Below are positions 1 to 64,000 of a stretch of 64,000 nt of DNA, piece by piece; positions within the stretch are counted from its first letter, which is position 1, and each line of letters opens with the position of its first letter. The notes below the pieces were generated by a model. That model did no database searches and was not told the DNA's origin. It saw nothing but the letters and a program-made list of their open reading frames with translations. Source of the DNA: an uncultured Candidatus Saccharibacteria bacterium. GTDB lineage: Bacteria > Patescibacteriota > Minisyncoccia > Phycocordibacterales > CALRHW01. The stretch spans positions 11,041-75,040 of the forward strand of contig CAYOUG010000002.1 in the NCBI GenBank assembly GCA_964407105.1, in the 5' to 3' direction. The position numbers were made by a program, and so were the translations under genes.

Positions 1-924
1 AGGATTTGTTTTTAGCGCTTTGATAGAAAGAGAAATTTTTCCTTCTTTAATCTCAATTATTTTTACACGTAATTTGTCGCCAATTTTAAATAGTGTTTTT
101 GGATTTTCTACGAGTGTCCAATCAATCTCAGAAATATGCACAAGACCCTCAAGACCTTCTTCGAGTTTCATAAATACACCAAAATCTACAACACCGGTTA
201 CTTCACCCATTACTTCATCACCCACAGTATACTTGCCGATAATTTTTTCTTTGTTTTTAAGTTCAGGACTCTTTTCAGAGAAAATGAGTTTGCCTTCTTT
301 TGGTACAGCACCAATAATAGATACAGCAATTTTTTGACCAATAAGTTTTTTGAGCTCTTCGAGAATTTTATCTTTATCACCATCCGTTACGCGAGGGTAA
401 TGTTCAGTTTTGAGCTGAGATGCTGGCAAAAAACCAGCGATACCTTGCCAAGCAAGAATAAGACCACCTTTGTTTGCGTCTTGTACTGGAATTTCGTAAA
501 TTGTTTTTTCTGCAATTGCTACTTCAGCTTCGCTCCAAATGAGCGCTTGTCGAGCTTCTTTTAGTGAAATTTCGATGTAGCCTTCTTTGTTGTCGATTGC
601 TACAACTTTTCCTGCAACATTGTCGCCGATATTTATTTTTTTGATAATATCGCGCGCACTCATAAATTCCTTACCATAAATGATACCCGTACCAAATGGG
701 GGAATGTCTACATAGACAGCACTTTTTTCTATACCGATTACCAGTCCTTCAATAAGATCTCCGGGAGCTGGAGGATTTTTGGTGTCATTTACAATCTTTG
801 TCATCACAGAATCCTTTTTTATTTTGGATTCTTTTTCGGCGTCAGATCCCTCTTGTGTATCACCTGTGATCTCTTCAACGACGGCTTTTGCCGCCTTCAC
901 AATCTTTTCTTTAATAGTTGTCAT
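1..924 (-). CDS. rpsA: 30S ribosomal protein S1 (partial; the C-terminal end runs off the window start)
   Basis: On the minus strand, an ATG at 924-922 opens a frame that reaches position 1. The translation MTTIKEKIVKAAKAV... contains repeated S1 domains (GDLIEGLVIGIEKSAVYVDI, GIAGFLPASQL, VDFGVFMKLEEGLEGLVHISEI). The six-frame track does not list it because it is truncated at the window edge. Confidence 0.85.
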   Translation of the reverse strand, partial: MTTIKEKIVKAAKAVVEEITGDTQEGSDAEKESKIKKDSVMTKIVNDTKNPPAPGDLIEGLVIGIEKSAVYVDIPPFGTGIIYGKEFMSARDIIKKINIGDNVAGKVVAIDNKEGYIEISLKEARQALIWSEAEVAIAEKTIYEIPVQDANKGGLILAWQGIAGFLPASQLKTEHYPRVTDGDKDKILEELKKLIGQKIAVSIIGAVPKEGKLIFSEKSPELKNKEKIIGKYTVGDEVMGEVTGVVDFGVFMKLEEGLEGLVHISEIDWTLVENPKTLFKIGDKLRVKIIEIKEGKISLSIKALKTNP

Positions 925-1165
925 AATTTTGTGCTAAAGCTTCCTGTTGTGCGTTCTGTTTTTGCGGCAAATGATGCTGTTCAAACTTGAACGCGCCCGA
1001 GGGAGATTACCTTTAGCGTTTATAATGTGCGACGCTGTGAGTCATCGCCTAAAACATGCCTTTTCTCACATAAATATGGCCCTAGTGGGGCCAGATCAGG
1101 CATAGGGGAGAGTATACAGGAAAATGGGGGTTTGTATAGGGAGAAAATGGATGTGTATAAACCAC

Positions 1166-1194
1166 TTGACATATACGTACATATATGCTATTAT
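1166..1194 (+). promoter_or_regulatory. sigma70-type promoter: TTGACA, 17-nt spacer, TATTAT
   Basis: TTGACA at 1166-1171 and TATTAT at 1189-1194 are separated by exactly 17 nt. The promoter lies inside a 450-nt GC-enriched spacer upstream of a short ORF. Confidence 0.45.
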
Positions 1195-1268
1195 TACATA
1201 AGTCAGTTACCACACAGCCACGTAAGGTTCGTGTGCCGCACATAGATTAGATTACAGGAGAGATTCCC

Positions 1269-1397
1269 ATGAAGCAGATCTTTAACAAGACGGCAGACGC
1301 GATCAATGAGCAGTTTCCCAAAATCTTGACCTTCGGTCTTCTGCTCACGTTCGTCTGCTTGGTGGTCTACTTTTTGTGTAATGGACCCCGTTAGCAT
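1269..1397 (+). CDS. small hydrophobic peptide of 42 aa (MKQIFNKTADAINEQFPKILTFGLLLTFVCLVVYFLCNGPR)
   Basis: AGGAG at 1256-1260 sits 8 nt before the ATG at 1269. The ORF encodes one predicted transmembrane helix. It lies between the promoter at 1166 and the hairpin at 1448-1490. It falls below the 60-aa cutoff of the ORF track. Confidence 0.35.
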
Positions 1398-1447
1398 GGA
1401 TTGGACCATGCTCTCGACAACACAGCAGTCCGCTTGAGAAAAATCCA

Positions 1448-1490
1448 TCACTGGACGCTTCTCTGGCGGATTTTTCTTTGTCTAAAAATC
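1448..1490 (+). terminator. rho-independent terminator: GAAAAATCC, 21-nt loop, GGATTTTTC, then TTTG
   Basis: A perfect 9-bp inverted repeat at 1448-1456 and 1478-1486 is followed by a T-rich stretch. Confidence 0.5.
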
Positions 1491-1528
1491 TAGCGCCTCA
1501 CACCCTGTCGTGTTATAATACCCCCATC

Positions 1529-2167
1529 ATGATAATTTCATACCACGGACTTCAGTCTTTCAAAATACAGTTTGGCGATATTATTGTTGCTTACAATCCC
1601 ATTTCAAAGGATTCAAAATTTAAATCTACAAAATATGGCGCAGATATTGCGCTCATTTCCGCAAATCATCCAGATTTCAACGGTTATGAAATGGCAGAGC
1701 GTGGCGACAGAATGCCGTTTGTGATTTCTGGTCCGGGAGAGTATGAAATAAAAGAAGTTTTTATAAAAGGTTTTGGATCGGCAACAGAGTATGGTGGTAA
1801 GCCAATGATCAATACTATATATACAGTGGCACTTGAAGGTATCAATTTATGTTTTCTTGGTGCACAAAGTAGTTCAGAGCTTTCAAATGAAACAATAGAA
1901 GGACTCGAGGGTGTAGATATTTTATTTGTACCGATCGGTGGTGAGGGTGTACTAGATCCTGCACATGCATACAAACTCGCTGTATCACTTGAAGCAAAAA
2001 TTATTATTCCAATGCATTACGGAGATGTGGGAGATAAAAATGCGTTAAAAACATTTTTGAAAGAGGGTGGAGAAGAGGGAATAAAACCAGTCGATAAATT
2101 AACAATTAAGAAAAAAGATCTCGAAGGTAAAGAGGGCGACGTGGTCGTCATCGAGCCGGCGATATAA
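1529..2167 (+). CDS. metallo-beta-lactamase-fold metal-dependent hydrolase (UPF0173-like)
   Basis: MIISYHGLQSFKIQFGD...ILFVPIGGEG...PMHYGD is typical of the small MBL-fold hydrolase family. The track ORF (1478-2167) starts at an upstream alternative codon; the ATG at 1529 is the likely start. Confidence 0.65.
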   Translation: MIISYHGLQSFKIQFGDIIVAYNPISKDSKFKSTKYGADIALISANHPDFNGYEMAERGDRMPFVISGPGEYEIKEVFIKGFGSATEYGGKPMINTIYTVALEGINLCFLGAQSSSELSNETIEGLEGVDILFVPIGGEGVLDPAHAYKLAVSLEAKIIIPMHYGDVGDKNALKTFLKEGGEEGIKPVDKLTIKKKDLEGKEGDVVVIEPAI

Positions 2168-2172
2168 AAACT

Positions 2173-2517
2173 ATGTTTGATTTCATCGAAAACATGCGTT
2201 CAAAGCCAGAGCATAAGCGTCGTATTTTTGCTGTTCTAACATCTACCGGAGTTACGGCGATTATATTAATAGTTTGGTTTACCACTTACGCTTCTGGATT
2301 TTCTAAAGAGCTTTCTGGTACAAAAAATGAAGTGTTGGGTCCATTTGCGTCGTTTAAAGCAAATATCGCTGGCGCTTTTGTGAGTTTTCAAAATAGCTTG
2401 GGTGGTGTAAAAGAAACTGTGGGAAGTATTGCGACAGAAGTAGAAAAACAGTATCAAGCACAGCTTGTAAACACCTATACTGCATCAGATAATTCAGTTA
2501 CAAATACTGCAAAATAG
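2173..2517 (+). CDS. hypothetical membrane-anchored protein (114 aa)
   Basis: One N-terminal transmembrane helix (IFAVLTSTGVTAIILIVWF) is followed by a Ser/Thr/Ala-rich soluble tail. I see no recognisable family. Confidence 0.45.
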   Translation: MFDFIENMRSKPEHKRRIFAVLTSTGVTAIILIVWFTTYASGFSKELSGTKNEVLGPFASFKANIAGAFVSFQNSLGGVKETVGSIATEVEKQYQAQLVNTYTASDNSVTNTAK

Positions 2518-2531
2518 CCCACAGTTTAGGC

Positions 2532-2560
2532 TTTTATTAAGACTTTGAATGTGTTATAAT
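2532..2560 (+). promoter_or_regulatory. candidate extended -10 promoter (TGtTATAAT) for gyrA
   Basis: TGTTATAAT at 2552-2560 lies 11 nt upstream of the gyrA ATG region. The -35 element is weak (TTTTAT). Confidence 0.35.
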
Positions 2561-2570
2561 ATCCAGATAT

Positions 2571-5039
2571 ATGGCCAAAAAAGATGAACAGGAAGTAATC
2601 AAGGAAGACTCAGCTGGTGGTGTAGTAATACCGCGAGAAATTGTCTCAGAAATGAAGGATTCATACCTCGACTATGCAATGTCGGTGATTACTTCTCGTG
2701 CTCTTCCAGATATTCGTGACGGCCTAAAGCCGGTTCATCGTCGTATCCTTTATACGATGCATGAGCTCAATTTAACCGCGGGTGCAAAGACTCGAAAATC
2801 AGCAAAAATTACTGGAGATACTACAGGAAATTATCATCCGCACGGAGACGTGTCTGTTTATGATGCAATGGTAAAAATGGCTCAAGATTTTAGTTTTAGA
2901 TATCCACTTGTGATTGGTCAGGGAAATTTTGGATCCATAGACGGAGACAATGCTGCCGCCCCACGTTATACCGAAGCAAAAATGTCTCGTGTTGCGGCCG
3001 AGCTTTTGCGAGACTTGGATAAAGAAACCGTAGACTGGCGACCAAATTATGAAGGCACCAGACAAGAGCCAGTGGTGCTTCCAGCGGCAGTTCCAAATCT
3101 TCTTTTAAACGGTACACTTGGTATTGCGGTGGGTATGGCTACCAACATTCCTCCACACAACCTTCGCGAAGTGCTTGCCGCAACCACGCATCTTATAGAC
3201 AACAAAGACGCCACCACCGAAGATCTTCTCGAGTTTATTCAAGGTCCAGATTTTCCACTTGGCGGTGTTATTTTTAATAAAAAAGATATTCATCATGCAT
3301 ATGCAACCGGTCGTGGAGGTGTGGTCACGCGCGGTGTTGCAGAAATTGTTGAAACAAAAGCAGAGACGTTTCAAATAATTATTACATCTATTCCATATCG
3401 TGTTATAAAAGCCGACCTCATTATTCGTATCGCCGATCTTGTGCGTGACAAAAAAATTGAAGGCATAAAAGGTATTCGCGATGAGTCCACAAAAGACATT
3501 CGCGTGGTTATTGATCTAAAAGGAGGTACTCATCCTCAAAAAATTCTTAATTCTCTCTACAAACACACCCAATTGGAAGAGGCTTTTCACTTCAATCTTG
3601 TGGCGCTTGTAGACGGAGTCCCACAAACTCTTTCACTAAAATCTTTTTTAAGTGAGTTTATCGCTCATCGTCAGATTGTTGTGCGACGACGCACAGAATT
3701 TGATCTTCGCAAGGCACAAGAGCGAGAACATATTTTATTGGGTCTTAAAAAAGCACTCGACCACATAGATCAGATTATAAAACTCATTCGTGGCTCCAAA
3801 ACTGTTGAAGATGCACACTTGGCATTACGAAAAGAATTTAAATTTTCAGATATTCAAGCTACGGCTATTCTAGAAATGCGTTTGCAAAAGCTTGCGGGTC
3901 TCGAGCGAAAGAAAATAGAAGACGAGCTTAAGGCGGTGCAAGAGCTTATAGAAACACTTAAAGAAATTTTGGCAAAACCAAAAATGATTTTGGATATTAT
4001 TAAAAAAGAACTCAAAGAAATTGGTGAAAAATATGGTGATGACAGACGTACTGCTGTGGTCAAAGGTGGTGCAACCGTAATTTCTGTTGAAGATCTTGTG
4101 CCAGATGAAGAAAATGCACTTGTGCTTACTTCTGGTGGATATGTAAAGCGCACAAGCCCTGATGAATTTCGTAAACAAAAACGTGGTGGTGTGGGTGTGG
4201 TGGATCTTGATACAAAAGACGAAGATTTTGTCACAAAAATGCTTACCGCAAGCACGCACAGCGACATGCTCTTTTTCTCTGATCGTGGAAAGGCGTATCA
4301 GATCAAAATGTATGATCTTCCGGAGGGACGTCGTGCAACAAAAGGCAAATCGGTGATGAATTACGTATCATTAGCCGCAGAAGAAAAGGTTACGTCACTT
4401 CTTGCAATGCCAAAAGAAGTAAAAGCGGCAGCCGAACTCTCACTTCTTATGGTGACCGAACAAGGTGTAGCAAAAAAAGTGAAAGCAGAAAGTTTTCATG
4501 ATGTTCGTCGTAGTGGTTTGATTGCTATTTCTCTTGGTGATGGTGATAAACTCATTTCTGTGTCATTTGTTACGAAGGGCGATAGTGTTGTGATAGCTAC
4601 TTCAAAAGGTCAATCGATTCGATTTAAAGAATCAGATATTCGTGAAATGGGTCGTGGTGCTGTGGGTGTGCGTGCTATGAAACTTGGTAAGGGTGACAAG
4701 GTTATTACCGCACAGGTGGTAAAAAAAGATTCCAAAAACGCTGAACTTCTTGTGATCAGTGCCAATGGTTACGGTAAAAAAACTTCTATTGAGGAATATA
4801 AAATCCAAAAACGTGGTGGATCAGGTATTAAAACTGCAAAAGTAACTCCAAAAACAGGTGACATTATTTGTTCACAGGTGGTGACTGACCAAGAAGAAGA
4901 AGTAGTTTCAATGTCTCAAAAAAGTCAGGTGGTGCGTGTGGATATTAAAGAAATTCCAAACCTCGGACGACAGACGCAGGGTGTAAGAATTATGAAATTG
5001 CGAGAAGGGGATAAAATTGCGTCGCTTATTTGTTTGTAG
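2571..5039 (+). CDS. gyrA: DNA gyrase subunit A
   Basis: The 822-aa product carries the [26 protein letters not shown] signature, the active-site Tyr region, and a C-terminal beta-pinwheel domain. Confidence 0.97.
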
Positions 5040-5050
5040 GAAGTATACAC

Positions 5051-5225
5051 ATCAACACAAAGACCTCTTGAACGAGTTAGCGGAAGAGGTTTAGAAAATG
5101 TTGAGATTTTTAGAAAAATGAAGCTGTCTGACGAGCGAAGCGAGGAGTTCTTCATTTTTCGTTAAAAAATCGATTACATTTTCAAAGCTCTGTAGCGCTT
5201 TAGTGAGAGAGGTCTTTGTGTTGAT
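5051..5225. repeat. nested inverted repeats in the gyrA 3' spacer
   Basis: The outer 18-bp inverted repeat is ATCAACACAAAGACCTCT (5051-5068) with AGAGGTCTTTGTGTTGAT (5208-5225). The inner hairpin is GAAAAATGAAG (5113-5123), a 26-nt loop CTGTCTGACGAGCGAAGCGAGGAGTT, and CTTCATTTTTC (5150-5160). Confidence 0.7.
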
Positions 5226-5229
5226 GCTA

Positions 5230-5337
5230 AAAACCAAAAACCATCTTTGGAAAACCACGCATAAATCGCTGCTGCGATTTTGCTACGCTCGGCCCGTCGG
5301 CCTGCGCGATGCTTTTCCAAAGATGGTTTTTGGTTTT
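5230..5337 (+). repeat. copy 1 of a conserved 58-nt GC-rich core (5255-5312) inside a perfect 25-bp AT-rich inverted repeat
   Basis: The arms are AAAACCAAAAACCATCTTTGGAAAA and TTTTCCAAAGATGGTTTTTGGTTTT. The core is CCACGCATAAATCGCTGCTGCGATTTTGCTACGCTCGGCCCGTCGGCCTGCGCGATGC. The core is repeated at 34218-34275 (minus) and 36819-36876. Confidence 0.9.
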
Positions 5338-5393
5338 TCCTTATACACATAAACAAATACTCCGATTGTCTTTTTTCCGCTATAATTAAAGTA

Positions 5394-5918
5394 ATGTTTG
5401 CCGATCCTATAAAAAACATAGAAAGCTTTTCACTTATTTCTGGTATGACAATAGCAGATCTTGGTGCTGGCTCTGGTGCGTATACGGTGCCCATAGCTCG
5501 TGCGGTGGGTGGTTTGGGAAAGGTGTATGCGGTAGACGTGCAAAAAGACCTTCTTACGCGCATAAAAAATGATGCCAACAAACAACACCTCATGAACATA
5601 GAGGTGGTGTGGGGAGATATTGAAAAACGCGGTGGTACTAAAATACGTGAGGGCTGTATCGATGGTGCTATTGCAAGCAACATTCTTTTTCAACTTCACG
5701 ACAAAGAGGGTTTTAGAGACGAAGTAAAAAGAATATTAAAACCCGGCGGTAGGGTGTTTATTATAGATTGGACGGATTCATTTGGTGGTCTTGGACCACA
5801 GCAGGCATCAGTATTTTCTCTTGCATCGTGCAAATCACTTTTTTCTAATGGTTTTTCAGTAGAAAAAGAATTTAGTGCGGGCACTCATCATTACGGGATA
5901 ATTTTCAAAAAACAATAA
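5394..5918 (+). CDS. class I SAM-dependent methyltransferase
   Basis: The SAM-binding motif I is ADLGAGSGAYT, and acidic and hydrophobic post-motifs follow (VYAVDVQ, FIIDW). The track ORF has an N-terminal extension that reads through the repeat; the ATG at 5394 is the likely start. Confidence 0.7.
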   Translation: MFADPIKNIESFSLISGMTIADLGAGSGAYTVPIARAVGGLGKVYAVDVQKDLLTRIKNDANKQHLMNIEVVWGDIEKRGGTKIREGCIDGAIASNILFQLHDKEGFRDEVKRILKPGGRVFIIDWTDSFGGLGPQQASVFSLASCKSLFSNGFSVEKEFSAGTHHYGIIFKKQ

Positions 5919-5919
5919 T

Positions 5920-7224
5920 ATGAAAAACATGAGCAAATTTCAGTTAATATTTACCGGTGTTTTTGTCGCTCTTATTTTTTTTGCAGTGATATTATTTTCT
6001 ATTGGCGGTATAGGGTCTTCCAATAATCAGTCTTCAGATCTTGTTGTGTGGGGTACTTTAAATGCGGCGCAATTTTCACAAATTGTAGAACGTTCTGGTT
6101 TAAAAAATAACAAATCACTAAAATTTACATATGTTCAAAAAAATGATGCCACTTTTGATACAGATTTTATAGAAGCGTTGGCTTCGGGTGTTGGTCCAGA
6201 TCTTTTCTTTTTACCGCAAAATTCAATACTTAAACATCAAGACAAACTTTATGTAATTCCATACAAAACCCTTTCCGAAAGAGATTTTAAAGACGTGTTT
6301 ATTGAGGAAGGGGAGCTTTATCTTACTTCAAAAGGTGTTCTTGGTATTCCTTTTATCATTGACCCACTTGTGATGTATTGGAATCGTACGATTTTTTCAA
6401 ATGCTGGCGTGAGTGCTCCACCAAAATATTGGAGTGACTTGTATGATCTTGCGCCACGTCTTGTTACAAAAGACGGTGCACTTAATGTGCGCCAAAGTGC
6501 TATTGCTTTTGGAGAATATTCAAACGTTTCTCATGCTCAAGATATACTTAGTATGCTTGTGATGCAGGCGGGTGGAAAAATAGCAGAGCGTCAATCAGAT
6601 GTTGTTACTAGTACACTTTTAAATAAATACAATGCACCGATAGTGCCAGCAAACACAGCGCTTAGTTTTTACACCGAATTTACAAATCCACTAAAGCCAT
6701 TTTATTCTTGGAACCGATCACTTTTAGCTTCAAAAAATTATTTTATTTCTGGTGATTTAGCGATTTATATCGGTTATGCTTCAGAGGTTGGTGAAATTCG
6801 TGCCAAAAATCCAAATCTTAATTTTGACGTGGCAAAAGTGCCACAATCGAAAGAAACAACACAAACTCTCACCTTTGGATCAATGCAAGCATTAGCCATA
6901 CCAAAAGCGTCTAAAAAACAAGCTGGCGCGGTAGAAGCCGCTCTTCTTTTGGTGGGTAAACCAGCACTTACCGAGCTTATAAACGTCACAAGTTTGCCGC
7001 CAGTGCGCCGTGACATGCTTTTGTCACAACCAGATGACAAATATATGTCGATATTTTATGAAAGTGCTGTGCAGGCTCGTGCATGGCTTGAACCCGATCG
7101 ATCACAAACCAAAAATATTTTTAAAGAAATGATAGAGTCTGTCACAAGTGGTAGGCGCACGATTAATGAGTCTGTGTCGCGTACAGATCTTGAACTTAAT
7201 GGATTATATAAAGAATTACAATAA
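5920..7224 (+). CDS. extracellular solute-binding protein (ABC transporter substrate-binding, family 1-like) with N-terminal membrane anchor
   Basis: The 434-aa product has an N-terminal transmembrane helix followed by a periplasmic-binding-protein-like fold (MalE-type length and composition). Confidence 0.55.
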   Translation: MKNMSKFQLIFTGVFVALIFFAVILFSIGGIGSSNNQSSDLVVWGTLNAAQFSQIVERSGLKNNKSLKFTYVQKNDATFDTDFIEALASGVGPDLFFLPQNSILKHQDKLYVIPYKTLSERDFKDVFIEEGELYLTSKGVLGIPFIIDPLVMYWNRTIFSNAGVSAPPKYWSDLYDLAPRLVTKDGALNVRQSAIAFGEYSNVSHAQDILSMLVMQAGGKIAERQSDVVTSTLLNKYNAPIVPANTALSFYTEFTNPLKPFYSWNRSLLASKNYFISGDLAIYIGYASEVGEIRAKNPNLNFDVAKVPQSKETTQTLTFGSMQALAIPKASKKQAGAVEAALLLVGKPALTELINVTSLPPVRRDMLLSQPDDKYMSIFYESAVQARAWLEPDRSQTKNIFKEMIESVTSGRRTINESVSRTDLELNGLYKELQ

Positions 7225-7646
7225 TGAAAAAACCTTTTTTACAACGTATCACTGTAGTAATGATGTTTTTGCTTATATTTTTTGTGATTGCTATGCCTGC
7301 AGTATCATTTGCTAAAATTAAAAGCGGTATTATACCTTGTGGCAACACTCCACCCGGTGCAACATTGGAACAAATAAATGCAGAGGCCTGTGATTTCAAC
7401 GATTTTCTTCAGTTAGGTAAAAATATTATTAATTATTTGGTGTTATTATCAATCCCACTTGCCGCGATTGCTTTTGCGTGGGCTGGATTTTTATACATTA
7501 CTTCGGGTGGAAGTGAGGGAAAAATTGGTAAAGCAAAAGATATATTTTGGAAGGTGATGTGGGGATTTATTTTTATTCTCACCGCGTGGCTGATAGTCTA
7601 CAGTATTACCAAGTTTTTGGACCCAGGATTTTCGTATCTTGGTTAA
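7224..7646 (+). CDS. pilin-like two-transmembrane protein, VirB2/TrbC (T4SS pilin)-like family, paralog 1
   Basis: A signal peptide is followed by a Cys-containing N-domain and a conserved C-terminal core (AFAWAGFLYITSGGSEGKIGKAKDIFWKVMWGFIFILTAW). All six tandem paralogs share the pattern hydrophobic helix, [FW]WG, acidic/basic loop ending in R/K, WGhh, second helix. Confidence 0.6.
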   Translation: MKKPFLQRITVVMMFLLIFFVIAMPAVSFAKIKSGIIPCGNTPPGATLEQINAEACDFNDFLQLGKNIINYLVLLSIPLAAIAFAWAGFLYITSGGSEGKIGKAKDIFWKVMWGFIFILTAWLIVYSITKFLDPGFSYLG

Positions 7647-7695
7647 TGTGTGTAGTATTCTCGACTTTATGAAACAGAAAAAATATAATAGATAT

Positions 7696-8085
7696 ATGAA
7701 ATTTCTTTCAAATGTGATGTTGGGGCTTTTGTTTGCCTTAGCGATTTTTGTGCCCTTTGTGCACGCAGAAATTACGTCTGGTAATTTATTTCCAAATCCA
7801 CTTGGTGACAGTGTTGGTAATAGTTTATATGGTTTTGTGTATTTTGTTCTTACAAATATTGTGATGCCTATTGGTTCCGTTGTCGTAGTATTTTTCATTA
7901 TTTATGCTGGATTTTTGTTTGTTACTGCGCGTGGCAATGAAAAGAAGCTTGAAAGCGCTAAAAAAACCTTTCTTGCTGTGGTTATCGGTGCAGTTATTTT
8001 ACTCGGCTCTTGGACAATCGCGAGTGCTATAAAAGGTACACTGTGTCAGATTTCTGGTGGAAATATTCCTGATCTATGTAACTAA
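7696..8085 (+). CDS. pilin-like two-transmembrane protein, paralog 2
   Basis: A signal peptide is followed by the core (FFIIYAGFLFVTARGNEKKLESAKKTFLAVVIGAVILLGSW) and a C-terminal Cys pair (LCQISGGNIPDLCN). Confidence 0.55.
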   Translation: MKFLSNVMLGLLFALAIFVPFVHAEITSGNLFPNPLGDSVGNSLYGFVYFVLTNIVMPIGSVVVVFFIIYAGFLFVTARGNEKKLESAKKTFLAVVIGAVILLGSWTIASAIKGTLCQISGGNIPDLCN

Positions 8086-8086
8086 T

Positions 8087-8497
8087 ATGAAAAAATATCT
8101 TACAAATTTTATAGGAATATTTCTTTTCGTGATTTTTCTGAGTGTACCAAACATAGCGTCAGCTCAGTTTTTGCAAGGCCTTTTTGGTTGTCCGGTTCCT
8201 CCGCAAAATTTTTCTGAGGTTGTGTGTATTTTTGTAGATATTTTACTTCTTCTCGTGCCACTTCTTGTAGGTATCGCATTACTTGTATTTTTCTGGGGCA
8301 TCGTAAAGTTTATTAAAAGTGCTGGTAGTGAAACTGCGCGAGACGATGCAAAAAATATTATGTTTTGGGGTATTATCGCTCTTTTTGTAATGGTTTCTAT
8401 TTGGGGTATCGTGCAATTTTTCTTTCAAGACTTTTTTGGTTTTAGTGTCGGTATTCATGTGTTTGGTATTCCACAGCTTCCATTTTTTCCAAATTAA
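8087..8497 (+). CDS. pilin-like two-transmembrane protein, paralog 3
   Basis: A signal peptide is followed by a Cys pair and the core LLVFFWGIVKFIKSAGSETARDDAKNIMFWGIIALFVMVSIWG. Confidence 0.6.
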   Translation: MKKYLTNFIGIFLFVIFLSVPNIASAQFLQGLFGCPVPPQNFSEVVCIFVDILLLLVPLLVGIALLVFFWGIVKFIKSAGSETARDDAKNIMFWGIIALFVMVSIWGIVQFFFQDFFGFSVGIHVFGIPQLPFFPN

Positions 8498-8506
8498 TTT
8501 TAAATT

Positions 8507-8803
8507 ATGTTTCAAATTTCTAACATTCAGCAACTCATTTTGGGCGTGACCTCTCTTGTGAAAATGCTTATTCCGCTTGTGGCAGGTATCGCATTACTTG
8601 TATTTTTTTGGGGCCTGGCAAAATTTGTGCTTCACGCAGACAGTGAAGATGCGCGTGAAGAGGGAAGGCGTCTTATGTTTTGGGGTATTATCGCTCTTTT
8701 TGTGATGATATCTGTATGGGGACTTGTATATTTTATTGGATCAGCTCTTGGTATTGGCCAGGGTGGTATAATGGGCTCTTTTTTCTCTTGGTCTGGATGG
8801 TAA
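8507..8803 (+). CDS. pilin-like two-transmembrane protein, paralog 4
   Basis: The core LLVFFWGLAKFVLHADSEDAREEGRRLMFWGIIALFVMISVWG is almost identical to the paralog 3 core. Confidence 0.6.
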   Translation: MFQISNIQQLILGVTSLVKMLIPLVAGIALLVFFWGLAKFVLHADSEDAREEGRRLMFWGIIALFVMISVWGLVYFIGSALGIGQGGIMGSFFSWSGW

Positions 8804-8926
8804 AAACATAAGCTATTCACATATCTTGCTGTCGTTGCGGTTGTATTAGGTTGTTCATAATAGTATGATTATATTGTGGTTTTTACACGTCGAAACGACG
8901 ATTATTATTTAAATAATTAAAGAAAG

Positions 8927-9268
8927 ATGAAAAAAGTTATTTTACTATTGGGATTATTTGCTACCCCATTATTTATACACGCACAAGTACTTGGAAACAT
9001 AACAGAAATTTTGAATGCAATAAAAAATATTGTTTCAAACCTTATTCCAATTATATTTGCACTTATTCTTATATATTTCTTTTGGGGTTTGGCAAAATTT
9101 GTGCTCAATTCAGGTGATGAAGACGCTCGAACAAACGGACGACAGATGATGATTTGGGGACTTGTGGCACTTTTTGTAGCTTCTGCGGTGTGGGGTCTTA
9201 CAAAGTTTATTGGAGATGCTATTGGTGTAGATAATGTAGATTCTGTAGACGTTCCTAGTATAAATTAA
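8927..9268 (+). CDS. pilin-like two-transmembrane protein, paralog 5
   Basis: The signal peptide is MKKVILLLGLFATPLFIHA and the core is LILIYFFWGLAKFVLNSGDEDARTNGRQMMIWGLVALFVASAVWG. Confidence 0.6.
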   Translation: MKKVILLLGLFATPLFIHAQVLGNITEILNAIKNIVSNLIPIIFALILIYFFWGLAKFVLNSGDEDARTNGRQMMIWGLVALFVASAVWGLTKFIGDAIGVDNVDSVDVPSIN

Positions 9269-9285
9269 ATCTGACTGTTAGTTTA

Positions 9286-9552
9286 ATGACGATTAATCAG
9301 CTTCTCAACAACATAATAGCTTACATTCTTCAGCCAATTATTTTGCTTATGTTTGCTATTGCTCTTGTTACTTTTTTCTGGGGCATTATTCAATTTATTT
9401 CCACATCAAACAGTGATGAGGGAAGAGAAACTGGCAAACGTACTATTGTGTGGGGGATTATTGGAATGCTTATAATGATAGGTGTGTATGGTGTTATTCG
9501 TATTTTGCTAGGCACTTTCGGTATTCCTGCTCCAAGTTATTTGGGATTTTAG
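9286..9552 (+). CDS. pilin-like two-transmembrane protein, paralog 6
   Basis: The core is ALVTFFWGIIQFISTSNSDEGRETGKRTIVWGIIGMLIMIGVYG. Confidence 0.55.
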   Translation: MTINQLLNNIIAYILQPIILLMFAIALVTFFWGIIQFISTSNSDEGRETGKRTIVWGIIGMLIMIGVYGVIRILLGTFGIPAPSYLGF

Positions 9553-9570
9553 GGTTTTGCAATTTAATCG

Positions 9571-9645
9571 AAAATAAAACAAAAAAACACTTCTCGAGTG
9601 GTTTAGCGAAGCGCTTTAACGAGAGAAGTGTTTTTTTGTTTTATT
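9571..9645 (+). terminator. long AT-rich hairpin terminator ending the pilin-like array
   Basis: A roughly 24-26-bp inverted repeat, AAAATAAAACAAAAAAACACTTCTCG with CGAGAGAAGTGTTTTTTTGTTTTATT, flanks a 23-nt loop AGTGGTTTAGCGAAGCGCTTTAA. Confidence 0.6.
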
Positions 9646-9661
9646 ATTATGTAACGTATCC

Positions 9662-9695
9662 AAAAAAAAGCGGCGAGTCTCGAAAGACTCGCCGC
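9662..9695 (-). terminator. rho-independent terminator of the minus-strand gene 9715-11007
   Basis: GCGGCGAGTC, loop tcgaaa, GACTCGCCGC is a perfect 10-bp stem at 9670-9695. The A8 run at 9662-9669 gives a U-run on the minus strand. Confidence 0.7.
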
Positions 9696-9714
9696 GCACG
9701 TTCACCCAAAGTTG

Positions 9715-11007
9715 TTACTTAAAGGTGATCGTGTAAGTGATGGGTGAACCCCCATCTGGTGCTCGGAACGCAATCGTCCGAATCGCCCCACCAAGATCTC
9801 TCTCGGCGGAAATCTGCATCCCCGGTTCGTACCAAAACTCTCTCGAGTCATTAATACGAATCCACGCCCCGCTACTGGTTTCGCACCCAATGTGCTTTCC
9901 AGCGACGTTGTACGTTTCGCTTTCTTTTCCTGGCATCAGCGTGCCTGTGATAACGGGCTTTGAAGAAGGTTGTGACACGTTTGTCACTGGCCTTCCCCAC
10001 GTTCCGTCTTTCTTGAGACCAATCGTGGCATCAAGAATGAGGAGTGTGATTGCTCCCACAATAACGAGCGTGATCGCACCCTTCAAAACCGCACTAAACG
10101 TTCCGGTGAAGAATGTCCAGCGGTCTTTGGCGGTAACCCTGTTCTTGTCTTCCACCACCTCTGGCTTTTTGAAGAGCCATGCAAGGAGCAGAACACTAGC
10201 CAGTCCAACAATCAGCCAAAACTCCAACGGTTTGTCCGCTTTAGTTTTTTCTAATGTCGGAACTACTGTGTGCTCCCACACGTCAGTGAACACAAGGCTC
10301 ATGATGACGTAGATGAGAACAATAAGGCAGAACAACCCCAAAAGCTTCTTCCAGAATGTGCCAGATGGTACGAATGGCTTGGTAGAGTCTATCACCCTTC
10401 CGAACCGCCCTCTTGGCGGGTTCGCAGGTGTCGGTGGTGATGTGGTGGCTGGCACCGCAGGTGTCGGCGACGTTGTCGTCGCAACCCTAGATTTTTGATT
10501 GGCCAGATATTTCTTCCGGAGAATCAACACCACCACAATACCAACAGCCAGCATGATTAGGTTGTTTACCAAGTTTCCTTGGACCACATTAACCACTTCA
10601 GCTGTTGCGGGTGATTCATCTACCACTTCCTCTTTGCTGTTTGAAGACAAGGAAAGAAATGGGTAGATGAGTGGGAAATACGTCGTGGATGAGTAAACGA
10701 CCATCACCGTGGTCGCAACCACCCCAACGAAAAACACCGCAAGCGAGGTGGTGGCCTTGTGTTTCCACAGATAATCACCCAACTTTTTTGTCTGTGTCCA
10801 CACCCACACGAAGCACCAATGAATGATACTTCGTGTTGTTTTGACAAAGGCAGTTCTCCTAAATCTCCTTGTTGTCATTGCGACCGCTGTTCCGAGTCGA
10901 TACCGACCAACCCATTCAAAGAATGAGGTATCGAGTATTACCCAGAACACCATACTGATCACAGAAATCAACAGAAGCAGGCCCACAAGGGCCAAAATTG
11001 TCCACAT
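9715..11007 (-). CDS. GC-rich polytopic membrane protein with Pro/Thr-rich linker and C-terminal beta-rich extracytoplasmic domain (hypothetical)
   Basis: The 430-aa product has multiple transmembrane helices, a TTTSPTPAVPATTSPPTPANPP linker, and a C-terminal soluble domain. Its GC content is about 50%, against about 38-40% in neighbouring genes. Confidence 0.6.
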   Translation of the reverse strand: MWTILALVGLLLLISVISMVFWVILDTSFFEWVGRYRLGTAVAMTTRRFRRTAFVKTTRSIIHWCFVWVWTQTKKLGDYLWKHKATTSLAVFFVGVVATTVMVVYSSTTYFPLIYPFLSLSSNSKEEVVDESPATAEVVNVVQGNLVNNLIMLAVGIVVVLILRKKYLANQKSRVATTTSPTPAVPATTSPPTPANPPRGRFGRVIDSTKPFVPSGTFWKKLLGLFCLIVLIYVIMSLVFTDVWEHTVVPTLEKTKADKPLEFWLIVGLASVLLLAWLFKKPEVVEDKNRVTAKDRWTFFTGTFSAVLKGAITLVIVGAITLLILDATIGLKKDGTWGRPVTNVSQPSSKPVITGTLMPGKESETYNVAGKHIGCETSSGAWIRINDSREFWYEPGMQISAERDLGGAIRTIAFRAPDGGSPITYTITFK

Positions 11008-11102
11008 AGGGCCTCCAGTTTGGTTGAATGAAAGGGAATTGTGAAAGGACGCTACGGTTTAAACCTTATCATAAAAAAATATAAAAGTCAAGTTTTTTAC
11101 AT

Positions 11103-11134
11103 GAAAAAGGCCCGCGACAACTCTGTCGCGGGCC
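11103..11134 (-). terminator. GC-rich rho-independent terminator of the SPFH gene
   Basis: GGCCCGCGACA, loop actc, TGTCGCGGGCC (11109-11134) is preceded on the plus strand by an A-run, which gives a U-run on the minus strand. Confidence 0.7.
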
Positions 11135-11165
11135 GGCTTGCTTTGAAGAACATACAACAGTGGAT

Positions 11166-12455
11166 CTAGGGCGTCCCTGGAGACGGTGGAGTCGTGGTTG
11201 TTGGGGGGGTTGTGGTTGTTGGAACCCCCTTGTCTCCCGCACCAAGCAATCCTTCCATAGCTGCTGCCATGAGTGGATTTCCTGCACCTCCATTACCCAT
11301 GAAAACAGTCTTGGTCTTGTCTCCACCCCACACGTCTTTAGCTGTTTGGGCTTGAAGAGCTAGTTGACCTTCACGTGTCTTCGCTGTTTTAGCGAGCCTT
11401 GCCAAACCAGCAGCTTCGCCCTCAAGCTCGTGCTTACGAGCCAGACCTCTACCTTGTCCATTAAGAATTGATTGCTCTCTGGTTGCCTCTGCGTCGGTGA
11501 TCGTTTTTCCCTTATTTGCTAATGCCTCACTTCGATTTGCCATAGCAAGGCTTACCCTTTTCGGAATTCCAAGATCAGTGATCTGGATTCCTTCATTGTC
11601 GATGTCGATACCCCACTGGTTTTTTTCATTTGACTCGGTGGCTGTTCCGGCGGCAACGTCCGGATCACCGATTGCTTCACCGACCTTTTTCTGAATGCTT
11701 GTCTTGAGTTCTTCTAATCTAGTTCGAGCCGTCGCCAAGCTCATTTTGCCCGACTCTGCTTGAAGTACACCCGTAACACTGTCTGCCAATGTCACACCCA
11801 CTTGCTCAAGGCTGTTAAACCTTTCTGCAAATGCAATGGTGTCGAAGATACTTAATCGAATCGTGATTCTCGGGTCTGTTGTAATCTCAGTGCGCAACGG
11901 GTTATTGTTAGTATTAGGACCGGTGTCAGCACTCCATATGACCCTGAACGGATCATTACTTCTCAGAAGCACGTCACCACGACTATCAAAAGTCGAAAAG
12001 TGACTAGTGATTCCGCTGTTTCCAGACGGAATAATGTTTCCTTCTTCATCCAAAATCGTTCTCGGTGTTGCAAGTTCGATTTGGATTTTTGATCCCGGAA
12101 AGGGTCGGAGAGAACACACTAGAAATGGCACAAACACAATTCCTGCCTTTACCCTTTGAATGGGTTTGCCGAAAAATAGTTTGACACCAATATCCGGTGC
12201 TGTAACTGACCGAAAACTAAGCGCAATGTAAATTACGCCAAGCCCCCCAAACAGCAAATCCGTGCTGATCGTTTGTCCGAAAATGGAGTATTGCTTACCG
12301 AATCCGGTAAACCACTTCCATCCAACAAACAGAACGACGATCGAAACAACGACCGTCATCCAAAACAGGAAAAACCTACGCCAGTTGTCATTCCGCATTT
12401 CATCTCGAGTCATGGTTTGTCTCCAGTAAGGTGTTGTATTTATTGTTCTTCGCAC
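11166..12455 (-). CDS. SPFH/band-7 (stomatin/HflK/C/flotillin-like) membrane protein with C-terminal Thr/Pro-rich tail
   Basis: An N-terminal transmembrane helix precedes SPFH-like core segments (IVFVPFLVCSLRPFPGSKIQIELATPRTIL, RITIRLSIFDTIAFAERF) and a long Ala/Glu-rich helical region. The tail is TTTTPPTTTTPPSPGTP. The gene is GC-rich. Confidence 0.6.
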   Translation of the reverse strand: MRRTINTTPYWRQTMTRDEMRNDNWRRFFLFWMTVVVSIVVLFVGWKWFTGFGKQYSIFGQTISTDLLFGGLGVIYIALSFRSVTAPDIGVKLFFGKPIQRVKAGIVFVPFLVCSLRPFPGSKIQIELATPRTILDEEGNIIPSGNSGITSHFSTFDSRGDVLLRSNDPFRVIWSADTGPNTNNNPLRTEITTDPRITIRLSIFDTIAFAERFNSLEQVGVTLADSVTGVLQAESGKMSLATARTRLEELKTSIQKKVGEAIGDPDVAAGTATESNEKNQWGIDIDNEGIQITDLGIPKRVSLAMANRSEALANKGKTITDAEATREQSILNGQGRGLARKHELEGEAAGLARLAKTAKTREGQLALQAQTAKDVWGGDKTKTVFMGNGGAGNPLMAAAMEGLLGAGDKGVPTTTTPPTTTTPPSPGTP

Positions 12456-12483
12456 ATCTCAAAGAACGTTCTTTACTGTTGTA

Positions 12484-12511
12484 GATTATACATAAAAAAT
12501 ATAAAAAGTCA
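12484..12511 (-). promoter_or_regulatory. sigma70-type promoter (TTGACT, 16-nt spacer, TATAAT) for the SPFH gene
   Basis: On the minus strand, TTGACT is at 12511-12506 and TATAAT at 12489-12484. A near-identical module, CATAAAAAA(A)TATAAAA(A)GTCAA, recurs at 11072-11091 upstream of gene 9715-11007. Confidence 0.5.
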
Positions 12512-12755
12512 ATACTTCCGTAATAGTTCAACGACTTGAATGGAAGCTTGGACGGATTTGGCGTAATATCGCAATATCACAAAACAGGATCAAATTGTAA
12601 TATAAATGAAACAAGTTTTGGCACCCAAATATTTTGTGTCAAAAGTAGACCAATTCCGATAATAATTAAAACTAACAAAAATATTCTTATAAAATCTATA
12701 AATTTCATTGTTACAATTATACTAAATAAAAATCATTACCCAAAACATTTTTCTG

Positions 12756-12837
12756 TGGGCGAGGGGAGACTCGAACTCCCATGGATTACTCCACTAGTTC
12801 CTAAGACTAGCGCGGCTACCAATTACGCCACTCGCCC
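12756..12837 (-). tRNA. tRNA-Leu (anticodon UAG), type II with a long variable arm
   Basis: The reverse complement GGGCGAGTGGCGTAATTGGTAGCCGCGCTAGTCTTAGGAACTAGTGGAGTAATCCATGGGAGTTCGAGTCTCCCCTCGCCCA folds as a cloverleaf. The acceptor is GGGCGAG/CTCGCCC, the T-arm is GGGAG-TTCGAGT-CTCCC, and the anticodon loop is CTTAGGA. Confidence 0.85.
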
Positions 12838-12873
12838 GGCGTTTACTTACGCTCGCATATTTTTGCGAACTTG

Positions 12874-12946
12874 TCCGCCCACCAGGATTCGAACCTGGGA
12901 CCCACCGCTTAAGAGGCGGTTGCTCTACCAACTGAGCTATAGGCGG
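12874..12946 (-). tRNA. tRNA-Lys (anticodon CUU)
   Basis: The reverse complement CCGCCTATAGCTCAGTTGGTAGAGCAACCGCCTCTTAAGCGGTGGGTCCCAGGTTCGAATCCTGGTGGGCGGA has the D-arm GCTC-AGTTGGTA-GAGC, the anticodon loop CTCTTAA, and the T-loop TTCGAAT. Confidence 0.8.
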
Positions 12947-13008
12947 ATTCACACATTTTATATATTCACACGTTGTCTTTATAACACAAACTCACTGAAA
13001 ATTAAACC

Positions 13009-13095
13009 TGGTGCCCGGGGCGGGAATCGAACCCGCAAGAGCTTTAGCTCACGACATTTTAAGTGTCGCATGTTTACCAATTTCATCACCTGGGC
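13009..13095 (-). tRNA. tRNA-Leu (anticodon UAA), type II, with CCA encoded
   Basis: The reverse complement GCCCAGGTGATGAAATTGGTAAACATGCGACACTTAAAATGTCGTGAGCTAAAGCTCTTGCGGGTTCGATTCCCGCCCCGGGCACCA has the anticodon loop CTTAAAA and the T-arm GCGGG-TTCGATT-CCCGC. Confidence 0.8.
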
Positions 13096-13567
13096 GTTTC
13101 TTCCGATTCTTTCCTCTGTGGGTCAGTTTGAGACTGTGACAGTTTGGACAAAGAATCCTCAAATTTTCTAAACGATTATCATGGCTATCACCGTTTATAT
13201 GATCGAGTTCTAAGGGTAATCTACCATCTTCTGACCTTTTTGCCCACCCACACTCTACACATTTATTAGACATAAAACCCTCTTTTATTAATCTATTTTT
13301 TAACTTATAACTTTGGTAATAACTATCTTTAATTAATATTTTTTCAATAGGTAAAATGGGTTTTCCTATTCCCATCAGACCCTTATTCCATGATTTTCCC
13401 CGAAAATGTTTCGTGTCAATTTTATAATATTCTATATATTTTTTAATTTGTGAATAATTTCCACCAGCCTCAATAAGTCCAAGCTTTTTTATGACTTGTC
13501 TAAAATTTGTTGAAGACTCCGAGGCTTCTCTTAATTGTTCTTCTGTCCAACTTTTCTTTTTATTCAT
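13049..13567 (-). CDS. HNH endonuclease (homing-endonuclease-like)
   Basis: The HNH motif is CVECGWAKRSEDGRLPLELDHINGDSHDNRLENLRILCPNCHS. The N-terminal region (SWTEEQLREASESS..KKLGL..GGNY) is typical of phage/mobile HNH enzymes. The last roughly 47 nt of the frame overlap the 5' half of tRNA-Leu(TAA). Confidence 0.75.
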   Translation of the reverse strand: MNKKKSWTEEQLREASESSTNFRQVIKKLGLIEAGGNYSQIKKYIEYYKIDTKHFRGKSWNKGLMGIGKPILPIEKILIKDSYYQSYKLKNRLIKEGFMSNKCVECGWAKRSEDGRLPLELDHINGDSHDNRLENLRILCPNCHSLKLTHRGKNRKKRPGDEIGKHATLKMS

Positions 13568-13627
13568 TTTGCCAATTATTATAGACAAAAAGAGATAAAG
13601 AAATTATAAAAAAAAGATAAAATTTTG

Positions 13628-13701
13628 AGGCGTAGGCCGGGGTTGAACCGGCGCATAGCAGTTTTGCAGACTGCCGCGTTAACCAACTTCGCCACTACGC
13701 C
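13628..13701 (-). tRNA. tRNA-Cys (anticodon GCA)
   Basis: The reverse complement GGCGTAGTGGCGAAGTTGGTTAACGCGGCAGTCTGCAAAACTGCTATGCGCCGGTTCAACCCCGGCCTACGCCT has the anticodon loop CTGCAAA, the T-arm GCCGG-TTCAACC-CCGGC, and the acceptor GGCGTAG/CTACGCC. Confidence 0.8.
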
Positions 13702-13762
13702 ATTTAGTGCACAATACCATTTATACCATATTTTAAGGGTTCAAACCAAAGAACTTTTGTTT

Positions 13763-14095
13763 TTAATTTTGTTTAGTTTGCTGTTCTAGATCGTCTATTA
13801 GCTGACGATTTTTTTCACCTTTATCTATTTCAAATTGGAAAAAAGGCAGAGATCGAATGCGGGTGTGTTCTTTTACATATTCTCGAAATTCACGTGCTTT
13901 TCGCGAAGCAAATTCAAGTGCTGTGCGTTCTTTATCTTCTGGAAACACCGTAAAAAAAATTGTGGCAATGTTGCTGTGTTCGTTGAAGGTGGAGTTGGTG
14001 ACGGTAATTAGAGAAGCAAGACTTGCTTCGTTGCGTAAAAATTCTGCCGCAAGATGCATCACATGTTCGCGAATTTTTTGTTCTCGGATGTTCAT
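13763..14095 (-). CDS. rbfA: ribosome-binding factor A
   Basis: The product is 110 aa, lies immediately downstream of infB, and has an RbfA-like KH fold and length. Confidence 0.7.
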   Translation of the reverse strand: MNIREQKIREHVMHLAAEFLRNEASLASLITVTNSTFNEHSNIATIFFTVFPEDKERTALEFASRKAREFREYVKEHTRIRSLPFFQFEIDKGEKNRQLIDDLEQQTKQN

Positions 14096-14097
14096 AA

Positions 14098-15639
14098 TTA
14101 AAGTTGTTTTTCTACAACACGTACAGATTCTATTCGATCACCGGGTGCAAGCTCTATTTTTGATTCAATGAGAGCGCCAAACTCAACACCCTCTTCCACT
14201 TCTGAGGCTTTTTCTTTAAATCTTTGAAGACCGCGTATTCTACCATTACCTATTTCTGCATCACGACGTAATATTTTTACTTGTGAACCGACACTAATCA
14301 TCCCACTTTCTACTTTTCCTCCTATTACGTGTTTGTCTTTTGTGGTGCTAAATATTTTTGCAATGCGAGCTTTGCCTGTGGATTCTTCTACGGACACATG
14401 AGGTTTTCGTTCATTTAAAAGTGCTTCTAGCCATTCGAGAAGTTTGTAAATGATATCAAATGTATAAATTGTTACGCCAGATCTTTCGGCGAGACTTATG
14501 GCAAGGGGATCAGCTTTTGTATGAAAACCAACCACAAAAGAAGAGCTGTCACCAATAGCGAGTTTTATGTCGGTTTCAGATATGGCGCCGATACCACTTT
14601 GAATTATTGAAAATTCTACCTGATCATTTTTTAGTTGTGAAATTTTATTTACTACAGCTTCAAGACTTCCACCCATATCTGCACGAATAATGAGGGGGAT
14701 TACAACGCGTTCGTTTGCACCACCACGTGATTCAGAAACTTTTTTCTTTTGTTCGTTTGCGGTTTTTTCAGCTTCTTGTGTTGCGTACAATTCTGCTTCT
14801 TTTTTTGTTGCAAATGTTTTAAACGGTGTACCTACAGCAGGAAGAATGTTCCAACCGATTACTCTTATTGGACTTGAAAAAGTTGCTTCTTTAATATTTT
14901 TTCCCATAAAATTTTCCATAATACGAATTGGCGATATACTTTTTCCAGCAACCACAAACATTCCTTGTGAAATTGTGCCATTTTGAATTATGAGTGTCGC
15001 GGTAATACCTTTTTTTGGATCAAGATTACTTTCAAGCACTACACCTTCTGCGGACACGCTGTGATTGGCGGTAAGTTCTTCAATTTCTGCAACAAGAAGC
15101 ATCATATCCAGAAGATCGTTTACGCCTTCGCCGGTTTTTGCAGAAATGGAAACGGTGGGAATATCACCACCATAACCTTCAATAAAAATTTCATTTTCAG
15201 CCAGACTTTGTTTTGTGTATTCTATGTTTGCGTTTGGTAGATCAATTTTATTTATTGCAACGATAAAAGGAACACCAGATTCTTTTATACATTTAAGCGC
15301 ATCGAGTGTTTGAGGTTTTACACCATCTTCGGCAGAGACAACAAGAACAGCAATATCTGCCACTTGAACACCGCGCATACGCAATGATTGAAAGGCTTCG
15401 TGTCCGGGTGTGTCAAGAAAAGTGATTGTGTGTTTTTCACCATCTTTACTTGTGTGAATTACTTCGTAGGCAGATACGTGCTGTGTAATGCCGCCAGCTT
15501 CTTTTGCGATAATGTTTGTTTTGCGAATATAATCAAGCAAGCTTGATTTTCCATGATCAATATGACCCATTACAGCAATAATAGGCGGTCTTAGAGACTG
15601 CTTTGTAGAAGCGGTTTTTTGTGGTGCAGTTTTTTTCAT
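14098..15639 (-). CDS. infB: translation initiation factor IF-2 (short form lacking N-terminal domains)
   Basis: The G domain is IIAVMGHIDHGKSSLLD / DTPGHEAF / NKID, followed by beta-barrel domains. It is 513 aa. Confidence 0.92.
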   Translation of the reverse strand: MKKTAPQKTASTKQSLRPPIIAVMGHIDHGKSSLLDYIRKTNIIAKEAGGITQHVSAYEVIHTSKDGEKHTITFLDTPGHEAFQSLRMRGVQVADIAVLVVSAEDGVKPQTLDALKCIKESGVPFIVAINKIDLPNANIEYTKQSLAENEIFIEGYGGDIPTVSISAKTGEGVNDLLDMMLLVAEIEELTANHSVSAEGVVLESNLDPKKGITATLIIQNGTISQGMFVVAGKSISPIRIMENFMGKNIKEATFSSPIRVIGWNILPAVGTPFKTFATKKEAELYATQEAEKTANEQKKKVSESRGGANERVVIPLIIRADMGGSLEAVVNKISQLKNDQVEFSIIQSGIGAISETDIKLAIGDSSSFVVGFHTKADPLAISLAERSGVTIYTFDIIYKLLEWLEALLNERKPHVSVEESTGKARIAKIFSTTKDKHVIGGKVESGMISVGSQVKILRRDAEIGNGRIRGLQRFKEKASEVEEGVEFGALIESKIELAPGDRIESVRVVEKQL

Positions 15640-15752
15640 TTCGGACTATTAAATGGGAGTATAGCATAAATAGTGACCAAAAACATACTTAAAATCATAT
15701 ATAATAACCACCAACAAAATTGGTTAAAAGTAAAAATATTTTACCTCTCTCT

Positions 15753-16229
15753 TTATTTTTGATTCACCACCTCTTTAGATTTATTCACCACTTCTTTTTC
15801 TTCATCAGAAAGTTCGTATTCTGATCCAAATTCTTTGAGCGGTTTTGAAAAAACACTAATGCGTTCACGAGAATGAAGTGTTGAAATTACAACACCGTCG
15901 CCGTGTTCGTTTAAAAAAGATGTAGAAAAGCTTTGATTGCCACCACCACCCGTTCCTTTAAATGGATTAAAACGTATTGTTTCAATACTCTGAATACTTT
16001 TTCGTAATCTTTTTTCTATGTTATGAAAATGCAAACTGGCTTTTTCTGCGAAAGCCTGCATCGATTTTATTTCTACTCGAAGTGTTTGTATAGCTTCTTC
16101 AATATTTTTTGCATTTGTGCCACCAAGTAAATTATTGATTCTCATTTCGAGTCTAACTATGAGTAATATAAACAATGCTAAAAGAGCAATGACGATTAAT
16201 AAAAGTATGTTGTCTGAAATGAAAGGCAT
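15753..16229 (-). CDS. hypothetical membrane protein (N-terminal transmembrane helix, coiled coil, Gly-rich FNPFKGTGGGGNQSF motif; DUF4446-like)
   Basis: The assignment rests on protein architecture only. Confidence 0.45.
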   Translation of the reverse strand: MPFISDNILLLIVIALLALFILLIVRLEMRINNLLGGTNAKNIEEAIQTLRVEIKSMQAFAEKASLHFHNIEKRLRKSIQSIETIRFNPFKGTGGGGNQSFSTSFLNEHGDGVVISTLHSRERISVFSKPLKEFGSEYELSDEEKEVVNKSKEVVNQK

Positions 16230-16278
16230 TTGATCGGTGTTGTTATTAGTAAGTTTAATTATATAAAAAAAGATTCGT

Positions 16279-17175
16279 TTGCAAAAGGACTCAATTTCTC
16301 TTATGATTAGTGTATCTATGGAGGATCTTAGTAAAACTCAAATAGTTCTTTTGTGTCTTCTCGTAAGTTTTGTAACTTCTATCGGAACGGGAATTATTTC
16401 TTTTTCATTACTTAGTGAAGTTCCTCAAACTATAACACAAACCATAAACAGAGTTGTGGAGCGCACAATTGAGAAAGTGGTGCCTGTTGTCACGCCCGGT
16501 GATAAAACTATTCAAAAAGAGATAACGACGGTGGTGGTAAAAGAAGACGATTTGGTAATGGAGGCGATTGCGAAAAATGAAAAAAGTATTGTAAGAATTA
16601 GTACTTTAGCCGCTAACACCAGCGCAAGCAGTACAAACGCATCTATAATATACGGTCTTGGACTCATTGTTACAAAAGATGGTGTGGTGGTAGCGGATGC
16701 TCATGCAATAGATGCTACCGCACAATATATAGCAACACTTTCTGATGGAAAAAAATACACACTTTCACCAATGAAATCTATTACAGAAAATCCAGAAATA
16801 TTATTTTTTGAAATTAAAAAAGAAAAAGACGATAAAACAATATTTACACCAGCCACACTTGGCAATTCTGATGGACTCCAACTCGGACAAACAGTTATTG
16901 CAATAAGTGGTATAGAAAATTCTTCTGTAACAATAGGTTATATTTCTGGTTTAAAAAAGAGTGTTCCTGATGCCAGTGGTGCTGTTTCTTTTGTGGGCAT
17001 TGAAACAGATATTATATCGAAAAATACTATTACAGGTGGGCCGCTGTTAAATCTTTCCGGTCAAGTGATAGGCCTAACCACTCTTGGTGCCACCGGTTCA
17101 AATGCACCACCATTTACTCCAATCAACCTAATACAATCTGCTCTTTTAAGTCAGCAAAATTCTTCACAAAACTAA
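16279..17175 (+). CDS. membrane-anchored trypsin-like serine protease (S1 family, HtrA-like catalytic domain without PDZ)
   Basis: An N-terminal transmembrane helix is followed by motifs of a chymotrypsin fold (..DAHAI.., TGGPLLNLSGQVIGL around the catalytic Ser). Confidence 0.6.
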   Translation: MQKDSISLMISVSMEDLSKTQIVLLCLLVSFVTSIGTGIISFSLLSEVPQTITQTINRVVERTIEKVVPVVTPGDKTIQKEITTVVVKEDDLVMEAIAKNEKSIVRISTLAANTSASSTNASIIYGLGLIVTKDGVVVADAHAIDATAQYIATLSDGKKYTLSPMKSITENPEILFFEIKKEKDDKTIFTPATLGNSDGLQLGQTVIAISGIENSSVTIGYISGLKKSVPDASGAVSFVGIETDIISKNTITGGPLLNLSGQVIGLTTLGATGSNAPPFTPINLIQSALLSQQNSSQN

Positions 17176-17241
17176 ACAGAATAAAGTTTCTTAAGTAGTA
17201 GACGTCTATTTATTAGTATTGTATTATACCCCTACACATAT

Positions 17242-19920
17242 ATGCCACCATTTAATCATTTTACAACAAAAGCAAAAGAAGCGATTCGTAAGGCTCATGA
17301 GCTCGCTATAGAGCGTGGACAAAATCATGTAAACCCACTTCATTTGCTTGCCTCACTTATCTTGCAAGAAGAAAGCATGGTTTCTTCCATTCTTGATAAA
17401 TTAGAAATAGACACTATTTTACTTACAGATTCAATAATGGAAGCGATTGAGTCTCCTGAGACAAGCGCCACACTTGCGCCGTCTTATCAGATTTATCTTA
17501 CACCAGAACTTGCACACACTATTGAAAATGGTGCAAAAATTGCGGCGAGTTTAAATGATGAATTTGTATCTACAGAGCATTTATTTATTGCTATCACTGA
17601 AGTGCCTGGTACAGCACGAGAAATTTTGGCGCGCTTTAAAATAGACAAAAATCGTGTGCTTTCAGTAATAGAAGAACTAAAAACTTCAAAACAAACAGAT
17701 GTTCAGCATCCAAAGAAATTTAAATCAATTGCAAAATATACTCGTAGCCTTACCAAGCTTGCACACGAAAACAAACTTGATCCAGTGATAGGTCGTGATA
17801 ACGAAATTTCTAGAATTATTCAAATTTTGTCTCGTCGTAAGAAAAATAATCCTATTTTGATAGGTGAAGCTGGTGTGGGAAAAACCGCTATTGCCGAAGG
17901 TCTTGCTATTCGTATGGCCACAGGTAATGTACCAGAATCTTTGAAAGATAAAGAGCTCGTATCTCTTGATCTTGGGCTTTTGATTGCTGGTACAAAATAT
18001 CGCGGAGAATTTGAAGAACGTCTTAAAAATATTTTAAAAGAAATTGAAAGATCAGAAGGTAAAATAGTTTTATTTATAGATGAAATTCATACTATAGTAG
18101 GTGCTGGTGCCGCAGAAGGTTCTATCGACGCATCAAATATGCTCAAACCACCACTTGCTCGCGGTGAGCTTAGGGCTATTGGTGCCACAACTCTAAAAGA
18201 ATATCAGAAACACATTGAAAAAGATCCCGCTCTAACACGTCGTTTCCAGCCGGTGTATATAAACGAACCAAGTATTGATGATGCTATTACTATTTTGCGT
18301 GGGCTTAAAGAAAAATATGAGTTATATCATGGTGTGCGTATTACAGATGACGCCATTGTTGCGGCGGTTAATTTAAGTAGCAGATATATTGCTGATAGAT
18401 TTTTGCCAGATAAAGCGGTAGATCTTATCGATGAGTCTGCGTCATTACTTAAAATTTCTCTTGAAAATATGCCACCAATTCTTCAAGAAGCACATTCAAG
18501 AATAATGAAGCTTGAAATAGAAAAACAAGCACTTTCAAAAGAAAAAACTTCAAAAGCAAAATCGCGCGTTAAGGAAATCGAAAAGGAAATTGCAGATTTG
18601 AAAGAAAAAACATCAGAAATTGAACTTAAATGGAAAAACGAAAAAGAAACCGTTGAAGGTATTAAAACAATTAAAAAAGAACTTGAAAGTTTTAGACGCG
18701 AGGCTGAGTCTGCAGAGGCACGTATAGATCTTGCTCGAGCCGCTGAAATTCGTTATGGCAAAATTCCGGCACACGAAAAAGATTTGGAAACAAAAACAAA
18801 ACGCCTCAAAAAACTCCAAAGTTCTAGAAGTATTATTCATGAAGAAATAAAAGAAGCAGATATTGCTGAGGTGGTAGCAAAATGGACAGGTATTCCAATG
18901 TCTCGAATGCTTGAAGAAGAAGCAGAAAAGCTTGGTCGTATTGAAGATGTGCTCAAACGTCGCATTGTGGGTCAAGATGAAGCGGTAAAAAAGATTGCCG
19001 ACACAGTAAAGCGATCACGAGCAGGTATTGCCGACCCAAATCGTCCGATGGGTTCTTTCATTTTTCTTGGGCCTACAGGTGTGGGAAAAACGGAACTTAC
19101 AAAAGCACTTGCAGAGTTTATGTTTAATGATGACAAGTCACTCATTCGTATCGACATGTCCGAGTTTATGGAAAAACACTCAGTTTCAAAACTCATTGGC
19201 GCACCCCCTGGATATGTGGGTCATGACGAGGGCGGTAGTTTTACGGAAATGATACGACATCGTCCATATTCAGTAATTCTTTTTGATGAAATTGAAAAAG
19301 CACATCCAGAAGTATTTAATATTTTACTTCAAGTGCTTGATAATGGTCGTCTTACCGATGCAAAAGGACGTACTGTAAATTTTAAAAACACAATTATCAT
19401 TCTTACTTCAAACGTTGGTGCACAACACATAGACAAGATGCAAAAACTTGGTTTTGCTGCGCAGGGAGACAAAGAAAATTATGAAAATGTGAAAAATAAA
19501 CTTACAGATAGTTTAAAAGACTATTTCCGTCCAGAATTTCTAAATCGTCTAGATGATATTATCGTCTTTGATATTTTGTCAAAAGAATCTATTGCTGAAA
19601 TTGTAAAAATTCAGGTGGATATTATAAAACAGCGTTTACTTGTAAAGGAAATCAAGCTTGATGTGTCAGATGATGTGTTAGCGTATCTTTCAAAGGAAGG
19701 ATACAATCCACAATACGGTGCGCGTCCTCTCAAACGAATCATTCAAAATAAAATTCTTACACCGGTGGCGTCACTTATTATTTCAAAAGGTCTTATGAAG
19801 GGTGGTGCTGTGGCTGTTACTATGAAAGACGGTGAATTTTCTTTTGATGTTAAAAAGGGACGAAGGGGGAGTTTGATTGGTGAAAATCTGTTGCACACAA
19901 ATTCCACAACCTCTGCTTAA
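17242..19920 (+). CDS. clpB: ATP-dependent chaperone ClpB
   Basis: The 892-aa product has a Clp N domain, two AAA+ modules ([15 protein letters not shown]; [15 protein letters not shown]), and a long coiled-coil middle domain between the first and second AAA+ modules. Confidence 0.92.
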
Positions 19921-19923
19921 AAA

Positions 19924-19952
19924 AGAAAACCCAGAGACATGCTCGGGGTTTT
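19924..19952 (+). terminator. rho-independent terminator after clpB (GAAAACCC, 13-nt loop, GGGTTTTC)
   Basis: A perfect 8-bp inverted repeat is followed by a T-rich stretch. Confidence 0.55.
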
Positions 19953-19984
19953 CAGTGTTGTGATTGTGTGCCAACCCCACCTTG

Positions 19985-20266
19985 TTAGTTTGTGAAGATT
20001 GTTGTACCTCCCACGATTGAGAGAATTGTTCCAGCCGTTTTCAGGTGAGCACAGATTTGTTTGTTGCGCGTTCTTCTTCTTGCGTATTCATCTGCCATCA
20101 ACTCATCTATTGCTTCTCCATCGTACTCCTGTTCTGCTTTTTTGAAAGCTTTCTCCAAATTCACCACACCCGGTTTTTGATGCACATCTCCTCCTTGAGA
20201 ATAAGAAACGCAATCTAAACCAACACTGAAGTTAAAAAATATATCATAAAAGAATATTTTCGTCAC
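19985..20266 (-). CDS. hypothetical small protein in a GC-enriched spacer (GTG start, no clear RBS)
   Basis: The ORF is 93 aa with a C-terminus ...AGTILSIVGGTTIFTN. Support is weak. The region could instead be non-coding. Confidence 0.25.
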   Translation of the reverse strand: MTKIFFYDIFFNFSVGLDCVSYSQGGDVHQKPGVVNLEKAFKKAEQEYDGEAIDELMADEYARRRTRNKQICAHLKTAGTILSIVGGTTIFTN

Positions 20267-20331
20267 CAGTATTTGTTCACATGTTTAATATGCGCTATTG
20301 TATTTGTATCATATTAAATTAACCATAATTT

Positions 20332-21072
20332 ATGCTTTCATACATTATTATTGCCTCAGTGCTTGAAATGCTCATTGCTTTTGCCGGTATTTTGTTTGTG
20401 TTTGCAGGAATAGAAAAGATAAAAAAATATTTATATTATTTTATTAGTTTTTCGGTCGGTACTTTTTTGGGTGTTGTTTTCTTCGACTTACTCCCAGAAG
20501 CAATAGAACTTACGCCAGTAGGAAAAGCTCCGATGTGGGTTCTTGTTGGCTTCCTCCTTTTTTACCTTCTTGGAAGATTTTTGTTTTGGTATCATCACCA
20601 TGAAGATGAACACTGTGATCATACGTATACAAAAACAAGTGGCACCATGGTGCTTGTCGCTGATCTTGCTCACAATTTTGTAGATGGCATTGTAATAGCT
20701 ACCGCATTTATTGCGGATACACATTTGGGAATTGTGACCACACTTGCTGTTCTTCTTCACGAATTTCCTCAAGAAATGTCAGATTTTTTTGTACTTATTA
20801 ATGCTGGAATGTCAAAAGGGCGTGCTTTGTTTTTAAATTTTTTAGTTTCAACAACAACGCTTCTTGGTGCGTTTCTTGGTTATTTTGCATTTAGTTCAAT
20901 CGAAGGTGTTATTGGGCCACTTATCGGTATTGCTGCTGGTAACTTTTTGTACATTGCTGCTTCCGATCTTTTACCCGAACTTCATCGCACAGAAAATGGT
21001 GGTAAAAAGGTGATTCAAGTAGCACTTCTCTTTTTTGGTCTTGTGATTATATATATTATCTCTATGGTATAA
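20332..21072 (+). CDS. ZIP-family divalent metal (Zn) transporter (ZupT-like)
   Basis: The His-rich loop is HHHEDEHCDH and the HEFPQEM motif is present. The predicted topology is multi-pass. Confidence 0.8.
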   Translation: MLSYIIIASVLEMLIAFAGILFVFAGIEKIKKYLYYFISFSVGTFLGVVFFDLLPEAIELTPVGKAPMWVLVGFLLFYLLGRFLFWYHHHEDEHCDHTYTKTSGTMVLVADLAHNFVDGIVIATAFIADTHLGIVTTLAVLLHEFPQEMSDFFVLINAGMSKGRALFLNFLVSTTTLLGAFLGYFAFSSIEGVIGPLIGIAAGNFLYIAASDLLPELHRTENGGKKVIQVALLFFGLVIIYIISMV

Positions 21073-21164
21073 ACTTACTCGCACCTATCCACAGTTTTTA
21101 ACAAAACTTTAAGAATATTTTAACTCGTTTTTTCTATACTCGTTGTGTTATTATTAACGACAAC

Positions 21165-21449
21165 ATGATTATGGAGAGATTTGATAAACTTGAGCATCTT
21201 ATAGACGGCTTGGCTATTATGGTCAAGGAGGGTTTTGATCGTGCGGCAAGTGAATTGCAGGAATTTAAAAATGAGGCGAATCAAAGATTTGATAATATCG
21301 AAACACGTTTAGATGGTGTTGAGCAGAGATTAGACAGAGTGGAGTTCCGTTTAGATAAAATTGAATTTCGATTAGATAGTTTTAGCAATCGGCTTGATAT
21401 ACACGACGACAGGTTTCGTCTCATTTCTACAAAAATCGGCCTCGCGTAA
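21165..21449 (+). CDS. hypothetical coiled-coil protein with five tandem heptads ExRLDxx
   Basis: ETRLDGV-EQRLDRV-EFRLDKI-EFRLDSF-SNRLDIH. The protein is 94 aa. Confidence 0.45.
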   Translation: MIMERFDKLEHLIDGLAIMVKEGFDRAASELQEFKNEANQRFDNIETRLDGVEQRLDRVEFRLDKIEFRLDSFSNRLDIHDDRFRLISTKIGLA

Positions 21450-21468
21450 TGCGGGCCGTTTTTGTTTT
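21431..21468 (+). terminator. rho-independent terminator (A-run, CGGCC, loop, GGCCG, T-run) overlapping the stop codon
   Basis: AAAAATCGGCCtcgcgtaatgcGGGCCGTTTTTG. Confidence 0.55.
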
Positions 21469-21528
21469 ATATTCTTTTCAAAAGATTACTCTACTGATTA
21501 TTCTATTTCTGCTTATTTTTTTTATTCC

Positions 21529-23304
21529 TTACTTTTTCTCTTGAATTTCTGTGGTGAGTCGTGCAAGTACATCGACATATGAGAGTGCACCAAGATTTCC
21601 CGCGTCACGACCTTCGAGTGTCACAGTATTTGATTCGATTTCCTTGTCGCCGATAATAATCATATACGGAATTTTATCGACTTTTCCACTGCGAATTTTT
21701 TTGCCGAGATTTTCATCGTCATTCGCAAACTCGGTGCGTATACCAAGCGCGACAAATGAATCATTTATTTCTTGTGCTACTTTCTGATGTGCTTCAGCGA
21801 TAGGAATTATTTTTACTTGAACAGGATGTAGCCAAAGAGGGAAGTTGCCGGCGTAATGTTCAATGAGTGTAGACATAAATCGTTCGACAGAGCCCATGAT
21901 TGCACAATGAATCATTACAACGGGTTCACGTTCCCCCTTTTCATTCGTGCATTCAAGACCGAAATTGTGTGGCATGTTGTAATCGAGCTGAATTGTTGCT
22001 ACCTGAAGTGATCGACCGATAGAATCTTTTGCAATGAAATCAATTTTTGGTCCGTACATTGCTGCCTCACCCACACCATCAATCCAATCTTTTACACCGC
22101 GCTTTTCTACAAGTAAAGTGAGTTGCTTTTCAGCTTTCGCCCAAATCTCTGGAGTGCCAAGATATTTTTCAAATGTTTTTGGATCGTGTTTTGAAATGCG
22201 CACTTTTATATCTTTAAAACCAAACACACCATAAAATTCATCAATAATATCCCAGACCGCAAAAATTTCTTTTTCTACCTGATTTTCTCGACAAAAAACA
22301 TGGGCATCGTCTTGAGTAATTGAAAGCACACGTGAAAGTCCAGAGAGTTCTCCCGACTGTTCGTCGCGATAAACCATTGTTGTTTCGCAGTATCGCTGTG
22401 GCATGTCGCGATAACTTTTAAGACCACTTGCAAAAATCTGCGTGTGATGAGGACAGTTCATCGGCTTCATTGCGTAGAGATGTTTTTCTCGAGTTTCGAT
22501 TTTGAAAAGTTCATCTGCAAATTTACTCCAATGTCCAGATGTTTCGTAAAGAGATTTTTTTGTGATATGTGGAATGGCTACTTTTTGATACCCACGCTTT
22601 TTGCGAAGTTCCCATACAAAATCGTTGAGGAGTTCGCGCATAATAGTGCCTTTTGGTGTCCAAAGCGGAAGGCCCGCTCCCACGAGTTCTGAAAATACAA
22701 AAAGTCCCATTTCTTTTCCAATTTTTTTGTGATCACGCTTTTTTGCTTCTTCACGTTGGACAATGTATTCATCAAGCTCAGTTTTTGTATCAAAAGCAAG
22801 ACCGTAAATGCGTGTGAGCATTGTATTTTTTTCGTCTCCTCGCCAGTATGCGCCCGCTATACGGTCAAGCACGAAAGATTCTACGTCGATGTCTTGCGCC
22901 GGATTGTCCACGTGTCCGCCACGGCATAAGTCTGTAAATTCACCAGAAGTATAAAGTGTAATTTTTTCACCCTTCTCAACAATTTCATCAATGAGTTCGA
23001 GTTTGTATGGATTGCCAGAAAATTTTTCACGAGCTTCATCAGTCGATACTTCCTGCCCGTCAAAACTTTTCCACGTCTTTAGATTTTTTTTCATTTCTTT
23101 TTCAATGCGCGGTAAATCTTTATCTGAAATAGGGGATGAGAATTCAAAGTCATAATAAAAACCATTGTCGATGGCTGGTCCGAGTGTTGGTTTTGCATCT
23201 GGGTAAAATTTGAGCACCGCTGAGGCAAGCAGGTGGGCGAGAGAATGACGTTTGTGTTCAAGGTGTAATATATGGTCTTTTTCTGTTTTCATAAGTTCAA
23301 GCAT
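21529..23304 (-). CDS. thrS: threonyl-tRNA synthetase (no TGS domain)
   Basis: The N2/editing motif is HSLAHLLASAV. The class II core has HRDLG-like motifs and a C-terminal anticodon-binding domain. The likely start is at MLELMKTEKD; the track ORF extends further upstream. Confidence 0.9.
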   Translation of the reverse strand: MLELMKTEKDHILHLEHKRHSLAHLLASAVLKFYPDAKPTLGPAIDNGFYYDFEFSSPISDKDLPRIEKEMKKNLKTWKSFDGQEVSTDEAREKFSGNPYKLELIDEIVEKGEKITLYTSGEFTDLCRGGHVDNPAQDIDVESFVLDRIAGAYWRGDEKNTMLTRIYGLAFDTKTELDEYIVQREEAKKRDHKKIGKEMGLFVFSELVGAGLPLWTPKGTIMRELLNDFVWELRKKRGYQKVAIPHITKKSLYETSGHWSKFADELFKIETREKHLYAMKPMNCPHHTQIFASGLKSYRDMPQRYCETTMVYRDEQSGELSGLSRVLSITQDDAHVFCRENQVEKEIFAVWDIIDEFYGVFGFKDIKVRISKHDPKTFEKYLGTPEIWAKAEKQLTLLVEKRGVKDWIDGVGEAAMYGPKIDFIAKDSIGRSLQVATIQLDYNMPHNFGLECTNEKGEREPVVMIHCAIMGSVERFMSTLIEHYAGNFPLWLHPVQVKIIPIAEAHQKVAQEINDSFVALGIRTEFANDDENLGKKIRSGKVDKIPYMIIIGDKEIESNTVTLEGRDAGNLGALSYVDVLARLTTEIQEKK

Positions 23305-23353
23305 AACAATTTTGACGCGGATTTCAAAGGGATTTTGGTTTTGAGAGAGTGTA

Positions 23354-23382
23354 TTGACTTTAAATATATAATATGTTATTAT
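23354..23382 (+). promoter_or_regulatory. sigma70-type promoter (TTGACT, 17-nt spacer, TATTAT)
   Basis: TTGACT at 23354-23359 and TATTAT at 23377-23382 sit in the divergent thrS / 23448 intergenic region. Confidence 0.4.
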
Positions 23383-23447
23383 TAAATAAGCAATAACAAA
23401 AAGCTCTTTGGTATTTTTCTCAACCCAACAAGAAAGGATTGTGCGAC

Positions 23448-24056
23448 ATGGAAACGCTCTCGAAAGTGATTCTGGTCGTCGCAAGTCTCATCTTGTTGTC
23501 GGCCCCCGTGGTGATGATCACAAAGATTCATCGCGGGCACGTTACTCTGAATAGAGTTACCTTTGGTGTTCGTAGTGGGGTGTCAATAATGAACCTCATT
23601 ACGTATTTCTTGGGTACTCAGAGTGACTACTTTAAGTCAGCAATCATGTTTACTTCAGCGCTTAGTCTGTCCACCATCTTTGGCTATTCCTTTTTTAGGG
23701 GGAAAGCAAAACTTCAGTGGTACGACGTTTGGGCGTTGGTGATCGTGGTTGTGGTGGTGATCAAGTGGAAAAGTAGCGGAGATGCGATGGTTGCCAATCT
23801 TTGGCTTCAGACCGCACTGTTACTCTCCTTTGTCCCGTCCATTTGGGGTGTTATCAATGGTGTGCTAAAGGATCAGCCTCTTGGTTGGTTCCTTGCGACG
23901 ATTGCTTACGCCCTCATGACTATTGGACTTTTACTGTCGGCAGATGCTCGGTGGCAAGAGTTCATTAATCCTTTGTGTGTTGGTTTTGTGGGCAACGGCG
24001 CTCTTGCGCTAGTGATAGTCCTCAAGAACCGACAGGTAATGCGACAGGTACCATAA
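23448..24056 (+). CDS. GC-rich hypothetical polytopic membrane protein (about 6 transmembrane helices)
   Basis: The product is 202 aa from METLSKV. GC is about 50%. No family was recognised. Confidence 0.5.
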   Translation: METLSKVILVVASLILLSAPVVMITKIHRGHVTLNRVTFGVRSGVSIMNLITYFLGTQSDYFKSAIMFTSALSLSTIFGYSFFRGKAKLQWYDVWALVIVVVVVIKWKSSGDAMVANLWLQTALLLSFVPSIWGVINGVLKDQPLGWFLATIAYALMTIGLLLSADARWQEFINPLCVGFVGNGALALVIVLKNRQVMRQVP

Positions 24057-24124
24057 CCCTGTCCAAACCCGCGCTAGACAAAAGTCGAAGCGCGGTTTTT
24101 CTTTTGCAAAATAACTGAGCGGTG

Positions 24125-27100
24125 CTAAAGCGCCTTCGCTTTTTCTGCAATAATACTTACCGCGCCGTTTCGCATTGAAATTTTTCCTTTGATAGCAATA
24201 CACATTTCTGGCACAAAAAGATTTTTGAATTCAAGATAAACACGTGGAAAGACAACACATTCAACACCGCCAGATAAATCGCTGACTTTAAGAAACAACA
24301 TATTGTCACCCTTTTTTGTAACAATATTTTTTGCTTCTTCAACAATTCCAGCGATCACCACAGGCATTCCTTCTTTTGCTTCTTCACACACTTTTTTAAT
24401 ATTAAAATTTTTACTTTCTAGTTTTTCACGAAAACGATCAAGGGGGTGGCCGGAAATATAAAGGCCGAGAAGTTCTTTTTCCCAAGCGAGTTTGTCGATC
24501 ATACTTGCTTCTGGTGCGGGTTCGAGTTTAAGTGATGGTATTGTGGATTTGTCGCTCATCAATCCAAAAAGTGAGTCTTGACTGTCGCCATTTTTATTTT
24601 TTTCTTTGTTGTATGAAAGTATTTGTTCAAGATTTGCCAACATTACTCCACGCTCACCAAATGCATCCATTGCACCAGCTTTGATAAGTGCTTCAAGAGA
24701 TTTTTTATTTAAATTTTTATCTTTAATGCGATCGAGAAAATCCGCGAGAGATTTAAATGGACCATTTTTTTTGCGCTCGTTGATAATTGATTCGCCGATA
24801 CCTTCACCAAAATTTTTAATAGTCGTAAGTCCAAAGCGAATTTTATCGCCACCTTCTGTAATACCTTTTCCCACACCTCCTTCGTTGCTGATTACTGTAA
24901 ATCCACCAAAACTTTCGTTGATGTTTGGTGCGAGTACCGGAATATTCATACGTTTGCATTCTGCGATAATTTCAGCAATTTTTTCTACATCACCAGAGTC
25001 GGCGGTGAGTACTGCGGACATGTAGACGGCGGGGAAATTGGCTTTCATGTATGCAGTTTGATATGCCACCTTTCCATAGCTCGCTGCGTGAGCTTTGTTA
25101 AATCCATACGCGGCAAAAGGTTCGATGAGTTTCCAAAGTTCATCTGCCTTTGCTTCTGTCATACCATTTTTTATGAAACCCTCACGAAGTTTTCCTTTTT
25201 GTGCTTCCATTTCGGCAGGGATTTTTTTACCCATTGCTTTTCGAAGTTTGTCTGCTTCGAGCCATGAATAGCCACCGAGTTTTATTGCGATCAACATGAC
25301 GTCGTCTTGATATGTGATGACTCCGTATGATTGGTCCAAAATATCTTTCATGCGTGGATCAAGGTAAAAAACACGTTCGGGATTATGTTTGCGCTCTATA
25401 TATTGTGGGATTGATTCAAGTGGGCCGGGGCGATAAAGTGCCACCATTGCGTTGATATCTAAAATGCTTGTTGGTTTTAGTTCTTTTAGAAAACGTGTCA
25501 TGCCTGTGCCGTTGAGTTGAAAGAGTCCGATCGTTTCACCTTTGGCAAGCATTTCAAATGTATGTTTGTCGTCGATTGGAATATTTTCGATGTCTATATT
25601 TATGTTGAGGATTTTTTTTACAAGAGAAACAGCATCGGCGAGAATCGAAAGATTTTTAATGCCAAGAAAGTCGAATTTGAGTAAACCAGCGTCTTCCACC
25701 GCGTGCATGTCGTATTGTGTGATAATTTTATTTTCTCCTTTGGTGTCGTATTGGAGAGGAACAAAATCGGTGAGTGGGTGCGGCGCGATAACAACACCGG
25801 CTGCGTGCACCGAAATGTGGCGCGCCGCACCCTCAATCTTTTTCGCCATATCAATAATCTCGTGCACATCTTTTTCTTCTTTATATATTTTTTTTAAATC
25901 TGGCACCTCATCAAGTGCTCGGTCGATGGTCATTGGAAAACCCTGGGCGCCCATAGGAATAAGTTTTGCGATTTTGTCTCCCGTTCCGTAACCCAAACCA
26001 AGTGCACGTGTGACGTCACGTACTGAACCGCGCGCCGCCATCGTACCAAAAGTACCAATCTGGGCGACCTTATCCGCTCCATATTTTTGTTTTGCGTATT
26101 CAATCATTTCATCACGTCGGTTGTCGGCATAATCCATGTCGATGTCGGGTGCCGAAGGACGTTCTGGATTTAGAAAACGTTCAAAGGGTAATTTATATAC
26201 AAGAGGATTTACATTTGTTATGCGCGCAAGGTAGGTTGCAAGCGATCCAGCCACCGATCCTCGAATTGTAGTTAAAATTTTATTTTCATGCGCAAACCTC
26301 AACAAATCTCCCACCACCAAAAAGTATGGAGCGTAGCCTTTGTCTTTTATAACCTTGAGTTCGTATTCAACACGTTCAAGTGCTTCCGCACTTTTTTCTA
26401 CTTTTCTGAGTTCAAATCCTTCATAGACAATACGACGAAACTCATCGTCATAAGATAGTCCGCTTGGAACTATATAATTTGGAAAAACCCATTTTCCCAA
26501 CTCAAGTTCAAGATTGCACATATCAGCAATTTTTTCTGTATTTAAAAGTGCATCCGGAAGATCTTTAAAATATTTGATCGCATCTTTTTCATTAATAAAA
26601 GAAAAATCTTCTTCGGTATCGTCAAGAATTTTATCATTGCGATCGCTGTTGGTTTGTATCGACATGAGTGTTTTGCGTGCGAGTCGATCTTCTTTGTGAA
26701 TATAATAGACGTCGTGTCCAGCAACGATTTGTGTATTGGTTTCGCGCGCGAGTGCTACAAGTGACTTCATTTTTTCTTCATGATCAAGTATTTCTGGATG
26801 ATGTGAAATTTCTATAAAGAAATTATCTTCTCCAAAAACCCGTTTGTGCCAAGCTATAAGTTCGCGTGCCTTGTCTTGATTGTTATTTTTAAGAGCTAAA
26901 GCAATATCTCCGGAAAAAGAAGGAGAAATACACACAAGACCATCTTTATGTAACTCTAAAATTTCTTTATCTACGCGGGGTTTGTAATAAAATCCCTCTA
27001 AAAAACCCTTAGTTACGAGCTGTATTAAATTTTTATAACCATTAAGATTTTTTGCAAGCAACACCAGACGAGAACGAGAATTGTCGATACCGCTTTGTTT

Positions 27101-27331
27101 GTCGTGTCGTGTGCGTACCGCAACATATGCATCAATACCAATTATTGGTTTGATATTCGCTTTTTTACATTTTTTATAAAATTCAATTGCGCCGTATAGA
27201 TTACCGTTGTCGGTAAGAGCAAGGGCCGTCATTTCATTTTTTTTAGCAGCATCTATAAGCTCATCAATTTTTGGTAAAGCATTAAGAAGACTGTAGTGAC
27301 TGTGGGTGTGAAGGTGTGTAAATTTGCTCAT
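24125..27331 (-). CDS. dnaE: DNA polymerase III alpha subunit
   Basis: The 1068-aa product has an N-terminal PHP domain (MSKFTHLHTHSHYSLL), a polymerase core and an OB domain. Confidence 0.95.
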   Translation of the reverse strand: MSKFTHLHTHSHYSLLNALPKIDELIDAAKKNEMTALALTDNGNLYGAIEFYKKCKKANIKPIIGIDAYVAVRTRHDKQSGIDNSRSRLVLLAKNLNGYKNLIQLVTKGFLEGFYYKPRVDKEILELHKDGLVCISPSFSGDIALALKNNNQDKARELIAWHKRVFGEDNFFIEISHHPEILDHEEKMKSLVALARETNTQIVAGHDVYYIHKEDRLARKTLMSIQTNSDRNDKILDDTEEDFSFINEKDAIKYFKDLPDALLNTEKIADMCNLELELGKWVFPNYIVPSGLSYDDEFRRIVYEGFELRKVEKSAEALERVEYELKVIKDKGYAPYFLVVGDLLRFAHENKILTTIRGSVAGSLATYLARITNVNPLVYKLPFERFLNPERPSAPDIDMDYADNRRDEMIEYAKQKYGADKVAQIGTFGTMAARGSVRDVTRALGLGYGTGDKIAKLIPMGAQGFPMTIDRALDEVPDLKKIYKEEKDVHEIIDMAKKIEGAARHISVHAAGVVIAPHPLTDFVPLQYDTKGENKIITQYDMHAVEDAGLLKFDFLGIKNLSILADAVSLVKKILNINIDIENIPIDDKHTFEMLAKGETIGLFQLNGTGMTRFLKELKPTSILDINAMVALYRPGPLESIPQYIERKHNPERVFYLDPRMKDILDQSYGVITYQDDVMLIAIKLGGYSWLEADKLRKAMGKKIPAEMEAQKGKLREGFIKNGMTEAKADELWKLIEPFAAYGFNKAHAASYGKVAYQTAYMKANFPAVYMSAVLTADSGDVEKIAEIIAECKRMNIPVLAPNINESFGGFTVISNEGGVGKGITEGGDKIRFGLTTIKNFGEGIGESIINERKKNGPFKSLADFLDRIKDKNLNKKSLEALIKAGAMDAFGERGVMLANLEQILSYNKEKNKNGDSQDSLFGLMSDKSTIPSLKLEPAPEASMIDKLAWEKELLGLYISGHPLDRFREKLESKNFNIKKVCEEAKEGMPVVIAGIVEEAKNIVTKKGDNMLFLKVSDLSGGVECVVFPRVYLEFKNLFVPEMCIAIKGKISMRNGAVSIIAEKAKAL

Positions 27332-27369
27332 AAAGAGTTTTACTGACGTGTTATGATTATATCAAAGAC

Positions 27370-27996
27370 ATGAAGTATCGCTACATTATTGGTGTCGATG
27401 AGGTGGGAAGGGGGCCACTTGCTGGGCCGGTGACAGTGGGTGTGGTATGTGTTCCGGTTGATTTTAATATGGATTTTTTGAAAGGAATTAAAGATTCAAA
27501 AAAATTATCTCCACAAAAACGTAAAGAATGGCAGAAAAAAGTAAAGAATTTAAACAATAAATTTTTACAATTTTCAATTTCTTCTGTTTCGGCTGAAATT
27601 ATAGATAAAATTGGTATAAATCAAGCAATAACTAAAGCAATAAATCGATCTTTAAAAAAAATACTTGGCATTTTAAATAAAAACCCAAAAGATTTTATGG
27701 TGCTTCTTGATGGGGGATTAAGGGTTCCAAAAGAATATATTTTTCAAAAAACGATTATAAAAGGAGACGAAAAAGAGCCGATTATTGCACTCGCTTCTAT
27801 TTTTGCCAAAATACACCGTGATACAAAAATGGAACGGTTTTCAAAAATTTATCAAAATTATGGTTTTGAAAAACACAAAGGTTATGGCACCTCTACGCAT
27901 CTTTTACAAATTCGCAAACTTGGAATGTCGCCGATACATCGTCGAAGTTTTTTAAAAAAATTTCACCAAAAAAACACTAAAAAACATATACAATAA
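27370..27996 (+). CDS. rnhB: ribonuclease HII
   Basis: The active-site region is IIGVDEVGRGPLAGPV. Confidence 0.9.
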   Translation: MKYRYIIGVDEVGRGPLAGPVTVGVVCVPVDFNMDFLKGIKDSKKLSPQKRKEWQKKVKNLNNKFLQFSISSVSAEIIDKIGINQAITKAINRSLKKILGILNKNPKDFMVLLDGGLRVPKEYIFQKTIIKGDEKEPIIALASIFAKIHRDTKMERFSKIYQNYGFEKHKGYGTSTHLLQIRKLGMSPIHRRSFLKKFHQKNTKKHIQ

Positions 27997-28091
27997 AATG
28001 ATTGACAATATACTGTCGCATATGTTTTAATTTAAAAAGAGTGGGAATGGATTGTTTCCAATCCCATCTATTTTGCAAAAGGAGTAGATTC

Positions 28092-28571
28092 ATGTTCTCT
28101 CACAAGTTTTCTCGAATCGTGTCTCTGCTCGCATTGGTGGCTATTTTCTGTGCCAATGTCTTTAGTTGCTCAAAGGATCCAACCGCCGGGACGACGGCGG
28201 TATCACATTCTCCAAATCCACAACCTAGAATTGGGGGGTGGGCCTTCCAAGGACAACTTCCAATGAAGGTCGATATCAATTCTGCATATTTGCAGATTGT
28301 GCCGATGAGAGTTCTGAAAGTTGACAGAGTGATTGGCGTGGCTGACGTTGAACTTCCAAACGGAAACACCCTCTTCATGGACAATCCATATGTGGTTGCA
28401 CTAGAGGCGGGTACGTATTTCAGGTTTCTTCCAAATCACACCCCACAGTCTGTTTTGGTGCACTTGACCTTACCAAACTGGCAAGACCGTGATCAGATGG
28501 TGGAGGTGCTAGAATTGGCTGACATCGATTTCAGTAAAACCAACTATTACGATGACGCTGTCGGTCCTTAG
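28092..28571 (+). CDS. GC-rich secreted/lipoprotein of unknown function (paralog of 37468-37965)
   Basis: AAGGAG sits 8 nt upstream of the ATG. The signal peptide with lipobox-like VFSC|S is followed by a Thr/Pro linker and a conserved domain (..SAY..ELPNG..TYFRF..VEVL..IDF.K.NYYDD). Confidence 0.6.
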   Translation: MFSHKFSRIVSLLALVAIFCANVFSCSKDPTAGTTAVSHSPNPQPRIGGWAFQGQLPMKVDINSAYLQIVPMRVLKVDRVIGVADVELPNGNTLFMDNPYVVALEAGTYFRFLPNHTPQSVLVHLTLPNWQDRDQMVEVLELADIDFSKTNYYDDAVGP

Positions 28572-28677
28572 CTGGGTCGTCGGTTTCTCATTCTGGTGGT
28601 ACGGTCCATCATATAGCGCGTGACCTCTTTTGGGGTCGCGCGCTTTTTATTATTATTTTTTTGTTATACTTAAACAT

Positions 28678-28878
28678 ATGGATCAAGATATAAAAGATAA
28701 AATTGACGCACAAGATGCGAAACTAAATTTGATTTTAAAATCAGTAGAAAAAACGCGAAAATATTTTGTATGGATTTTTTGGATAACAATTATTGCTGTG
28801 GTTTTACCAATTATCGGACTAGCTTTTGCAATTCCTTCTTTTTTAGATACTTATGTAAAAACTTTGGGTAGTTTTTAA
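28678..28878 (+). CDS. small membrane protein (66 aa, one transmembrane helix)
   Basis: MDQDIKDKIDAQDAKLNLILKSVEKTRKYFVWIFWITIIAVVLPIIGLAFAIPSF. Confidence 0.4.
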   Translation: MDQDIKDKIDAQDAKLNLILKSVEKTRKYFVWIFWITIIAVVLPIIGLAFAIPSFLDTYVKTLGSF

Positions 28879-28901
28879 AATAAATTATTATTTTGTTACA
28901 T

Positions 28902-28957
28902 AAAAAAAGAGCCGAGAGGTCGTCGTAAGACGGCCACTCGGCTCTGAGCGTTTTTTT
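28902..28957. terminator. bidirectional terminator: A-run, GAGCCGAG, 20-nt loop, CTCGGCTC, T-run
   Basis: A perfect 8-bp GC-rich stem is flanked by an A7 run upstream and a T7 run downstream, between convergent genes. Confidence 0.6.
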
Positions 28958-28968
28958 GTTGCTTCAAA

Positions 28969-29598
28969 TCAAGAGCAAATTATTTCAAACAATTCGGTGA
29001 CGTGCTTAAACGCCTCACGTATCACCGTGTCTGAAATGAAGTAACCCATCTGCATCTCTTGTGCCGTCATTCTGAAAAGATCTTCCATTGCGTCATTTGT
29101 CACACTGATTGGCGACCCATCAAGTGTGTCCAGGTGTTGACCAGCAAGCCAAAAGTTGAGTGTTTGTGCCAAAACCTCCAAAGCTGTAAGTAGCGTGATT
29201 CCAGTTAGACCACCACGTTCACGATTTTCAGCACGTAATTTGTCCACAAAAACATCAGAGAACTTCTTTAACCTTTTTTCGAACCCATCTGGTTTCGTTC
29301 CCCCACGTGTCAGTGTGGAATTTTCTATGAACGATCTAAGTGTTCTTATGTTACTTCTTTCTGTTTCAGCAAAAACCTCCACACATTCACGCGCCAAAGG
29401 ATGTCTTACCCATGATTGTGTCTGCGATATCCAATCTTTCATTTGGACTTTGTGGACAGTATTCCAACGCGCAAGAATTGTTGGTAGATCTACCCGAGAA
29501 TTCTTCAGAGTTTCTCGGGTCCGGTCCATGAACGGCATTACGTGTGCCAAGATGTTTTGTTGAAAAGGATAGGTTGGGGTTTTGGTCGATATGCTCAC
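28969..29598 (-). CDS. GC-rich hypothetical all-alpha protein
   Basis: The product is 209 aa from a GTG preceded by GGAG. The composition is helical. An R-x4-H (RWNTVH) motif is noted, but no confident family was found. Confidence 0.45.
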   Translation of the reverse strand: MSISTKTPTYPFQQNILAHVMPFMDRTRETLKNSRVDLPTILARWNTVHKVQMKDWISQTQSWVRHPLARECVEVFAETERSNIRTLRSFIENSTLTRGGTKPDGFEKRLKKFSDVFVDKLRAENRERGGLTGITLLTALEVLAQTLNFWLAGQHLDTLDGSPISVTNDAMEDLFRMTAQEMQMGYFISDTVIREAFKHVTELFEIICS

Positions 29599-29753
29599 TT
29601 TTTTCTCCAATCAAGAAAGGGGATGAAAGACAATGACACAGCAGACAGTATTCCATTTTCGATAGTATAGGAAAAAATACATTTTCACAATATCAAAGTA
29701 TCTATTGTATTTTTTCTGGAATTGTATATAATCTTTTTCATATGGTTGTACGA

Positions 29754-29957
29754 ATGCGAAGCACGCGATCTCATACGGGAAATAGACGATCTCATCACAA
29801 GCTTGCGACGAGGTCTCTTTCAAAGTGCCCACAATGCGGTGCTCCAAAAATGGGACATCGAATGTGTGCAAAATGCGGTACCTACAAAGGTAAAACTGTA
29901 ATAAACACGCTTGCAAAAGCGACAAAGAAAAGTAAGGCAAAAGAGTCAACAAAATAA
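29754..29957 (+). CDS. rpmF: 50S ribosomal protein L32
   Basis: RRSHHKLATRSLSKCPQCGAPKMGHRMCAKCGTYKGKTV matches the bL32 zinc ribbon. Confidence 0.8.
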   Translation: MRSTRSHTGNRRSHHKLATRSLSKCPQCGAPKMGHRMCAKCGTYKGKTVINTLAKATKKSKAKESTK

Positions 29958-30014
29958 ATCAGCGAATGGTTTTCCCATGTGGGTTTTTGGAACGCTCTTA
30001 CATAAAATATAATA

Positions 30015-30920
30015 ATGGCAAACAGGCATCTTAGCAGATCAATAGTCACACAATCGCTCTTTGAGTGGGATTTCAACCACAAAAGTGATTTAGAGGCTAT
30101 GGAGATTTTTAATCGAAATGCACAGGAATTCGCTCTTGGTATGGGCGATTTTTCTTTTATGGAGTCGCTTATGAAAAACGTGCTTGCGAAAAGAAAAGAT
30201 ATTGATGTGATTATTGAAAAAGCGGCGCCAGATTGGCCAATAGATAAAATTTCTATTATTGATCGAAACATTTTACGCATCGGTCTTTATGAACTTCTTT
30301 TTTCAGACAGAAAAGAGGTACCTCCAAAAGTGGCTATAAATGAGGCGATTGAACTTGCAAAAACATTTGGTGGTGATACTAGTGGTAAGTTTGTAAACGG
30401 TGTGCTCGGTGCTGTGTATAAAGAAATGGGTGAGCCGGGTAAAGAAGAAACATCAAAACGAAAACGCCATCCAGATATTCCAGATGATCAGGCGCCAATA
30501 GAAAAACTTGGCGGTGCTGTGGTGTATGCGCTTGATGGAGAAGATGTTTATTTGGCACTTGTGCACGACGTTTTTGGACACTGGACCCTTTCAAAGGGGC
30601 ATTTTGAAGAGGATGAAGAAGATGTCTCGGGTATCAAACGTGTGATAAAAGATGAGCTCGGTCTTTCTATTGAAGTAAAAGAAGAACTTGGTAACAATAG
30701 CTACATTGCATTTGATCCTGAAAAAGGAAAGATAAAAAAGATGGTGCATTACTATTTGGCAGAGTCAAAATTTAAAGATATTAAATTAAAAGAAAGTGGT
30801 GGACTAGATGATGTGCGGTGGTTTAAACTCGCCGACATACTTGACCTCAATTTTTATAATGATATTCTGCCACTTGTAACTAAGGCAATAAATATTTTAC
30901 TGAAAAAGGGAGAAAAGTAG
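30015..30920 (+). CDS. nusB: NusB antitermination factor fused to a C-terminal Nudix-fold domain
   Basis: Residues 1-140 are NusB-like (RHLSRSIVTQSLFEWDF, ...VPPKVAINEAIELAKTFGGDTSGKFVNGVLGAV). Residues about 160-300 have a Nudix-like beta-grasp and a box GHWTLSKGHFEEDEEDVSGIKRVIKDELGL, in which the consensus REx2EE is replaced by RVIKDE. Confidence 0.7.
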   Translation: MANRHLSRSIVTQSLFEWDFNHKSDLEAMEIFNRNAQEFALGMGDFSFMESLMKNVLAKRKDIDVIIEKAAPDWPIDKISIIDRNILRIGLYELLFSDRKEVPPKVAINEAIELAKTFGGDTSGKFVNGVLGAVYKEMGEPGKEETSKRKRHPDIPDDQAPIEKLGGAVVYALDGEDVYLALVHDVFGHWTLSKGHFEEDEEDVSGIKRVIKDELGLSIEVKEELGNNSYIAFDPEKGKIKKMVHYYLAESKFKDIKLKESGGLDDVRWFKLADILDLNFYNDILPLVTKAINILLKKGEK

Positions 30921-30935
30921 ACGGTGCGGAAAATA

Positions 30936-31640
30936 ATGCGAATTATGAATATAGACTTTTCAAAATTTGAAAAAAAGGCCGGAGTAATATTTAGCGACAA
31001 AAAACTTTTAAAACAAGCTTTTGTTCATCGTTCATATATTAATGAAAACAAGGATTCTGGTTTTGATCATAATGAACGTTTGGAATTTTTGGGTGATGCG
31101 GTGCTCGAACTTGTAATTACTGACTATTTGTATCAAAAATATCCAAATGAAGACGAGGGTCATATGACAAGTTTGCGCTCAGCTCTTGTAAATGCCACCA
31201 CTTGTGCACAGGTGGCGACAACACTTGATGTCAATGATTTTCTTCTTCTTTCGCGCGGTGAAACAAAAGACACCGGCCGAGCTCGACAATATATTTTAGC
31301 AAATACACTTGAGGCGGTGATCGGTGCTATTTATTTAGATCAAGGTTATGAAATAGCGAAAAAATTTATTTACGAACATATTTCTCCGCTAGTTGAAGAT
31401 ATAATTTCAAAAAAGGCATGGATTGATGCAAAAAGTCTTTTTCAAGAAAAAGCTCAGGAGGTGGAGGGGGTTACTCCATTGTATAAAACAACAAAAGAAA
31501 CTGGTCCAGACCACGATAAGCGATTTACTGTAGCTGTGCATTTAGGTAAAAAACTCATAGCTTCTGGAGAAGGTGAATCAAAACAAGATGCTGAGCAAGA
31601 AGCGGCACGCAAAGGACTTATAAAAATGGGTTGGGAATAA
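30936..31640 (+). CDS. rnc: ribonuclease III
   Basis: The signature is ERLEFLGDAVLELVITDYLY. A C-terminal dsRBD is present. Confidence 0.9.
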   Translation: MRIMNIDFSKFEKKAGVIFSDKKLLKQAFVHRSYINENKDSGFDHNERLEFLGDAVLELVITDYLYQKYPNEDEGHMTSLRSALVNATTCAQVATTLDVNDFLLLSRGETKDTGRARQYILANTLEAVIGAIYLDQGYEIAKKFIYEHISPLVEDIISKKAWIDAKSLFQEKAQEVEGVTPLYKTTKETGPDHDKRFTVAVHLGKKLIASGEGESKQDAEQEAARKGLIKMGWE

Positions 31641-31915
31641 AAAGAAAACCCCCACCACTAAAGGTATGGGGTTTATGGGCATTGTTTCTGGTTTTTGTTT
31701 TTCATGACATGTATCTGAAGAGCACCAGAAGTAGAACTGCGCCCACGAGAATGAAGATACCGATTAAGGTGATGTTTAGAGACTCTCGTTTTCGTTCATC
31801 CATTTTCACACTCCTATTCTTTTGATATGCACCCGATTCTTTAAAGAGAATATAATAAAAATCGTTAAAGTCAACTGTTTTATGAGTCTAAAATTAATGA
31901 TATTCTGTACTGTAT

Positions 31916-34171
31916 ATGTATCTCAAAAGCCTTGAACTCAATGGATTTAAGTCTTTTGCCAAAAAAAGCACACTCGATTTTAAATCACCAATTTCTTCAA
32001 TTGTTGGGCCAAACGGATCTGGCAAATCAAACATTGCTGAAGCTTTTCGTTTTGTGTTGGGTGAACAATCAATAAAATCTTTGCGTGGAAAAAGAGGAGA
32101 AGACTTGATTTTCAATGGTAGCAGTGAAGTGCCGCGTTCAAATCGTGCCTCAGTAAAAGTTGTTTTTGATAACCATAATCGTTTTTTAAATATAGATTTT
32201 GATGAAGTTACTTTAGAGCGTGTTGTGCATCGCGACTCGGTGAATGAATATTTTATCAATGGTAGTGTGGTGCGTCTGAAAGATATTATCGAGCTTCTTG
32301 CTCAAGCACACATAGGTTCTTCTGGACACCACATTATTTCTCAGGGTGAGGCAGATAAAATTTTGAATGCGAATATGCGTGAACGCAGAGCAATGATTGA
32401 AGATGCGCTTGGACTTAAAATTTATCAATATAAAAGGCAGGAGAGCGAAAGAAAACTCGAAAAAACACAAGAAAATATTGTATCTGTAGAATCGCTTAGA
32501 AAAGAGGTGGCGCCACATTTGCGATTTTTGAAAAAACAGGTAGAAAAAGTTGAAAAAACATTTCAAATGAAAGAAGAGCTCCGTGCACTTTATATGGAGT
32601 ATCTAAAACGTGAAGATGAATATTTAAAAAAAGAAAAAACATCACTTGATTTAGAAAAAAATCCGTTAGACCAAGAACTTAAAAAACTTGAAGAAGAACT
32701 TTTACAAGCAAAAAAAATTCTAGAACAATCTACTGAAAAAGATAAAAAAAGTGCAGAATTAATTTCTCTGGAAGAACAAATTCGTTCTGTGCGCGTACAT
32801 AAAGATGAATTTGTACACAACCTTGGAAAAATTGAGGGAGAGATTTCTTCGGAGGAACGTATTATTAAAAAACAGCACGAAATCGAGCGTTCTGAAGATG
32901 GGAAAATGGTAAGTTTCAAGGATATCGCTCGTGTGGCAGATGAAGTAAAAAAAGAGATTAAAATAGTTGATGGTTTAAATAGTCTTGAAGAAGTTAAAAA
33001 ACTTCTTCGGGTGGTTGCGGATATGATTATTGGTTTTGTGGCGTCACATCGCACGGCTGGCAACGATTCACTTTCAAAAGAATCAGAAGTGCTTGTGGTT
33101 TCTTTAAATGCCGAGAAAAAAGATATTGAAAATAAAATTCAAGAATTAAAACAGAAAGAAGATGAGTTACAACTAAAATACAACGAGCTAAAAAACGTTA
33201 TCGAACGAGAAAAAGATACAAACAGGCAAGCAGAACGAGATATGTTTTCTGTTATGACGCGTCAGCAAGAGGTGTTTTCAAAACTAGCTACCATTCGTGC
33301 TTCACAAGAAAAAATTCGAATCGAAGAAGAGGATTTTAAACGTGAACTCAATGAAGCTGGGGTGCTTATTGGTCGTGCGGTTTTAGATTTTGTTAACTAT
33401 ATAGTTTCTTCAGATGGTGACCAATCTCGTGGTGCTCAAGAAGAACGTCGACGCGCTATTGAGAAAATTAAAATTAGGATTGAAGATGCTGGTGGTAGTT
33501 CTGGTGAAGATATTTTGAAAGAATATAAAGAGGTCAGCGAGCGTGACACATTTTTGGAGCGTGAGTTGGAAGATTTACATAAATCAGCAGAATCTCTCAA
33601 GAAACTTATTGAGGAATTGGATGAAAAACTCACAACAGAATTTAAAAATGGTGTAGAAAAAATCAATACACAATTTGAACATTTTTTTGCCCTAATGTTT
33701 GGTGGTGGACAAGCGTCTCTTAAAATAGTAAAAGAAAAAAAGAAAAAACGTCTTGATACAGATTTGGGCGTGCTTGATATAGAAAATGTGGAAGAGATTT
33801 TTGAGGAAGAAGGGGAAGAAGGTTTGGATATTGAAGTAAATTTACCAAGAAAAAAAATAAAAGGTCTTGTGATGCTTTCTGGCGGCGAGCGAGCTCTCAC
33901 TTCTATTGCGCTTCTTTTCGCAGTATCTCAAGTAAACCCCCCACCATTTATTATTCTTGATGAAACTGACGCGGCGCTTGACGAAGCAAATTCAAAAAAA
34001 TACGGAGATATGATAGAAAGTCTTTCAAAATATTCTCAACTTATTTTGATTACTCACAATCGCGAAACAATGTCTCGTGCGGGAATTTTATACGGCGTGA
34101 CCATGGGTTCTGGTGGAGTTTCAAAACTTCTTTCTATTGAATTTGAAGAGGCGGTGGTGGTGGCGAAGTAA
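31916..34171 (+). CDS. smc: SMC-family ATPase (short chromosome-partition Smc-like protein with no obvious hinge)
   Basis: The Walker A is GPNGSGKSN, the central coiled coil is long, and the signature LSGGERALTSIALLFA and D-loop FIILDETDAALD follow. It is 751 aa. Confidence 0.65.
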   Translation: MYLKSLELNGFKSFAKKSTLDFKSPISSIVGPNGSGKSNIAEAFRFVLGEQSIKSLRGKRGEDLIFNGSSEVPRSNRASVKVVFDNHNRFLNIDFDEVTLERVVHRDSVNEYFINGSVVRLKDIIELLAQAHIGSSGHHIISQGEADKILNANMRERRAMIEDALGLKIYQYKRQESERKLEKTQENIVSVESLRKEVAPHLRFLKKQVEKVEKTFQMKEELRALYMEYLKREDEYLKKEKTSLDLEKNPLDQELKKLEEELLQAKKILEQSTEKDKKSAELISLEEQIRSVRVHKDEFVHNLGKIEGEISSEERIIKKQHEIERSEDGKMVSFKDIARVADEVKKEIKIVDGLNSLEEVKKLLRVVADMIIGFVASHRTAGNDSLSKESEVLVVSLNAEKKDIENKIQELKQKEDELQLKYNELKNVIEREKDTNRQAERDMFSVMTRQQEVFSKLATIRASQEKIRIEEEDFKRELNEAGVLIGRAVLDFVNYIVSSDGDQSRGAQEERRRAIEKIKIRIEDAGGSSGEDILKEYKEVSERDTFLERELEDLHKSAESLKKLIEELDEKLTTEFKNGVEKINTQFEHFFALMFGGGQASLKIVKEKKKKRLDTDLGVLDIENVEEIFEEEGEEGLDIEVNLPRKKIKGLVMLSGGERALTSIALLFAVSQVNPPPFIILDETDAALDEANSKKYGDMIESLSKYSQLILITHNRETMSRAGILYGVTMGSGGVSKLLSIEFEEAVVVAK

Positions 34172-34200
34172 AAACTTTTAGAAAAGTCTAAAAACAAAAT

Positions 34201-34292
34201 AAAAAAGCTTTTGAAAAGCATCGCGCAGGCCGACGGGCCGAGCGTAGCAAAAAGCCAGCAGGCTTTTATGCGTGGTTTTCAAAAGCTTTTTT
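34201..34292 (-). repeat. copy 2 (reverse orientation) of the conserved 58-nt core (34218-34275), flanked by a perfect 17-bp AT-rich inverted repeat
   Basis: The arms are AAAAAAGCTTTTGAAAA and TTTTCAAAAGCTTTTTT. The core on the minus strand is CCACGCATAAAAGCCTGCTGGCTTTTTGCTACGCTCGGCCCGTCGGCCTGCGCGATGC. Confidence 0.9.
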
Positions 34293-34317
34293 ATTTTGTT
34301 TTTTTACTTTCCTTTCT

Positions 34318-36294
34318 TTAACCCACCAACACATAATCTAGCGTTTTCCTATCCAAATCAGCGCCAGTAATTTTAAATTTTATTTTATCTCCAAGAGAAT
34401 ATTTTTTTCCAGTTTTACTACCCACAAGAGCATAATTTTTTTGATCGAGCTGATAAAAATCATCTTTCATATCGCGAATTTTTATCATGCCTTCACTTTT
34501 GGATTCAGCTTCTTCTACGTAAACACCCCACTCTGTAACGCCTGAAATGGTTCCATCAAACACACCGTCCATACGTTTACTCATATATTCTACCTGCTTA
34601 TATTTCACTGATGCGCGTTCTGCTTCTGCTGCCGCTATTTCTTTATCGGTAGTGTCAGATGCAATGCGTTCATATTTCGCAAATTCACCCTCTGATACTT
34701 TTCCACCTGTGAGATGACGCTGAAGTAATCGATGCACGATAAGATCAGCATATCGTCTGATTGGCGATGTAAAATGTGTATAAAATTCAAACCCAAGTCC
34801 GAAGTGACCAATGTTTTTTGTTGAATAAACCGCTTTTGCCATCGAACGTACGGTGGCTGTTTTTATCAAAAATTCAGCAGGGGAGCCGGTGATAGTTTTA
34901 AGCATCGCGGCGATATCTTTTGATGTAGTACTACCATTTGTAGAACGAAGTTCATAACCAAGGGCTTTTAAAAACATGGCGAGATCAGCAATTTTTTCTT
35001 GATTTGGCACATCATGAATACGATAAATAAATGACTGAGGTATTTTACTTTTTCCATGTGCTTTGAAAATAAATTCTGCTACTTCGCGATTTGCGAGAAG
35101 CATAAATTCTTCCACGAGCTTGTGAGTATCCATGCGCTCTTTGCGATACACTTTTATAGGTACACCGTTTTCATCAAGCTGAAATTTCACTTCTTCTGTT
35201 TCAAAATCTATTGCACCGTTTTCATAACGATATTTTTGAAATATTTTTGCAATTTTGTTTAGCGTATCGAGTTCTTCAAAATATTCTCCGCCATCAAGGT
35301 CTTTTGCGGCGTTTAGAGAGCCAGCAGTGAGCACCGCTTGAGCATTTTCGTAGGTAAAACGTTTGTTTGAATTGATCATCGTTTTTCCAAACCAACGATC
35401 TTTTACTTTTCCTTTTTCACTCATTACAAATACAGCAGAAAATGCAAATTTATCTTCGCGAGGATTGAGACTGCACATATCATTTGAAAGAACCTCTGGA
35501 AGCATTGGAATGGTGCGATCTACTAGATATACAGAAAAGCCACGTTTTCTAGCTTCGCGATCGAGCACTGAACCTTCGGTTACAAAGTGAGACACGTCGG
35601 CAATATGCACACCAATCTCGTAATCTCCATCAGGAAGTTTTTTAAATGAAATTGCATCATCAAAATCTTTTGCATCAACTGGGTCGATGGTGAAGGTGAG
35701 AGTGTCACGAAAATCTTTTCGCTTCGCCACCTCTTCATCAAAATGTTTATGTGCTTCGCTTGCTACGCGCTCTGCTTCGGCGTCCACCTCAACAGGAAAA
35801 CGAGTATCAAAACCTTTTTCAAGGACAATAGATTCCATTTCGACATTGTGCACACCCTTTTTTCCGATAACACGAAGTAATTCGCCTTGAGGGTTGCTAT
35901 CCATACCTGTCCACTCTGTAATGTGAACAAAAATTTTGTCACCTTCTTTAGCTTCACCCACCTTTTCTGTTGGTAAAAAAATATCCCGATACATTTTTTT
36001 GTTATCAGGAACAACAAAAAAACCTTTTTCAGCTTTTTCTAAAACACCAACAAATTCCATTTTTGCGCGCTTTACGATTTTTACCACCTCTCCTTGTTGG
36101 CGTACGTTTTTTACAGCAGGAAGAAGTTTTACTTCTACTTCGTCGCCATCAAGCGCCGTCTTTAAAAGCTGCCATTGAATTTCAATATCTTCACCTTCAG
36201 GATCATTTGGATTTTCTACATATCCCACAGCTTTTCCGGTGAGGGTAATATGGCCGATAATTTTCTTTTCGGCGTCGGTGTGTTTTTTAGTCAT
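34318..36294 (-). CDS. rnr: ribonuclease R (RNB-family 3'-5' exoribonuclease with C-terminal S1)
   Basis: Cold-shock-like and RNB domains are present, and the C-terminal S1 is GMIKIRDMKDDFYQLD. The likely start is MTKKHTDAEKK at 36294; the track ORF is extended upstream. Confidence 0.88.
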   Translation of the reverse strand: MTKKHTDAEKKIIGHITLTGKAVGYVENPNDPEGEDIEIQWQLLKTALDGDEVEVKLLPAVKNVRQQGEVVKIVKRAKMEFVGVLEKAEKGFFVVPDNKKMYRDIFLPTEKVGEAKEGDKIFVHITEWTGMDSNPQGELLRVIGKKGVHNVEMESIVLEKGFDTRFPVEVDAEAERVASEAHKHFDEEVAKRKDFRDTLTFTIDPVDAKDFDDAISFKKLPDGDYEIGVHIADVSHFVTEGSVLDREARKRGFSVYLVDRTIPMLPEVLSNDMCSLNPREDKFAFSAVFVMSEKGKVKDRWFGKTMINSNKRFTYENAQAVLTAGSLNAAKDLDGGEYFEELDTLNKIAKIFQKYRYENGAIDFETEEVKFQLDENGVPIKVYRKERMDTHKLVEEFMLLANREVAEFIFKAHGKSKIPQSFIYRIHDVPNQEKIADLAMFLKALGYELRSTNGSTTSKDIAAMLKTITGSPAEFLIKTATVRSMAKAVYSTKNIGHFGLGFEFYTHFTSPIRRYADLIVHRLLQRHLTGGKVSEGEFAKYERIASDTTDKEIAAAEAERASVKYKQVEYMSKRMDGVFDGTISGVTEWGVYVEEAESKSEGMIKIRDMKDDFYQLDQKNYALVGSKTGKKYSLGDKIKFKITGADLDRKTLDYVLVG

Positions 36295-36394
36295 TTGCCT
36301 AGAACTATAGCAGATTGCGTCTTTATGTAGAAGAGTATTTGTGGGGTTTTTCCATGCATTGACCATTTTATTCAATTCTGTTAAGATAATCGCC

Positions 36395-36796
36395 ATGTTA
36401 AAAATTCGATTACAACGAGTAGGACGCAAGCACGAACCCACATTTCGTCTTGTTCTTACCGACTCAAAAAACAGTCCAAAAAGTGGACGAACACTTGAAA
36501 CTCTTGGTGCATATGATTCTCGTCGAGGAGACAAAGCAGAATTTAAAAATGATCGAATAAAATATTGGATAACTCAGGGAGCACAACTTTCTGGAACGAT
36601 TCACAATCTTCTTGTTGATCGAAAGGTGATTGAGGGAAAGAAAGTAAACGTACTTCCAAAAAAGAAACCTATTGTAAAAGAGGGTACTGAAGCTCCAGTA
36701 GCATCGGCTCAGACAGAAACACCAGCTCAGGTGACGGAAACGGCACCAGTTGAAACTTCAGCTCCAGAAGTTGTTGCAGAAACTCCTGCGGCTTAA
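36395..36796 (+). CDS. rpsP: 30S ribosomal protein S16 with Ala/Pro/Thr/Glu-rich C-terminal extension
   Basis: MLKIRLQRVGRKHEPTFRLVLTDSKNSPKSGRTLETLGAYD is canonical bS16. Confidence 0.9.
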   Translation: MLKIRLQRVGRKHEPTFRLVLTDSKNSPKSGRTLETLGAYDSRRGDKAEFKNDRIKYWITQGAQLSGTIHNLLVDRKVIEGKKVNVLPKKKPIVKEGTEAPVASAQTETPAQVTETAPVETSAPEVVAETPAA

Positions 36797-36800
36797 AAAT

Positions 36801-36894
36801 AAAAGTGTTTTTCAAAAACCACGCATAAATCCCTGCTGGTATTTTGCTACGCTCGGCCCGTCGGCCTGCGCGATGCTTTTTGAAAAACACTTTT
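36801..36894 (+). repeat. copy 3 of the conserved 58-nt core (36819-36876), flanked by a perfect 18-bp AT-rich inverted repeat
   Basis: The arms are AAAAGTGTTTTTCAAAAA and TTTTTGAAAAACACTTTT. The core is CCACGCATAAATCCCTGCTGGTATTTTGCTACGCTCGGCCCGTCGGCCTGCGCGATGC. It begins 5 nt after the rpsP stop codon. Confidence 0.9.
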
Positions 36895-37074
36895 ATTTTT
36901 TCACCGATCACAGTGCGTGGTTTTTGAAAGACACTTTTATTTTTTTGTCTCTCTGTGGTGTGGGTAACTTCGTTGACCACGATTTCTTGTGTTGTAAAAT
37001 TAAGTGAGCAGTAAAAAGTTTTCATACTGCACGGAAGTTATACCTTTATTATTTATAGAAAGTAGTACATTTAT

Positions 37075-37386
37075 ATGGAACAAGACGCACAGTTTTTGGA
37101 GTATGTGGTAAAAGCTTTGGTAGATAATCCAAACGACGTAAAGATCAAGCGAACGGTAGATGAAATGGGTGTGCTTATGAATCTTGATGTGAACCCCGCA
37201 GATATGGGAAAGATTATTGGCCGAGAAGGAAATACTGCAAAGGCGATTCGAACATTGCTCCGAGTGGTAGGAATGAAAAATAATGCTCGTGTAAATTTAA
37301 AAATTAACGAACCTGAAGGCGGTATGCGAAGTGAATCAAAAGTAACGAAAACGGTAGACGAGGCGATGGAGGATTTGAAAATATAA
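37075..37386 (+). CDS. KH-domain RNA-binding protein (YlqC/UPF0109 family)
   Basis: The GxxG loop is KIIGREGNTAKAIRTLL. The gene holds the conserved position after rpsP. Confidence 0.75.
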   Translation: MEQDAQFLEYVVKALVDNPNDVKIKRTVDEMGVLMNLDVNPADMGKIIGREGNTAKAIRTLLRVVGMKNNARVNLKINEPEGGMRSESKVTKTVDEAMEDLKI

Positions 37387-37403
37387 TATCTAAATTTAGA
37401 AAG

Positions 37404-37448
37404 AAAAAACAACACGTGGTCCGCTTGGACTGCGTGTTGTTTGGTTTT
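37404..37448. terminator. bidirectional AT-rich hairpin terminator
   Basis: AAAAAACAACACG, 16-nt loop, CGTGTTGTTTGGTTTT, between convergent genes. Confidence 0.55.
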
Positions 37449-37467
37449 ACGAGAGGACTTCTTTTCT

Positions 37468-37965
37468 CTACTGTTGTCCACCGAACGGATCGGTGTAGTA
37501 GATCTTGTCGAAGTCGATCTCGTATGGCTTGAGCACTTCGACAAGAGGATCCTCGTGCATTCGTGGCGGATCGTACCGTGCCTTGAAGCGAAAGAACGTA
37601 CCCGGTTTCATCTTTACCACATCTTTGTGGTTTGTCATGAATCCGGTACCGTCTGGCAGTGCTACCAGTGCCACCGCCGTATCGTAGTTCACGATCTCCA
37701 CAAACATCACCTTGAGGGGGATCCCTGAATAGATGTAGGCGGAGTCGATACCGATCGGATTGATCACACCATTACTAAACGCTTTGGTGTTGGTGTACAT
37801 TCCACTGTACCTGGGCCCAACAGAATTCTCAGTTGTTGTTGGGCTCGACGAATTGCCGTTAGACTTTTCGTCACCCCAATTGGTATAAACAGAAAGCCGA
37901 TAACGCAGATAACGAGAAACGGTCCATACATCCAAGTCCATTCTCGTGCACGTGTCTTATCCATG
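37468..37965 (-). pseudogene. frameshifted paralog of the secreted protein at 28092-28571
   Basis: AGGAG is followed by an ATG at 37965 and a signal-anchor (MDKTRAREWTWMYGPFLVICVIGFLFIPIG) in one frame, 37965-37764. The conserved domain (GIDSAYIYSGIPLKV..ALPDGTGFM..TFFRFKARYD..VEVLKPYEIDFDKIYYTD) is in another frame, 37941-37468. The frames switch near the homopolymers TTTT/CCCC at 37864-37877. Confidence 0.55.
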
Positions 37966-38127
37966 GCCAGTCTCCTAAAAAGATCCTTTTTCCTCAGCTC
38001 AACGATTGAGCTTTCTACATATATGTAATCACATCTAACACATTTTGTCAAATATTCGTAATACCCCAATAATTTGAAATTACGCAGTATTATTGTCAAA
38101 TAAGGCATTTTATGGTTTAATCACCAT

Positions 38128-38832
38128 ATGAATTTTCACATCATCACTTTATTTCCCGACGCGTTTAGCTCGTATCTTAGCGAGTCTATTATTAAGCGTG
38201 CGATAGAAGACAAGAAAATAAAGGTAAAATTATACAACCCACGTGACTACACGGATGATAAATGGAAACGTATTGATCAAAAACCGTACGGTGGTGGCCC
38301 GGGTATGGTGATTCAAGCCTTGCCGGTAATAAAAGCGATTGAAAAAGCAATTGGTAAAAAAGGCGCAAAAACGAACACTAAAAAAGATATCGCTATTACG
38401 GCTAGCGCAAAGTCTCGCGTCAAAAAATTCAAAATTATTTTTCTTTCTCCGAGCGGCACACAATTTACAAACGACTACGCAAAAACCACAGCAAAAAAAT
38501 ATACAGACATCATTATTGTTTCTGGTCGTTATGAGGGTATCGACGCGCGCATTAAAAAGATTTTCAAAATGGAAGATATTTCTGTGGGGCCATTTGTGCT
38601 TACGGGTGGTGAGCTTCCGGCTATGATCATAATCGACTGCATTGCACGACAAATAAAAGGCGTGCTTGGCGATTTTAATTCTCTTGAAGAATCTCGCGTA
38701 TCAAGCCCAGATGTATATACTCGACCCGAAGTGCTTGCGTATAAAGGCAAAAACTATCGGGTACCAAAAGTACTTCTTTCAGGTAATCATGCGAAAATTG
38801 ACGAATGGAGACAGGGGAGAAAGGAAAAATAG
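38128..38832 (+). CDS. trmD: tRNA (guanine37-N1)-methyltransferase
   Basis: HIITLFPDAF...KPYGGGPGMV...VSGRYEGIDARI. It carries a Lys-rich internal insertion. Confidence 0.9.
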   Translation: MNFHIITLFPDAFSSYLSESIIKRAIEDKKIKVKLYNPRDYTDDKWKRIDQKPYGGGPGMVIQALPVIKAIEKAIGKKGAKTNTKKDIAITASAKSRVKKFKIIFLSPSGTQFTNDYAKTTAKKYTDIIIVSGRYEGIDARIKKIFKMEDISVGPFVLTGGELPAMIIIDCIARQIKGVLGDFNSLEESRVSSPDVYTRPEVLAYKGKNYRVPKVLLSGNHAKIDEWRQGRKEK

Positions 38833-38934
38833 ATTTTTTATATAAACTCGATTTATTTTGTTGACATAGTTCTGGTATGAGCATATCCTTTTTAAGGACA
38901 CCGGAACACAAGATCCAATCCAGAAGGAGAAACA

Positions 38935-39234
38935 GTGGCAAAATTTAGATTGTTTTGGAATGATGGACGTATCGATGATGTTGACGGAGAAGATTTCAGA
39001 GATGCCTGTGCTCGAATGAACAGGCCGGTCGAGTTTTTTTTCGATCTTGATTACTACTTCAGAGAGGAAGATGGAATCAAAGTCCAAGTCGCTTGTCGTG
39101 CTTGTTGTGGTTGTCCATGTGATCCACGAAAAGTTACGGCGTGTGTGCACGACCTAGGACGAGTCTTTACTGAAGCATTTTTTGATGAAGTGTCGCTGAT
39201 AGTTGTTCCCATTGGATACGATGCTGGTATCTGA
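38935..39234 (+). CDS. GC-rich hypothetical Cys-rich protein (99 aa, GTG start)
   Basis: AAGGAG sits 5 nt upstream of the GTG. A Cys cluster, CRACCGCPCDPRKVTAC, is present. A TTGACA box lies at 38863. Confidence 0.4.
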   Translation: MAKFRLFWNDGRIDDVDGEDFRDACARMNRPVEFFFDLDYYFREEDGIKVQVACRACCGCPCDPRKVTACVHDLGRVFTEAFFDEVSLIVVPIGYDAGI

Positions 39235-39263
39235 TGGGAATTTTTTTTATACACACCCGATTA

Positions 39264-39292
39264 TTGACAAAAAAACAGCACTGTCCTATACT
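39264..39292 (+). promoter_or_regulatory. strong sigma70 consensus promoter (TTGACA, 17-nt spacer, TATACT) upstream of rpoB
   Basis: TTGACA at 39264-39269 and TATACT at 39287-39292 with a 17-nt spacer. A roughly 190-nt leader containing a small hairpin and T-run (39405-39440) follows. Confidence 0.55.
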
Positions 39293-39480
39293 GTAATTCC
39301 TTATTGCACAAGATTGAGTTGTGGATAGAATGCAATGGTTTAGTAATTGTATCTCAAGCACATCTTGCCTACATACAATATATAAAGCGAGTTTCGCCAC
39401 ATAGACACCTTGAAGAGAGGTGCCTTTTGGCTTTTTATTAGTTTGGGAAATTTCATTAATAACGTCTAAACAACGAACGT

Positions 39481-42400
39481 ATGTCACCACAAACACACGC
39501 GGAGGGAAAGTCCCTTCGAGAGAAAAAGTATTTCGGTCGCTTTAAAAAACCACTCGCTGAGTTGCCAAATTTGGTAGAGTCTCAAATAACCTCGTTTACA
39601 TGGCTTATAGAAAAAGGTCTTAAAGAAGTTTTTGATGAATTTTCTTCAATCAAAGATTATTCTGAAAAAAAGTTTCAGCTAGATTTTACTGGTTTTGAAT
39701 TAAGTCAGCCAAAGTATGACGAGTATTACGCAAAAGATCAGAAAATGTCGTATGAAGCACCACTTAAAGTAAAGGTGCGACTCACGAATCAGATTTTAAA
39801 AACAGTAAAAGAACAGGAAATTTTTCTCGCAGATTTTCCTCTAATGACAAATCACGGTACTTTTATCGTGAGTGGTATTGAGCGTGTAATTGTGCCTCAG
39901 CTCGCTCGATCTTTCGGTGTGTTTTTTACTTCTCAAGAAGTAAAAGGTAAAACTTTGTTTGGTGCAAAAATCATTCCATCTCGTGGTGCATGGATTGAAA
40001 TTGAAACCGATGCAGACAACGTGCTTTATGTGCGTGTAGACAAAAAACGAAAATTTCCTATAACATCTCTTCTTCGTGTGCTTGGTGCGGCTACAGATAA
40101 GGATATTTTGGCGCTTGCGAAAGGTAATGAATTTGCAAAAACTTATCTTGAAAAATCTCTTGCCAAAGACCATGCAAAAACTCTCGACGAAGCGTATGTG
40201 GAGATTTATAAAAAACTTCGTGACGGTGATCTTGCGGCGGTAGAAAATGCAAAAGAATTTGTACTCTCTATTTTTAGTGAAGAAAGATATGATCTTTCTC
40301 GTGTTGGACGTTTTCGATTCAATCAACGTTTCGAAAGATCTCTTGCCGAAAAAGATTTAGAAAAAAAGATAATTACTCTTGCCGATGTAGAAATAATTCT
40401 TTCTCATATTGTTACGTTAAATAACACACCAAACGCTCTTCCAGATGATATCGACCATCTTGGTTCACGACGTGTGCGTTATGTGGGTGAACTTTTTCAG
40501 CAAAAAATTCGCATGGGTATGGCGCAGATAAAACGCAACATTCAAAACAGAATGTCTACGGTGGATACTGACGTTACACTTCCAGTGCAATTTATTAGTC
40601 CAAAGCCACTCCAAGCTCGTATCAAAGAATTTTTTACAACAAATCAGCTTTCTCAGTTTATGCAACAAACAAATGCACTCGAAGAACTCGAACATTTGCG
40701 AACACTTTCTGCTCTTGGTCCTGGAGGTCTAAATCGAGCACGCGCTGGATTTGAAGTGCGTGACGTTCACACATCTCATTATGGCCGACTTTGTCCGATT
40801 CATACACCAGAAGGTCCAAACATCGGTCTTATTTTACGTCTCGGTCTTTATGCTCGTATCAACGAATTTGGAATGATTGAAACTCCATATGCAAAAGTAA
40901 AAAATGGAAAAGTAACCGAAGAAATTGTCTATATGAATGCTCTTGAAGAGGAGTTGTACAAGATAGCACATGCGGCTACAGCTATAGATGAAAATGGAAA
41001 AATTCTTGGTGACAACGTAGAGGTGCGAATTAAGGGAAAACCAGGACTTATCACAAAAGATCAAGTTGATTTTATTGATGTTTCTACAAGTCAGGCTTTT
41101 TCTGTAGCCACTTCAATGATCCCATTTCTTAATCATGATGATGCAAACCGAGCACTTATGGGATCAAATATGCAAAAACAAGCAACTCCTTGTATCGTTC
41201 CAGAAGCTCCTTTTGTGGCAACAGGTATTGAAAATAGAGCGGTGATGGACACCGGAAGACTTGTACTTGCTGAAGAGTCTGGAACAGTAGTATCTTCTGA
41301 TGCAAAGAAAATTGTAGTAAAAAATGAAAAAGGAAAAGAAAAAGAGTATAAGCTTGTAAATTTCTCAAGAACAAACGGTTTTACTGCATTTTATCAACGA
41401 CCGAGTGTAACTGTGGGAGATAAAATAAAAAAAGGACAAGTAATTGCGGACAATTCTTCAAGTGATCGCGGACAAATGGCACTCGGACAAAATATTCTCG
41501 TGGCATTTATGTCGTGGTCTGGATCAAATTATGAAGACGCTATCATTGTGTCAGAACGACTTGTAAAAGAAAGTAAATTCTCATCTATTCATATTGAAGA
41601 ATTTGTGGTAAATGTGCGCGACACAAAACTTGGACCAGAAGTAACCACGTGTGATATTCCAAACGTTGGTGAAGCAAAATTAAAAAATCTTGCCGAAGAT
41701 GGAATTATTCGTATCGGTGCAGAAGTACGATCAGGAGATATTTTAGTTGGAAAAATTACCCCAAAAGGAGAAACTCAGCTTACACCAGAAGAACGTCTCC
41801 TTCGTTCACTCTTTGGTGAAAAAGCCCGCGATGTAAAAGACACATCAAAACGAATGGAGGGTGGAAAAAGAGGCCGTGTTATAAACGTGCAAGTATTCTC
41901 ACGAGAAAAGGGAGACAAGCTTGAATCTGGAATCATTAAGCGAATTCATATCGAGGTTGCTCAACTTCGAACGGTATCTGTGGGCGACAAACTTGCTGGA
42001 CGTCACGGAAACAAAGGTGTTATTTCAAGAATTCTTCCTGAAGAAGATATGCCGTACATGGTTGATGGAACTCCGATAGATATTATTTTGACACCACTTG
42101 GAGTGCCATCTCGTATGAATCTTGGACAAATTCTTGAGCTTCATCTTGGACTAGCAGCCAACACCCTTGGTTATCAAGCTATTGTTCCTTCTTTTGCTGG
42201 AGCAACAGATAAAGAAATAAAAGAGGAACTTGTAAAAGCAGGATTTAATACAAACGGTAAAATGAAACTTTTTGATGGACGCACAGGTGTTGCGTTTGAT
42301 CAAGAAATCGCCGTGGGATACATGTATATTATGAAGCTTCATCACATGGTGGAAGATAAAATTCATATGCGTTCTATTGGTCCTTATTCTCTTATTACAC

Positions 42401-42699
42401 AACAACCACTTGGCGGAAAAGCGCAGGGTGGAGGACAGAGATTTGGAGAAATGGAAGTGTGGGCACTTCTTGGACACGGTGCGGCATATACACTTCGTGA
42501 AATGCTTACTGTAAAATCTGATGACATTGTGGGACGATCAGCAACATTTGATGCAATCGTAAAGGGTGAAAAAATTCAAGATCCAAACACTCCTGCATCA
42601 TTTAATGTGCTTCTCAACAACCTTCGAGGTATATCACTAGATATTGATTTAAAGAAAACGGATGAGTCGGCTCCGTCGGAAGAAGATCAGAATGAATAA
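39481..42699 (+). CDS. rpoB: DNA-directed RNA polymerase beta subunit
   Basis: The product is 1072 aa. The conserved blocks are beta-subunit blocks (GPGGLNRARAGFEVRDVH, NMQKQA, GDKLAGRHGNKGV). Confidence 0.97.
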   Translation: MSPQTHAEGKSLREKKYFGRFKKPLAELPNLVESQITSFTWLIEKGLKEVFDEFSSIKDYSEKKFQLDFTGFELSQPKYDEYYAKDQKMSYEAPLKVKVRLTNQILKTVKEQEIFLADFPLMTNHGTFIVSGIERVIVPQLARSFGVFFTSQEVKGKTLFGAKIIPSRGAWIEIETDADNVLYVRVDKKRKFPITSLLRVLGAATDKDILALAKGNEFAKTYLEKSLAKDHAKTLDEAYVEIYKKLRDGDLAAVENAKEFVLSIFSEERYDLSRVGRFRFNQRFERSLAEKDLEKKIITLADVEIILSHIVTLNNTPNALPDDIDHLGSRRVRYVGELFQQKIRMGMAQIKRNIQNRMSTVDTDVTLPVQFISPKPLQARIKEFFTTNQLSQFMQQTNALEELEHLRTLSALGPGGLNRARAGFEVRDVHTSHYGRLCPIHTPEGPNIGLILRLGLYARINEFGMIETPYAKVKNGKVTEEIVYMNALEEELYKIAHAATAIDENGKILGDNVEVRIKGKPGLITKDQVDFIDVSTSQAFSVATSMIPFLNHDDANRALMGSNMQKQATPCIVPEAPFVATGIENRAVMDTGRLVLAEESGTVVSSDAKKIVVKNEKGKEKEYKLVNFSRTNGFTAFYQRPSVTVGDKIKKGQVIADNSSSDRGQMALGQNILVAFMSWSGSNYEDAIIVSERLVKESKFSSIHIEEFVVNVRDTKLGPEVTTCDIPNVGEAKLKNLAEDGIIRIGAEVRSGDILVGKITPKGETQLTPEERLLRSLFGEKARDVKDTSKRMEGGKRGRVINVQVFSREKGDKLESGIIKRIHIEVAQLRTVSVGDKLAGRHGNKGVISRILPEEDMPYMVDGTPIDIILTPLGVPSRMNLGQILELHLGLAANTLGYQAIVPSFAGATDKEIKEELVKAGFNTNGKMKLFDGRTGVAFDQEIAVGYMYIMKLHHMVEDKIHMRSIGPYSLITQQPLGGKAQGGGQRFGEMEVWALLGHGAAYTLREMLTVKSDDIVGRSATFDAIVKGEKIQDPNTPASFNVLLNNLRGISLDIDLKKTDESAPSEEDQNE

Positions 42700-42725
42700 A
42701 TAAAACTCTCCATAAAAACAAAATC

Positions 42726-45700
42726 ATGAATACAAAAAATACAACAAAGCCAAGATATCCTCGATCAAATCAACAAGATTTTGATGTGATTACACTCAAA
42801 CTTGCGTCTCCAGAAAAAATAAAAGAATGGTCTTTTGGTGAGGTTACAAAACCAGAAACAATAAATTATCGAACACAACGCAGTGAACGAAACGGTCTTT
42901 TTGATGAAAAGATTTTCGGACCAGACAAGGACTATGAATGTTACTGTGGAAAATATCGCGGTATTCGATATAAGGGAGTAATTTGTGAAAAATGTGGAGT
43001 TGAAATTACTCGATCTATAGTACGACGAGATCGAATGGGACACATCGAACTTGCAACACCAGTATCACATATTTGGTTTTTGCGAAGTATGCCATCACGC
43101 ATTAGTATGCTTATGGGTATTTCTACTGCAGATCTCGAAAAAGTAATTTATTTTGCTGGATATATTGTAACAAGTGTTTCTGAGACAGAACGACTTCGAA
43201 TTTTAAAAGATCTCGATTCAGAATTTAAGGCAAAAATAAAATCTGTAAATGATGACAAAACAAAAGAGGCGATAAAAGAAATGCTTCTTACAGCAAAGCG
43301 AGATATTGAAAGTGTTCAAGAAGGTCGTGTACTTGATGAAATAGAATATCATAACTTTTCTGTAAAATATGGAACGCTTTTTGAGGCGGGTATTGGTGCT
43401 GAAGCGATTTATAATATTTTCAAAAAGCTTGATCTACCAACACTCGAATCAAATCTTGTGGCCGAACTTGAAAAGGCTGGAGCACTTGAAATAGACAAAC
43501 TCAACAAACGACTTTCACTCATTCGTTCAATGATAAAGACAGGTGTACGACCAGAGTGGATGTTTCTTACACGCATTCCAGTTATTCCACCAGCTCTTCG
43601 ACCAATGGTGCCACTTGATGGAGGACGTTATGCTACATCAGATGTAAACGATTTGTATCGTCGTGTAATTAATCGAAATAATCGTCTCAAAAAACTAAAA
43701 GAAATTAGCGCGCCAGAAGTTATTTTGCGAAACGAAAAACGTATTCTTCAAGAAGCGGTAGACTCACTTATTGATAATTCTATTCGACACGGTGCTTCTC
43801 CTTCTTCTGCTGTAAATCAATCACAACGTCGACCATTGAAATCTCTCGCAGACAATCTAAAAGGTAAGCGAGGTCTTTTCCGCGCAAATCTTCTTGGAAA
43901 GCGTGTGGATTATTCCGGACGTTCAGTGATCGTTGTAGGTCCAGATCTTAAATTAAATCAATGTGGTCTTCCAAAACACATGGCACTTGAACTTTTCAAA
44001 CCATTTGTTATTTCACAACTTATAAGACGAGAACTTGCATACAATATTCGTGGCGCCAGTCGTCTTATTGAAGATGGAATTCCAGAAGTTTGGGCGATTC
44101 TTGAAGAGGTTATAAAAGACCGATACGTTTTGCTCAATCGTGCACCAACTCTTCATCGTCTTGGTATTCAGGCTTTCAAACCAATTCTTATCGAAGGAAA
44201 TGCTATTCAAGTGCATCCACTTGTGTGTACAGCTTTCAATGCCGACTTCGACGGAGATCAAATGGCGGTGCACGTACCACTTTCAGAAGAAGCTCAAATA
44301 GAAGCTCGCGAGATCATGGCTTCAAATAAAAACATTCTAAAACCAGGAAGTGGAGATCCTATTATTTCAGGAAAAATGCTCGATATCGTGCTTGGTTGTT
44401 ATTGGATGACAAAAATTATTGTTGGTGAATTGGGTGAGGGAATGTATTTTGAAAGTCCAACATCTGCTATCAGAGCGTTTGATTATAACGCGGTTGGTTT
44501 TCGCGCAAAAATAAAAGTTCTTCCTACGGACGAAGTTAAATTCAAACAGTTTGAAGGAAAAATATTTGAAACCTCAGTTGGTCGACTTTTGTTTAATAGT
44601 GTTCTTCCATCAGATTATTCGTACATCAATGCAGACATTGACCGAAAGAAAATGGCGGCACTTGTAGATGATCTTATTGAAAAATATGGTATCGAAAATA
44701 TTCCAAACATCATGGACGATATCAAGGCTTTCGGTTTTAAGTACGCAACTTATTCTGGAGTCACTTGGGGTATTGATGATGTGCTTATTCCAGCAGGAAA
44801 AAATGATGTGATTGCTCGAGCAAAAACAAAAGCAGATGAAGTGATGGATCAATACAAAAACGGTTTTATTTCAGAAGACGAAAGACTTCGAAAAAATATT
44901 GAAATATGGCACGGTGCTAAAAATGAAGTAGAAAAACTTATTCCTGACACTCTTGATAAAAAAGGTTCCGTATATGACATGGTGTATTCTGGTGCCCGAG
45001 GTTCTTTTAGTCAGATTACACAAATGGTGGGAATGAAGGGTCTTATTCAAAATACTGCCGGTGAAACAATAGAATTTCCTATTCTTTCATGTAGTAAAGA
45101 AGGATTAAGTCCACTTGAATATTTCATCACCACTCACGGTTCTCGAAAGGGTCTTACAGACACAGCCTTGAATACAGCAAAAGCGGGATATCTTACTCGT
45201 CGACTTTTCGATGTGGCCCAAGATGCAATTGTTACAGAAGAAGATTGTGGAACAAAAGACGGTATTAAACTTCGAAAAGAAAATGCATCTGGTATAGAAA
45301 TCGCTCTTTCACGAAACTGTAAAGGACGTTTTCTTGCAGAAGATGTATTAAATTCAAAAGGTGAAGTGTTATTTAAAAAAGGAGAATTTCTTACAAAAGA
45401 ATATGCACTTGTAATAGATAAAGAAGGAATACAAGAGGTGGTGGTACGATCTCCTCTTGTATGTAAAACAGCCACCGGTATTTGTGTAAAATGTTACGGT
45501 GCTGATCTTGGAAAACACAAAATTATTGAACTTGGTGAAGCTGTGGGAACTGTTGCGGCTCAAGCTATTGGAGAACCAGGAACACAACTTACAATGCGTA
45601 CATTCCATGCTGGAGGTACTGCATCTGTGGGCGGAGACATCACACAAGGTCTTCCTCGTGTTGAAGAAGTTTTTGAAAAACGAAAACCAAAAAATCCAGC

Positions 45701-46397
45701 TGTGATTACTCATGTAGAGGGCGTTGTAACAGAAGTGGTTACATCTGGTCCTGATAAAAAAATTGTGATTTTGCCTGAAATTTCAGATAAATCAAAACTA
45801 AAAACAAAAGGTGAATTGGAATATCTTGTAAGTCCAATGCGTATGATTTTGGTAAAAACTGGTGATAAAGTAAATCGAGGCGATATGCTTACTGATGGTT
45901 CTGCGGACATTGATGAGCTTTTCCGATTTGCTGGAAAGGAAAAAGCAGAAAATTATATCATTCGTGAAATCAGCAAACTTTACGAGCTTCAGGGAGAAGC
46001 TGTTTCCAGAAAACACATTGAAGTTATTGTGCGTCAAATGTTTTCACGTCGAAAGATAAAAGATAAGGGTGGTACAGAACTTTCTGTGGGAGATGTTGTG
46101 GAGGTATCAGAACTTACCAGTGCAAACAAAAAAGCACGAGAAGCAAATCTTGAAGAATCAAAATCTGATTCAGTGGTGATGGGAATTACTGAAGTATCAC
46201 TTTCACGAAAAAGTTTTCTTTCTGCCGCTTCATTCCAACACACCACAAGGGTGCTTATAAACGGTTCTATTCGTGGAAATACAGATCGACTTATTGGTTT
46301 GAAAGAAAATGTGATCATTGGACGTCTTATTCCAGCCGGCACAGGTTTTAAAGATAGTCCGAAAGAGAAAATGGTGAAGGAAATTTTAGGAAGGTAA
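42726..46397 (+). CDS. rpoC: DNA-directed RNA polymerase beta' subunit
   Basis: The product is 1223 aa. It has the Zn finger [22 protein letters not shown] and the catalytic [14 protein letters not shown]. Confidence 0.97.
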
Positions 46398-46422
46398 ATA
46401 AAGTTTCATTAAAAGTATACGA

Positions 46423-48138
46423 ATGTCTTCATCCGTAGACCTTATAAAAGAAAAGCTTGATGTCGCCGATATTATTGGTTCCTACATTAAGCTTGAAAAA
46501 GCAGGCACAAACTTTAAAGCAAAGTGTCCTTTCCATAATGAAAAAACACCAAGTTTTTTCATTTCTCCAGATCGTGGCACTTACTATTGTTTTGGTTGTG
46601 GTGCAAAGGGTGACATTTTTACTTTTGTGGAAGAGTTTGAGGGTTTAGATTTTCGTGGAGCACTGAAGGCTCTCGCGCTTCGGGCGGGTGTAGAACTCGA
46701 GCAAGAAAATGTTTCGGCTCGTACAGAAAAAGATCGACTTCTCTCGGCACTAGAACAAGCCACATTTTTCTTTGAAAAAAAGTTTTCTGAAACACCAGAA
46801 GCTTCGCGATACATTCTTAATCGTGGACTTACAGAAGCTACAATAAAAGAATGGCGCATTGGTTATACTCCACTTGATTGGCGTCAGCTTCATGATTTTT
46901 TGCTCGAAAGGGGTTTTACAAAAGATGAACTTGAAAAAGTTGGACTTGTAAAAAAAAGTGATAAACGTGAAGGGGATTATTACGATGTGTTTCGTGGACG
47001 TATTATGTTTCCGATTTTTGATCAGTCTGGCAAAGTAATTGCTTTTTCTGGTCGAATTTTGATTGACGACGGAAAGTCTCCAAAATACTTAAACACACCA
47101 GAAACGATTTTGTTTAATAAATCTGAAACTCTTTATGGTTTACACAAAGCAAAAGTAGATATTCGACGCAAAGATTATTCTATTCTTGTGGAGGGACAAA
47201 TGGATTTGGTAATGTCGCATCAGGCGGGTTTTGGAAATACTGTTGCGTCTTCAGGCACTGCTTTTACGTTGGAACACTTGGGTAAATTGAGACGACTTTC
47301 AAATAGGATTATTATGGCCTTTGATGCTGATGGTGCAGGATTTAATGCTTCAAATAAAAGTGCTCAGCTTGCACTTTCGCTTGGTATGGAAGTGAAGGTC
47401 GCATCTTTACCAAAAGGAAGTGATCCAGCAGAACTTATTAAAACCAATATGCCAGCATGGACAGGTGCACTCAAAAACGCACTACACATTATTGATTTTT
47501 ATATGCAATCACTTCTTGCGCAAAAACTTGATCAACGTGTAATGACCAAAGAAATTCAAACTAAAGTTTTGCCATACATAAACATGTTGCAAAGTAGTAT
47601 GGAACGTTCACATTTTGTGTCAAAGGTAGCAAGTGCGGTCGGAATAAAAGAAGAAGCTGTTTGGGAAGATTTGAAAAAGGTTGTAGCGACACAAAGTGTG
47701 GGTGTAGTTCCTTCACAAACTGCACGTGGCAATAGTGTTAGAAAAAATGCTATTGAGAAAAAAATTATCGGCATATATATGTGGCAGGAGAGTCGCGCTG
47801 AAAAACAGCTTGACCCACAAGCACTTTTAGCTAGACTTCAAGATGAGATAGGAAAAGATGAGCTTTCAGAACTTATGAAAACAATAGAACCCAATGCAAG
47901 TGAATTAATATTTGAAATTGAGGCGTATTATGATAAACGTGATACACCCACCCAAGACATTGAAGAGTTGTTTGCAAATTTAAAAGAAGAAAGACTCAAA
48001 GAAACATTTACACGCACCATGACTGATCTTTCTATTGCAGAAAAAGACCACGATGTAAAAAAAATAGAGGAATTACTTGCTTTGTGTCAGGAGTTGTCAA
48101 AAAAAATATCATTGTTGTCAAATAAAAAAATAATTTAA
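46423..48138 (+). CDS. dnaG: DNA primase
   Basis: The Zn-binding region is CPFHNEKTPSF...CFGCGAKGD. A Toprim domain is present (EGQMDLV, DADGAG). Confidence 0.92.
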   Translation: MSSSVDLIKEKLDVADIIGSYIKLEKAGTNFKAKCPFHNEKTPSFFISPDRGTYYCFGCGAKGDIFTFVEEFEGLDFRGALKALALRAGVELEQENVSARTEKDRLLSALEQATFFFEKKFSETPEASRYILNRGLTEATIKEWRIGYTPLDWRQLHDFLLERGFTKDELEKVGLVKKSDKREGDYYDVFRGRIMFPIFDQSGKVIAFSGRILIDDGKSPKYLNTPETILFNKSETLYGLHKAKVDIRRKDYSILVEGQMDLVMSHQAGFGNTVASSGTAFTLEHLGKLRRLSNRIIMAFDADGAGFNASNKSAQLALSLGMEVKVASLPKGSDPAELIKTNMPAWTGALKNALHIIDFYMQSLLAQKLDQRVMTKEIQTKVLPYINMLQSSMERSHFVSKVASAVGIKEEAVWEDLKKVVATQSVGVVPSQTARGNSVRKNAIEKKIIGIYMWQESRAEKQLDPQALLARLQDEIGKDELSELMKTIEPNASELIFEIEAYYDKRDTPTQDIEELFANLKEERLKETFTRTMTDLSIAEKDHDVKKIEELLALCQELSKKISLLSNKKII

Positions 48139-48179
48139 ATATCATGAATAATAACAACAAATAAATTTTAAATATCATT

Positions 48180-49400
48180 ATGAAAAAAAAGAAAAAAACA
48201 ACTTCAAAAAAAATAGCAAAAAAGAAGATCACCAAATCTTCAAAAAAAGTGCTAAAAAAAGCAAAAAAAAGTTTATCAAAAAAAGTTAAAAAGGTTACAT
48301 CTGTACAAGCAAAAAAGAATCAAAAAATTGAGCATGGAGTAAAGATGCTTTTAGCAAAAGGTAAGGAACGAGGCTTTGTAACTCACGATGAAATTTTAAA
48401 AGAATTTCCAACAGTCGAAGATGACATTATGTTTATTGACGATCTTTACTCACAGCTCGCAATAGCGGGTATCGACGTTCTTGAGGGCGGTGGTTTACTT
48501 GACACAAAAGATCCTGCGGATGATCCAGCAATTAAAAAATATACATATAACAAAGGTGAAGGATCGCCATATGATTCTATTCAAATGTATTTAAAAGAAA
48601 TTGGACAGTACCCACTCATTTCAGGAAATCAAGAAAAAGATCTTGCAAAGCGTATTGAAAAAGGGGATCAGGAGGCGAAAAATTTGCTCGCCCGATCAAA
48701 TCTTCGTCTTGTGGTGTCTATTGCTAAAAAATATGTAGGACGAAGCCCCGACCTCACACTTCTCGATCTTATTCAAGAAGGAAATCTCGGTCTTTTTAAG
48801 GCGGTAGATAAATTTGATTGGACAAAAGGATATAAATTTTCTACGTACGCTACATGGTGGATTCGTCAGGCTATTACTCGTGCACTTGCCGACCAGTCCC
48901 GTACCATTCGTGTGCCAGTGCATATGGTAGAAACAATCGCAAAATACAAGCAGGTGGTGCGTCGACTTTCTCAAGATCTTGGCCGTGACCCTCTTCCAGA
49001 AGAAGTGGCGATGGAAATGAATTTGGATGTAGACAAGGTTTACAATATTGAAAAAATTGATCAAAGCACGGTGTCTCTTGAAAGTCCTGTGGGTGATGAT
49101 GGAGATGACGGCAAATCTACACTCGGTGATTTTATCGCTGATGAGAAAATTCTTTCTCCAGATCAAGAATCTTCACGACGTATAATATCAGATCAGGTAA
49201 AAGAAATTCTCAACGACCTTCCACCAAAAGAACGAAAGATTTTGGAAATGCGACATGGACTTGTAGACGGTGTGACTCATACGCTTGAAGAAGTAGGAAA
49301 AGAATTTGGTGTGACTCGTGAACGTATTCGACAAATTGAAGCAAAGGCGCATGAAAAAATTCGACAACACGAAAATATAAATCGCTTAAGAAATTATTAA
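48180..49400 (+). CDS. rpoD: RNA polymerase sigma factor RpoD with a lysine-rich N-terminal tail
   Basis: Regions 2 (DLIQEGNLGLFKAVDKFD, YATWWIRQAI), 3 and 4 (TLEEVGKEFGVTRERIRQIE) are present. The N-terminus is MKKKKKTTSKKIAKKKITKSSKKVLKKAKK... rather than an acidic region 1.1. Confidence 0.9.
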   Translation: MKKKKKTTSKKIAKKKITKSSKKVLKKAKKSLSKKVKKVTSVQAKKNQKIEHGVKMLLAKGKERGFVTHDEILKEFPTVEDDIMFIDDLYSQLAIAGIDVLEGGGLLDTKDPADDPAIKKYTYNKGEGSPYDSIQMYLKEIGQYPLISGNQEKDLAKRIEKGDQEAKNLLARSNLRLVVSIAKKYVGRSPDLTLLDLIQEGNLGLFKAVDKFDWTKGYKFSTYATWWIRQAITRALADQSRTIRVPVHMVETIAKYKQVVRRLSQDLGRDPLPEEVAMEMNLDVDKVYNIEKIDQSTVSLESPVGDDGDDGKSTLGDFIADEKILSPDQESSRRIISDQVKEILNDLPPKERKILEMRHGLVDGVTHTLEEVGKEFGVTRERIRQIEAKAHEKIRQHENINRLRNY

Positions 49401-49495
49401 TAAATTTGTTTGACATTAGTATAACTTTCAGTATTCTTACTTTGGGAATGTACTCAGACTAATTAAACTCACTTAAATCAAGAAAGGGGTGTGTT

Positions 49496-50359
49496 GTGTC
49501 TAAAAAGACTATTGATCCTTGGATTGATGAGATGCGATCGATCTATGAAGTGGCTAGAAATTACCCACTACTTAGTCGAGAACAAGAAAAACAACTTGCG
49601 ATACTTATCGAGGCTGGTGGTGAGGAAGCTAAAAAATCAAGAGAGACGTTTTTGCTTTCTAATGTGCTTTTGGTTGTTTCTATTGCTAAAAAATATAGAA
49701 GATCACTTTCTTCCCAGTTTTCTTTTTTGGAGATTTTTAATCAAGGATTTTTTGGCCTTGTGCGTGCATTGGAAAAGTTTGATTACAGACGTGGGTATAA
49801 ATTTTCTACATACGCTCAGTGGTGGATTAGACAGAGTATCCAAAGAATTACCAGGATCGCATTTATGCATGGCACCCATGTGCCATACCATATGTACAAA
49901 AATCTTGGTGATTATCGAAAACAACAAGAAAGATGGATTCAACGTACTGGAAGAAAACCAACACCAGAAGAAACGTTGGAGAATTTTGGTTTCTCTAAAA
50001 AGGACATGAGACTCATCACGCGTCTTAATAGTCCTGAATTGGTTTTTGAATCTGTGCGTCAAAAAACCACCCCATCTTTTTTACTAGACGCTCAATCAAT
50101 AGCGTGTCGTGAAAATCTGCGAGAAAACATAAGAAAGGAAGTTTCTTTAACACTTATTGACTCCGGTTGGTCGCAGAGAGATTGTCGTATCGTGATGTTG
50201 TATTTCGGTCTTGAAACTGGCCAAAAACTTCCACTTGAAGAAATCGGTACGATTGTAAAATTAACAAAGGAGCGTGTACGTCAGATTAAAAATAAGACAC
50301 TGCCCATACTCAAATCATCAAAAACTTTGCGTGGGTTTGCAGAGGACAACTTTGAGTAG
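49496..50359 (+). CDS. sigma-70 family paralog (short, with regions 2 and 4 only; GTG start)
   Basis: FSTYAQWWIRQSI is region 2.4 and LTKERVRQIKNK is region 4.2. It lies immediately downstream of rpoD. Confidence 0.7.
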   Translation: MSKKTIDPWIDEMRSIYEVARNYPLLSREQEKQLAILIEAGGEEAKKSRETFLLSNVLLVVSIAKKYRRSLSSQFSFLEIFNQGFFGLVRALEKFDYRRGYKFSTYAQWWIRQSIQRITRIAFMHGTHVPYHMYKNLGDYRKQQERWIQRTGRKPTPEETLENFGFSKKDMRLITRLNSPELVFESVRQKTTPSFLLDAQSIACRENLRENIRKEVSLTLIDSGWSQRDCRIVMLYFGLETGQKLPLEEIGTIVKLTKERVRQIKNKTLPILKSSKTLRGFAEDNFE

Positions 50360-50439
50360 AACTCGTAGACAGAAATGTGTACGAGTTTTTTAATAAAACC
50401 TTGTTATTTTGGCTAAAAATGACGTGATATAATGCCCCC

Positions 50440-53439
50440 ATGACCGAGATGATTTTTCAAGATTTATACAAAAAACTCAATCCGGAACAGAAGGAGGCTG
50501 TAGATGCTATAGAAGGGCCTGTAATGGTGATAGCGGGGCCTGGTACCGGCAAAACGTCTATTCTCACACTTCGTATTGCTAACATACTTAAAAACACAGA
50601 TACGACGCCAGATAGTATTTTAGCCCTCACGTTTACTGAATCTGGCGTGCATTCTATTCGTAAAAAATTGGTGGATATTATTGGTTCGGCGGGTTATCGT
50701 GTGCATATTCATACTTTTCATAGTTTTTGTAATGAAATAATTAAAAATTATTCTCAAGAATTTCCGCGTATTATTGGTGCCCAACACATGACAGATGTTG
50801 ATCAGATACGTATTTTGGAAAACATTATCATAAAAGCGAAGCTTGAAATATTGCGACCATACGGTAATCCACTTTTTTATCTTAGACCGGCGCTTTCTGA
50901 AATTAAAAATTTAAAACGAGAAGATATTGATCCTGTGGAGTTTGCAAAGATAATAAAAAATCAAGAAAAAACATTTTTTGATATTGAAGATTTGTATCAT
51001 GAAAAAGGAAAATACAAAGGAGAGATGAAGGGTGAATACAAAAAAATACAAAAGAAAATTGAAAACAATAAAGAGCTTTTGTTGTTGTATAAGGAATACG
51101 AAAAAAGACTTGCAATCGAAAAACTTTTTGATTTTGAAGATATGATTATGGAAGTGCTTCGGGTTTTGCGCACAAACAATGATCTTTTATTACAACTTCA
51201 GGAAAATTATCAATATGTTTTGGCAGACGAACATCAGGATGCAAATAATGCACAAAACAAACTCCTCGAACTCATTTCGGGTTTTCATGAAAGTCCAAAT
51301 TTATTTATTGTGGGTGATGAGAAACAAGCAATTTTTCGTTTTCAGGGAGCGTCGCTTGAAAATTTTTTGTATTTTAAAAAACGTTTTCCTGACGCGCGAC
51401 TTATTTCTCTTTCACACAATTATCGTTCGTCACAACGCATTTTAGATGCATCATTTAATTTAATTTCTAATAATTTTGTTGCACTCAAAGAACTTAAGGT
51501 AGAACTAAAATCAGCAAAAAAAGGAGAATTTCCGTATATTCGTATTCATGAATGTTCTACGCAAAATATTGAACATGAATATATCGCAACTCACATTCAA
51601 AAACGTCTTGCTTCTGGTGTCGATCCCGCTTCTATTGCGGTTTTGTATAGAAACAATAAAGATAGTGAGCCGCTCGAGCGCGCTTTTAAACGAATAGGTG
51701 TTCCACATGTGACACATTCAGATTTCGATCTTTTTGAAGACGCAGATATACAAAAATTTATAAATATTCTTTTTGTTATCAATGATTTTGGTAACGATGA
51801 GTTTTTGGCAACAACACTTTTTGTTGACCTATTAAATCTTGATCATTTGGATATTTATAAAATTATTCATACAGCATACAAAGAGCATTTATCAATATTT
51901 AACACAATTAAATCTAGTAAATTACTCGAGCGGGCGGGTGTAGAACACGTCAAAACATTTGTTGATTTATACGCAAAACTTCACAAACTTTCAGTGCAAG
52001 CAAAAAATAAATCACTTATTGAGGTTATTGAAATTATTGAAAGAGAATTTAAATATGTTGAACATTTACTCTCACTTCCAAATGGTCAGGCAAAACTTGA
52101 ACTTTATGACACACTTCTTTCTCAAATTACTATGATTATAGAAAGACACAAATCATACAAACTTTCAGATTATATAAATTTTCTAAACACACTAAAAGAA
52201 CACAACATTTCTACAAAAGCGAATTCTTTTGTAGAAAACGGCGGAAGGGTGCATCTTATGACCGCACATAGATCAAAAGGTCTTGAATTTGATTTTGTTT
52301 ACTGTGTTGGTCTGACAGATGGTCATTGGGGCAACAGAAGTAATCCAACATATTTTAATACAGCACTATTTGGTCTGGATGCAGAAGATCATGGTGTGGA
52401 GGACGAGCGTCGTTTGCTTTATGTTGCTATCACTCGCGCTCGTGCAGAAGTTCACCTTTCATATTCTAAAAAAAGCGACACGGGTAAAGAGCTTTTACCA
52501 AGTCAATATTTGTCTGAGATAGGTGACACAAACATAGAAAAAATTTCTACAGATGATTTTGAAAAACAGTTTATAAAAGAGCGTGGAAAAAATATTGAGC
52601 AAAAAATACAACCACATGTTGCGGATGTTGCGTATATTTCCAATCTTTTTATCGAGCAAGGACTTTCTGTGAGTGCTCTTAATAATTTTTTGCGATGTCC
52701 GTGGAGTTTTATATTTCTTAACGTTTTGCGTATTCCGAAGACGCAAGAACGCCACCAGCTTTATGGCACAGCTGTTCACGAAACACTTAAAATATTTTTT
52801 GACGCATATCGACAAGATGTATTAATGTCAAAAAAAGAATTTATAGAATTATTTAAAAATTTTTTAAATCGTAAGGCACTTTCGCAAACAGATTTTGATG
52901 AAATGCTTGAAAAGGGCACACGAGCGCTTTCTGGATACTATGATACATATCACAAAATTTGGCACAAAACTTTACAAAACGAGTTTAATATTTCGGGTGT
53001 CTTTTTGCCTATTAAAAATGAAAAAAACCAAAAATTACTTTTAAAAGGAAATTTAGATAAACTCGAAATTCAGCCGGATGATTCTGTTTTGGTGGTAGAT
53101 TATAAAACAGGTGCACCAAAGTCACGCAATCATATAGAGGGCGATACAAAATCTTCAGATGGAGACTATAAACGCCAGCTTGTTTTTTATAAGCTTTTAT
53201 TAAAGTATTTTGATAATGGTAAATATAAAATGCGCGAAGGGGAAATAGATTTTATTGAACCAGATGAAAGGGGGCGATATAAAAAAGAACGTTTTGAAAT
53301 TACTGATGAAGATGTTGTGGCACTTGAAAATGACATTAGTCGTGTCGCCCAAGAAATATTTTCTGGATCTTATTGGAATAATACGTGTGATGATGTCAAA
53401 TGTGAATATTGCGCACTTAGTAAATATTTAAAAAAATAA
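50440..53439 (+). CDS. UvrD/PcrA-family helicase fused to a C-terminal PD-(D/E)xK (RecB/Cas4-like) nuclease with Cys cluster (AddA/RecB-like)
   Basis: The N-terminal Walker A is AGPGTGKTS. The C-terminal region has LVVDYKTGAPK (nuclease motif III) and CDDVKCEYC. Confidence 0.75.
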   Translation: MTEMIFQDLYKKLNPEQKEAVDAIEGPVMVIAGPGTGKTSILTLRIANILKNTDTTPDSILALTFTESGVHSIRKKLVDIIGSAGYRVHIHTFHSFCNEIIKNYSQEFPRIIGAQHMTDVDQIRILENIIIKAKLEILRPYGNPLFYLRPALSEIKNLKREDIDPVEFAKIIKNQEKTFFDIEDLYHEKGKYKGEMKGEYKKIQKKIENNKELLLLYKEYEKRLAIEKLFDFEDMIMEVLRVLRTNNDLLLQLQENYQYVLADEHQDANNAQNKLLELISGFHESPNLFIVGDEKQAIFRFQGASLENFLYFKKRFPDARLISLSHNYRSSQRILDASFNLISNNFVALKELKVELKSAKKGEFPYIRIHECSTQNIEHEYIATHIQKRLASGVDPASIAVLYRNNKDSEPLERAFKRIGVPHVTHSDFDLFEDADIQKFINILFVINDFGNDEFLATTLFVDLLNLDHLDIYKIIHTAYKEHLSIFNTIKSSKLLERAGVEHVKTFVDLYAKLHKLSVQAKNKSLIEVIEIIEREFKYVEHLLSLPNGQAKLELYDTLLSQITMIIERHKSYKLSDYINFLNTLKEHNISTKANSFVENGGRVHLMTAHRSKGLEFDFVYCVGLTDGHWGNRSNPTYFNTALFGLDAEDHGVEDERRLLYVAITRARAEVHLSYSKKSDTGKELLPSQYLSEIGDTNIEKISTDDFEKQFIKERGKNIEQKIQPHVADVAYISNLFIEQGLSVSALNNFLRCPWSFIFLNVLRIPKTQERHQLYGTAVHETLKIFFDAYRQDVLMSKKEFIELFKNFLNRKALSQTDFDEMLEKGTRALSGYYDTYHKIWHKTLQNEFNISGVFLPIKNEKNQKLLLKGNLDKLEIQPDDSVLVVDYKTGAPKSRNHIEGDTKSSDGDYKRQLVFYKLLLKYFDNGKYKMREGEIDFIEPDERGRYKKERFEITDEDVVALENDISRVAQEIFSGSYWNNTCDDVKCEYCALSKYLKK

Positions 53440-53478
53440 AAGAAAGACCCCACAACAACAAAAAGTTGTTGGAGGGTC
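53440..53478 (-). terminator. imperfect hairpin (GACCCCACAACAAC, loop, GTTGTTGGAGGGTC) with a U-run on the minus strand
   Basis: 12 of 14 bp pair. An A-rich run lies upstream on the plus strand, which gives a T-run after the hairpin for the minus-strand gene 53501-53998. Confidence 0.4.
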
Positions 53479-53500
53479 GTAATAATTGAGACGGTTTCGA

Positions 53501-53998
53501 TTATCTGAAGTGTGCGGTAAAATCGTGATGGTCGAGTCCGGGTTCGTCGTTGTCAATTGCGAGCCAGTGGATTGCAATTGAGCCTCCACCACAATATAAA
53601 TAGGGCACACAGATTCGTCCACTACAGTGAGGAAAAAGAACAGCAGATTTCCAGAGAAGAATGTTTCCAATTCTGCAAAACATCACACACGCATGACATT
53701 TTCTTTCCTGGATCGCAAGTCCGTCGCGCAGACTCAGACAGTTTTTGATGGAGTCGCTGTGGACAAGGTGGTCAAACAGAACTCTTCCGTGCACCGGACC
53801 AATTTTAGGTTTTTGACCCTCATAAAGCCAAAGCCCAACACTTGAGAGTGGATAACGAGCCGGTCCCTCTTGTTCAAATTGAGGAAAAGCAAGAATTTGT
53901 GCCCATGGTGGGTATGTTATATTTTTTCTGTGGTTGACAAAAATCAGTGCTTCTCGAGAACCCGCGAGCTTACCCAAAGGGTTCCAGCTACTAGCCAT
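53501..53998 (-). CDS. GC-rich hypothetical Cys/His-rich protein (165 aa)
   Basis: AAGGGAG sits 7 nt upstream of the ATG. Several Cys/His residues (CHAC..C..HC..C) are present. No family was recognised. Confidence 0.5.
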   Translation of the reverse strand: MASSWNPLGKLAGSREALIFVNHRKNITYPPWAQILAFPQFEQEGPARYPLSSVGLWLYEGQKPKIGPVHGRVLFDHLVHSDSIKNCLSLRDGLAIQERKCHACVMFCRIGNILLWKSAVLFPHCSGRICVPYLYCGGGSIAIHWLAIDNDEPGLDHHDFTAHFR

Positions 53999-54082
53999 TT
54001 TTGACTCCCTTCTGAAGGTTGGTGTTTTGGAAAATTATTTCCGTGCTCTTTAAAGACTATACATTCCAAAAAGATAAATGTC

Positions 54083-54117
54083 AAAAAAACAGCAATACTA
54101 GTATTGCTGTTTTTTTA
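54083..54117 (-). terminator. perfect 22-bp palindrome (ACAGCAATACT|AGTATTGCTGT) flanked by A7 and T7 runs
   Basis: It lies downstream of the dsbA-like gene on the minus strand. It is symmetric and could act in both directions. Confidence 0.55.
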
Positions 54118-54136
54118 TTTCCCTTTATAATTTTTT

Positions 54137-54928
54137 TTATTTTAAGATCAAATCGATTATTTGTTTTACTGCGTCATATGGTAATGCACCACTCATAAAC
54201 ACCTTTTTTTCATCTTTAGAAACTCCCATAATAGGAGAACCCTGCTGACCATATTGGTTGTTTATAGAATTTACAAAAGAAACAACTTCTTTACTTGCTT
54301 TATCTTGAAGTACAAAGATACTAAATGGTGTACCTCGTCCACCATTTTTCATTGCTTCCTGCACATCATCTACAACATCTTGTTTGTATTTTCCGCTAGT
54401 GAGACAGCTTTCAAATGCTGTTTTTTCAATTCCAACCGACACTGCAAGTTTTGGAAGTTCTGCTGGGTCGAGTTTATCTCCTGATCCTGTAGTTTCATAT
54501 ATTTTATTTATGTATTCCCAAAATTTTGCATTACCACCAAGCTGTGCTACACATTCTGTACTCTCTGCTTCGTTTCGAGCTTTTTTGTGAAGAGTATCAA
54601 GTGGAAAGTGTCTGTAAACCCATGTAAATTTTCCGTCTTTTCCATATTCATCTACAAAACGATTTAGGGTTTGGTGAAATACTTTACAGAAAGGACATTC
54701 GGTATCTGAATATTCTACAAGCACCACTTTTGAGTTTGGATTACCTACGATATGGTCTGAAGAATCAATTGGACGAATGTTGATATCAACCGCTTCTGCG
54801 CTCGGTGCTTGGTTTGCGGTACCCGCTACGGTGTTTGAATTTCCTTTATTGCTAAACATTACCGCGCCACCAATGATAACGCCGGCTACAATGATTGCAA
54901 TTGGAACGGTGAGAATATTTTGCTTCAT
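54137..54928 (-). CDS. DsbA-family thiol:disulfide oxidoreductase (membrane-anchored)
   Basis: An N-terminal transmembrane helix is followed by a thioredoxin fold with CPFC. Confidence 0.75.
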   Translation of the reverse strand: MKQNILTVPIAIIVAGVIIGGAVMFSNKGNSNTVAGTANQAPSAEAVDINIRPIDSSDHIVGNPNSKVVLVEYSDTECPFCKVFHQTLNRFVDEYGKDGKFTWVYRHFPLDTLHKKARNEAESTECVAQLGGNAKFWEYINKIYETTGSGDKLDPAELPKLAVSVGIEKTAFESCLTSGKYKQDVVDDVQEAMKNGGRGTPFSIFVLQDKASKEVVSFVNSINNQYGQQGSPIMGVSKDEKKVFMSGALPYDAVKQIIDLILK

Positions 54929-55008
54929 GAATTACGAATTATGAATAACTCAAACATTCTATCATAGTGTCGGGCGAAAAGGGAATAATGTGGTATTCTT
55001 TTGTGTGT

Positions 55009-55887
55009 ATGGATATATTTTCAGCTATATTTCTTGGTGTGGTGCAGGGAGCAACAGAATTTTTGCCGATATCATCATCGGGACATTTGATTTTAATGCG
55101 TGCTTTTTTAGGACTCGACATGTCACAATCTCTGGCCTTTGATGCTGTACTTCAACTTGCCACAACACTTGCGGTGATTTTATATTTTTGGAAAGATTTG
55201 TGGACACTTTTAAGCGTAAGAAATAAAAAAAATAACACAATTTTTGGTGCAATTGTGATTGCCACCATTCCTGCTGTGGTCGTTGGTTTTCTATTTGAAA
55301 ATAAAATTGATGCGCTTTTTAGAAATGCTCACAGTGTAGCGTGGGCACTTATCGCGGGTAGTGTTCTTTTTATTTTTGCAGAATGGTATGCAAAAAAACA
55401 TTTTTTAAGTGGTGAGAGTGGTGCGGGTGTTAAAAATATCACTGGGGAAAATATTAATAAAAGTGAAAATATAAATTTAGAAAAATATTTGAACCTAGAT
55501 AACGCAGAGCAAACCGAGAAAAGTAAAATTTCTTTAGTAAAAGGTTTGTGGATTGGCCTTTTTCAAACACTTGCTTTCATCCCCGGAATGTCTCGCTCGG
55601 GCGTGACCATATCCGGCGGCTTATTCCTCACCCTCCCACGCGCCCTCGCTGTCCGCTTCAGCTTTCTTCTTTCAATCCCGATCTTACTTGGTTCGGGTCT
55701 TAAAAAATTACTTGACCTGGGAGGATCGGGGAGTATTGATGCATCGCTAATTGTCGGTTCACTTTTTGCTTTTTTTGTTGGCCTCGCCTCAATTCATTTT
55801 CTAATTTTATTTTTGCGAAAGCATACGCTGAATGCATTTGTAGTTTATCGAATATTACTTGCGGTGATGATTTTTTGGTTTTTGTAA
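55009..55887 (+). CDS. uppP: undecaprenyl-diphosphatase
   Basis: The motif is GVVQGATEFLPISSSGHL and a PGMSRSG motif is present. There is a low-complexity Asn/Glu/Lys insertion (NITGENINKSENINLEKYLNLDNAEQ). Confidence 0.85.
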   Translation: MDIFSAIFLGVVQGATEFLPISSSGHLILMRAFLGLDMSQSLAFDAVLQLATTLAVILYFWKDLWTLLSVRNKKNNTIFGAIVIATIPAVVVGFLFENKIDALFRNAHSVAWALIAGSVLFIFAEWYAKKHFLSGESGAGVKNITGENINKSENINLEKYLNLDNAEQTEKSKISLVKGLWIGLFQTLAFIPGMSRSGVTISGGLFLTLPRALAVRFSFLLSIPILLGSGLKKLLDLGGSGSIDASLIVGSLFAFFVGLASIHFLILFLRKHTLNAFVVYRILLAVMIFWFL

Positions 55888-55954
55888 AAAATAAAAAACC
55901 GCTGTATATGTGTGCACATTACTAAACGTCACTGACTTTTTTGTATTCTTTGTT

Positions 55955-56539
55955 TTAAAACGGCAATGTAAAAGTCATTGCATTGCCCTCGGTTGATTTT
56001 GGTTTTTCCCACGCACTCGTATCGAGCTTTATTTCAATAGTTGCGCCACCTTCTTTAAATTTTAGTAAATTATTTTTAAGGGCGTATTCATAAATATCTT
56101 TTGTGATGCGCACGTCATCAAGACAGTATTGTTTTACTTTTTCTTTTTCACCTTGGCGCCACCACGTGACCGCTTCAAGTCCGTGACCAGATTTTTTTGT
56201 GCCGAGCGTGCCTTCTGCTATTTGATCGAGTTTCATTCTGCGACCAAAAGTCTCGCGAATTTCTTTTAAAATATCTAGATGATGAATTTTAGAAAGATCA
56301 CCAGCGTAATATTTATTTAAAAGAGGCAGGTCAAAGTGCTCTGAATTAAAACCAATCAAAATATCTGCATTTTCAAAAACCGGCCACATATTTGCAAACT
56401 CATGTTGTTCATAACAAACATATGATTCATCTGCAGAGTTGTATACACCCACAACAGAAATATCTAAAAGACTCGGGTCATTTTTGCCAACGTCGGAAAA
56501 AATATTACTTGTTTCAATATCAAAAACAACCTTTTTCAT
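55955..56539 (-). CDS. DnaQ-like 3'-5' exonuclease (DEDDh family)
   Basis: MKKVVFDIETSN (Exo I), FNSEHFDLPLL (Exo II), H..D near CLDDV (Exo III). Confidence 0.65.
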   Translation of the reverse strand: MKKVVFDIETSNIFSDVGKNDPSLLDISVVGVYNSADESYVCYEQHEFANMWPVFENADILIGFNSEHFDLPLLNKYYAGDLSKIHHLDILKEIRETFGRRMKLDQIAEGTLGTKKSGHGLEAVTWWRQGEKEKVKQYCLDDVRITKDIYEYALKNNLLKFKEGGATIEIKLDTSAWEKPKSTEGNAMTFTLPF

Positions 56540-56566
56540 AGTAAAAAATGAAAGAAATAAAATTGA

Positions 56567-57874
56567 TTAGTGCGCCATAGTGTTGGCGTTTATCATATCC
56601 ATAATCGCTTTAGTGTCATCCAAAATAAATTCGCTTTCTTCACGTGTTGTAAGATTTTTTATTTTGATTTTTTTCTGTGATACTTCTTGGCTACCGATTA
56701 TTACAAATAATGGAACACTGTCTCTAAGAGCTTTTTTTAATTGATCGCCAACAGCTTTGCTACTGTAGTCTATTGCGACATTTACACCAACATTTCGAAG
56801 TGTGTCAGCAAATTGTTGCGCCACATCAAAAGCATTATCGAGCACACCAACATAAAGCTGGGTTTTTGAAACTGGTGTTGGAAGTAATTTGTGTGTTTCA
56901 AGAAAATCACGAACAGTAACATCGCCAGCGCCAAAGCCCACAGCTGGTACTTTGTCATCACCAAAAAGCGTCAAAAGATCGTCATAGCGTCCACCACCAA
57001 AAAGTGATCGACGATTTTCTGGATTTGTGTCAAATATTTCAAATACGATGCCGGTGTAATAATCGAGCCCACGCACAAGAGATGGATCAAATACGACATT
57101 TTTAATACCAAGCATATCTAGGCCATCAATAAGCGCTACAAGATTTAAAATGAGGGGATTGTCTTCACCAAGCGTTTTAATGAGTTCTTTGTTTGATTCT
57201 ATTACACGCACAAAATCGTCTACTTTTTGATCGTGATTAAAAATACTCATTAGGCCAGTTTTGAATATCTCGATGGTAGTTTTATTTTTTTTATCGATTG
57301 TTTTTGAAACTTTTTGTGCATCTTCTGGAGTAAGGGAAAATTTTTCGTACAAAGCGTTCATAATTCGGCGGTCATTGATACGAATTTCAAAATCTGTATC
57401 TTGTGCGCCAAGATTTTTCATCAATCTGTGCGCTAGCACGAGTATTTCTTTTTCTGCTTCATTGTTTTCAACGCCGAAAATGTCGACGTTTAGTTGCCAA
57501 TGTTCTCGTAGGCGTCCGCGTTGGGGTTGTTCATAACGAAAAAGGTTTGGAATTGAATACCAACGAAGGGGGAAAGAAAGCTCACGACGACGTGCGGCTA
57601 CCATTCGTGCTACCGTAGGAGTCATTTCTGGACGAAGTGTTACGTCTCTGTCGCCACGATCTTTAAAAGAATATGTCTGCTCGTTTACAATTTCTTGACC
57701 GGATTTTTCTTTATACAATTCAGCTGGTTCTAAAATCGATGCACTGTATTCGCTGTATCCAAAGCTTTCTGCGGTTTGCTTCATTTTATCAAATATGTAG
57801 TTTTGCACCGCCATGTCTTCTGGATAAAAATCACGCACACCTTTGTACGAGTCTGTCGAAAGTTTCTTTGTCAT
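56567..57874 (-). CDS. hisS: histidyl-tRNA synthetase
   Basis: Class II motifs are present (YRYEQPQRGRLREHWQ; GGGRYDDL) together with a C-terminal anticodon-binding domain. Confidence 0.92.
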   Translation of the reverse strand: MTKKLSTDSYKGVRDFYPEDMAVQNYIFDKMKQTAESFGYSEYSASILEPAELYKEKSGQEIVNEQTYSFKDRGDRDVTLRPEMTPTVARMVAARRRELSFPLRWYSIPNLFRYEQPQRGRLREHWQLNVDIFGVENNEAEKEILVLAHRLMKNLGAQDTDFEIRINDRRIMNALYEKFSLTPEDAQKVSKTIDKKNKTTIEIFKTGLMSIFNHDQKVDDFVRVIESNKELIKTLGEDNPLILNLVALIDGLDMLGIKNVVFDPSLVRGLDYYTGIVFEIFDTNPENRRSLFGGGRYDDLLTLFGDDKVPAVGFGAGDVTVRDFLETHKLLPTPVSKTQLYVGVLDNAFDVAQQFADTLRNVGVNVAIDYSSKAVGDQLKKALRDSVPLFVIIGSQEVSQKKIKIKNLTTREESEFILDDTKAIMDMINANTMAH

Positions 57875-57980
57875 GAGCTACATTGTAGCTAAATTAAGTG
57901 TATTCTTCAAGAACAGCATTGGAAACAGTGCTTGAGAGAAAAAGATGTTTCCAATGCTATTTTTTGTTAGTATACGTCTT

Positions 57981-58727
57981 ATGTCGGTTTTGAATATATA
58001 TAAAAACCTTGGTGAAACGCCGCTGGAGGCGCTTGAGCGACTGCGTGTAGAGCAACCAGAATATAAAGATAGCAAACTCACATATGCTGGTCGGCTGGAT
58101 CCTATGGCTGAGGGTGTGCTTTTGGTGCTCACGGATGAAGACAATAATCGTCGTGATGAGTTTTTGGGTTTAGAAAAAGAATATGAGTTTGAGGTGCTTT
58201 GGGGTGTGGAGACCGATACCTATGATGTACTTGGAAAAATTGTCGCGGAAAAAATACCAGCGATTTTTAAGCCTAACGATTTTAGGAAAACTTTAGATAA
58301 ATTTGAGGGAGTTTATGATCAGCCGTATCCACCATATTCTTCTCAACCTGTGCAAGGCAAACCACTTTTTTGGTGGGCGCGCGAAGGTCGTTTAAATGAG
58401 ATTGAAATTCCGCGAAAAGAAATTGAAATTAAAAAACTCGAGCATGTGCGCGACACAAAAATTACCACGTCTGAATTGCGCGAAAAAATTCTTTACAACA
58501 TTTCGCTTGTGAAAGGGGATTTTCGACAAGAAGAAATTACCGCCGGTTGGCAGAAATTTTTTGCAAAATATCCAAGCGCAATTTTTACCATTTCTACCTT
58601 TCAAGCGACCGTTTCAAGTGGCGCATACATGCGCGGTTTCGCTCACGTTTTTGGAAAAGAACTCGGCTGTGGCGCTATTGCATTGAGGATTTTGCGCACA
58701 AAAGTAGGGAAGTATTCAAAAATTTAA
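57981..58727 (+). CDS. truB: tRNA pseudouridine55 synthase
   Basis: The catalytic Asp is in the motif AGRLDPMAEGVLLV. The likely start is MSVLNIYKN. Confidence 0.85.
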   Translation: MSVLNIYKNLGETPLEALERLRVEQPEYKDSKLTYAGRLDPMAEGVLLVLTDEDNNRRDEFLGLEKEYEFEVLWGVETDTYDVLGKIVAEKIPAIFKPNDFRKTLDKFEGVYDQPYPPYSSQPVQGKPLFWWAREGRLNEIEIPRKEIEIKKLEHVRDTKITTSELREKILYNISLVKGDFRQEEITAGWQKFFAKYPSAIFTISTFQATVSSGAYMRGFAHVFGKELGCGAIALRILRTKVGKYSKI

Positions 58728-58739
58728 TTTAATTTTGTT

Positions 58740-59159
58740 ATGTGTGTGTTTCTTGATATAGTGTTAAATGTGATCGAATATGGTATTCGTTCAACAAGGA
58801 GTTAACATGCCTTAAAAACGGCACGAGAGAATACAAAATTTTCCATGACGCCATGTGGCCTTGATCATCCATGTGGGTCGGCGGTAGCCAACCCGTCAAG
58901 TTTTGTCGTCCTGGGCATCACATTGCTTAGTGGACTAACTATGGATACAAGTCTGTTTTCTTTGTGAGCCGGTGGTAGTCAACCCATCCAGTTACAAACG
59001 TACTTTGTAGAAATGTGTACGTTTGTATAAATCTCTGTTTGTGACAGATGGAGATCGGGCAGGATTCGCACAATCTACTTACCACACCACGCTAATGTTC
59101 ACGTGATGCGGTAAATCCAAAATGGAGCATCCAAATGTTTTCACAGACATTTGGCGTCA
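58740..59159 (+). other. 470-nt GC-enriched non-coding region (candidate structured RNA or decayed gene)
   Basis: No ORF of 60 aa or more lies on either strand. Two ~30-nt direct repeats at about 75% identity (GGTCGGCGGTAGCCAACCCGTCAAGTT and GAGCCGGTGGTAGTCAACCCATCCAGTT) are roughly 95 nt apart. A 10-bp hairpin (ACAAACGTAC, 13-nt loop, GTACGTTTGT) and a mini-ORF (AAGGAG, 6 nt, ATG CCT TAA) are present. Confidence 0.35.
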
Positions 59160-59207
59160 CCACCGACACGCGCACACAAGTGCAGTCGGTGGTTTTTTTA
59201 TTTTTTT
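59160..59207 (+). terminator. rho-independent terminator (CCACCGAC, 17-nt loop, GTCGGTGG, then T8 A T7)
   Basis: A perfect 8-bp stem is followed by a long T-run. It overlaps the typA stop codon on the opposite strand. Confidence 0.65.
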
Positions 59208-60952
59208 AAATCTCTTTTTCGGAGACGAACGCTTATTGGAGTAATTTCAATATAATCATCTTCTGCCATAATTTCCATAGCGCGTTCTATGGTGAGTTTA
59301 AAAGGAGGAACAAGAAAAATTCCTTCATCAGACCCAGATGCACGCATGTTGGTAAGCTGTTTTCCTTTTGTTGGGTTTACATACATTGTGTCGCCCTTGG
59401 TGACGTTGCCTACGATCATTCCTTCATACACCTCTACAGTAGGTTCTATATATAGAACACCACGCTCTTGGAGATTCCAAAGTGAAAAGGCGAGCGCTTT
59501 TCCAGCAGTCATAGATATCATTGATCCATATGTTTGCTTTTTTATTTCACCTACATGTGGTTTAAATTCTGTAAATCGGCTTGAAATAATTCCTTCGCCC
59601 TTTGTGTCGATGATAAATTGTCCGCGATAGCCGAGAAGGCCACGTGTTGGAATTTCAAATGTCATGCGTTGATGACCTTGCTCCTGCTTCATGTTGGTGA
59701 GAATTCCTTTTCGTTCGCCGAGTTTGGCAATTACAGATCCGGCCGCTGTATCTGGGACATCCACAATCACTTCTTCAAAAGGTTCGTATGTGACGCCTTC
59801 AATTTCTTTTAAAATTACATTTGGTTGAGAGACCTGTAGCTCAAAACCTTCACGGCGCATATTTTCGAGAAGAATTGCAATGTGAAGTTCTCCGCGACCA
59901 TAAACGATATAATGTTCACCATCTTCAAAATTAATTTTTAAACCAACATTTATCTCAAGTTCTTTTTCTAGACGCTCACGAATTTGGCGACCAGTAACAT
60001 ATTTTCCTTCGCGTCCAGCGAAAGGAGAATTATTTACTAGAAAATTTAGAGAAATTGTGGGTTCGTCGATTTTAATAGCAGGAAGAGCTTCTTGTTCAAC
60101 GTTATTACAAATTGTTTCTCCGATATATATTTCTGGAAGACCAGCGATCATTACGATATCACCAGCAATAGCTTCTATAAGTTCTTTTTTTGCAATACCT
60201 TCAAATGTGAAAATTTTTGTGAGTTTACCGGTGTATGATGTGCCATCAGGACGTTTTACCACCACAGGTTCTCCAACCTTTATTTTTCCTTCATAAATAC
60301 GACACACTGCAAGACGACCAAGAAAATTATCGTAGCCCAGATTAAATGTTTGCATGCGAAGTGGTGCATCAATATCACTTGGTGCTGGAGGCACTTCTTT
60401 TAAAATGGTATCAAGAAGGGGGGTTAAATCTTTTGATTCATCTTCAAGATTAATTTTTGCAATACCGTCGCGACCAATAGCGTATACAGTTTTAAAATCC
60501 ATTTGCGCATCATGTCCACCAAGATCAAAAAACAATTCAAGCACCTCGTCTATTACTTCTTTTGGTCGAGCAGCTGGCTTGTCTATTTTATTGATAACAA
60601 CGATTGGTTTTAGTCCGAGTTCGAGAGATTTTTTAAGTACAAAACGAGTCTGTGGCATTGGACCTTCTTGGGCATCTACCACTAAAAGTACGGTATCTAT
60701 AGAACGAAGTACACGCTCCACCTCTGAACCGAAGTCGCTGTGGCCCGGAGTATCTACGATATTAATTTTTGTGCCCTTGTAAAAAACAGAGGTATTTTTT
60801 GCATAAATAGTAATACCCCGCTCTTGTTCCAGAGCATTTGAATCCATAGTAACTCCCTCTACTCCAACACCCGTTTGTTTCATAAGAGCGTCGGTTAGGG
60901 TTGTTTTGCCATGATCCACGTGGGCTATAATTGCGATATTGCGAATTTCCAT
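59198..60952 (-). CDS. typA: translational GTPase TypA/BipA
   Basis: MEIRNIAIIAHVDHGKTTLTDALM is an EF-G-like G domain. The 584-aa length fits BipA. Confidence 0.9.
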   Translation of the reverse strand: MEIRNIAIIAHVDHGKTTLTDALMKQTGVGVEGVTMDSNALEQERGITIYAKNTSVFYKGTKINIVDTPGHSDFGSEVERVLRSIDTVLLVVDAQEGPMPQTRFVLKKSLELGLKPIVVINKIDKPAARPKEVIDEVLELFFDLGGHDAQMDFKTVYAIGRDGIAKINLEDESKDLTPLLDTILKEVPPAPSDIDAPLRMQTFNLGYDNFLGRLAVCRIYEGKIKVGEPVVVKRPDGTSYTGKLTKIFTFEGIAKKELIEAIAGDIVMIAGLPEIYIGETICNNVEQEALPAIKIDEPTISLNFLVNNSPFAGREGKYVTGRQIRERLEKELEINVGLKINFEDGEHYIVYGRGELHIAILLENMRREGFELQVSQPNVILKEIEGVTYEPFEEVIVDVPDTAAGSVIAKLGERKGILTNMKQEQGHQRMTFEIPTRGLLGYRGQFIIDTKGEGIISSRFTEFKPHVGEIKKQTYGSMISMTAGKALAFSLWNLQERGVLYIEPTVEVYEGMIVGNVTKGDTMYVNPTKGKQLTNMRASGSDEGIFLVPPFKLTIERAMEIMAEDDYIEITPISVRLRKRDLKK

Positions 60953-61071
60953 AAAAGTCTGCGATGTATTAAATAGTGAGTGTTAATTAAAGCAATAAAA
61001 GGGCTTAGTGTCAACGATATATGTGCAAAAGAGCTTTGTTCGTGTTTGTTTCGCATGATACTATATATGTA

Positions 61072-61309
61072 ATGAAAAATACCTTTGATCTTGTTTCTGG
61101 TTTCTCGATAAAGTTTTCATCAGGTATGCTTTGGGGACTTTTGGTTCTTATTTTTGCAATTTTCTGTCTTGCAAGTTCTGTTTTGGTGTTTCATTGGCAG
61201 AAATATGGAATGGGGAATCGCAGAATTGTTTTGGCACAGATAATATATTTTATAGTATCTGGAGTTATTATGTTTTTTATATTTTCATCAGCAATAGCAA
61301 TTATTTACC

Positions 61310-61323
<14 letters not shown>
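61072..61323 (+). CDS. small two-transmembrane membrane protein (83 aa)
   Basis: MKNTFDLVSGFSIKFSSGMLWGLLVLIFAIFCLASS... It overlaps the next gene by 14 nt. Confidence 0.4.
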
Positions 61324-63210
<1,887 letters not shown>

Positions 63211-63278
63211 GCTTTTTTTAAGTAGATAATGTATAAGGCGTCCTTTCTTTTCTTTCTCTAGCATCTGAGGTGGTGCGC

Positions 63279-63980
63279 ATGAAACGAAGATTTGATAGAC
63301 GGGCTTTGATCATAGACGGAAGACCTGATTGCGGTAAATCAATGCAAGCACAACTTTTGGCTGAATATGCCAGAGATCGTGGTCTTGGGGTTGTGACGGT
63401 TTCGGTTGGAGAAATTGTTCGCAGGGTGGAAGCTGGTGATACAACAGATTCCCCCTGGGATGATTTTGTCAGAGATGTTGCTCCTGAAGTGAAAAAGGAG
63501 CTTCATCTTTGGGTTGCAGGAGAGCCCCTAACAGACAGGCTGGTAAAGGAAATTGCTGGCGGTCTGTTTGATCGGATTCCTCAAGATTTGGACCCCGATC
63601 TATTTATTCTTGACGGGTTTCCCAATTCGTCACCACAAGTACAAACGGCGTGTGTCATGCTTGCTAACGTCGGTGTGGCGATAAACTTGAATGCTTATGT
63701 GGTACGAATTTACGCTAGACGTGAAGACTGTGTCGCGTGTCGCCAAGAGCGTTTACGTACACAAAATTCGCATCACAGCAGTTTAGCTGAGGGGACTCAT
63801 CGCTGTCACGATGTGTACGATCGCAACCGGGATTCTATGTGGGATTCGCTCTCAAGGTTGGTTGCTCGTGCATATCGAGTTTCGAGTTCGGAAGAAGATT
63901 CTCAAGCTACACACAACAGAATTGTCTCATTTCTTCCACGTGGTCTGTTTAGGCCGCGTGCCGACATGATTGCAAGCTAG
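63279..63980 (+). CDS. GC-rich divergent adenylate-kinase-like P-loop protein
   Basis: GAGGTGG sits before the ATG at 63279. IIDGRPDCGKSMQAQLLAEYARDRGLGVVTVSVGEIVR resembles the AK motif G-PG-GKGTQA....S.GD.LR. DGFPNSSPQVQ resembles DGFPRT, and the Cys-rich lid is C..C...C/H. Confidence 0.5.
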   Translation: MKRRFDRRALIIDGRPDCGKSMQAQLLAEYARDRGLGVVTVSVGEIVRRVEAGDTTDSPWDDFVRDVAPEVKKELHLWVAGEPLTDRLVKEIAGGLFDRIPQDLDPDLFILDGFPNSSPQVQTACVMLANVGVAINLNAYVVRIYARREDCVACRQERLRTQNSHHSSLAEGTHRCHDVYDRNRDSMWDSLSRLVARAYRVSSSEEDSQATHNRIVSFLPRGLFRPRADMIAS

Positions 63981-64000
63981 TTGGAGGGTGAGTACAAACA

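Follow-up and report, generated by a model that had tools for sequence, protein, structure and literature searches.

A GC-rich repeat at the tips of palindromic terminators in ultra-small bacteria: a candidate small mobile element

CPR bacteria (Patescibacteria) have tiny genomes in which genes are densely packed and repeats are thought to be few, and to our knowledge the non-coding and mobile DNA of these bacteria has hardly been explored. A first-pass annotation of the window analysed here, a 64,000-nucleotide stretch of one such genome, had reported a 58-nt GC-rich core that occurs three times, each time inside a different AT-rich inverted repeat. Two explanations had been offered, a family of structured RNA elements at gene 3' ends or a mini-insertion element that targets the loops of palindromic terminators. 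We wondered which of these, if either, accounts for a core that stays the same while everything around it changes.

All three copies exist as claimed (Table 1), and a 35-nt segment of the core has three exact matches in the window, where none is expected by chance. An unfiltered model search of the window found no further core copies; one near-match to the core end, at 55107, was rejected as a chance match in coding-like sequence. The flanking inverted repeats are likewise present, AT-rich and unrelated between copies, and at 24-28 bp they are longer than the 17-25 bp first given; the 28-bp arms of copy 2 contain at most one mismatch. The copies had been placed immediately 3' of genes, which holds for copies 2 and 3, as they begin directly at the rnr and rpsP stop codons, but copy 1 lies 190 nt past the stop codon of gyrA, with a second hairpin (5113-5155) in between. 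The core is non-coding, in that reading frames through it yield spurious ORFs only. Two of these (5174-5683 and 36669-37025, both on the minus strand) do run through the core in the same frame and have the peptide HRAGRRAERSK in common. Looking for spurious ORFs that run through other copies, we compared all stop-free frames of the core with 5.8 billion proteins, and the sole match was the window's own ORF.

Table 1. Positions of the three copies, their parts and related palindromes (window coordinates unless a relative is named)
Feature	Position	Strand	Remarks
Copy 1 left arm	5229-5254	+	Unique AT-rich palindrome (P0); 26-bp perfect complement of 5313-5338
Copy 1 core, 58 nt	5255-5312	+	Covariance model score 110 bits
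Copy 1 P1 hairpin	5259-5283	+	ATCGC/GCGAT variant, TGCT loop
Copy 1 P2 hairpin	5286-5308	+	
Copy 1 right arm	5313-5338	+	TTTTC at its start
Copy 2 arm, 3' side of element	34190-34217	-	Homologous to arms of the L012 empty terminator
Copy 2 core	34218-34275	-	109 bits; between convergent SMC-like gene and rnr
Copy 2 P1 hairpin	34247-34271	-	AAGCC/GGCTT variant
Copy 2 P2 hairpin	34222-34244	-	
Copy 2 arm, 5' side of element	34276-34303	-	Adjoins rnr stop codon region
Copy 3 left arm	36795-36818	+	Overlaps rpsP stop codon; orthologous to L012 rpsP terminator arm
Copy 3 core	36819-36876	+	108.5 bits
Copy 3 P1 hairpin	36823-36847	+	ATCCC/GGTAT, one uncompensated mismatch
Copy 3 P2 hairpin	36850-36872	+	
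Copy 3 right arm	36877-36900	+	24 bp, perfect with left arm
Remnant after copy 3	36914-36944	-	Core 5' end (7 nt, CCACGCA on minus strand) and third arm R', one mismatch
Long perfect AT-rich palindromes without module	54083-54116; 57912-57961; L006 10414-10458; L012 6218-6245		

The element folds into a Y, with an outer stem (P0) that carries two hairpins (P1 and P2); for copy 1 the predicted minimum free energy is -57.3 kcal/mol (z = -9.7). Across 13 distinct copies, 96% of cells are paired in the Y fold, compared to 34-51% in slid-partner controls. Pairs changed on both sides make up 5 of 10 in P1 and 2 of 8 in P2, and G.U intermediates are present. The covariance model that had been proposed as a check thus keeps its paired stems and holds compensatory changes in both hairpins. 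The P1 covariation described earlier stands for two of the three variants, as ATCGC/GCGAT and AAGCC/GGCTT differ from the family consensus ATCCC/GGGAT by genuine compensated flips, while the ATCCC/GGTAT of copy 3 is a single uncompensated G-to-T change that leaves a C.U mismatch. A fold in which the two ends of the core pair together was set aside in favour of the P1 basal helix, because copy a of relative L020 has a compensated change from G-C to A-U at columns 20/45. A coding reading of the P1 variants (in one frame TCC, TCG and AGC are all Ser codons) was dismissed because the partner-strand changes are non-synonymous, the arms are stop-rich and the indels between core types are insertions of base pairs.

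The core sequence is conserved far above neutral: between the window and relative L012, 55 of 58 core positions are identical, compared to 46% of 4-fold degenerate sites (P ~1e-16). As the core is conserved so far beyond neutral DNA, exaptation is possible. A reading that goes further, and to which we assign a serious but clearly lesser probability, is that the core is a functional terminator module, inherited mostly vertically, which acts at the hairpin tip as a structured RNA cap, or as a single-stranded DNA site or a protein-binding site, with spread rare and secondary. The long A-U stem might start to fold from such a cap, or the cap might shield 3' ends from RNase R or PNPase, or a factor acting in trans, RNase III for example, might bind or process it. 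Besides the conservation, this reading draws on the compensated fold, in which three G.U pairs against no A.C pairs favour one defined folding strand, and on the limits of P1 variation: loop and base are fixed and only the middle of the stem varies, the classic pattern of a recognised hairpin. The compensatory changes are real, but as a sign of selection on RNA they are less secure than first proposed, since templated correction of palindromes at the DNA level could mimic them. Nor does the core match an Rfam family, the small ribozymes included; at gathering thresholds Rfam found only tRNAs in the window, and the matches of copy 1 in E-value mode were all at chance level, far below family thresholds.

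If the core belongs to a family, then copies should be found in related genomes, and the search that had been suggested for this purpose recovered them. Beyond the window there are 10 full copies (L002, L005, two sites in L006/L008, one each in L012/L013, L014/L015 and L018, and three in L020), with covariance model scores of 57-113 bits, as well as truncated ones. They come from six related lineages, which brings the family to 13 distinct full copies in seven lineages. Host and relatives form a small clade of Parcubacteria/Paceibacteria (CPR), ultra-small bacteria. The repeating unit is ~68-80 bp long and consists of the 58-61-nt GC-rich core with P1 and P2 plus short putative terminal inverted repeats that are specific to subfamilies: GAAAA...TTTTC inner arms for the window-type subfamily, TCGAAAA...TTTTCTCA in both L008 copies, and TCAAAAAAsAG in L020 copies b and c. 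These inner arms, shared between copies at different loci over 5-12 bp, merge into a palindrome specific to the locus. The inner GAAAA of the left arm of copy 1 is common to other copies.

In public data the element is rare, which speaks against a mobile element. An exact 23-mer of the core had one true match (L002) among 185,579 species genomes, where a second match (L001) was a chance one in a high-GC coding region; the same 23-mer had no match in JGI metagenomes, and an exact-pattern scan of viral contigs had none either. A pattern from the 5' half yielded one true match among metagenome contigs (L005) and one chance match inside a gene (L004). Three Logan contigs (L003, L007 and L009) end inside the core, as expected of a repeat. 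We asked whether the core could be an artefact, whether a vector, adaptor, spike-in or assembly chimera, given that it is GC-rich in an AT-rich genome and identical in sequence between copies. This origin is effectively refuted and can be held almost certainly false: the core recurs across assemblies and studies that are independent of one another (NCBI MAGs, a TPA MAG, JGI, ENA and Logan), it has lineage-specific variants at syntenic sites, and a search of plasmids and phages returned only chance partial matches in GC-rich replicons. The vector or contaminant match that would have weakened the original finding is likewise absent.

The arms consist of an A-tract, a 24-34-bp stem and a T-tract, and lie right after stop codons at most sites (one exception is L018). 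By these features the arms, not the core, are predicted intrinsic (Rho-independent) terminators, of a kind that a simple terminator scan misses owing to their long AT-rich stems. Palindromic hairpins without the core are common at gene ends in these genomes (examples in Table 1). We favour, on balance, the explanation that the core is a small non-autonomous MITE- or REP-like repeat lodged at the dyad centre of palindromic intrinsic terminators. Since long AT-rich palindromes are the clade's usual bidirectional terminators, each copy is wrapped in a different perfect inverted repeat. What the data show is a multi-copy family that falls into subfamilies, occupies an orthologous site in some lineages but not in others, faces either way, and includes truncated and nested copies.

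The clearest filled and empty pair lies in the SMC/rnr spacer. There, L012 has a short palindromic terminator without the core, whose arms are homologous to those of copy 2, and the window site equals this palindrome plus GAAAA-core-TTTTC at its dyad centre, but for 1 nt. This is the empty palindromic site whose existence in relatives had been proposed as a check, and the comparison is explained without any target-site duplication. L006/L008 similarly have a palindromic terminator without the core after rpsP; their KH-trmD copy is absent from the window, and L020 copy c is absent from L014 and L017. Comparison of L006 with L008 at trmD was rejected as a clean empty site, as L006 carries an extra gene there. 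Because synonymous sites are near saturation between the compared lineages, precise loss and gain look the same at these sites.

Orientation bears on the choice between the two original explanations. At the rpsP terminator, the window and L012 carry the core in opposite orientations between orthologous arms, and at five or more sites in relatives, including L006/L008, the second site of L008 and L020 b and c, the core is antisense to the flanking genes. The reading as a sense 3'-end RNA is consistent with the covariation-backed fold, but its orientation rule fails in relatives. For the functional module, too, the lack of an orientation rule is a difficulty: about half of the sites put the core antisense into the flanking mRNA, and the L018 copy sits between divergently transcribed genes, in their promoter region. 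Filled and empty sites are patchy, with some relatives lacking any terminator at the same position; truncated copies persist, one in L017 and remnants in the window and L020; and two core types occur together in one genome (L008/L017). By contrast, the gyrA-site copies of the window, L014 and L020 agree in position, orientation and P1 allele while gene identity is only ~75%, which suggests long vertical retention under purifying selection and thus a host function rather than pure selfishness. Taken together, the empty orthologous terminator in L012, the two orientations and the truncated copies make the mini-insertion in terminator loops the better-fitting of the two explanations.

The element is one of at least three unrelated families of hairpin-tip module in these genomes, A (58-61 nt), B and C. 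Family B is 27 nt long with a GCGAAGC mini-hairpin, and its hairpins are ~95% conserved as a whole between L016 and L017, which also speaks for a functional module.

Were the palindromes there before the core? A rather unlikely reading is that they were not prior targets and were made or extended during or after insertion, through templated, snap-back or quasi-palindrome synthesis in which one flank serves as the model for the other side, or through layered terminal repeats of nested insertions. At copy 2, the window has symmetric extra sequence (AAAATAAAAA/TTTTTATTTT) relative to the L012 empty site, giving 28 vs 13 bp; L020 copy c has arms of 34-42 bp, against only short GC hairpins in L014 and L017; the gyrA site of L016/L019 is without a palindrome; and the arms are perfect in nearly all copies. 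At two sites (gyrA, and L020 copy c compared to L014/L017) the empty state is without any long palindrome, which weakens the case there for targeting of a pre-existing one. Against this reading, these genomes hold many long perfect AT-rich palindromes that carry no module, and the outer arm parts at rpsP and SMC/rnr are common to filled and empty lineages. We consider as somewhat more tenable, though still doubtful, that a hitherto unrecognised class of hairpin-tip modules, which would home by structure and not by sequence to the single-stranded apex of palindromic terminators when these are extruded, combines with templated correction that builds, lengthens and perfects the arms, the modules being retained as functional caps.

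Under the favoured explanation, the unit would spread by a DNA-level, structure-directed step onto the single-stranded tip where a hairpin or cruciform has been extruded, catalysed by an enzyme encoded elsewhere in the genome. It may be tolerated, even useful, at the tip, because insertion leaves the terminator stem intact and adds only a compact GC-rich cap. Recombination between the arms could flip the core, and templated palindrome correction would keep the arms perfect and can yield paired flips in the hairpins. Neither a transposase nor an autonomous element with matching ends was found in ~330 kb of sequence, and the window and 19 loci contain no isolated left or right core ends and no parent IS. 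No direct target-site duplication is seen; every copy has inverted rather than direct flanks.

If the moving enzyme were a Y1 (HUH) transposase acting via single-stranded DNA, then the element would belong to a REP/REPIN-RAYT system or be a PATE derived from IS200/IS605, which we regard as improbable. The hairpin-tip position would suit a single-strand-specific enzyme, the lack of target-site duplication speaks for this reading too, and L010, a relative, carries a RAYT-like Y1_Tnp gene. The reverse strand of the window-type core also has GTAG directly 5' of P1, like GTAG-tagged REPs (PMC3733652), but other core types have GGAG in its place, and CGTC occurs only as the P2 loop. A tblastn search with the L010 Y1 protein finds nothing in the 64-kb window; the palindromes on either side of the L010 gene (GTCAAAGAGTCTCTTTGAC) are unrelated, and 20 kb of L010 contain no copy of the element. 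Copies do not form REPIN doublets, and a PATE, for which one would expect similar subterminal hairpins at the two ends and insertion in a single orientation, 3' of a fixed tetra- or pentanucleotide, fits poorly with both orientations at the same site and with a left flank that is usually GAAAA but is mirrored on the right. The IS200/IS605 analogy drawn in the first-pass annotation is not supported, on similar grounds: P1 and P2 differ in sequence and shape, which the hairpins at the left and right ends of those elements do not, and the window holds no Y1 transposase gene.

Several known systems resemble the element in part. SPRITE is a terminator-like repeat with an AAAA/TTTT terminal inverted repeat (PMC3049150). 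Like the element, it is a small non-coding interspersed repeat, enriched near gene 3' ends and associated with a long stem that runs into a T-rich tract. The terminal inverted repeat, putative in the element, is a minimal AAAA/TTTT in each, neither has a target-site duplication that can be demonstrated, and co-option as terminators has been suggested for both. However, in SPRITE the 18-bp duplex is the conserved repeat, whereas here the stem varies per locus and the GC-rich two-hairpin cap is conserved; the hosts also differ (Firmicutes vs CPR), and there is no sequence similarity. By definition a REP is one imperfect palindrome of 20-40 nt that carries an unpaired tag, GTAG or CGTC, at one end (PMC3733652). 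REP, BIME and REPIN-RAYT repeats are short, GC-rich, hairpin-forming and extragenic, mostly downstream of genes in either orientation (PMC3733652; PMC3184786); as here, sequence is conserved and location variable, both are thought mobile and functional, and the window-type core has GTAG beside one hairpin. The element differs in being a composite two-hairpin unit inside a unique palindrome rather than a single 20-40-nt palindrome or inverted doublet, its tag is not kept across subfamilies, and no associated RAYT gene was found.

For insertion precisely at the dyad or in the loop of palindromic extragenic hairpins there is a precedent in ISPsy8, which inserts at the symmetry axis of REP hairpins, and IS1397, ISKpn1 and IS621 likewise target REP hairpins (PMC1525189). 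These are full-length, transposase-encoding elements that recognise a specific REP sequence, whereas the unit here is non-coding, 58-61 nt, and sits in palindromes of unrelated sequence, so that targeting, if any, would be by structure rather than sequence. Correia, Nezha, RUP and BOX MITEs are also short, non-coding, multi-copy and strongly folding, with subfamilies and filled and empty orthologous sites (PMC3184786, PMC10969869). Compared to classical MITEs, the element has putative terminal inverted repeats of only 5-12 bp, no target-site duplication, no known parent IS and a much shorter unit.

Collectively, the element behaves like a tiny mobile element without earlier description. If this holds, small elements, mobile or exapted, would gain a new type, a mechanism in which structure directs insertion would be indicated, and there would be a way into terminator evolution in these organisms; if hairpin-tip modules are truly a class, terminators in streamlined genomes would in part be the product of a mobile-DNA process. 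In practice, assemblies with short k break at the element and spurious ORFs arise from it (HRAGRRAERSK...), which matters for the quality and annotation of MAGs.

Finally, a remnant that had gone unreported lies just downstream of copy 3. On the plus strand it reads TGCGTGG followed by a third arm, and together with 36795-36825 it makes up an inverted repeat of 31 nt. In L012 it aligns to the end of the oppositely oriented core and to the right arm of that core.

The 58-nt core that the first-pass annotation had reported at three sites in the window was confirmed by reading all three: after gyrA (copy 1), between an SMC-like gene and rnr (copy 2) and after rpsP (copy 3). The copies follow the pattern CCACGCATAAA-xxxx-C-TGCT-G-xxxx-TTTTGCTACGCTCGGCCCGTCGGCCTGCGCGATGC and are identical over a 35-nt 3' block, for which the chance expectation is 0. 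As described, the cores are directly bounded by perfect AT-rich inverted repeats of unrelated sequence, with arms of 26, 28 (≤1 mismatch) and 24 bp in copies 1, 2 and 3. An unfiltered covariance-model search of the window found no fourth core copy. Copy 1 was said to lie immediately 3' of its upstream gene; it lies 190 nt past the gyrA stop. Between the two, at 5113-5155, an 11-bp AT-rich stem (GAAAAATGAAG/CTTCATTTTTC) encloses a GC-richer 26-nt loop that includes GAGCGAAGCGAG. The ORFs 5174-5683(-) and 36669-37025(-) are indeed spurious, and have the peptide HRAGRRAERSK in common because both cross the core in the same frame; one core-derived spurious ORF is already in a public protein collection, as the 118-aa protein P0121.

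Judged by its rpsP and gyrA products, the window belongs to the Parcubacteria/Paceibacterota (CPR). An exact 23-mer of the core is extremely rare, with a single true match among 185,579 species genomes and none in viral contigs or JGI metagenomes. The match, L002, is a 2.3-kb contig binned as Saccharibacteria, with a copy 3' of murF; its sister strain L005 was recovered with a 5'-half core pattern. We fetched the syntenic rpsP and gyrA neighbourhoods from relatives, built a covariance model of the core (R1) and used it to search for copies. The search of related genomes that the annotation had proposed yielded full copies with variants, in at least four core types: the window type, the GAGTC and GAGGC types, and a variant-P2 type in L020. 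We rejected an artefact, as the element occurs with lineage-specific variants in independent NCBI, TPA, JGI, ENA and Logan assemblies. The Logan contig from the window's own strain (L003) stops inside the core on either side, as a repeat should, and k=31 assemblies break exactly there in contigs L003, L007 and L009.

Positions of core copies, core-less palindromes and other tip modules (window coordinates unless a locus is named; R1, covariance-model search)
Feature	Locus	Position or context	Strand	Remark
Copy 1 core	window	5255-5312	+	direct reading of site
Copy 2 core	window	34218-34275	-	direct reading of site
Copy 3 core	window	36819-36876	+	direct reading of site
Full copy	L006/L008	KH-trmD spacer		R1
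Full copy (second)	L008	trmD-rpoB spacer		R1
Full copy	L012/L013	3' of rpsP		R1
Full copy	L014/L015	3' of gyrA		R1
Full copy	L018	divergent spacer, S1 / lactamase-B genes		R1
Three full copies (labels a, b, c)	L020	two (a, b) in gyrA spacer; one between two minus-strand genes		R1
Truncated copy	L017
22-nt core remnant	L020
Core-less palindrome	window	54083-54116		perfect, 34 nt, no loop at all; AAAAAAACAGCAATACT|AGTATTGCTGTTTTTTT
Core-less palindrome	window	57912-57961
Core-less palindrome	window	37407-37442
Family B	window	9571-9647
Family B	L016	5-65
Family B	L017	3250-3316
Family B	L017	7436-7496
Family B	L017	8919-8989
Possible family C	L010	10826-10875 and 14323-14391		loops with common TCACCTTACTAnTnTGTAAGGCT, differing AT-rich arms

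In single-stranded form, every unit takes up a Y shape (z-scores -6.4 to -9.7), with a long outer stem made by the arms (P0) and two hairpins within the core: P1, GCA-U-AAAnnnC[UGCU]GnnnUUU-UGC, and P2, CGC-U-CGGCC[CGUC]GGCC-U-G-C-GCG, the latter with one additional base pair in core types other than the window's. Across 13 distinct copies, standard pairs fill 96% of pair cells, against 34-51% when partners are slid by 1-3 columns. As that alignment had been fitted to the covariance model, we repeated the count on an independent MAFFT alignment, where 97% were paired. Two-sided changes occur in 5/10 pairs of P1, including G-C to A-U at its very base, and in 2/8 pairs of P2, where G.U intermediates are present. 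Together, the high pairing and the two-sided changes indicate that the Y fold is real. The covariation claimed at first pass holds for the family fold and not for all three window copies, since the internal hairpin of copy 3 (ATCCC/GGTAT) contains an uncompensated mismatch. The compensated change at the base of P1 excludes a rival fold that pairs the core ends with each other. The core has three G.U pairs and no A.C pairs, small numbers that hint at one defined strand being the one that folds.

Between the window and L012, four-fold degenerate sites are only 46% identical, near saturation, whereas their cores agree at 55/58 positions (P ~1e-16), which argues for either strong constraint on the core or its recent (re)introduction. 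At the gyrA site, the copies in the window, L014 and L020 (copy a) have the same position, orientation and P1 allele (ATCGC) and differ at 6-9 other core positions, suggesting long vertical retention. The main rival explanation, compatible with insertion at hairpin tips, is that the core is a vertically inherited functional terminator cap; we consider this rather unlikely. All three P1 stem alleles (ATCCC, ATCGC and AAGCC) recur in different core types in the alignment of all copies (A3), and the variants of the P1 loop go by lineage: 3/3 L020 copies have TGGT, and both L014 and L018 have TACT. Recombination or gene conversion among copies would best explain this mosaic, and only in part.

Empty palindromic sites, which the annotation had suggested seeking in relatives, exist. 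In L012, the nearest available relative, the SMC/rnr spacer orthologous to that of copy 2 holds nothing but a bidirectional terminator, the short palindrome AAAAAACAGCTTT-TG-AAAGCTGTTTTTT; save for 1 nt, the copy 2 site equals such a palindrome with GAAAA-core-TTTTC at the dyad centre. After rpsP, L006 and L008 have an AT-rich palindromic terminator without the core. The KH-trmD site is filled in relatives and empty in the window, and reverse cases also occur; all filled/empty pairs span deeply diverged lineages, at which distance gain and precise loss look alike. Two sites caution against reading every insertion as aimed at a palindrome: the gyrA spacer of L016 and L019 is 21-22 nt long and lacks any hairpin, and where L020 has copy c, L014 and L017 show nothing beyond short GC hairpins. 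Gene ends in these genomes often have long perfect AT-rich palindromes with no core, and the one at 54083-54116 looks like the unoccupied dyad-centre site to be expected.

The arms also carry traces of their history. The two L008 copies have inner-arm bases TCGAAAA...TTTTCTCA in common, as L020 copies b and c have TCAAAAAAsAG; beyond these, arms are unrelated between same-subfamily copies at different loci, and the unit therefore has short terminal inverted repeats of its own. Relative to L012 6218-6245, the copy 2 arms (within 34190-34303) carry a symmetric extra 10 nt each (AAAATAAAAA / TTTTTATTTT); they seem to lengthen symmetrically, which hints at templated palindrome correction at the DNA level. 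Arms may partly arise or lengthen after insertion. After rpsP, L012 and L013 carry the core reversed, within arms clearly orthologous to those of copy 3. The window retains a remnant at 36914-36944 (TGCGTGG plus a third arm, R'). It lines up with the end of the flipped core in L012, which indicates that the palindrome was rearranged or hit more than once. Two independent sites, window 36795-36944 and L020 12469-12790, have the same architecture: a full copy with perfect arms, then, downstream, an opposite-orientation remnant of the core 5' end with a near-duplicate arm; at the L020 site the two are separated by another complete copy, which has arms of its own. This recurrence points to repeated hits on one palindrome, or to inversion-duplication there. 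Just 3' of copy 3, at 36973-37000, a promoter-like site (TTGACC-16-TAAAAT) is kept in L012, which fits the copy-3 palindrome being the rpsP terminator, followed by a promoter that serves the KH-domain gene separately.

The same-orientation, 3'-end rule read from the window did not survive comparison. Sense copies are those at the orthologous gyrA site (window, L014, L020a), copy 3 and L002/L005; copy 2, between convergent genes, is ambiguous. Those in L012/L013 and L006/L008, the second L008 copy, L020b and L020c are antisense, and the L018 copy has a divergent gene start on each side. The window's orientation pattern is therefore not a family property. The core may have a generic, REP-like structural role, because hairpins fold in either sense.

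We think it somewhat probable that the core is a MITE/REP-like structured repeat, copied by a trans-acting enzyme into the single-stranded tip that a palindromic terminator exposes when extruded. Insertion there would preserve the terminator stem and so be tolerated, with possible exaptation as a stable cap; recombination between arms would flip the core, and templated palindrome correction would keep the arms perfect. The data show the family, its structure and conservation, its presence in some lineages and absence from others, its free orientation and its decay products; the insertion chemistry, the structure-based targeting and any host benefit are what we infer. Of the explanations offered at first pass, a mini-insertion at palindromic terminators is favoured by the empty sites, free orientation and decay products; the IS200/IS605 manner is not, as the window contains no Y1 transposase. 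No mobilising enzyme was identified in the window or the relative loci examined, and no autonomous element with matching ends in the available sequence. In L010, a 207-aa Y1_Tnp (RAYT/IS200-like) gene at 16478-17142 has the palindrome GTCAAAGAGTCTCTTTGAC on both sides, so that this CPR genome seems to hold an arrangement of the REP/RAYT kind; the palindrome is unrelated in sequence to the core.

The core matched no Rfam family (gathering thresholds and E-value mode) and no plasmid, phage or vector sequence, disposing of the contaminant concern, and our searches of the literature turned up no account of repeats of this kind from CPR bacteria. Among known systems the nearest are, in order, SPRITE, a terminator-like repeat with an AAAA/TTTT TIR (PMC3049150), REP/RAYT (PMC3733652), IS elements whose insertion point is the symmetry axis of REP hairpins (PMC1525189) and classical MITEs (PMC3184786). 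Unlike MITEs, the core shows no TSD, and the available sequence has no parent IS; unlike REP/RAYT, its tag is not conserved and the window has no RAYT; nor does it have the defining features of IS200/IS605 derivatives. We would class it as a small bacterial interspersed structured repeat outside every named family.

A census of long hairpins showed that conserved modules within unique perfect arms are not confined to this core (family A). Family B is a 27-nt module, GAnnGnnTTAGCnnAGCGCTTTAnnGA, around a GCGAAGC-type mini-hairpin; it lies at gene ends, in either orientation, between perfect AT-rich arms of 17-25 bp whose sequences are unrelated. Orthologous copies in L016 and L017 are ~95% conserved across arms and loop, while the genes are only ~75% identical. 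Given the GAGCGAAGCGAG in its loop, the hairpin downstream of gyrA may be a degenerate relative of family B. Families B and C make it more likely that, in this clade, hairpin tips are a niche for small modules. At L017 8850-8999, a family A copy stops after 23 nt and is followed instead by ~125 nt with a complete family B hairpin; in the 87% identical L018 counterpart (1445-1553), the family A copy is intact, a comparison that shows module turnover at a single site.

What the first reader, a model, noticed from the sequence alone, without database searches (positions are those of the whole stretch)
7224..9552. Tandem array of six diversified VirB2/TrbC-type pilin-like two-helix membrane proteins
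Six consecutive small genes (88-148 aa) share a conserved C-terminal core: a hydrophobic helix, F[FW]WG, a short loop ending in R/K (SEDAREEGRR, GDEDARTNGRQ, SDEGRETGKR...), WGIIALFVM..VWG, and a second helix. The N-terminal portions diverge: each has a signal peptide with or without a Cys pair, and one paralog has a C-terminal Cys pair. Several genes are separated by 10 nt or less, which suggests an operon, and a possible internal promoter lies at 8804-8926. The architecture matches T4SS-pilin-like (VirB2/TrbC-type) proteins that are expanded in CPR-type reduced genomes, yet no other T4SS component is adjacent. The array ends at a long-stem terminator and faces a GC-rich membrane-protein islet. 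Tandem diversification of surface-exposed subunits is the kind of locus expected to mediate host-cell or phage interaction.
Basis: partly seen in the sequence, partly recalled or inferred. Interest (0 to 1): 0.6.

Follow-up and report, generated by a model that had tools for sequence, protein, structure and literature searches.

The report
Conserved six-gene VirB2-like pilin operon
A tiny-genome (candidate phyla radiation) bacterium carries an operon of six very different copies of a conjugation-type (VirB2-like) pilin gene behind a sugar-binding-protein gene. Arrays of this kind were already described in these bacteria in 2023-2025, so this is a clean new example and not a new kind of system.

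Summary
Six consecutive + strand genes (7224-9552) each score above the curated cut-off of Pfam PF18895 (T4SS_pilin). Each has a two-helix hairpin with a basic loop, and no seventh copy exists in the window.

The kind is already published. Quinonero-Coronel et al. 2025 counted 441 such arrays of 2-11 genes in Patescibacteria, with mean identity 25%. A six-gene PF18895 array is essential in Southlakia epibionticum (Wang et al. 2023).

My additions:
- The six are ancient paralogues, not a recent expansion. Relatives keep them copy by copy in a fixed order, og1-og2-og3-(og4/og5)n-og6. Of 58 species loci with enough sequence downstream, 54 carry 4-8 copies.
- The array always directly follows a membrane-anchored MalE-like solute-binding-fold gene, with a median gap of 2 nt.
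- No VirB4, VirB6, VirD4 or ABC-transporter gene lies in the 64 kb window.
- The about 90-nt spacer before og5-type genes carries a DnaA-box-like motif upstream of a -10 element in most species. The window's own copy is degenerate.
- Relatives include single polypeptides with 2-11 fused hairpin modules.

Verdict: new member of a known kind, moderate-to-low interest.

The parts
5341..5386 (+). Candidate promoter of the MTase-SBP-pilin1-4 transcription unit. A DnaA-box-like TTATACACA (5341-5349) sits 31 nt before a perfect TATAAT (5381-5386), which ends 7 nt before the MTase ATG. The transcript would be nearly leaderless.
   Evidence: Read directly from the sequence; pattern match. The same box-plus-TATAAT arrangement precedes the orthologous MTase start in L020 and L062. 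Function is inferred, not shown.
5394..5918 (+). Class I SAM-dependent methyltransferase. It is the first gene of the unit, and its stop lies 1 nt before the SBP start.
   Evidence: Pfam Methyltransf_31/11/25. The start is set by the 174-175 aa orthologues. Present upstream of the SBP gene in 41 of 62 assessable species loci.
5920..7224 (+). Membrane-anchored MalE-like (cluster B, carbohydrate-type) solute-binding-fold protein. Its stop overlaps the start of pilin 1.
   Evidence: Pfam SBP_bac_1 at 57.6 bits and SBP_bac_8. A PDB profile search gives sugar-binding SBPs, top hit 4r9f at E 4.9e-19. The AF2 model has pLDDT 92.4 with an N-terminal helix 6-28. Foldseek TM scores to oligosaccharide SBPs are 0.67-0.72. 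A pilin array follows it directly in 54 of 58 species loci.
7224..7646 (+). Pilin-like paralogue 1 (orthogroup og1), 140 aa. It has a signal-like segment, a Cys pair (C39, C56) in the outside N-part, and a two-helix hairpin.
   Evidence: PF18895 at 31.5 bits; TrbC E 0.021. Orthologues score 154 and 120 bits against 40 or less for paralogues. At least 2 Cys lie before helix 1 in 65 of 67 og1 members.
7696..8085 (+). Pilin-like paralogue 2 (og2), 129 aa from ATG 7696. The open frame starts at TTG 7639. It has a signal-like segment and a C-terminal Cys pair (C117, C128), and is the most TrbC-like of the six.
   Evidence: PF18895 at 36.4 bits; TrbC at 23.9 bits, E 4.9e-5, below the cut-off. The start is set by orthologues. 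tblastn against plasmids hits only genes annotated 'TrbC/VirB2 family protein' on Bacillus pXO2-type conjugative plasmids, at E about 0.1.
8087..8497 (+). Pilin-like paralogue 3 (og3), 136 aa. It has a signal-like segment and an N-part Cys pair (C35, C47).
   Evidence: PF18895 at 34.5 bits; orthologues score 128 and 113 bits.
8507..8803 (+). Pilin-like paralogue 4 (og4), 98 aa, with no signal peptide in this genome.
   Evidence: PF18895 at 41.1 bits. A stop codon lies immediately upstream of the ATG. 49 of 70 og4 members elsewhere do have an N-terminal hydrophobic segment.
8804..8926 (+). Spacer with a candidate internal promoter for p5-p6. It holds a degenerate DnaA-box-like CTATTCACA (8813-8821), -10 candidates CATAAT (8856-8861) and TATGAT (8864-8869), and a small hairpin (8888-8900).
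   Evidence: The spacer before og5-type genes has a median of about 90 nt, against 2-20 nt at other junctions. 35 of 56 such spacers match TTATCCACA with 1 mismatch or fewer, against about 3% in controls. RNA folding is not significant, z 0.41. The window's own copy has 2 mismatches and atypical spacing.
8927..9268 (+). Pilin-like paralogue 5 (og5), 113 aa, with a signal-like segment and no Cys. This type has its own promoter region and a variable copy number (1-4) across species. It is the candidate major subunit (inferred).
   Evidence: PF18895 at 42.3 bits; 102 homologues, nearly all PF18895; AF2 hairpin model; copy-number variation.
9286..9552 (+). Pilin-like paralogue 6 (og6), 88 aa. It never has a signal peptide and is always the last gene of the array.
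   Evidence: PF18895 at 29.8 bits. None of 57 og6 members has an N-terminal hydrophobic segment. Terminal position in the arrays.
9573..9645 (.). Long-stem, symmetric (bidirectional-type) terminator hairpin that closes the operon.
   Evidence: 23-bp stem, MFE -35.4 kcal/mol, z -6.6, and none of 200 shuffles folds as well.

Best explanation
This is a chromosomal operon of a Parcubacteria/Paceibacteria-type CPR bacterium. It encodes six ancient, non-redundant paralogues of the Patescibacteria VirB2-like pilin family (Pfam PF18895). They are co-transcribed behind a membrane-anchored, MalE-like sugar-binding-fold protein.

Shown here:
- family membership
- two-helix hairpin anatomy with a basic loop
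- copy-by-copy orthology and fixed gene order across dozens of species
- tight coupling to the SBP-fold gene
- absence of T4SS machinery genes nearby

Inferred:
- The proteins insert into the cytoplasmic membrane with both ends outside and the basic loop inside. Four would use cleavable signal peptides and two (p4, p6) would insert directly.
- As for VirB2/TraA pilins, they are then drawn from this membrane pool by a VirB4/VirB6-type T4SS encoded elsewhere in the genome, and built into one heteromeric surface fibre or conduit used in contact with a host cell.
- The og5-type gene has its own promoter region and a variable copy number, so it is the likely major subunit.
- og1-og3, with Cys pairs in their outside segments, and the signal-less og6 are likely minor or structural subunits.
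- The SBP-fold protein may act as a glycan-binding partner, but its role is untested.
For: Family and anatomy:
- All six genes score above the PF18895 gathering score. Genes 1-2 give weak TrbC hits.
- All six give sub-threshold hits to NCBIfam NF045849, 'pilin-like conjugal transfer protein' of mycoplasma ICEs.
- The top PDB sequence match of the family profile is the pKM101 VirB2 pilin TraM (8cw4), at E 0.035.
- Hairpin anatomy and basic loops.
- The og1/2 and og3-6 subgroups are homologous (hhalign probability 98.6%).

Conservation:
- Each paralogue's best hits are the same-position genes of relatives.
- 54 of 58 species loci have 4-8 copies in the order 1-2-3-(4/5)n-6, directly after the SBP gene.
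- Each orthogroup keeps its own traits.
- Selection is purifying at strain level: 7 synonymous and 0 non-synonymous changes in p5 plus p6.

Support from related proteins:
- Natural fusions of neighbouring or diverged modules exist. P0103 is og5-og6, P0248 has three diverged modules, and P0250 has six modules in one uninterrupted ORF. These fit an ends-outside topology and side-by-side assembly.

Literature:
- PF18895/PF04956 pilins occur in 1,948 VirB4-containing Patescibacteria assemblies, with 441 arrays of 2-11 genes and mean identity 25% (PMC12102498). Identity here is 27%.
- The six PF18895 genes SEML1_0014-0019 lie next to VirB6-, VirB4- and PrgI-like genes, and all are essential (PMC10633639 main text and supplement).
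Against: - No VirB4, VirB6, VirB3/PrgI or VirD4 gene lies in the 64 kb window, or within about 8-10 kb of the array in 86 related loci. The link to a T4SS therefore rests on family homology and on the Saccharibacteria precedent.
- The canonical TrbC/VirB2 model is not passed.
- The fold search of the hairpin model is uninformative.
- No pilus built from PF18895 proteins has been seen in any organism, according to the papers read.
- Polypeptides with 6-11 fused hairpins are hard to reconcile with one-by-one extraction of pilin monomers, unless they are processed.
- SBP adjacency cannot be separated from the frozen gyrA synteny: gyrA is upstream in 61 of 62 loci.
Confidence: 0.65

Rival explanations
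1. The paralogues are interchangeable variants of one major pilin. They would be kept for antigenic or host-range variation, as proposed for Bartonella trwL and Anaplasma virB2 arrays and suggested for Patescibacteria arrays in the 2025 survey.
For: - The literature suggests this (PMC12102498).
- The copy number of og4/og5-type genes varies from 1 to 4 between species.
- In L007 and L008 the og5-type copies share an identical hairpin core but differ in their outside N- and C-tails.
- Each og5-type copy has its own promoter-like spacer.
Against: - Orthologues across species are much closer than paralogues within a genome.
- The order 1-2-3-(4/5)n-6 is fixed in dozens of species.
- The orthogroups differ in lasting traits. 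og1 always has a Cys pair, and og6 never has a signal peptide.
- p5 and p6 show 7 synonymous and 0 non-synonymous changes between strains, while the neighbouring 430-aa membrane gene has 13 amino-acid changes.
- At best this reading applies to the og4/og5 subset.
Confidence: 0.15
2. The six hairpin proteins work without any T4SS. Together with the SBP-fold protein they would form a membrane-embedded complex, for example a ring or channel of twelve helices serving uptake or sensing of a host-derived sugar. This would resemble SBP-dependent non-ABC transporters (TRAP/TTT type).
For: - There are no T4SS genes within 64 kb.
- The SBP gene is translationally coupled to pilin 1, with a median gap of 2 nt in 65 loci.
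- No ABC permease or ATPase for this SBP lies in the window.
- Relatives with 2-11 hairpins in one polypeptide look like polytopic membrane proteins.
- The paralogue set has a fixed composition.
Against: - The family is homologous to VirB2-type pilins.
- In Saccharibacteria the same kind of six-gene array sits inside the T4SS cluster with no SBP gene.
- VirB2-like genes lie near virB4 in 1,135 assemblies.
- SBP adjacency may be inherited synteny only.
Confidence: 0.12
3. They are generic small membrane peptides, such as class II bacteriocin-like or holin-like proteins, that only resemble pilins by composition.
For: They are small, hydrophobic, tandemly arranged and Gly/Trp-rich. The fold search of the hairpin gives no specific match.
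Against: - All six make curated-threshold Pfam matches to a pilin family.
- A profile of the six finds 47,810 related cluster representatives.
- There is no double-glycine leader, immunity gene, or transporter or lysis genes nearby.
- The genes are deeply conserved in a housekeeping context.
Confidence: 0.02

Closest known systems
VirB2-like pilin arrays of Patescibacteria (Quinonero-Coronel et al. 2025, PMC12102498). These include the essential six-gene array SEML1_0014-0019 of Southlakia epibionticum (Wang et al. 2023, PMC10633639).
   Same: - The Pfam family is the same (PF18895).
- The genes are in tandem and there are six of them.
- Within-array identity is very low: 27% here against 25% reported.
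- The host is a CPR bacterium.
- No relaxase or coupling protein lies nearby.
   Different: - Here the array is not in the T4SS cluster. It sits in a housekeeping block, gyrA-(MTase)-SBP-array, with no VirB4, VirB6 or PrgI within 64 kb.
- It is translationally coupled to a solute-binding-fold gene, which is not mentioned in that paper.
- It comes from the Parcubacteria/Paceibacteria side. The survey found arrays most abundant in Microgenomatia and Saccharimonadia.
Canonical conjugative pilins VirB2/TrbC/TraA/TraM (Pfam PF04956; F, T and pKM101 pili)
   Same: - They are small proteins with a signal peptide, two hydrophobic helices and a basic connecting loop.
- The predicted membrane topology has both ends outside.
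- Sequence similarity is weak: TrbC E 4.9e-5 for p2, and TraM 8cw4 is the top PDB hit at E 0.035.
   Different: - The TrbC model's curated threshold is not reached.
- Two of the six lack signal peptides.
- There are six different paralogues instead of one pilin.
- The host is a monoderm.
- No adjacent assembly machinery is present.
- No fibre has been demonstrated.
Tandem virB2 paralogue arrays of host-associated Proteobacteria (Bartonella Trw trwL1-n, Anaplasma phagocytophilum virB2 copies)
   Same: Several tandem, divergent VirB2-type genes occur in an obligately host-associated organism. They are thought to act at the host surface.
   Different: Those arrays are lineage-specific amplifications inside or next to the T4SS locus, interpreted as variant pilus forms. 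Here the paralogues are ancient, ordered and individually conserved across species.
VirB2-like small proteins of monoderm conjugation systems: the pXO2-type 'TrbC/VirB2 family protein' and the Mycoplasma ICE Mbov_0395 family (NCBIfam NF045849)
   Same: They are the closest plasmid and ICE-borne relatives by sequence. All 98 tblastn hits of p2 in PLSDB fall on the pXO2-type gene. All six paralogues hit NF045849 at E from 1.6e-7 to 3.6e-3. This fits the MPF-FATA ancestry of the Patescibacteria T4SS.
   Different: - The similarity is below every curated threshold (hhalign probability 16%).
- Those are single genes inside conjugation clusters.

Membership tests
Pfam PF18895 T4SS_pilin | Whole-protein HMM score at or above the curated gathering score (26.6 bits) | tested here: met
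   The six genes score 31.5, 36.4, 34.5, 41.1, 42.3 and 29.8 bits.
Canonical TrbC/VirB2 pilin (Pfam PF04956) | HMM score at or above the gathering score (27.9 bits) | tested here: not met
   The best score is 23.9 bits (p2). p1 scores 15.5 bits, and p3-p6 give no hit at E 1 or lower.
Canonical TrbC/VirB2 pilin (Pfam PF04956) | Two hydrophobic helices joined by a short basic loop, with both ends on the outer side of the membrane | tested here: met
   Hydropathy shows two helices and 3-5 Lys/Arg in the loop for p2-p4 and p6. The script merged the two helices for p1 and p5, so their loops were read by eye from the alignment. AF2 models helices 22-60 and 65-98 for p5. The topology is inferred from the positive-inside rule and was not measured.
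Canonical TrbC/VirB2 pilin (Pfam PF04956) | Cleavable N-terminal signal peptide | tested here: inconclusive
   An N-terminal hydrophobic segment followed by an AxA-like site is present in p1, p2, p3 and p5, and absent in p4 and p6. No SignalP-type predictor was available.
Canonical TrbC/VirB2 pilin (Pfam PF04956) | Encoded together with VirB4/VirB6 and the other mating-pair-formation genes | tested here: not met
   There is no T4SS family hit in any window ORF scanned, nor in the called genes and ORF clusters of related loci. A lysozyme-like PF18896 ORF lies near the array in a minority of loci.
Canonical TrbC/VirB2 pilin (Pfam PF04956) | Polymerises, with phospholipid, into an extracellular pilus | not testable with these tools
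   This needs microscopy or biochemistry. The papers read report no such fibre for PF18895 proteins.
Patescibacteria VirB2-like pilin array (PMC12102498) | Two or more PF18895/PF04956 genes in tandem, or separated by one non-pilin gene | tested here: met
   Six contiguous genes, 7224-9552.
Patescibacteria VirB2-like pilin array (PMC12102498) | High divergence within the array (reported mean 25%, maximum 54% identity) | tested here: met
   Mean 27%, minimum 14%, maximum 45%.
Patescibacteria VirB2-like pilin array (PMC12102498) | Host genome belongs to Patescibacteria | tested here: met
   The closest loci are MAGs titled Paceibacterota, Parcubacteria or Zambryskibacteria. The window has a compact housekeeping gene content at 38% GC. 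The window's own record was not retrievable.
Patescibacteria VirB2-like pilin array (PMC12102498) | Genome also encodes a Patescibacteria-clade VirB4 | not testable with these tools
   Only 64 kb of a 141,748-bp contig is available, and the source contig was not returned. The literature reports VirB4 in 2,417 of 3,035 assemblies.
Variable tandem virB2 arrays (Bartonella trwL / Anaplasma virB2 type) | Recent lineage-specific amplification, with paralogues within a genome closer to each other than to genes of other species | tested here: not met
   Same-position orthologues score 94-154 bits, against 26-94 bits for paralogues. For p4 the weaker orthologue (94 bits) only ties the best paralogue. 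The order is fixed in 80 species loci.
Carbohydrate ABC importer (for the upstream SBP gene) | MalE-like two-lobe solute-binding fold | tested here: met
   Pfam SBP_bac_1, PDB profile hits, AF2 pLDDT 92.4, Foldseek E 3e-22 to sugar SBPs.
Carbohydrate ABC importer (for the upstream SBP gene) | Adjacent permease and ATPase genes | tested here: not met
   No BPD_transp or transporter-type ABC_tran hit occurs in the window; the only ABC_tran hit is a weak one inside SMC, and none occurs in the neighbouring genes of related loci.

The most novel reading that the evidence does not exclude
In Paceibacteria the solute-binding-fold protein and the fixed set of six hairpin paralogues form a self-contained membrane apparatus that does not need a T4SS. 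It would be a ring or channel of helical hairpins serving SBP-dependent uptake or sensing of a host-derived glycan. The relatives with 2-11 hairpins fused into one polypeptide would belong to the same kind. Its main subunit gene would be switched by a DnaA-box-like operator, tying its production to replication state.
Probability: 0.1. Interest if true: 0.75.

Novelty: new member of a known kind. Interest (0 to 1): 0.35.

Why it matters
T4SS genes and the accompanying VirB2-like pilin array are among the few functions shown to be essential for the epibiotic life of a cultivated CPR bacterium. Their role is still described as completely unknown (PMC11665869).

This locus adds no new kind of system. 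The comparative picture around it does give testable constraints:
- The paralogues are a fixed, ordered, individually conserved set, so they look like parts of one assembly and not variants.
- They are co-transcribed with a sugar-binding-fold protein.
- One subunit type has its own conserved regulatory spacer.
- Fused multi-hairpin relatives exist.

These points could guide structural modelling and genetics in the cultivable relatives.

Tried and rejected
- **Fold search.** Foldseek of the p5 hairpin model against the PDB gave no match at E 0.001 or lower, and no pilin among the top hits. Two-helix hairpins are too simple for this test.
- **Profile against pXO2.** Comparing the og1/og2 profile with the pXO2 'TrbC/VirB2 family protein' gave probability 16%. 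This is suggestive only.
- **Structured RNA in the spacer.** The 8804-8926 spacer has no fold above shuffles (z 0.41). It is better read as a promoter region.
- **oriC reading of the boxes.** The box is not enriched in the window: 19 matches with up to 1 mismatch against 18.2 expected, and no cluster.
- **dN/dS across paralogues.** I replaced it with strain-level counts against a 97.4%-identical contig. The sample is small.
- **Source contig and its VirB4.** The 141,748-bp NCBI contig was not returned. The best genome-collection match to the SBP gene is only 62% identical.
- **Distant T4SS-linked relatives.** The alignment-based homologue search listed only close og5-type relatives.
- **Separating SBP-array linkage from synteny.** This failed, because gyrA is upstream in 61 of 62 loci.
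- **Bacteriocin or holin reading.** Rejected on the HMM results.

Full report
**Observation.** The region 7224-9552 holds six consecutive + strand ORFs of 88-148 aa. Orthologues in related contigs place the starts of genes 2 and 3 at ATG 7696 and ATG 8087. The products are then 140, 129, 136, 98, 113 and 88 aa. The six align over a common C-terminal core. Pairwise identity is low: mean 27%, range 14-45%. An HMM built from the six finds no further copy among all six-frame ORFs of the 64 kb window; the next best E-value is 0.54.

Gene spacing is tight. The stop of the upstream gene overlaps the first ATG (TAATG). The gaps are 1 nt (p2 to p3), 9 nt (p3 to p4) and 17 nt (p5 to p6), with a single long gap of 123 nt before p5. 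The operon ends in a 23-bp perfect hairpin, 9573-9595 paired with 9623-9645, at -35.4 kcal/mol and z -6.6. Beyond it lie two genes on the opposite strand with markedly higher GC, 49.5% and 47.6% against about 36-39%. The F[FW]WG motif is confined to genes 3-6. Only four of the six proteins have an N-terminal signal-like segment; p4 and p6 do not.

**What the genes are.** All six pass the curated threshold of Pfam PF18895 (T4SS_pilin), at 29.8-42.3 bits against 26.6. Genes 1 and 2 add sub-threshold matches to TrbC/VirB2, PF04956. All six also give sub-threshold hits to NCBIfam NF045849, the 'pilin-like conjugal transfer protein' of mycoplasma ICEs. A profile of the family has the pKM101 VirB2 pilin TraM (8cw4) as its best PDB sequence match, but only at E 0.035.

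In PLSDB, p2 hits only genes annotated 'TrbC/VirB2 family protein' on Bacillus pXO2-type conjugative plasmids. Each hit is weak (E about 0.1), and the gene lies inside the conjugation region. Profile comparison with that protein gives probability 16%. The two subgroups of the array, og1/2 and og3-6, are clearly homologous (probability 98.6%).

Each protein has two hydrophobic helices around a loop with 3-5 Lys/Arg. AlphaFold models p5 as helices 22-60 and 65-98, with pLDDT 84.5. The fold search of that hairpin is uninformative. A profile of the six finds 47,810 cluster representatives at E 0.001 or lower in a 1.84-billion-protein library, so the family is very large.

**Genome context.** The window is ordinary chromosome of a small-genome bacterium. 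It carries gyrA, IF-2, ClpB, ThrRS, DnaE, RNase HII, NusB, RNase III, SMC, RNase R, rpoB/C, DnaG, two sigma-70 factors, HisRS, BipA, enolase and four tRNAs. No ORF matches a T4SS ATPase, VirB6, a coupling protein, a type IV pilus ATPase, or an ABC permease or ATPase. Homologues come from MAGs labelled Paceibacterota, Parcubacteria, Zambryskibacteria and Minisyncoccia, so the host is a CPR bacterium of the Parcubacteria side.

The gene directly upstream (5920-7224) is a membrane-anchored solute-binding-fold protein. The evidence is Pfam SBP_bac_1, profile hits to sugar-binding SBPs in the PDB (top E 4.9e-19), a confident model (pLDDT 92.4, N-terminal helix 6-28), and Foldseek TM scores of 0.67-0.72 to oligosaccharide SBPs. 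It is preceded by a small SAM methyltransferase.

**Comparative evidence.** Related contigs keep the block gyrA-(MTase)-SBP-pilin array, followed by variable genes on the opposite strand. BLAST and orthogroup HMMs show that each window paralogue is closest to the same-position gene of the relatives. For example, p1 scores 154 and 120 bits against 40 or less for any paralogue. For p4 the margin is thin: its weaker orthologue (94 bits) only ties its best paralogue.

A scan of one genome per species found at least 532 relatives of the SBP gene, and I analysed the best 80 loci. Of 58 loci with at least 3.5 kb downstream, 54 carry 4-8 pilin-like ORFs in a direct chain. The modes are 6 (22 loci) and 7 (19 loci). 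The order is og1-og2-og3-(og4/og5)n-og6, and the median SBP-to-og1 gap is 2 nt.

The orthogroups keep their own traits:
- og1 has at least 2 Cys before helix 1 in 65 of 67 members.
- og6 never has a signal-like segment (0 of 57) and is always last.
- og4/og5 vary in copy number.

Against a 97.4%-identical strain contig, p5 and p6 show 7 synonymous and 0 non-synonymous changes. The neighbouring 430-aa membrane gene has 13 amino-acid changes. The array is thus an old, ordered, purified set, not a recently diversifying one. One caveat applies. gyrA is also upstream in 61 of 62 assessable loci, so SBP-array adjacency cannot be told apart from frozen synteny by these data.

**Regulatory spacer.** The gap before og5-type genes is consistently long, with a median of about 90 nt against 2-20 nt elsewhere. 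In 56 such spacers, 35 match the DnaA-box consensus TTATCCACA with 1 mismatch or fewer, and 12 match exactly. Controls give about 3% in shuffles or random genomic pieces. The 8-mer TATCCACA occurs 20 times in 5.4 kb of spacer, against 0.33 expected. In the forward orientation a TATAAT-like hexamer starts 28-29 nt after the box in about 18 loci. Of 39 sites with this composite architecture in 1.03 Mb, 28 precede a pilin gene.

The window's own spacer has only a degenerate copy, CTATTCACA at 8813-8821, with atypical spacing. The box is not enriched in the window as a whole. A similar box, TTATACACA at 5341-5349, lies 31 nt before a perfect TATAAT that ends 7 nt before the methyltransferase ATG. 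The identity of the binding protein is untested.

**Comparison with what is known.** The kind is published. Quinonero-Coronel et al. 2025 searched 3,035 Patescibacteria genomes with PF04956 and PF18895. They found VirB2-like pilins in 1,948 VirB4-containing assemblies, near virB4 in 1,135 of them. They found 441 arrays of 2-11 pilin genes with mean identity 25%, and compared these with Bartonella and Anaplasma arrays. Wang et al. 2023 showed by Tn-seq that the pilin series in the T4SS cluster of Southlakia epibionticum is essential. Their supplement lists SEML1_0014-0019 as six PF18895 genes beside VirB6-, VirB4- and PrgI-like genes. [quoted passage not shown] The role of the system is still called completely unknown.

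This locus differs in three ways:
- It lies away from any T4SS gene.
- It is coupled to an SBP-fold gene, which is not mentioned in the survey.
- It belongs to the Parcubacteria side.

It fails the canonical TrbC threshold, and it fails the 'recent amplification' feature of the Bartonella-type arrays.

**Mechanism.** Shown: family membership, hairpin anatomy, fixed paralogue set, operon structure. Inferred: insertion with both ends outside, by the positive-inside rule and by analogy with F and T pilins (established knowledge); disulfides in the outside segments of og1-og3; and assembly into one heteromeric fibre or conduit by a VirB4/VirB6 machine encoded elsewhere. og5 would be the major subunit.

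Natural fusions support side-by-side assembly and the ends-outside topology:
- P0103 joins an og5-type and an og6-type module.
- P0248 joins three diverged modules.
- P0250 is an uninterrupted 555-aa ORF with six modules and one signal peptide.

The same fusions, with up to 11 modules, are awkward for a classical pilin-by-pilin extraction model. They keep open a membrane-ring or channel reading, possibly together with the SBP-fold protein. I rate that reading at about 0.1.

**Verdict.** This is a new member of a known kind. Interest is modest (0.35). It rests mainly on the comparative constraints found here: fixed order, SBP coupling, a conserved box-bearing spacer, and fused relatives. The locus itself is not what makes it interesting.

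Noticed in passing
window 8804-8926; spacers before og5-type genes in L009-L088: A DnaA-box-like 9-mer (TTATCCACA) is strongly enriched in the about 90-nt spacer before og5-type pilin genes. 35 of 56 spacers match with 1 mismatch or fewer, against about 3% in controls. The box often sits exactly 28-29 nt upstream of a TATAAT-like hexamer. The window's own copy (CTATTCACA, 8813-8821) is degenerate. I found no paper that mentions both DnaA boxes and Patescibacteria.
   Followed up: partly
window 5341-5396: TTATACACA, then 31 nt, then a perfect TATAAT that ends 7 nt before the methyltransferase ATG. This is a likely promoter giving a nearly leaderless mRNA for the MTase-SBP-pilin unit. The same arrangement occurs in L020 and L062.
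   Followed up: partly
window 5040-5345; also 34208-34285 (- strand) and 36815-36880; L066, L081, L087, L072: A repeated structured intergenic element. The gyrA-MTase gap folds into two long hairpins (-133.8 kcal/mol, z -12.9) and is absent from close relatives. The core of the second hairpin recurs on both sides of the RNase R gene and in other species. In a five-copy alignment, 21 of 40 pairs show compensatory changes. There is no Rfam match. It may be an unannotated ncRNA or terminator module, or a REP/MITE-like palindromic element.
   Followed up: partly
window 9715-11007 (- strand): An orphan 430-aa membrane protein with about six hydrophobic segments, counted by eye. GC is 49.5% and GC3 is 55%, against 23-30% GC3 in housekeeping genes. 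It has no Pfam family and no homologue in 86 related loci apart from two near-identical strain contigs. It shows 13 amino-acid changes against a 97%-identical strain. It looks like a recently acquired or fast-evolving surface gene.
   Followed up: partly
window 11166-12455 (- strand); same position in many loci: A fast-evolving SPFH/Band-7-like membrane protein lies convergent to the array. Divergent homologues (22-28% identity) or members of a related 33-ORF cluster sit downstream of the array in many species. One relative carries a major-vault-protein shoulder domain.
   Followed up: partly
P0250 / L090 76-1743; P0254, P0262, P0361, P0248, P0103-P0105: Single polypeptides carry 2-11 tandem pilin hairpin modules. 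Examples are a 555-aa uninterrupted ORF with six modules and one signal peptide, and a 1,147-aa protein with 11 matched stretches and Cys pairs in the linkers. Of 153 top-scoring family members examined, 127 have at least 2 modules, but ranking by total score favours such proteins. The 2025 survey does not mention them.
   Followed up: partly
L007 10001-11242; L008 10001-10768: In more distant relatives the og5-type copies share an identical hairpin core (FFFWGLAKYMLGDAEDKEKGKNLMIWGVIALFVAASIWGLVAFL) but have different outside N- and C-tails. This points to recent duplication or gene conversion of the core with diversification of the exposed ends.
   Followed up: no
L074 6281-7945 (- strand) and a cluster of 13 ORFs; L026 9738-16070: A lysozyme-like PF18896 (SLT_3) protein, possibly VirB1-like, lies 1-4 kb from the array in a minority of species. 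In L026 the array stops after og3 and is followed by a 2,111-aa Ig/cadherin/PKD-repeat protein of adhesin type.
   Followed up: no
window 7224-9552: Third-codon-position GC of the array is 0.41, against 0.23-0.30 in gyrA, rpoB, IF-2 and the SBP gene. This may be a codon-usage signal of high expression or a composition effect. It is not explained.
   Followed up: no
window 13049-13588 (- strand): An HNH endonuclease ORF (Pfam HNH, HNH_3) sits inside the cluster of four tRNA genes (12755-13701).
   Followed up: no

What the first reader, a model, noticed from the sequence alone, without database searches (positions are those of the whole stretch)
9715..12755. GC-rich two-gene islet (SPFH/band-7 protein plus polytopic Pro/Thr-linker membrane protein) with a duplicated promoter module and separate terminators, next to the tRNA cluster
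The two minus-strand genes 11166-12455 and 9715-11007 are about 50% GC in a background of about 38-40%. They encode Thr/Pro-rich linkers (TTTTPPTTTTPPSPGTP; TTTSPTPAVPATTSPPTPANPP), which are typical of high-GC lineages. Each gene has its own near-identical AT-rich upstream module, CATAAAAAATATAAAAAGTCAA at 12491-12512 and CATAAAAAAATATAAAAGTCAA at 11072-11091. On the coding strand these read TTGACT-N16-TATAAT for the SPFH gene. Each gene also has its own terminator: a GC-rich hairpin at 11109-11134 and GCGGCGAGTC..GACTCGCCGC at 9670-9695. The islet begins about 300 nt from the 3' end of tRNA-Leu(TAG), a classic island insertion point, and an HNH endonuclease sits in the same tRNA cluster. An SPFH protein with a partner membrane protein resembles NfeD-stomatin-type pairs, but here the order is inverted and the two genes are transcribed separately.
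Basis: partly seen in the sequence, partly recalled or inferred. Interest (0 to 1): 0.55.

Follow-up and report, generated by a model that had tools for sequence, protein, structure and literature searches.

The report
Hypervariable GC-rich SPFH membrane gene pair
Two GC-rich membrane-protein genes that looked like a foreign island are a fixed feature of this locus in many ultrasmall (CPR/Patescibacteria) bacteria: an SPFH scaffold protein and a partner membrane protein that diverge and recombine far faster than their neighbours and keep an odd, nearly even base composition in most of the genomes compared, whatever their GC content.

Summary
Two minus-strand genes (11166-12413, 9715-11007) have 48-50% GC and GC3 of 0.43-0.56, against 0.21-0.33 in neighbouring housekeeping genes. 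Each has a near-consensus promoter and a strong terminator. The island interpretation fails. Gene 1 belongs to a large divergent SPFH subfamily (AlphaFold pLDDT 84; top structural matches HflK/C, stomatin, prohibitin, QmcA). The order gyrA-methyltransferase-SBP-six VirB2-like pilins-[partner<-SPFH<-]-tRNA Leu/Lys/Leu/Cys-rbfA-infB recurs in 4 named Patescibacteria genomes and about 35 metagenomic loci. There is no att repeat and no mobility gene. Pro/Thr linkers recur in the family. No NfeD domain was found in 38 positional partners; 15 of 37 carry a lysozyme-like domain, but gene 2 is a sequence orphan. Across 40 loci the pair is GC3-enriched (0.50 and 0.46 vs 0.35; p=2e-9 and 4e-7), with nearly uniform third-position bases, while the pilins track the genome. 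SPFH similarity is uncorrelated with flank similarity (rho -0.01). A sister strain carries an imported tract of about 620 bp in gene 1 (dS 0.64 vs 0.04-0.12). Best reading: a conserved-slot, recombining SPFH-partner cell-envelope cassette. The cause of its composition is unresolved.

The parts
12485..12512 (-). Promoter of the SPFH gene: TTGACT, a 16-nt T-rich spacer, TATAAT
   Evidence: 11/12 consensus match. Conserved in L001. The same TTGACTT...TG.TA..AT type lies upstream of SPFH or partner genes in 19 of 57 orthologous upstream regions, against 0.5 expected.
12414..12478 (-). 5' leader of the SPFH gene, containing TCTTTGA (12459-12465) within the palindrome AAAGAACGTTCTTT
   Evidence: Read from the sequence. 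TCTTTGA occurs in 12 of 57 upstream regions of pair genes, against 1.3 expected. The predicted fold of this leader is not significant (z -1.2).
11166..12413 (-). Gene 1: SPFH (band-7) protein of 415 aa. It has two N-terminal hydrophobic helices, an SPFH domain with a beta-rich insertion, a 60-residue coiled-coil helix and a disordered C-terminus.
   Evidence: The family profile search found 693 representatives. 57 of 60 members hit PF01145. The family profile matches HflK at 7.9e-17. AlphaFold pLDDT is 84.1. The top 35 Foldseek hits in the PDB are all SPFH cage proteins.
11379..12002 (-). Recombination tract within gene 1 (aa 138-345), diverged from the sister strain L001
   Evidence: dS is 0.64 here, against 0.11-0.12 in the rest of gene 1 and 0.04 in gene 2. 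dN/dS is 0.22.
11169..11237 (-). Pro/Thr-rich C-terminal tail of the SPFH protein (GDKGVPTTTTPPTTTTPPSPGTP)
   Evidence: Similar tails occur in L002, L036, L052, L056 and L080. pLDDT is below 60.
11109..11134 (-). Intrinsic terminator of gene 1 (11-bp GC stem followed by a T-run)
   Evidence: Folds at -24.5 kcal/mol, z -5.8. The stem is conserved in L001 with the loop inverted.
11063..11091 (-). Promoter of gene 2: TTGACT, a T-rich spacer, TG-A-TAAGGT
   Evidence: Identical in L001. One of only two TTGACTTTT sites in the window.
9715..11007 (-). Gene 2: partner membrane protein of 430 aa, with about 6 predicted TM segments and a C-terminal soluble region of about 100 aa. It is a sequence orphan.
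   Evidence: No family hit. The only homologues are itself and a 98% identical copy in L001. It is the positional equivalent of the partner genes in 40 loci.
10414..10491 (-). Pro/Thr-rich linker of gene 2 (aa 173-198), flanked by Arg/Lys
   Evidence: Its coding repeats resemble those of the gene 1 tail (family D1).
9670..9695 (-). Intrinsic terminator of gene 2
   Evidence: Folds at -22.1 kcal/mol, z -4.0.
9573..9645 (+). Long hairpin terminator of the convergent pilin operon
   Evidence: Folds at -34.7 kcal/mol, z -7.6.
7224..9552 (+). Context: array of six VirB2-like T4SS_pilin genes, convergent with the pair
   Evidence: PF18895 hits for all six. Their order is conserved in related loci.
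12755..13701 (-). Context: tRNA cluster Leu(tag)-Lys(ctt)-Leu(taa)-[HNH]-Cys(gca), upstream of the pair
   Evidence: The same four tRNAs flank the SPFH gene in 17 of 19 related loci.

Best explanation
The two genes are the local version of a gene pair that holds a fixed slot in many Patescibacteria (CPR) genomes. The slot lies between a tandem array of VirB2-like pilin genes and a tRNA(Leu-Lys-Leu-Cys)-rbfA-infB block.

Shown:
- Gene 1 is a membrane-anchored SPFH protein of the HflK/stomatin/QmcA architecture.
- Gene 2 is the positionally conserved partner, a polytopic membrane protein with a variable soluble domain. That domain is lysozyme-like (SLT_3) in about 40% of relatives and unrecognisable here.
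- Both genes carry near-consensus promoters. Each has a strong intrinsic terminator.

Inferred, by analogy with HflK/C-FtsH and QmcA-YbbJ:
- The SPFH protein assembles into a ring or cage on the membrane.
- That cage corrals or stabilises the partner, whose soluble domain acts at the cell envelope next to the pilin machinery.

Evolution:
- The pair is hypervariable. Closely related genomes carry very different alleles.
- SPFH similarity is decoupled from flank phylogeny.
- Imported recombination tracts are visible between strains.

Composition:
- The GC-rich, nearly uniform third-codon-position composition is a property of this slot in low-, mid- and high-GC genomes alike.
- The most likely cause is recurrent recombination or allele replacement among CPR lineages. 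This would work through a shared allele pool, GC-biased gene conversion, or both.
- A single acquisition from a high-GC donor is not the cause.
For: Identity of gene 1:
- The family profile finds 693 cluster representatives, and 57 of 60 hit Band_7.
- The family profile matches HflK at 7.9e-17, and also QmcA and stomatin.
- The AlphaFold model has pLDDT 84.1 and shows a TM helix, the SPFH domain and a 60-residue coiled coil.
- The top 35 Foldseek hits are all SPFH cages.

Conserved slot:
- blastp synteny holds in L004-L007, which are named Patescibacteria.
- It also holds in the loci retrieved through the SBP gene.
- 31 of 37 informative loci have the convergent pair by a strict rule, and 3 more have an SPFH hit slightly displaced.
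- The same four tRNAs are present in 17 of 19 loci.

Partner:
- All 37 positional partners have 1-8 predicted TM segments.
- An SLT_3-like domain of about 88 aa is present in 15 of 37.
- The two genes overlap or abut in 16 of 40 loci. In the others they are 45-179 nt apart, usually with a terminator followed by a promoter.

Expression signals:
- TTGACTT occurs in 19 of 57 upstream regions against 0.5 expected, and is almost absent as a promoter elsewhere in these loci.

Hypervariability:
- L020 vs L021: SBP 83% and pil6 92% identical, but SPFH 45% and partner 37%.
- L026 vs L076: SBP 83%, SPFH 29%.
- Over 666 locus pairs, Spearman rho between SBP identity and SPFH similarity is -0.01.
- Nucleotide identity between L020 and L021 drops from 0.75-0.85 to 0.35-0.6 exactly over the pair.

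Recombination:
- Window vs L001, the centre of gene 1 has dS 0.64 and dN/dS 0.22, against dS 0.04-0.12 nearby.

Composition (40 loci):
- Mean GC3 is 0.498 for the partner and 0.456 for SPFH, against 0.351 for the flanks (Wilcoxon p = 2e-9 and 4e-7).
- The pilins at 0.345 track the flank (slope 0.84, r 0.95). The pair does so only weakly (slopes 0.34-0.48).
- Third-position bases are near 25% each in the pair.
- SPFH GC3 is 0.52-0.53 both in a genome with flank GC3 of 0.30 and in one with 0.70.
Against: - No experiment or co-fold shows that the SPFH protein oligomerises or touches gene 2.
- The membrane topology of the SPFH domain is unresolved. There are two N-terminal hydrophobic helices, and the positive-inside rule is ambiguous.
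- Gene 2 has no detectable homology to any other partner. Its equivalence is positional only.
- In the window the two genes have separate promoters and a strong terminator between them. Coupling of their expression is therefore not enforced.
- Three of 37 loci lack a recognisable pair. Only about 26 of 37 position-2 genes are securely SPFH.
- An allele pool drawn from the sampled lineages would average GC3 near 0.35, not 0.5. Exchange alone therefore does not explain the upward bias.
- GC-biased gene conversion alone does not explain why the pair is below the genome value in the 60% GC genome L006.
- Adjacency to the pilin array may be historical rather than functional.
Confidence: 0.6

Rival explanations
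1. One reading: a recently acquired genomic islet, integrated next to tRNA-Leu(tag) from a high-GC donor such as Actinobacteria.
For: - GC and GC3 are clearly above the local background.
- A tRNA cluster and an HNH gene are adjacent.
- Gene 2 has no homologues outside this species.
Against: - The same pair and the same tRNAs sit at the same position across Patescibacteria.
- There is no att-like repeat. No integrase was seen among the identified genes of the locus.
- All relatives that could be assigned are CPR.
- There are no phage or plasmid hits.
- Pro/Thr linkers are a family trait.
- GC enrichment recurs in 40 loci.
Confidence: 0.03
2. Strictly vertical inheritance with no inter-lineage replacement. 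The pair simply evolves very fast under diversifying selection at the cell surface. A local recombination hot spot within populations raises GC3 through GC-biased gene conversion.
For: - The slot is conserved.
- An imported tract between strains shows within-species recombination.
- GC3 is raised in nearly all low-GC genomes.
- HNH endonuclease genes recur next to the slot in the window, L021, L022, L056 and L076. They could supply double-strand breaks.
Against: - SPFH similarity is non-monotonic with flank similarity. L030-L022: SBP 74%, SPFH 63-65%. L030-L061: SBP 79%, SPFH unalignable.
- rho is -0.01 over 666 pairs.
- SPFH and partner similarities are decoupled from each other.
- The pair lies below genome GC3 in L006.
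- dN/dS of 0.22 in the variable tract indicates purifying rather than positive selection.
Confidence: 0.22
3. The composition is set by selection on the coding sequence. For example, deliberate use of non-preferred codons could slow translation for membrane insertion and oligomer assembly, or mRNA structure or stability could be under selection. Hypervariability would then be a separate phenomenon.
For: - The pair deviates from genome codon bias in both directions: above it in AT-rich genomes and below it in GC-rich L006.
- Third-position bases are nearly uniform.
- Strong promoters suggest high expression, where translation kinetics matter.
- Pilins are also membrane proteins, and they do not show the effect. 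It is therefore gene-specific.
Against: - Selection on codon usage is expected to be weak in small-population, reduced-genome CPR bacteria (general knowledge).
- rpoB and rpoC in the window show no such shift (GC3 0.21-0.24).
- GC2 is also raised (0.45-0.48).
- Several loci show little or no enrichment: L005, L043, L077, L086.
Confidence: 0.1

Closest known systems
HflK/HflC-FtsH complex (E. coli; PDB 7vhp, 7wi3, 9cz2)
   Same: It is the best match by both sequence profile (7.9e-17) and fold (1.9e-10). The shared architecture is an N-terminal membrane helix, the SPFH1/2 domains, a long coiled-coil helix and a C-terminal cap region. The inferred mode of action is also shared: a cage enclosing a membrane client.
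   Different: Here there is one SPFH gene rather than a K/C hetero-pair. There is an extra N-terminal TM helix, a beta-rich insertion (about aa 100-180) and a Pro/Thr tail. No FtsH is encoded nearby. The family is hypervariable and compositionally deviant, which HflK/C is not.
SPFH-NfeD operons (QmcA-YbbJ, PDB 8z5g; FloA-NfeD; PH1511-PH1510)
   Same: An SPFH gene is adjacent to, and on the same strand as, a small-to-medium polytopic membrane protein. The two overlap or abut in 16 of 40 related loci. QmcA is among the fold hits. The literature describes NfeD partners as promoting SPFH oligomerisation (PMC13086221).
   Different: No NfeD (PF01957) domain was found in any of 38 positional partners. 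The partners instead carry variable ectodomains, lysozyme-like in 15 of 37. In this window the two genes have separate promoters with a terminator between them.
VirB2-like pilin arrays of the Patescibacteria type IV secretion system (PMC12102498; essential array in Southlakia epibionticum, PMC10633639)
   Same: The pair lies immediately next to such an array of six PF18895 genes, in a gene order conserved across classes. The partner's SLT_3 domain in relatives recalls VirB1-type wall hydrolases. That resemblance is recalled from general knowledge and was not tested here.
   Different: Neither paper mentions an SPFH gene (0 occurrences). No VirB4, VirB6 or coupling protein was found among the genes of this window that were scanned. 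A functional link between the pair and the pilins is inferred from position only.
Replacement-type flexible islands (for example O-antigen or capsule loci, pilin and flagellin glycosylation islands)
   Same: Conserved flanks enclose highly divergent or non-homologous alleles at one chromosomal site. Similarity is incongruent with flank phylogeny, recombination tracts are present and the composition is atypical.
   Different: The cassette is only two genes long and always keeps the same architecture (SPFH plus a membrane partner). Its composition deviates upward towards about 50% GC, rather than towards AT as is usual for flexible islands (the comparison is from general knowledge).

Membership tests
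SPFH / band-7 superfamily (gene 1) | Significant match to the PF01145 Band_7 domain | tested here: inconclusive
   The window protein scores 22.9-23.3 bits, just under the 23.6 gathering cutoff. 57 of 60 family members match, with a best E-value of 4.6e-16. The family profile hits HflK at 7.9e-17 and QmcA at 5.6e-14.
SPFH / band-7 superfamily (gene 1) | SPFH alpha/beta fold followed by a long coiled-coil helix | tested here: met
   AlphaFold model with pLDDT 84.1 and a helix at 285-344. The top 35 Foldseek hits in the PDB are all SPFH proteins, aligned over about 330-350 columns.
SPFH / band-7 superfamily (gene 1) | N-terminal membrane anchor | tested here: met
   Hydrophobic helices lie at about residues 14-36 and 51-66. 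The second aligns with the TM helix of HflK.
SPFH / band-7 superfamily (gene 1) | Assembly into a large ring or cage oligomer | not testable with these tools
   No multimer prediction or experiment was available. It is inferred from the architecture.
NfeD family (gene 2 as SPFH partner) | C-terminal NfeD OB-fold domain (PF01957) | tested here: not met
   There is no NfeD hit for gene 2, nor for any of 38 positional partners at E <= 0.01.
NfeD family (gene 2 as SPFH partner) | Encoded next to an SPFH gene on the same strand | tested here: met
   True in the window (158-nt gap) and in 40 loci. The genes overlap or abut in 16 of them.
tRNA-integrated genomic island | Direct repeat of the tRNA 3' end at the far boundary | tested here: not met
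   No repeat of tRNA-Leu near 9700. There is only a 17-nt chance-level match inside gene 1.
tRNA-integrated genomic island | Integrase or other mobility genes, and absence from related genomes at the same site | tested here: not met
   No integrase was seen among the identified genes. The only candidate is an HNH gene inside the tRNA cluster. The pair is present at the same site in 31 of 37 informative loci and in 4 named Patescibacteria genomes.
tRNA-integrated genomic island | Atypical base composition | tested here: met
   GC3 is 0.43 and 0.555, against 0.21-0.33. The same deviation recurs in 40 loci, which argues against a single acquisition.
Replacement-type hypervariable locus | Conserved flanks with highly divergent alleles whose similarity is incongruent with the flanks | tested here: met
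   (rho -0.01 over 666 pairs).
Replacement-type hypervariable locus | Direct evidence of recombination tracts | tested here: met
   The tract of about 620 bp in gene 1 has dS 0.64, against 0.04-0.12 in adjoining sequence.
SLT_3 lysozyme-like membrane proteins (partner family in relatives) | PF18896-like domain C-terminal to the TM segments | tested here: not met
   It is present in L036 (32.8 bits, cutoff 27) and L031, and by an iterated local HMM in 15 of 37 partners. Gene 2 of the window gives no hit even at E <= 10.

The most novel reading that the evidence does not exclude
The slot is a dedicated swap site conserved across much of the CPR. A two-gene envelope cassette (an SPFH cage plus a membrane protein with a variable ectodomain) is repeatedly replaced among lineages, by natural transformation and homologous recombination or by gene conversion triggered by endonucleases. 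Turnover is fast enough that the cassette keeps its own base composition, about 25% of each base at synonymous sites, regardless of host genome GC. The cassette would then act as a strain-specific surface identity determinant, for host attachment or recognition or for phage evasion, working with the adjacent essential pilin array.
Probability: 0.3. Interest if true: 0.75.

Novelty: new variant of a known kind. Interest (0 to 1): 0.6.

Why it matters
CPR/Patescibacteria are a very large and mostly uncultured part of bacterial diversity, and they live attached to other cells. Their envelope machinery is largely unknown. This analysis adds three things.

1. A widespread CPR SPFH subfamily with no coverage in the searchable literature. 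It has 693 representatives at 50% clustering.
2. A fixed genomic partnership of that subfamily with a variable membrane protein, next to the VirB2-like pilin array that is essential in the one genetically tractable Saccharibacterium.
3. An unusual evolutionary signature. The pair holds a conserved position, yet its sequence diverges extremely fast, recombination is evident, and its base composition is nearly independent of genome GC.

If the signature reflects allele swapping or biased gene conversion, it gives a concrete locus for measuring recombination and surface-driven selection in CPR bacteria. It also gives a candidate determinant of strain-specific host interaction. More generally, it shows that a GC-rich patch next to a tRNA is not sufficient evidence of a foreign island.

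Tried and rejected
- AlphaFold on gene 1 with only 3 sequences gave an unusable model (pLDDT 37.9). It was repeated with 60 sequences.
A 4-sequence alignment worked.
- The viral contig scan found no relatives.
- blastn and tblastn against phages and plasmids found nothing.
- NCBIfam, PHROGs and PADLOC gave no meaningful hits for either protein. A role as a known defence system is therefore unsupported.
- Rfam found only the four tRNAs.
- There is no att-like direct repeat.
- Gene 2 has no homologues in any search tried:
  - the full-length search found only itself;
  - the C-terminal 105 aa alone found nothing;
  - phmmer against 37 positional partners and tblastn against all loci found nothing;
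  - the PDB search found nothing.
- The closest SBP relative, L008 (65% identity), ends inside its partner gene, and what is visible is unrelated to gene 2.
- The gene 1 leader does not fold significantly better than shuffled sequence (z -1.2), so I do not claim a structured RNA.
- Rejected explanations for the high GC:
  - codon optimisation for high expression, because rpoB and rpoC have GC3 of 0.21-0.24;
  - transcription-associated deamination, because C3 rises and T3 falls on the coding strand, the opposite of what is expected;
  - assembly artefact, because the pair appears in independent assemblies.

Full report
**1. What is in the sequence**

Region 9540-12860 holds two minus-strand genes.

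Gene 2 runs 11007-9715 (430 aa) and has a GGAGG ribosome-binding site.

Gene 1 ends at 11166. The mechanical ORF starts at GTG 12455. The ATG at 12413 is the real start, for three reasons. It has GGAG 8 nt upstream. It lies 65 nt after the predicted transcription start. It is the start called in the homologous contig L001. Gene 1 is therefore 415 aa.

The composition anomaly is real. The genes have 47.6% and 49.5% GC and GC3 of 0.43 and 0.555. gyrA, infB, rpoB/C, dnaE and the other neighbours have GC3 of 0.21-0.33.

Both promoter-like elements are present:
- TTGACT-16-TATAAT at 12512-12485, an 11/12 match.
- TTGACTTTTATATTTTTTTATGATAAGGT at 11091-11063.

Both terminators are strong, at -24.5 and -22.1 kcal/mol with z-scores of -5.8 and -4.0.

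TTGACTTTT occurs only at these two places in the 64 kb window. The shared module is therefore not common genome-wide.

tRNA-Leu(tag), Lys(ctt), Leu(taa) and Cys(gca) lie upstream. An HNH gene sits inside that cluster.

**2. Gene 1 is an SPFH protein of a large, very divergent subfamily**

On its own the protein narrowly misses the Pfam Band_7 threshold (22.9 bits against 23.6).

The word-indexed search found only an 85% identical copy (P0001) and one 23% relative (P0002). An exhaustive profile search then found 693 cluster representatives at E <= 1e-3 and 463 at E <= 1e-10.

Family-level results:
- 57 of 60 members hit Band_7.
- The family profile matches HflK (7.9e-17), QmcA, stomatin and HflC among solved structures.

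With a 60-sequence alignment AlphaFold gave a confident model (pLDDT 84.1). It shows an N-terminal helix, a second hydrophobic helix, an SPFH domain with a beta-rich insertion, a 60-residue coiled-coil helix and a disordered tail.

The top 35 Foldseek hits in the PDB are all SPFH cage proteins: HflK/C, stomatin, prohibitin, erlin, QmcA-YbbJ and flotillin.

**3. The pair is not an island; it occupies a conserved slot**

A scan of GTDB species representatives returned four loci, all Patescibacteria: two labelled Saccharibacteria, one Paceibacterota and one "Patescibacteria group".

blastp against the window's proteins showed the same order in all four:

gyrA - methyltransferase - solute-binding protein (SBP) - five or six VirB2-like pilins - [membrane partner <- SPFH <-] - tRNAs - rbfA - infB

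I then used the SBP gene as an anchor in JGI metagenomes and retrieved 80 loci with SBP identity of 44-65%. Results:
- 37 non-redundant loci extend at least 2.5 kb beyond the last pilin gene.
- 31 of them have a convergent pair of minus-strand genes directly after the pilins.
- 3 more have an SPFH hit slightly displaced.
- About 26 of the position-2 genes are securely SPFH, counting my family HMM and Pfam hits above threshold. Three more are weak Band_7 matches.

The four tRNAs Cys-Leu(taa)-Lys-Leu(tag) lie between rbfA and the SPFH gene in 17 of 19 loci checked. The tRNA adjacency is therefore ancestral synteny, not an integration site.

Other tests of the island reading also fail:
- No repeat of the tRNA 3' end.
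- No integrase was seen among the identified genes of the locus.
- No similarity to phages, plasmids or viral contigs.
- No defence-system model hit.

**4. The partner**

All positional partners are membrane proteins with 1-8 predicted TM segments and lengths of 129-593 aa.

None of the 38 scanned carries an NfeD domain.

Two hit the lysozyme-like SLT_3 domain (L036 above threshold). An iterated local HMM shows the same domain of about 88 aa in 15 of 37 partners.

Gene 2 of the window matches none of them. Beyond its own species nothing in the databases matches it either.

Its predicted layout is six TM segments, an Arg/Lys-flanked Pro/Thr linker and a C-terminal soluble region of about 100 aa. 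By the positive-inside rule the linker would be cytoplasmic and the C-terminal region external. This is inference only.

Pro/Thr-rich linkers and tails recur in partners and SPFH proteins of several low-GC relatives. They say nothing about a high-GC donor.

**5. Expression signals are a family trait**

The pair genes in related loci use the same promoter type:
- TTGACTT occurs in 19 of 57 upstream regions, against 0.5 expected.
- Extended -10 words such as TGATATA and TGCTATAAT are also enriched.
- Within these loci this promoter type is almost confined to the pair.

Where the two genes are 45-179 nt apart (24 of 40 loci), the spacer usually holds a terminator hairpin followed by a promoter, as in the window. 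In 16 of 40 loci the genes overlap or abut.

The "duplicated module" is therefore best read as two instances of a conserved strong-promoter type. A local duplication is less likely, though it cannot be excluded.

**6. Hypervariability and recombination**

Closely related genomes carry very different alleles:

| Pair | SBP identity | pil6 identity | SPFH identity | Partner identity |
|---|---|---|---|---|
| L020 vs L021 | 83% | 92% | 45% | 37% |
| L026 vs L076 | 83% | 85% | 29% | 29% |

Similarity is also non-monotonic. L030 shares 63-65% SPFH identity with L022 (SBP 74%), yet is unalignable with L061 (SBP 79%).

Over 666 locus pairs, SBP identity and SPFH similarity are uncorrelated (Spearman -0.01). 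For the partner the correlation is 0.29. The two genes can also be decoupled from each other.

Along L020 vs L021, nucleotide identity falls from 0.75-0.85 to 0.35-0.6 exactly over the pair.

Contig L001 comes from a sister strain with the same context. Compared with the window:
- Gene 2 is 98% identical (dS 0.04).
- The ends of gene 1 are near-identical (dS 0.11-0.12).
- Codons 138-345 of gene 1 have dS 0.64 and dN/dS 0.22.

That central segment is an imported, purified allele segment, not in-place positive selection.

**7. The composition anomaly is lineage-wide**

In 40 loci:

| Gene class | Mean GC3 | Wilcoxon vs flank |
|---|---|---|
| Flanking housekeeping genes | 0.351 | - |
| Pilins | 0.345 | p = 0.52 |
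| Partner | 0.498 | p = 2e-9 |
| SPFH | 0.456 | p = 4e-7 |

Pilin GC3 tracks the genome (slope 0.84, r 0.95). The pair does so only weakly (slopes 0.34-0.48, r about 0.45).

Third-position bases in the pair are almost uniform: A .27-.29, C .24-.25, G .22-.25, T .23-.26. The flanks are A .30, C .17, G .18, T .35.

SPFH GC3 is 0.52-0.53 both in L004 (flank 0.30) and in L006 (flank 0.70).

A single foreign acquisition cannot explain this. Ongoing allele exchange, GC-biased gene conversion at a recombination hot spot, and selection on the coding sequence remain candidates. None is proven.

Exchange alone does not explain a pool mean above the mean of the sampled genomes. Gene conversion alone does not explain the downward deviation in L006.

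**8. How it most likely works**

Shown: an SPFH protein of cage-forming architecture and a co-located polytopic partner, both behind strong promoters, in a conserved envelope-gene neighbourhood.

Inferred, by analogy with HflK/C-FtsH and QmcA-YbbJ (PMC13086221):
- The SPFH protein forms a membrane ring or cage.
- The cage confines or stabilises the partner.
- The partner's soluble domain acts at the envelope. In many relatives that domain is lysozyme-like, which hints at wall remodelling next to the pilin machinery.

Published work describes these pilin arrays and their essentiality (PMC12102498, PMC10633639) but does not mention an SPFH gene. Two full-text searches found no paper on CPR SPFH proteins.

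**9. Verdict**

- The horizontal-island and NfeD interpretations are not supported as stated.
- What is there is a new, CPR-wide variant of the SPFH-partner theme, with an unusual and unexplained evolutionary signature.
- Confidence by claim:
  - identity of gene 1 and slot conservation: high;
  - recombination and replacement: good;
  - the scaffold mechanism: moderate;
  - the cause of the composition: low.

Noticed in passing
window 13049-13588 (-) and tRNA-Leu(taa) 13009-13095 (-): The HNH endonuclease ORF runs 47 nt into the 5' part of tRNA-Leu(taa), so its last ~15 codons and its stop lie inside the tRNA gene. HNH genes recur in or beside the same tRNA cluster in L021, L022, L056 and L076. 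Several loci also have inverted tRNAs or insertions between the tRNAs.
   Followed up: partly
window 12577-12708 (-): A 43-aa hydrophobic ORF (MKFIDFIRIFLLVLIIIGIGLLLTQNIWVPKLVSFILQFDPVL) lies between tRNA-Leu(tag) and the SPFH promoter. It is AT-rich and has TATAAT just upstream. It was called as a gene in L003 and is conserved in L001.
   Followed up: no
window 23354-23382 (+) and 23448-24056 (+): This is another GC-rich orphan (GC3 0.55). It encodes a polytopic membrane protein with no Pfam hit, behind the same promoter type (TTGACTTTAAATATATAATATGTTATTAT). That promoter is one of only four strict TTGAC[AT]...TA..[AT]T sites in the window.
   Followed up: partly
window 28002-28571 (+) and 37468-37941 (-): These two GC-rich orphan ORFs (GC3 0.47 and 0.60) look like paralogues by eye; no alignment was run. 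Shared C-terminal motifs include ...DSAY..., LP.G..F, G.YFRF, VEVL and IDF.K..Y.D. Neither has a Pfam hit. 53501-53998 (-) is a further GC-rich orphan with a TTGACA-17-TATAGT promoter.
   Followed up: no
window 12459-12465 (-); leaders in L005, L020, L021, L026, L043, L063, L076, L080, L086: TCTTTGA occurs in the 5' leaders of SPFH genes and of some partner genes: 12 of 57 upstream regions against 1.3 expected. It often lies just 3' of a hairpin whose 3' arm ends in CTC. AAAACTCTTTGAAAA is identical in the distant loci L005, L063 and L086. CTCTTT could pair with the AAGGAG ribosome-binding site. There is no Rfam match, and the window's own leader does not fold significantly.
   Followed up: partly
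window 11109-11134 vs L001 1519-1544: The gene 1 terminator has an identical 11-bp stem in both strains. Its 4-nt loop is reverse-complemented (GAGT vs ACTC), as expected from a hairpin-loop inversion.
   Followed up: no
window 1478-16229 and loci L004-L087: A gene order of about 15 kb is conserved across CPR classes: two small ORFs, gyrA, methyltransferase, SBP, pilin paralogues in a fixed order (pil1, pil2... pil6), the pair, four tRNAs, rbfA, infB and a DUF4446 gene. The methyltransferase is missing in one sub-clade.
   Followed up: partly
L031 14099-15631 (-), L036 13905-15062 (-) and 13 other loci: In many relatives the partner carries a lysozyme-like SLT_3 domain (PF18896) C-terminal to its TM segments. 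One partner instead has an N-terminal-type phosphatase (PhoD_N / Pur_ac_phosph_N) domain. The soluble domain is therefore modular.
   Followed up: yes
window 9573-9645 (+): A 23-bp perfect-stem hairpin (-34.7 kcal/mol) flanked by A- and T-runs lies between the last pilin gene and the gene 2 terminator. It probably terminates the pilin operon and could act in both directions.
   Followed up: no
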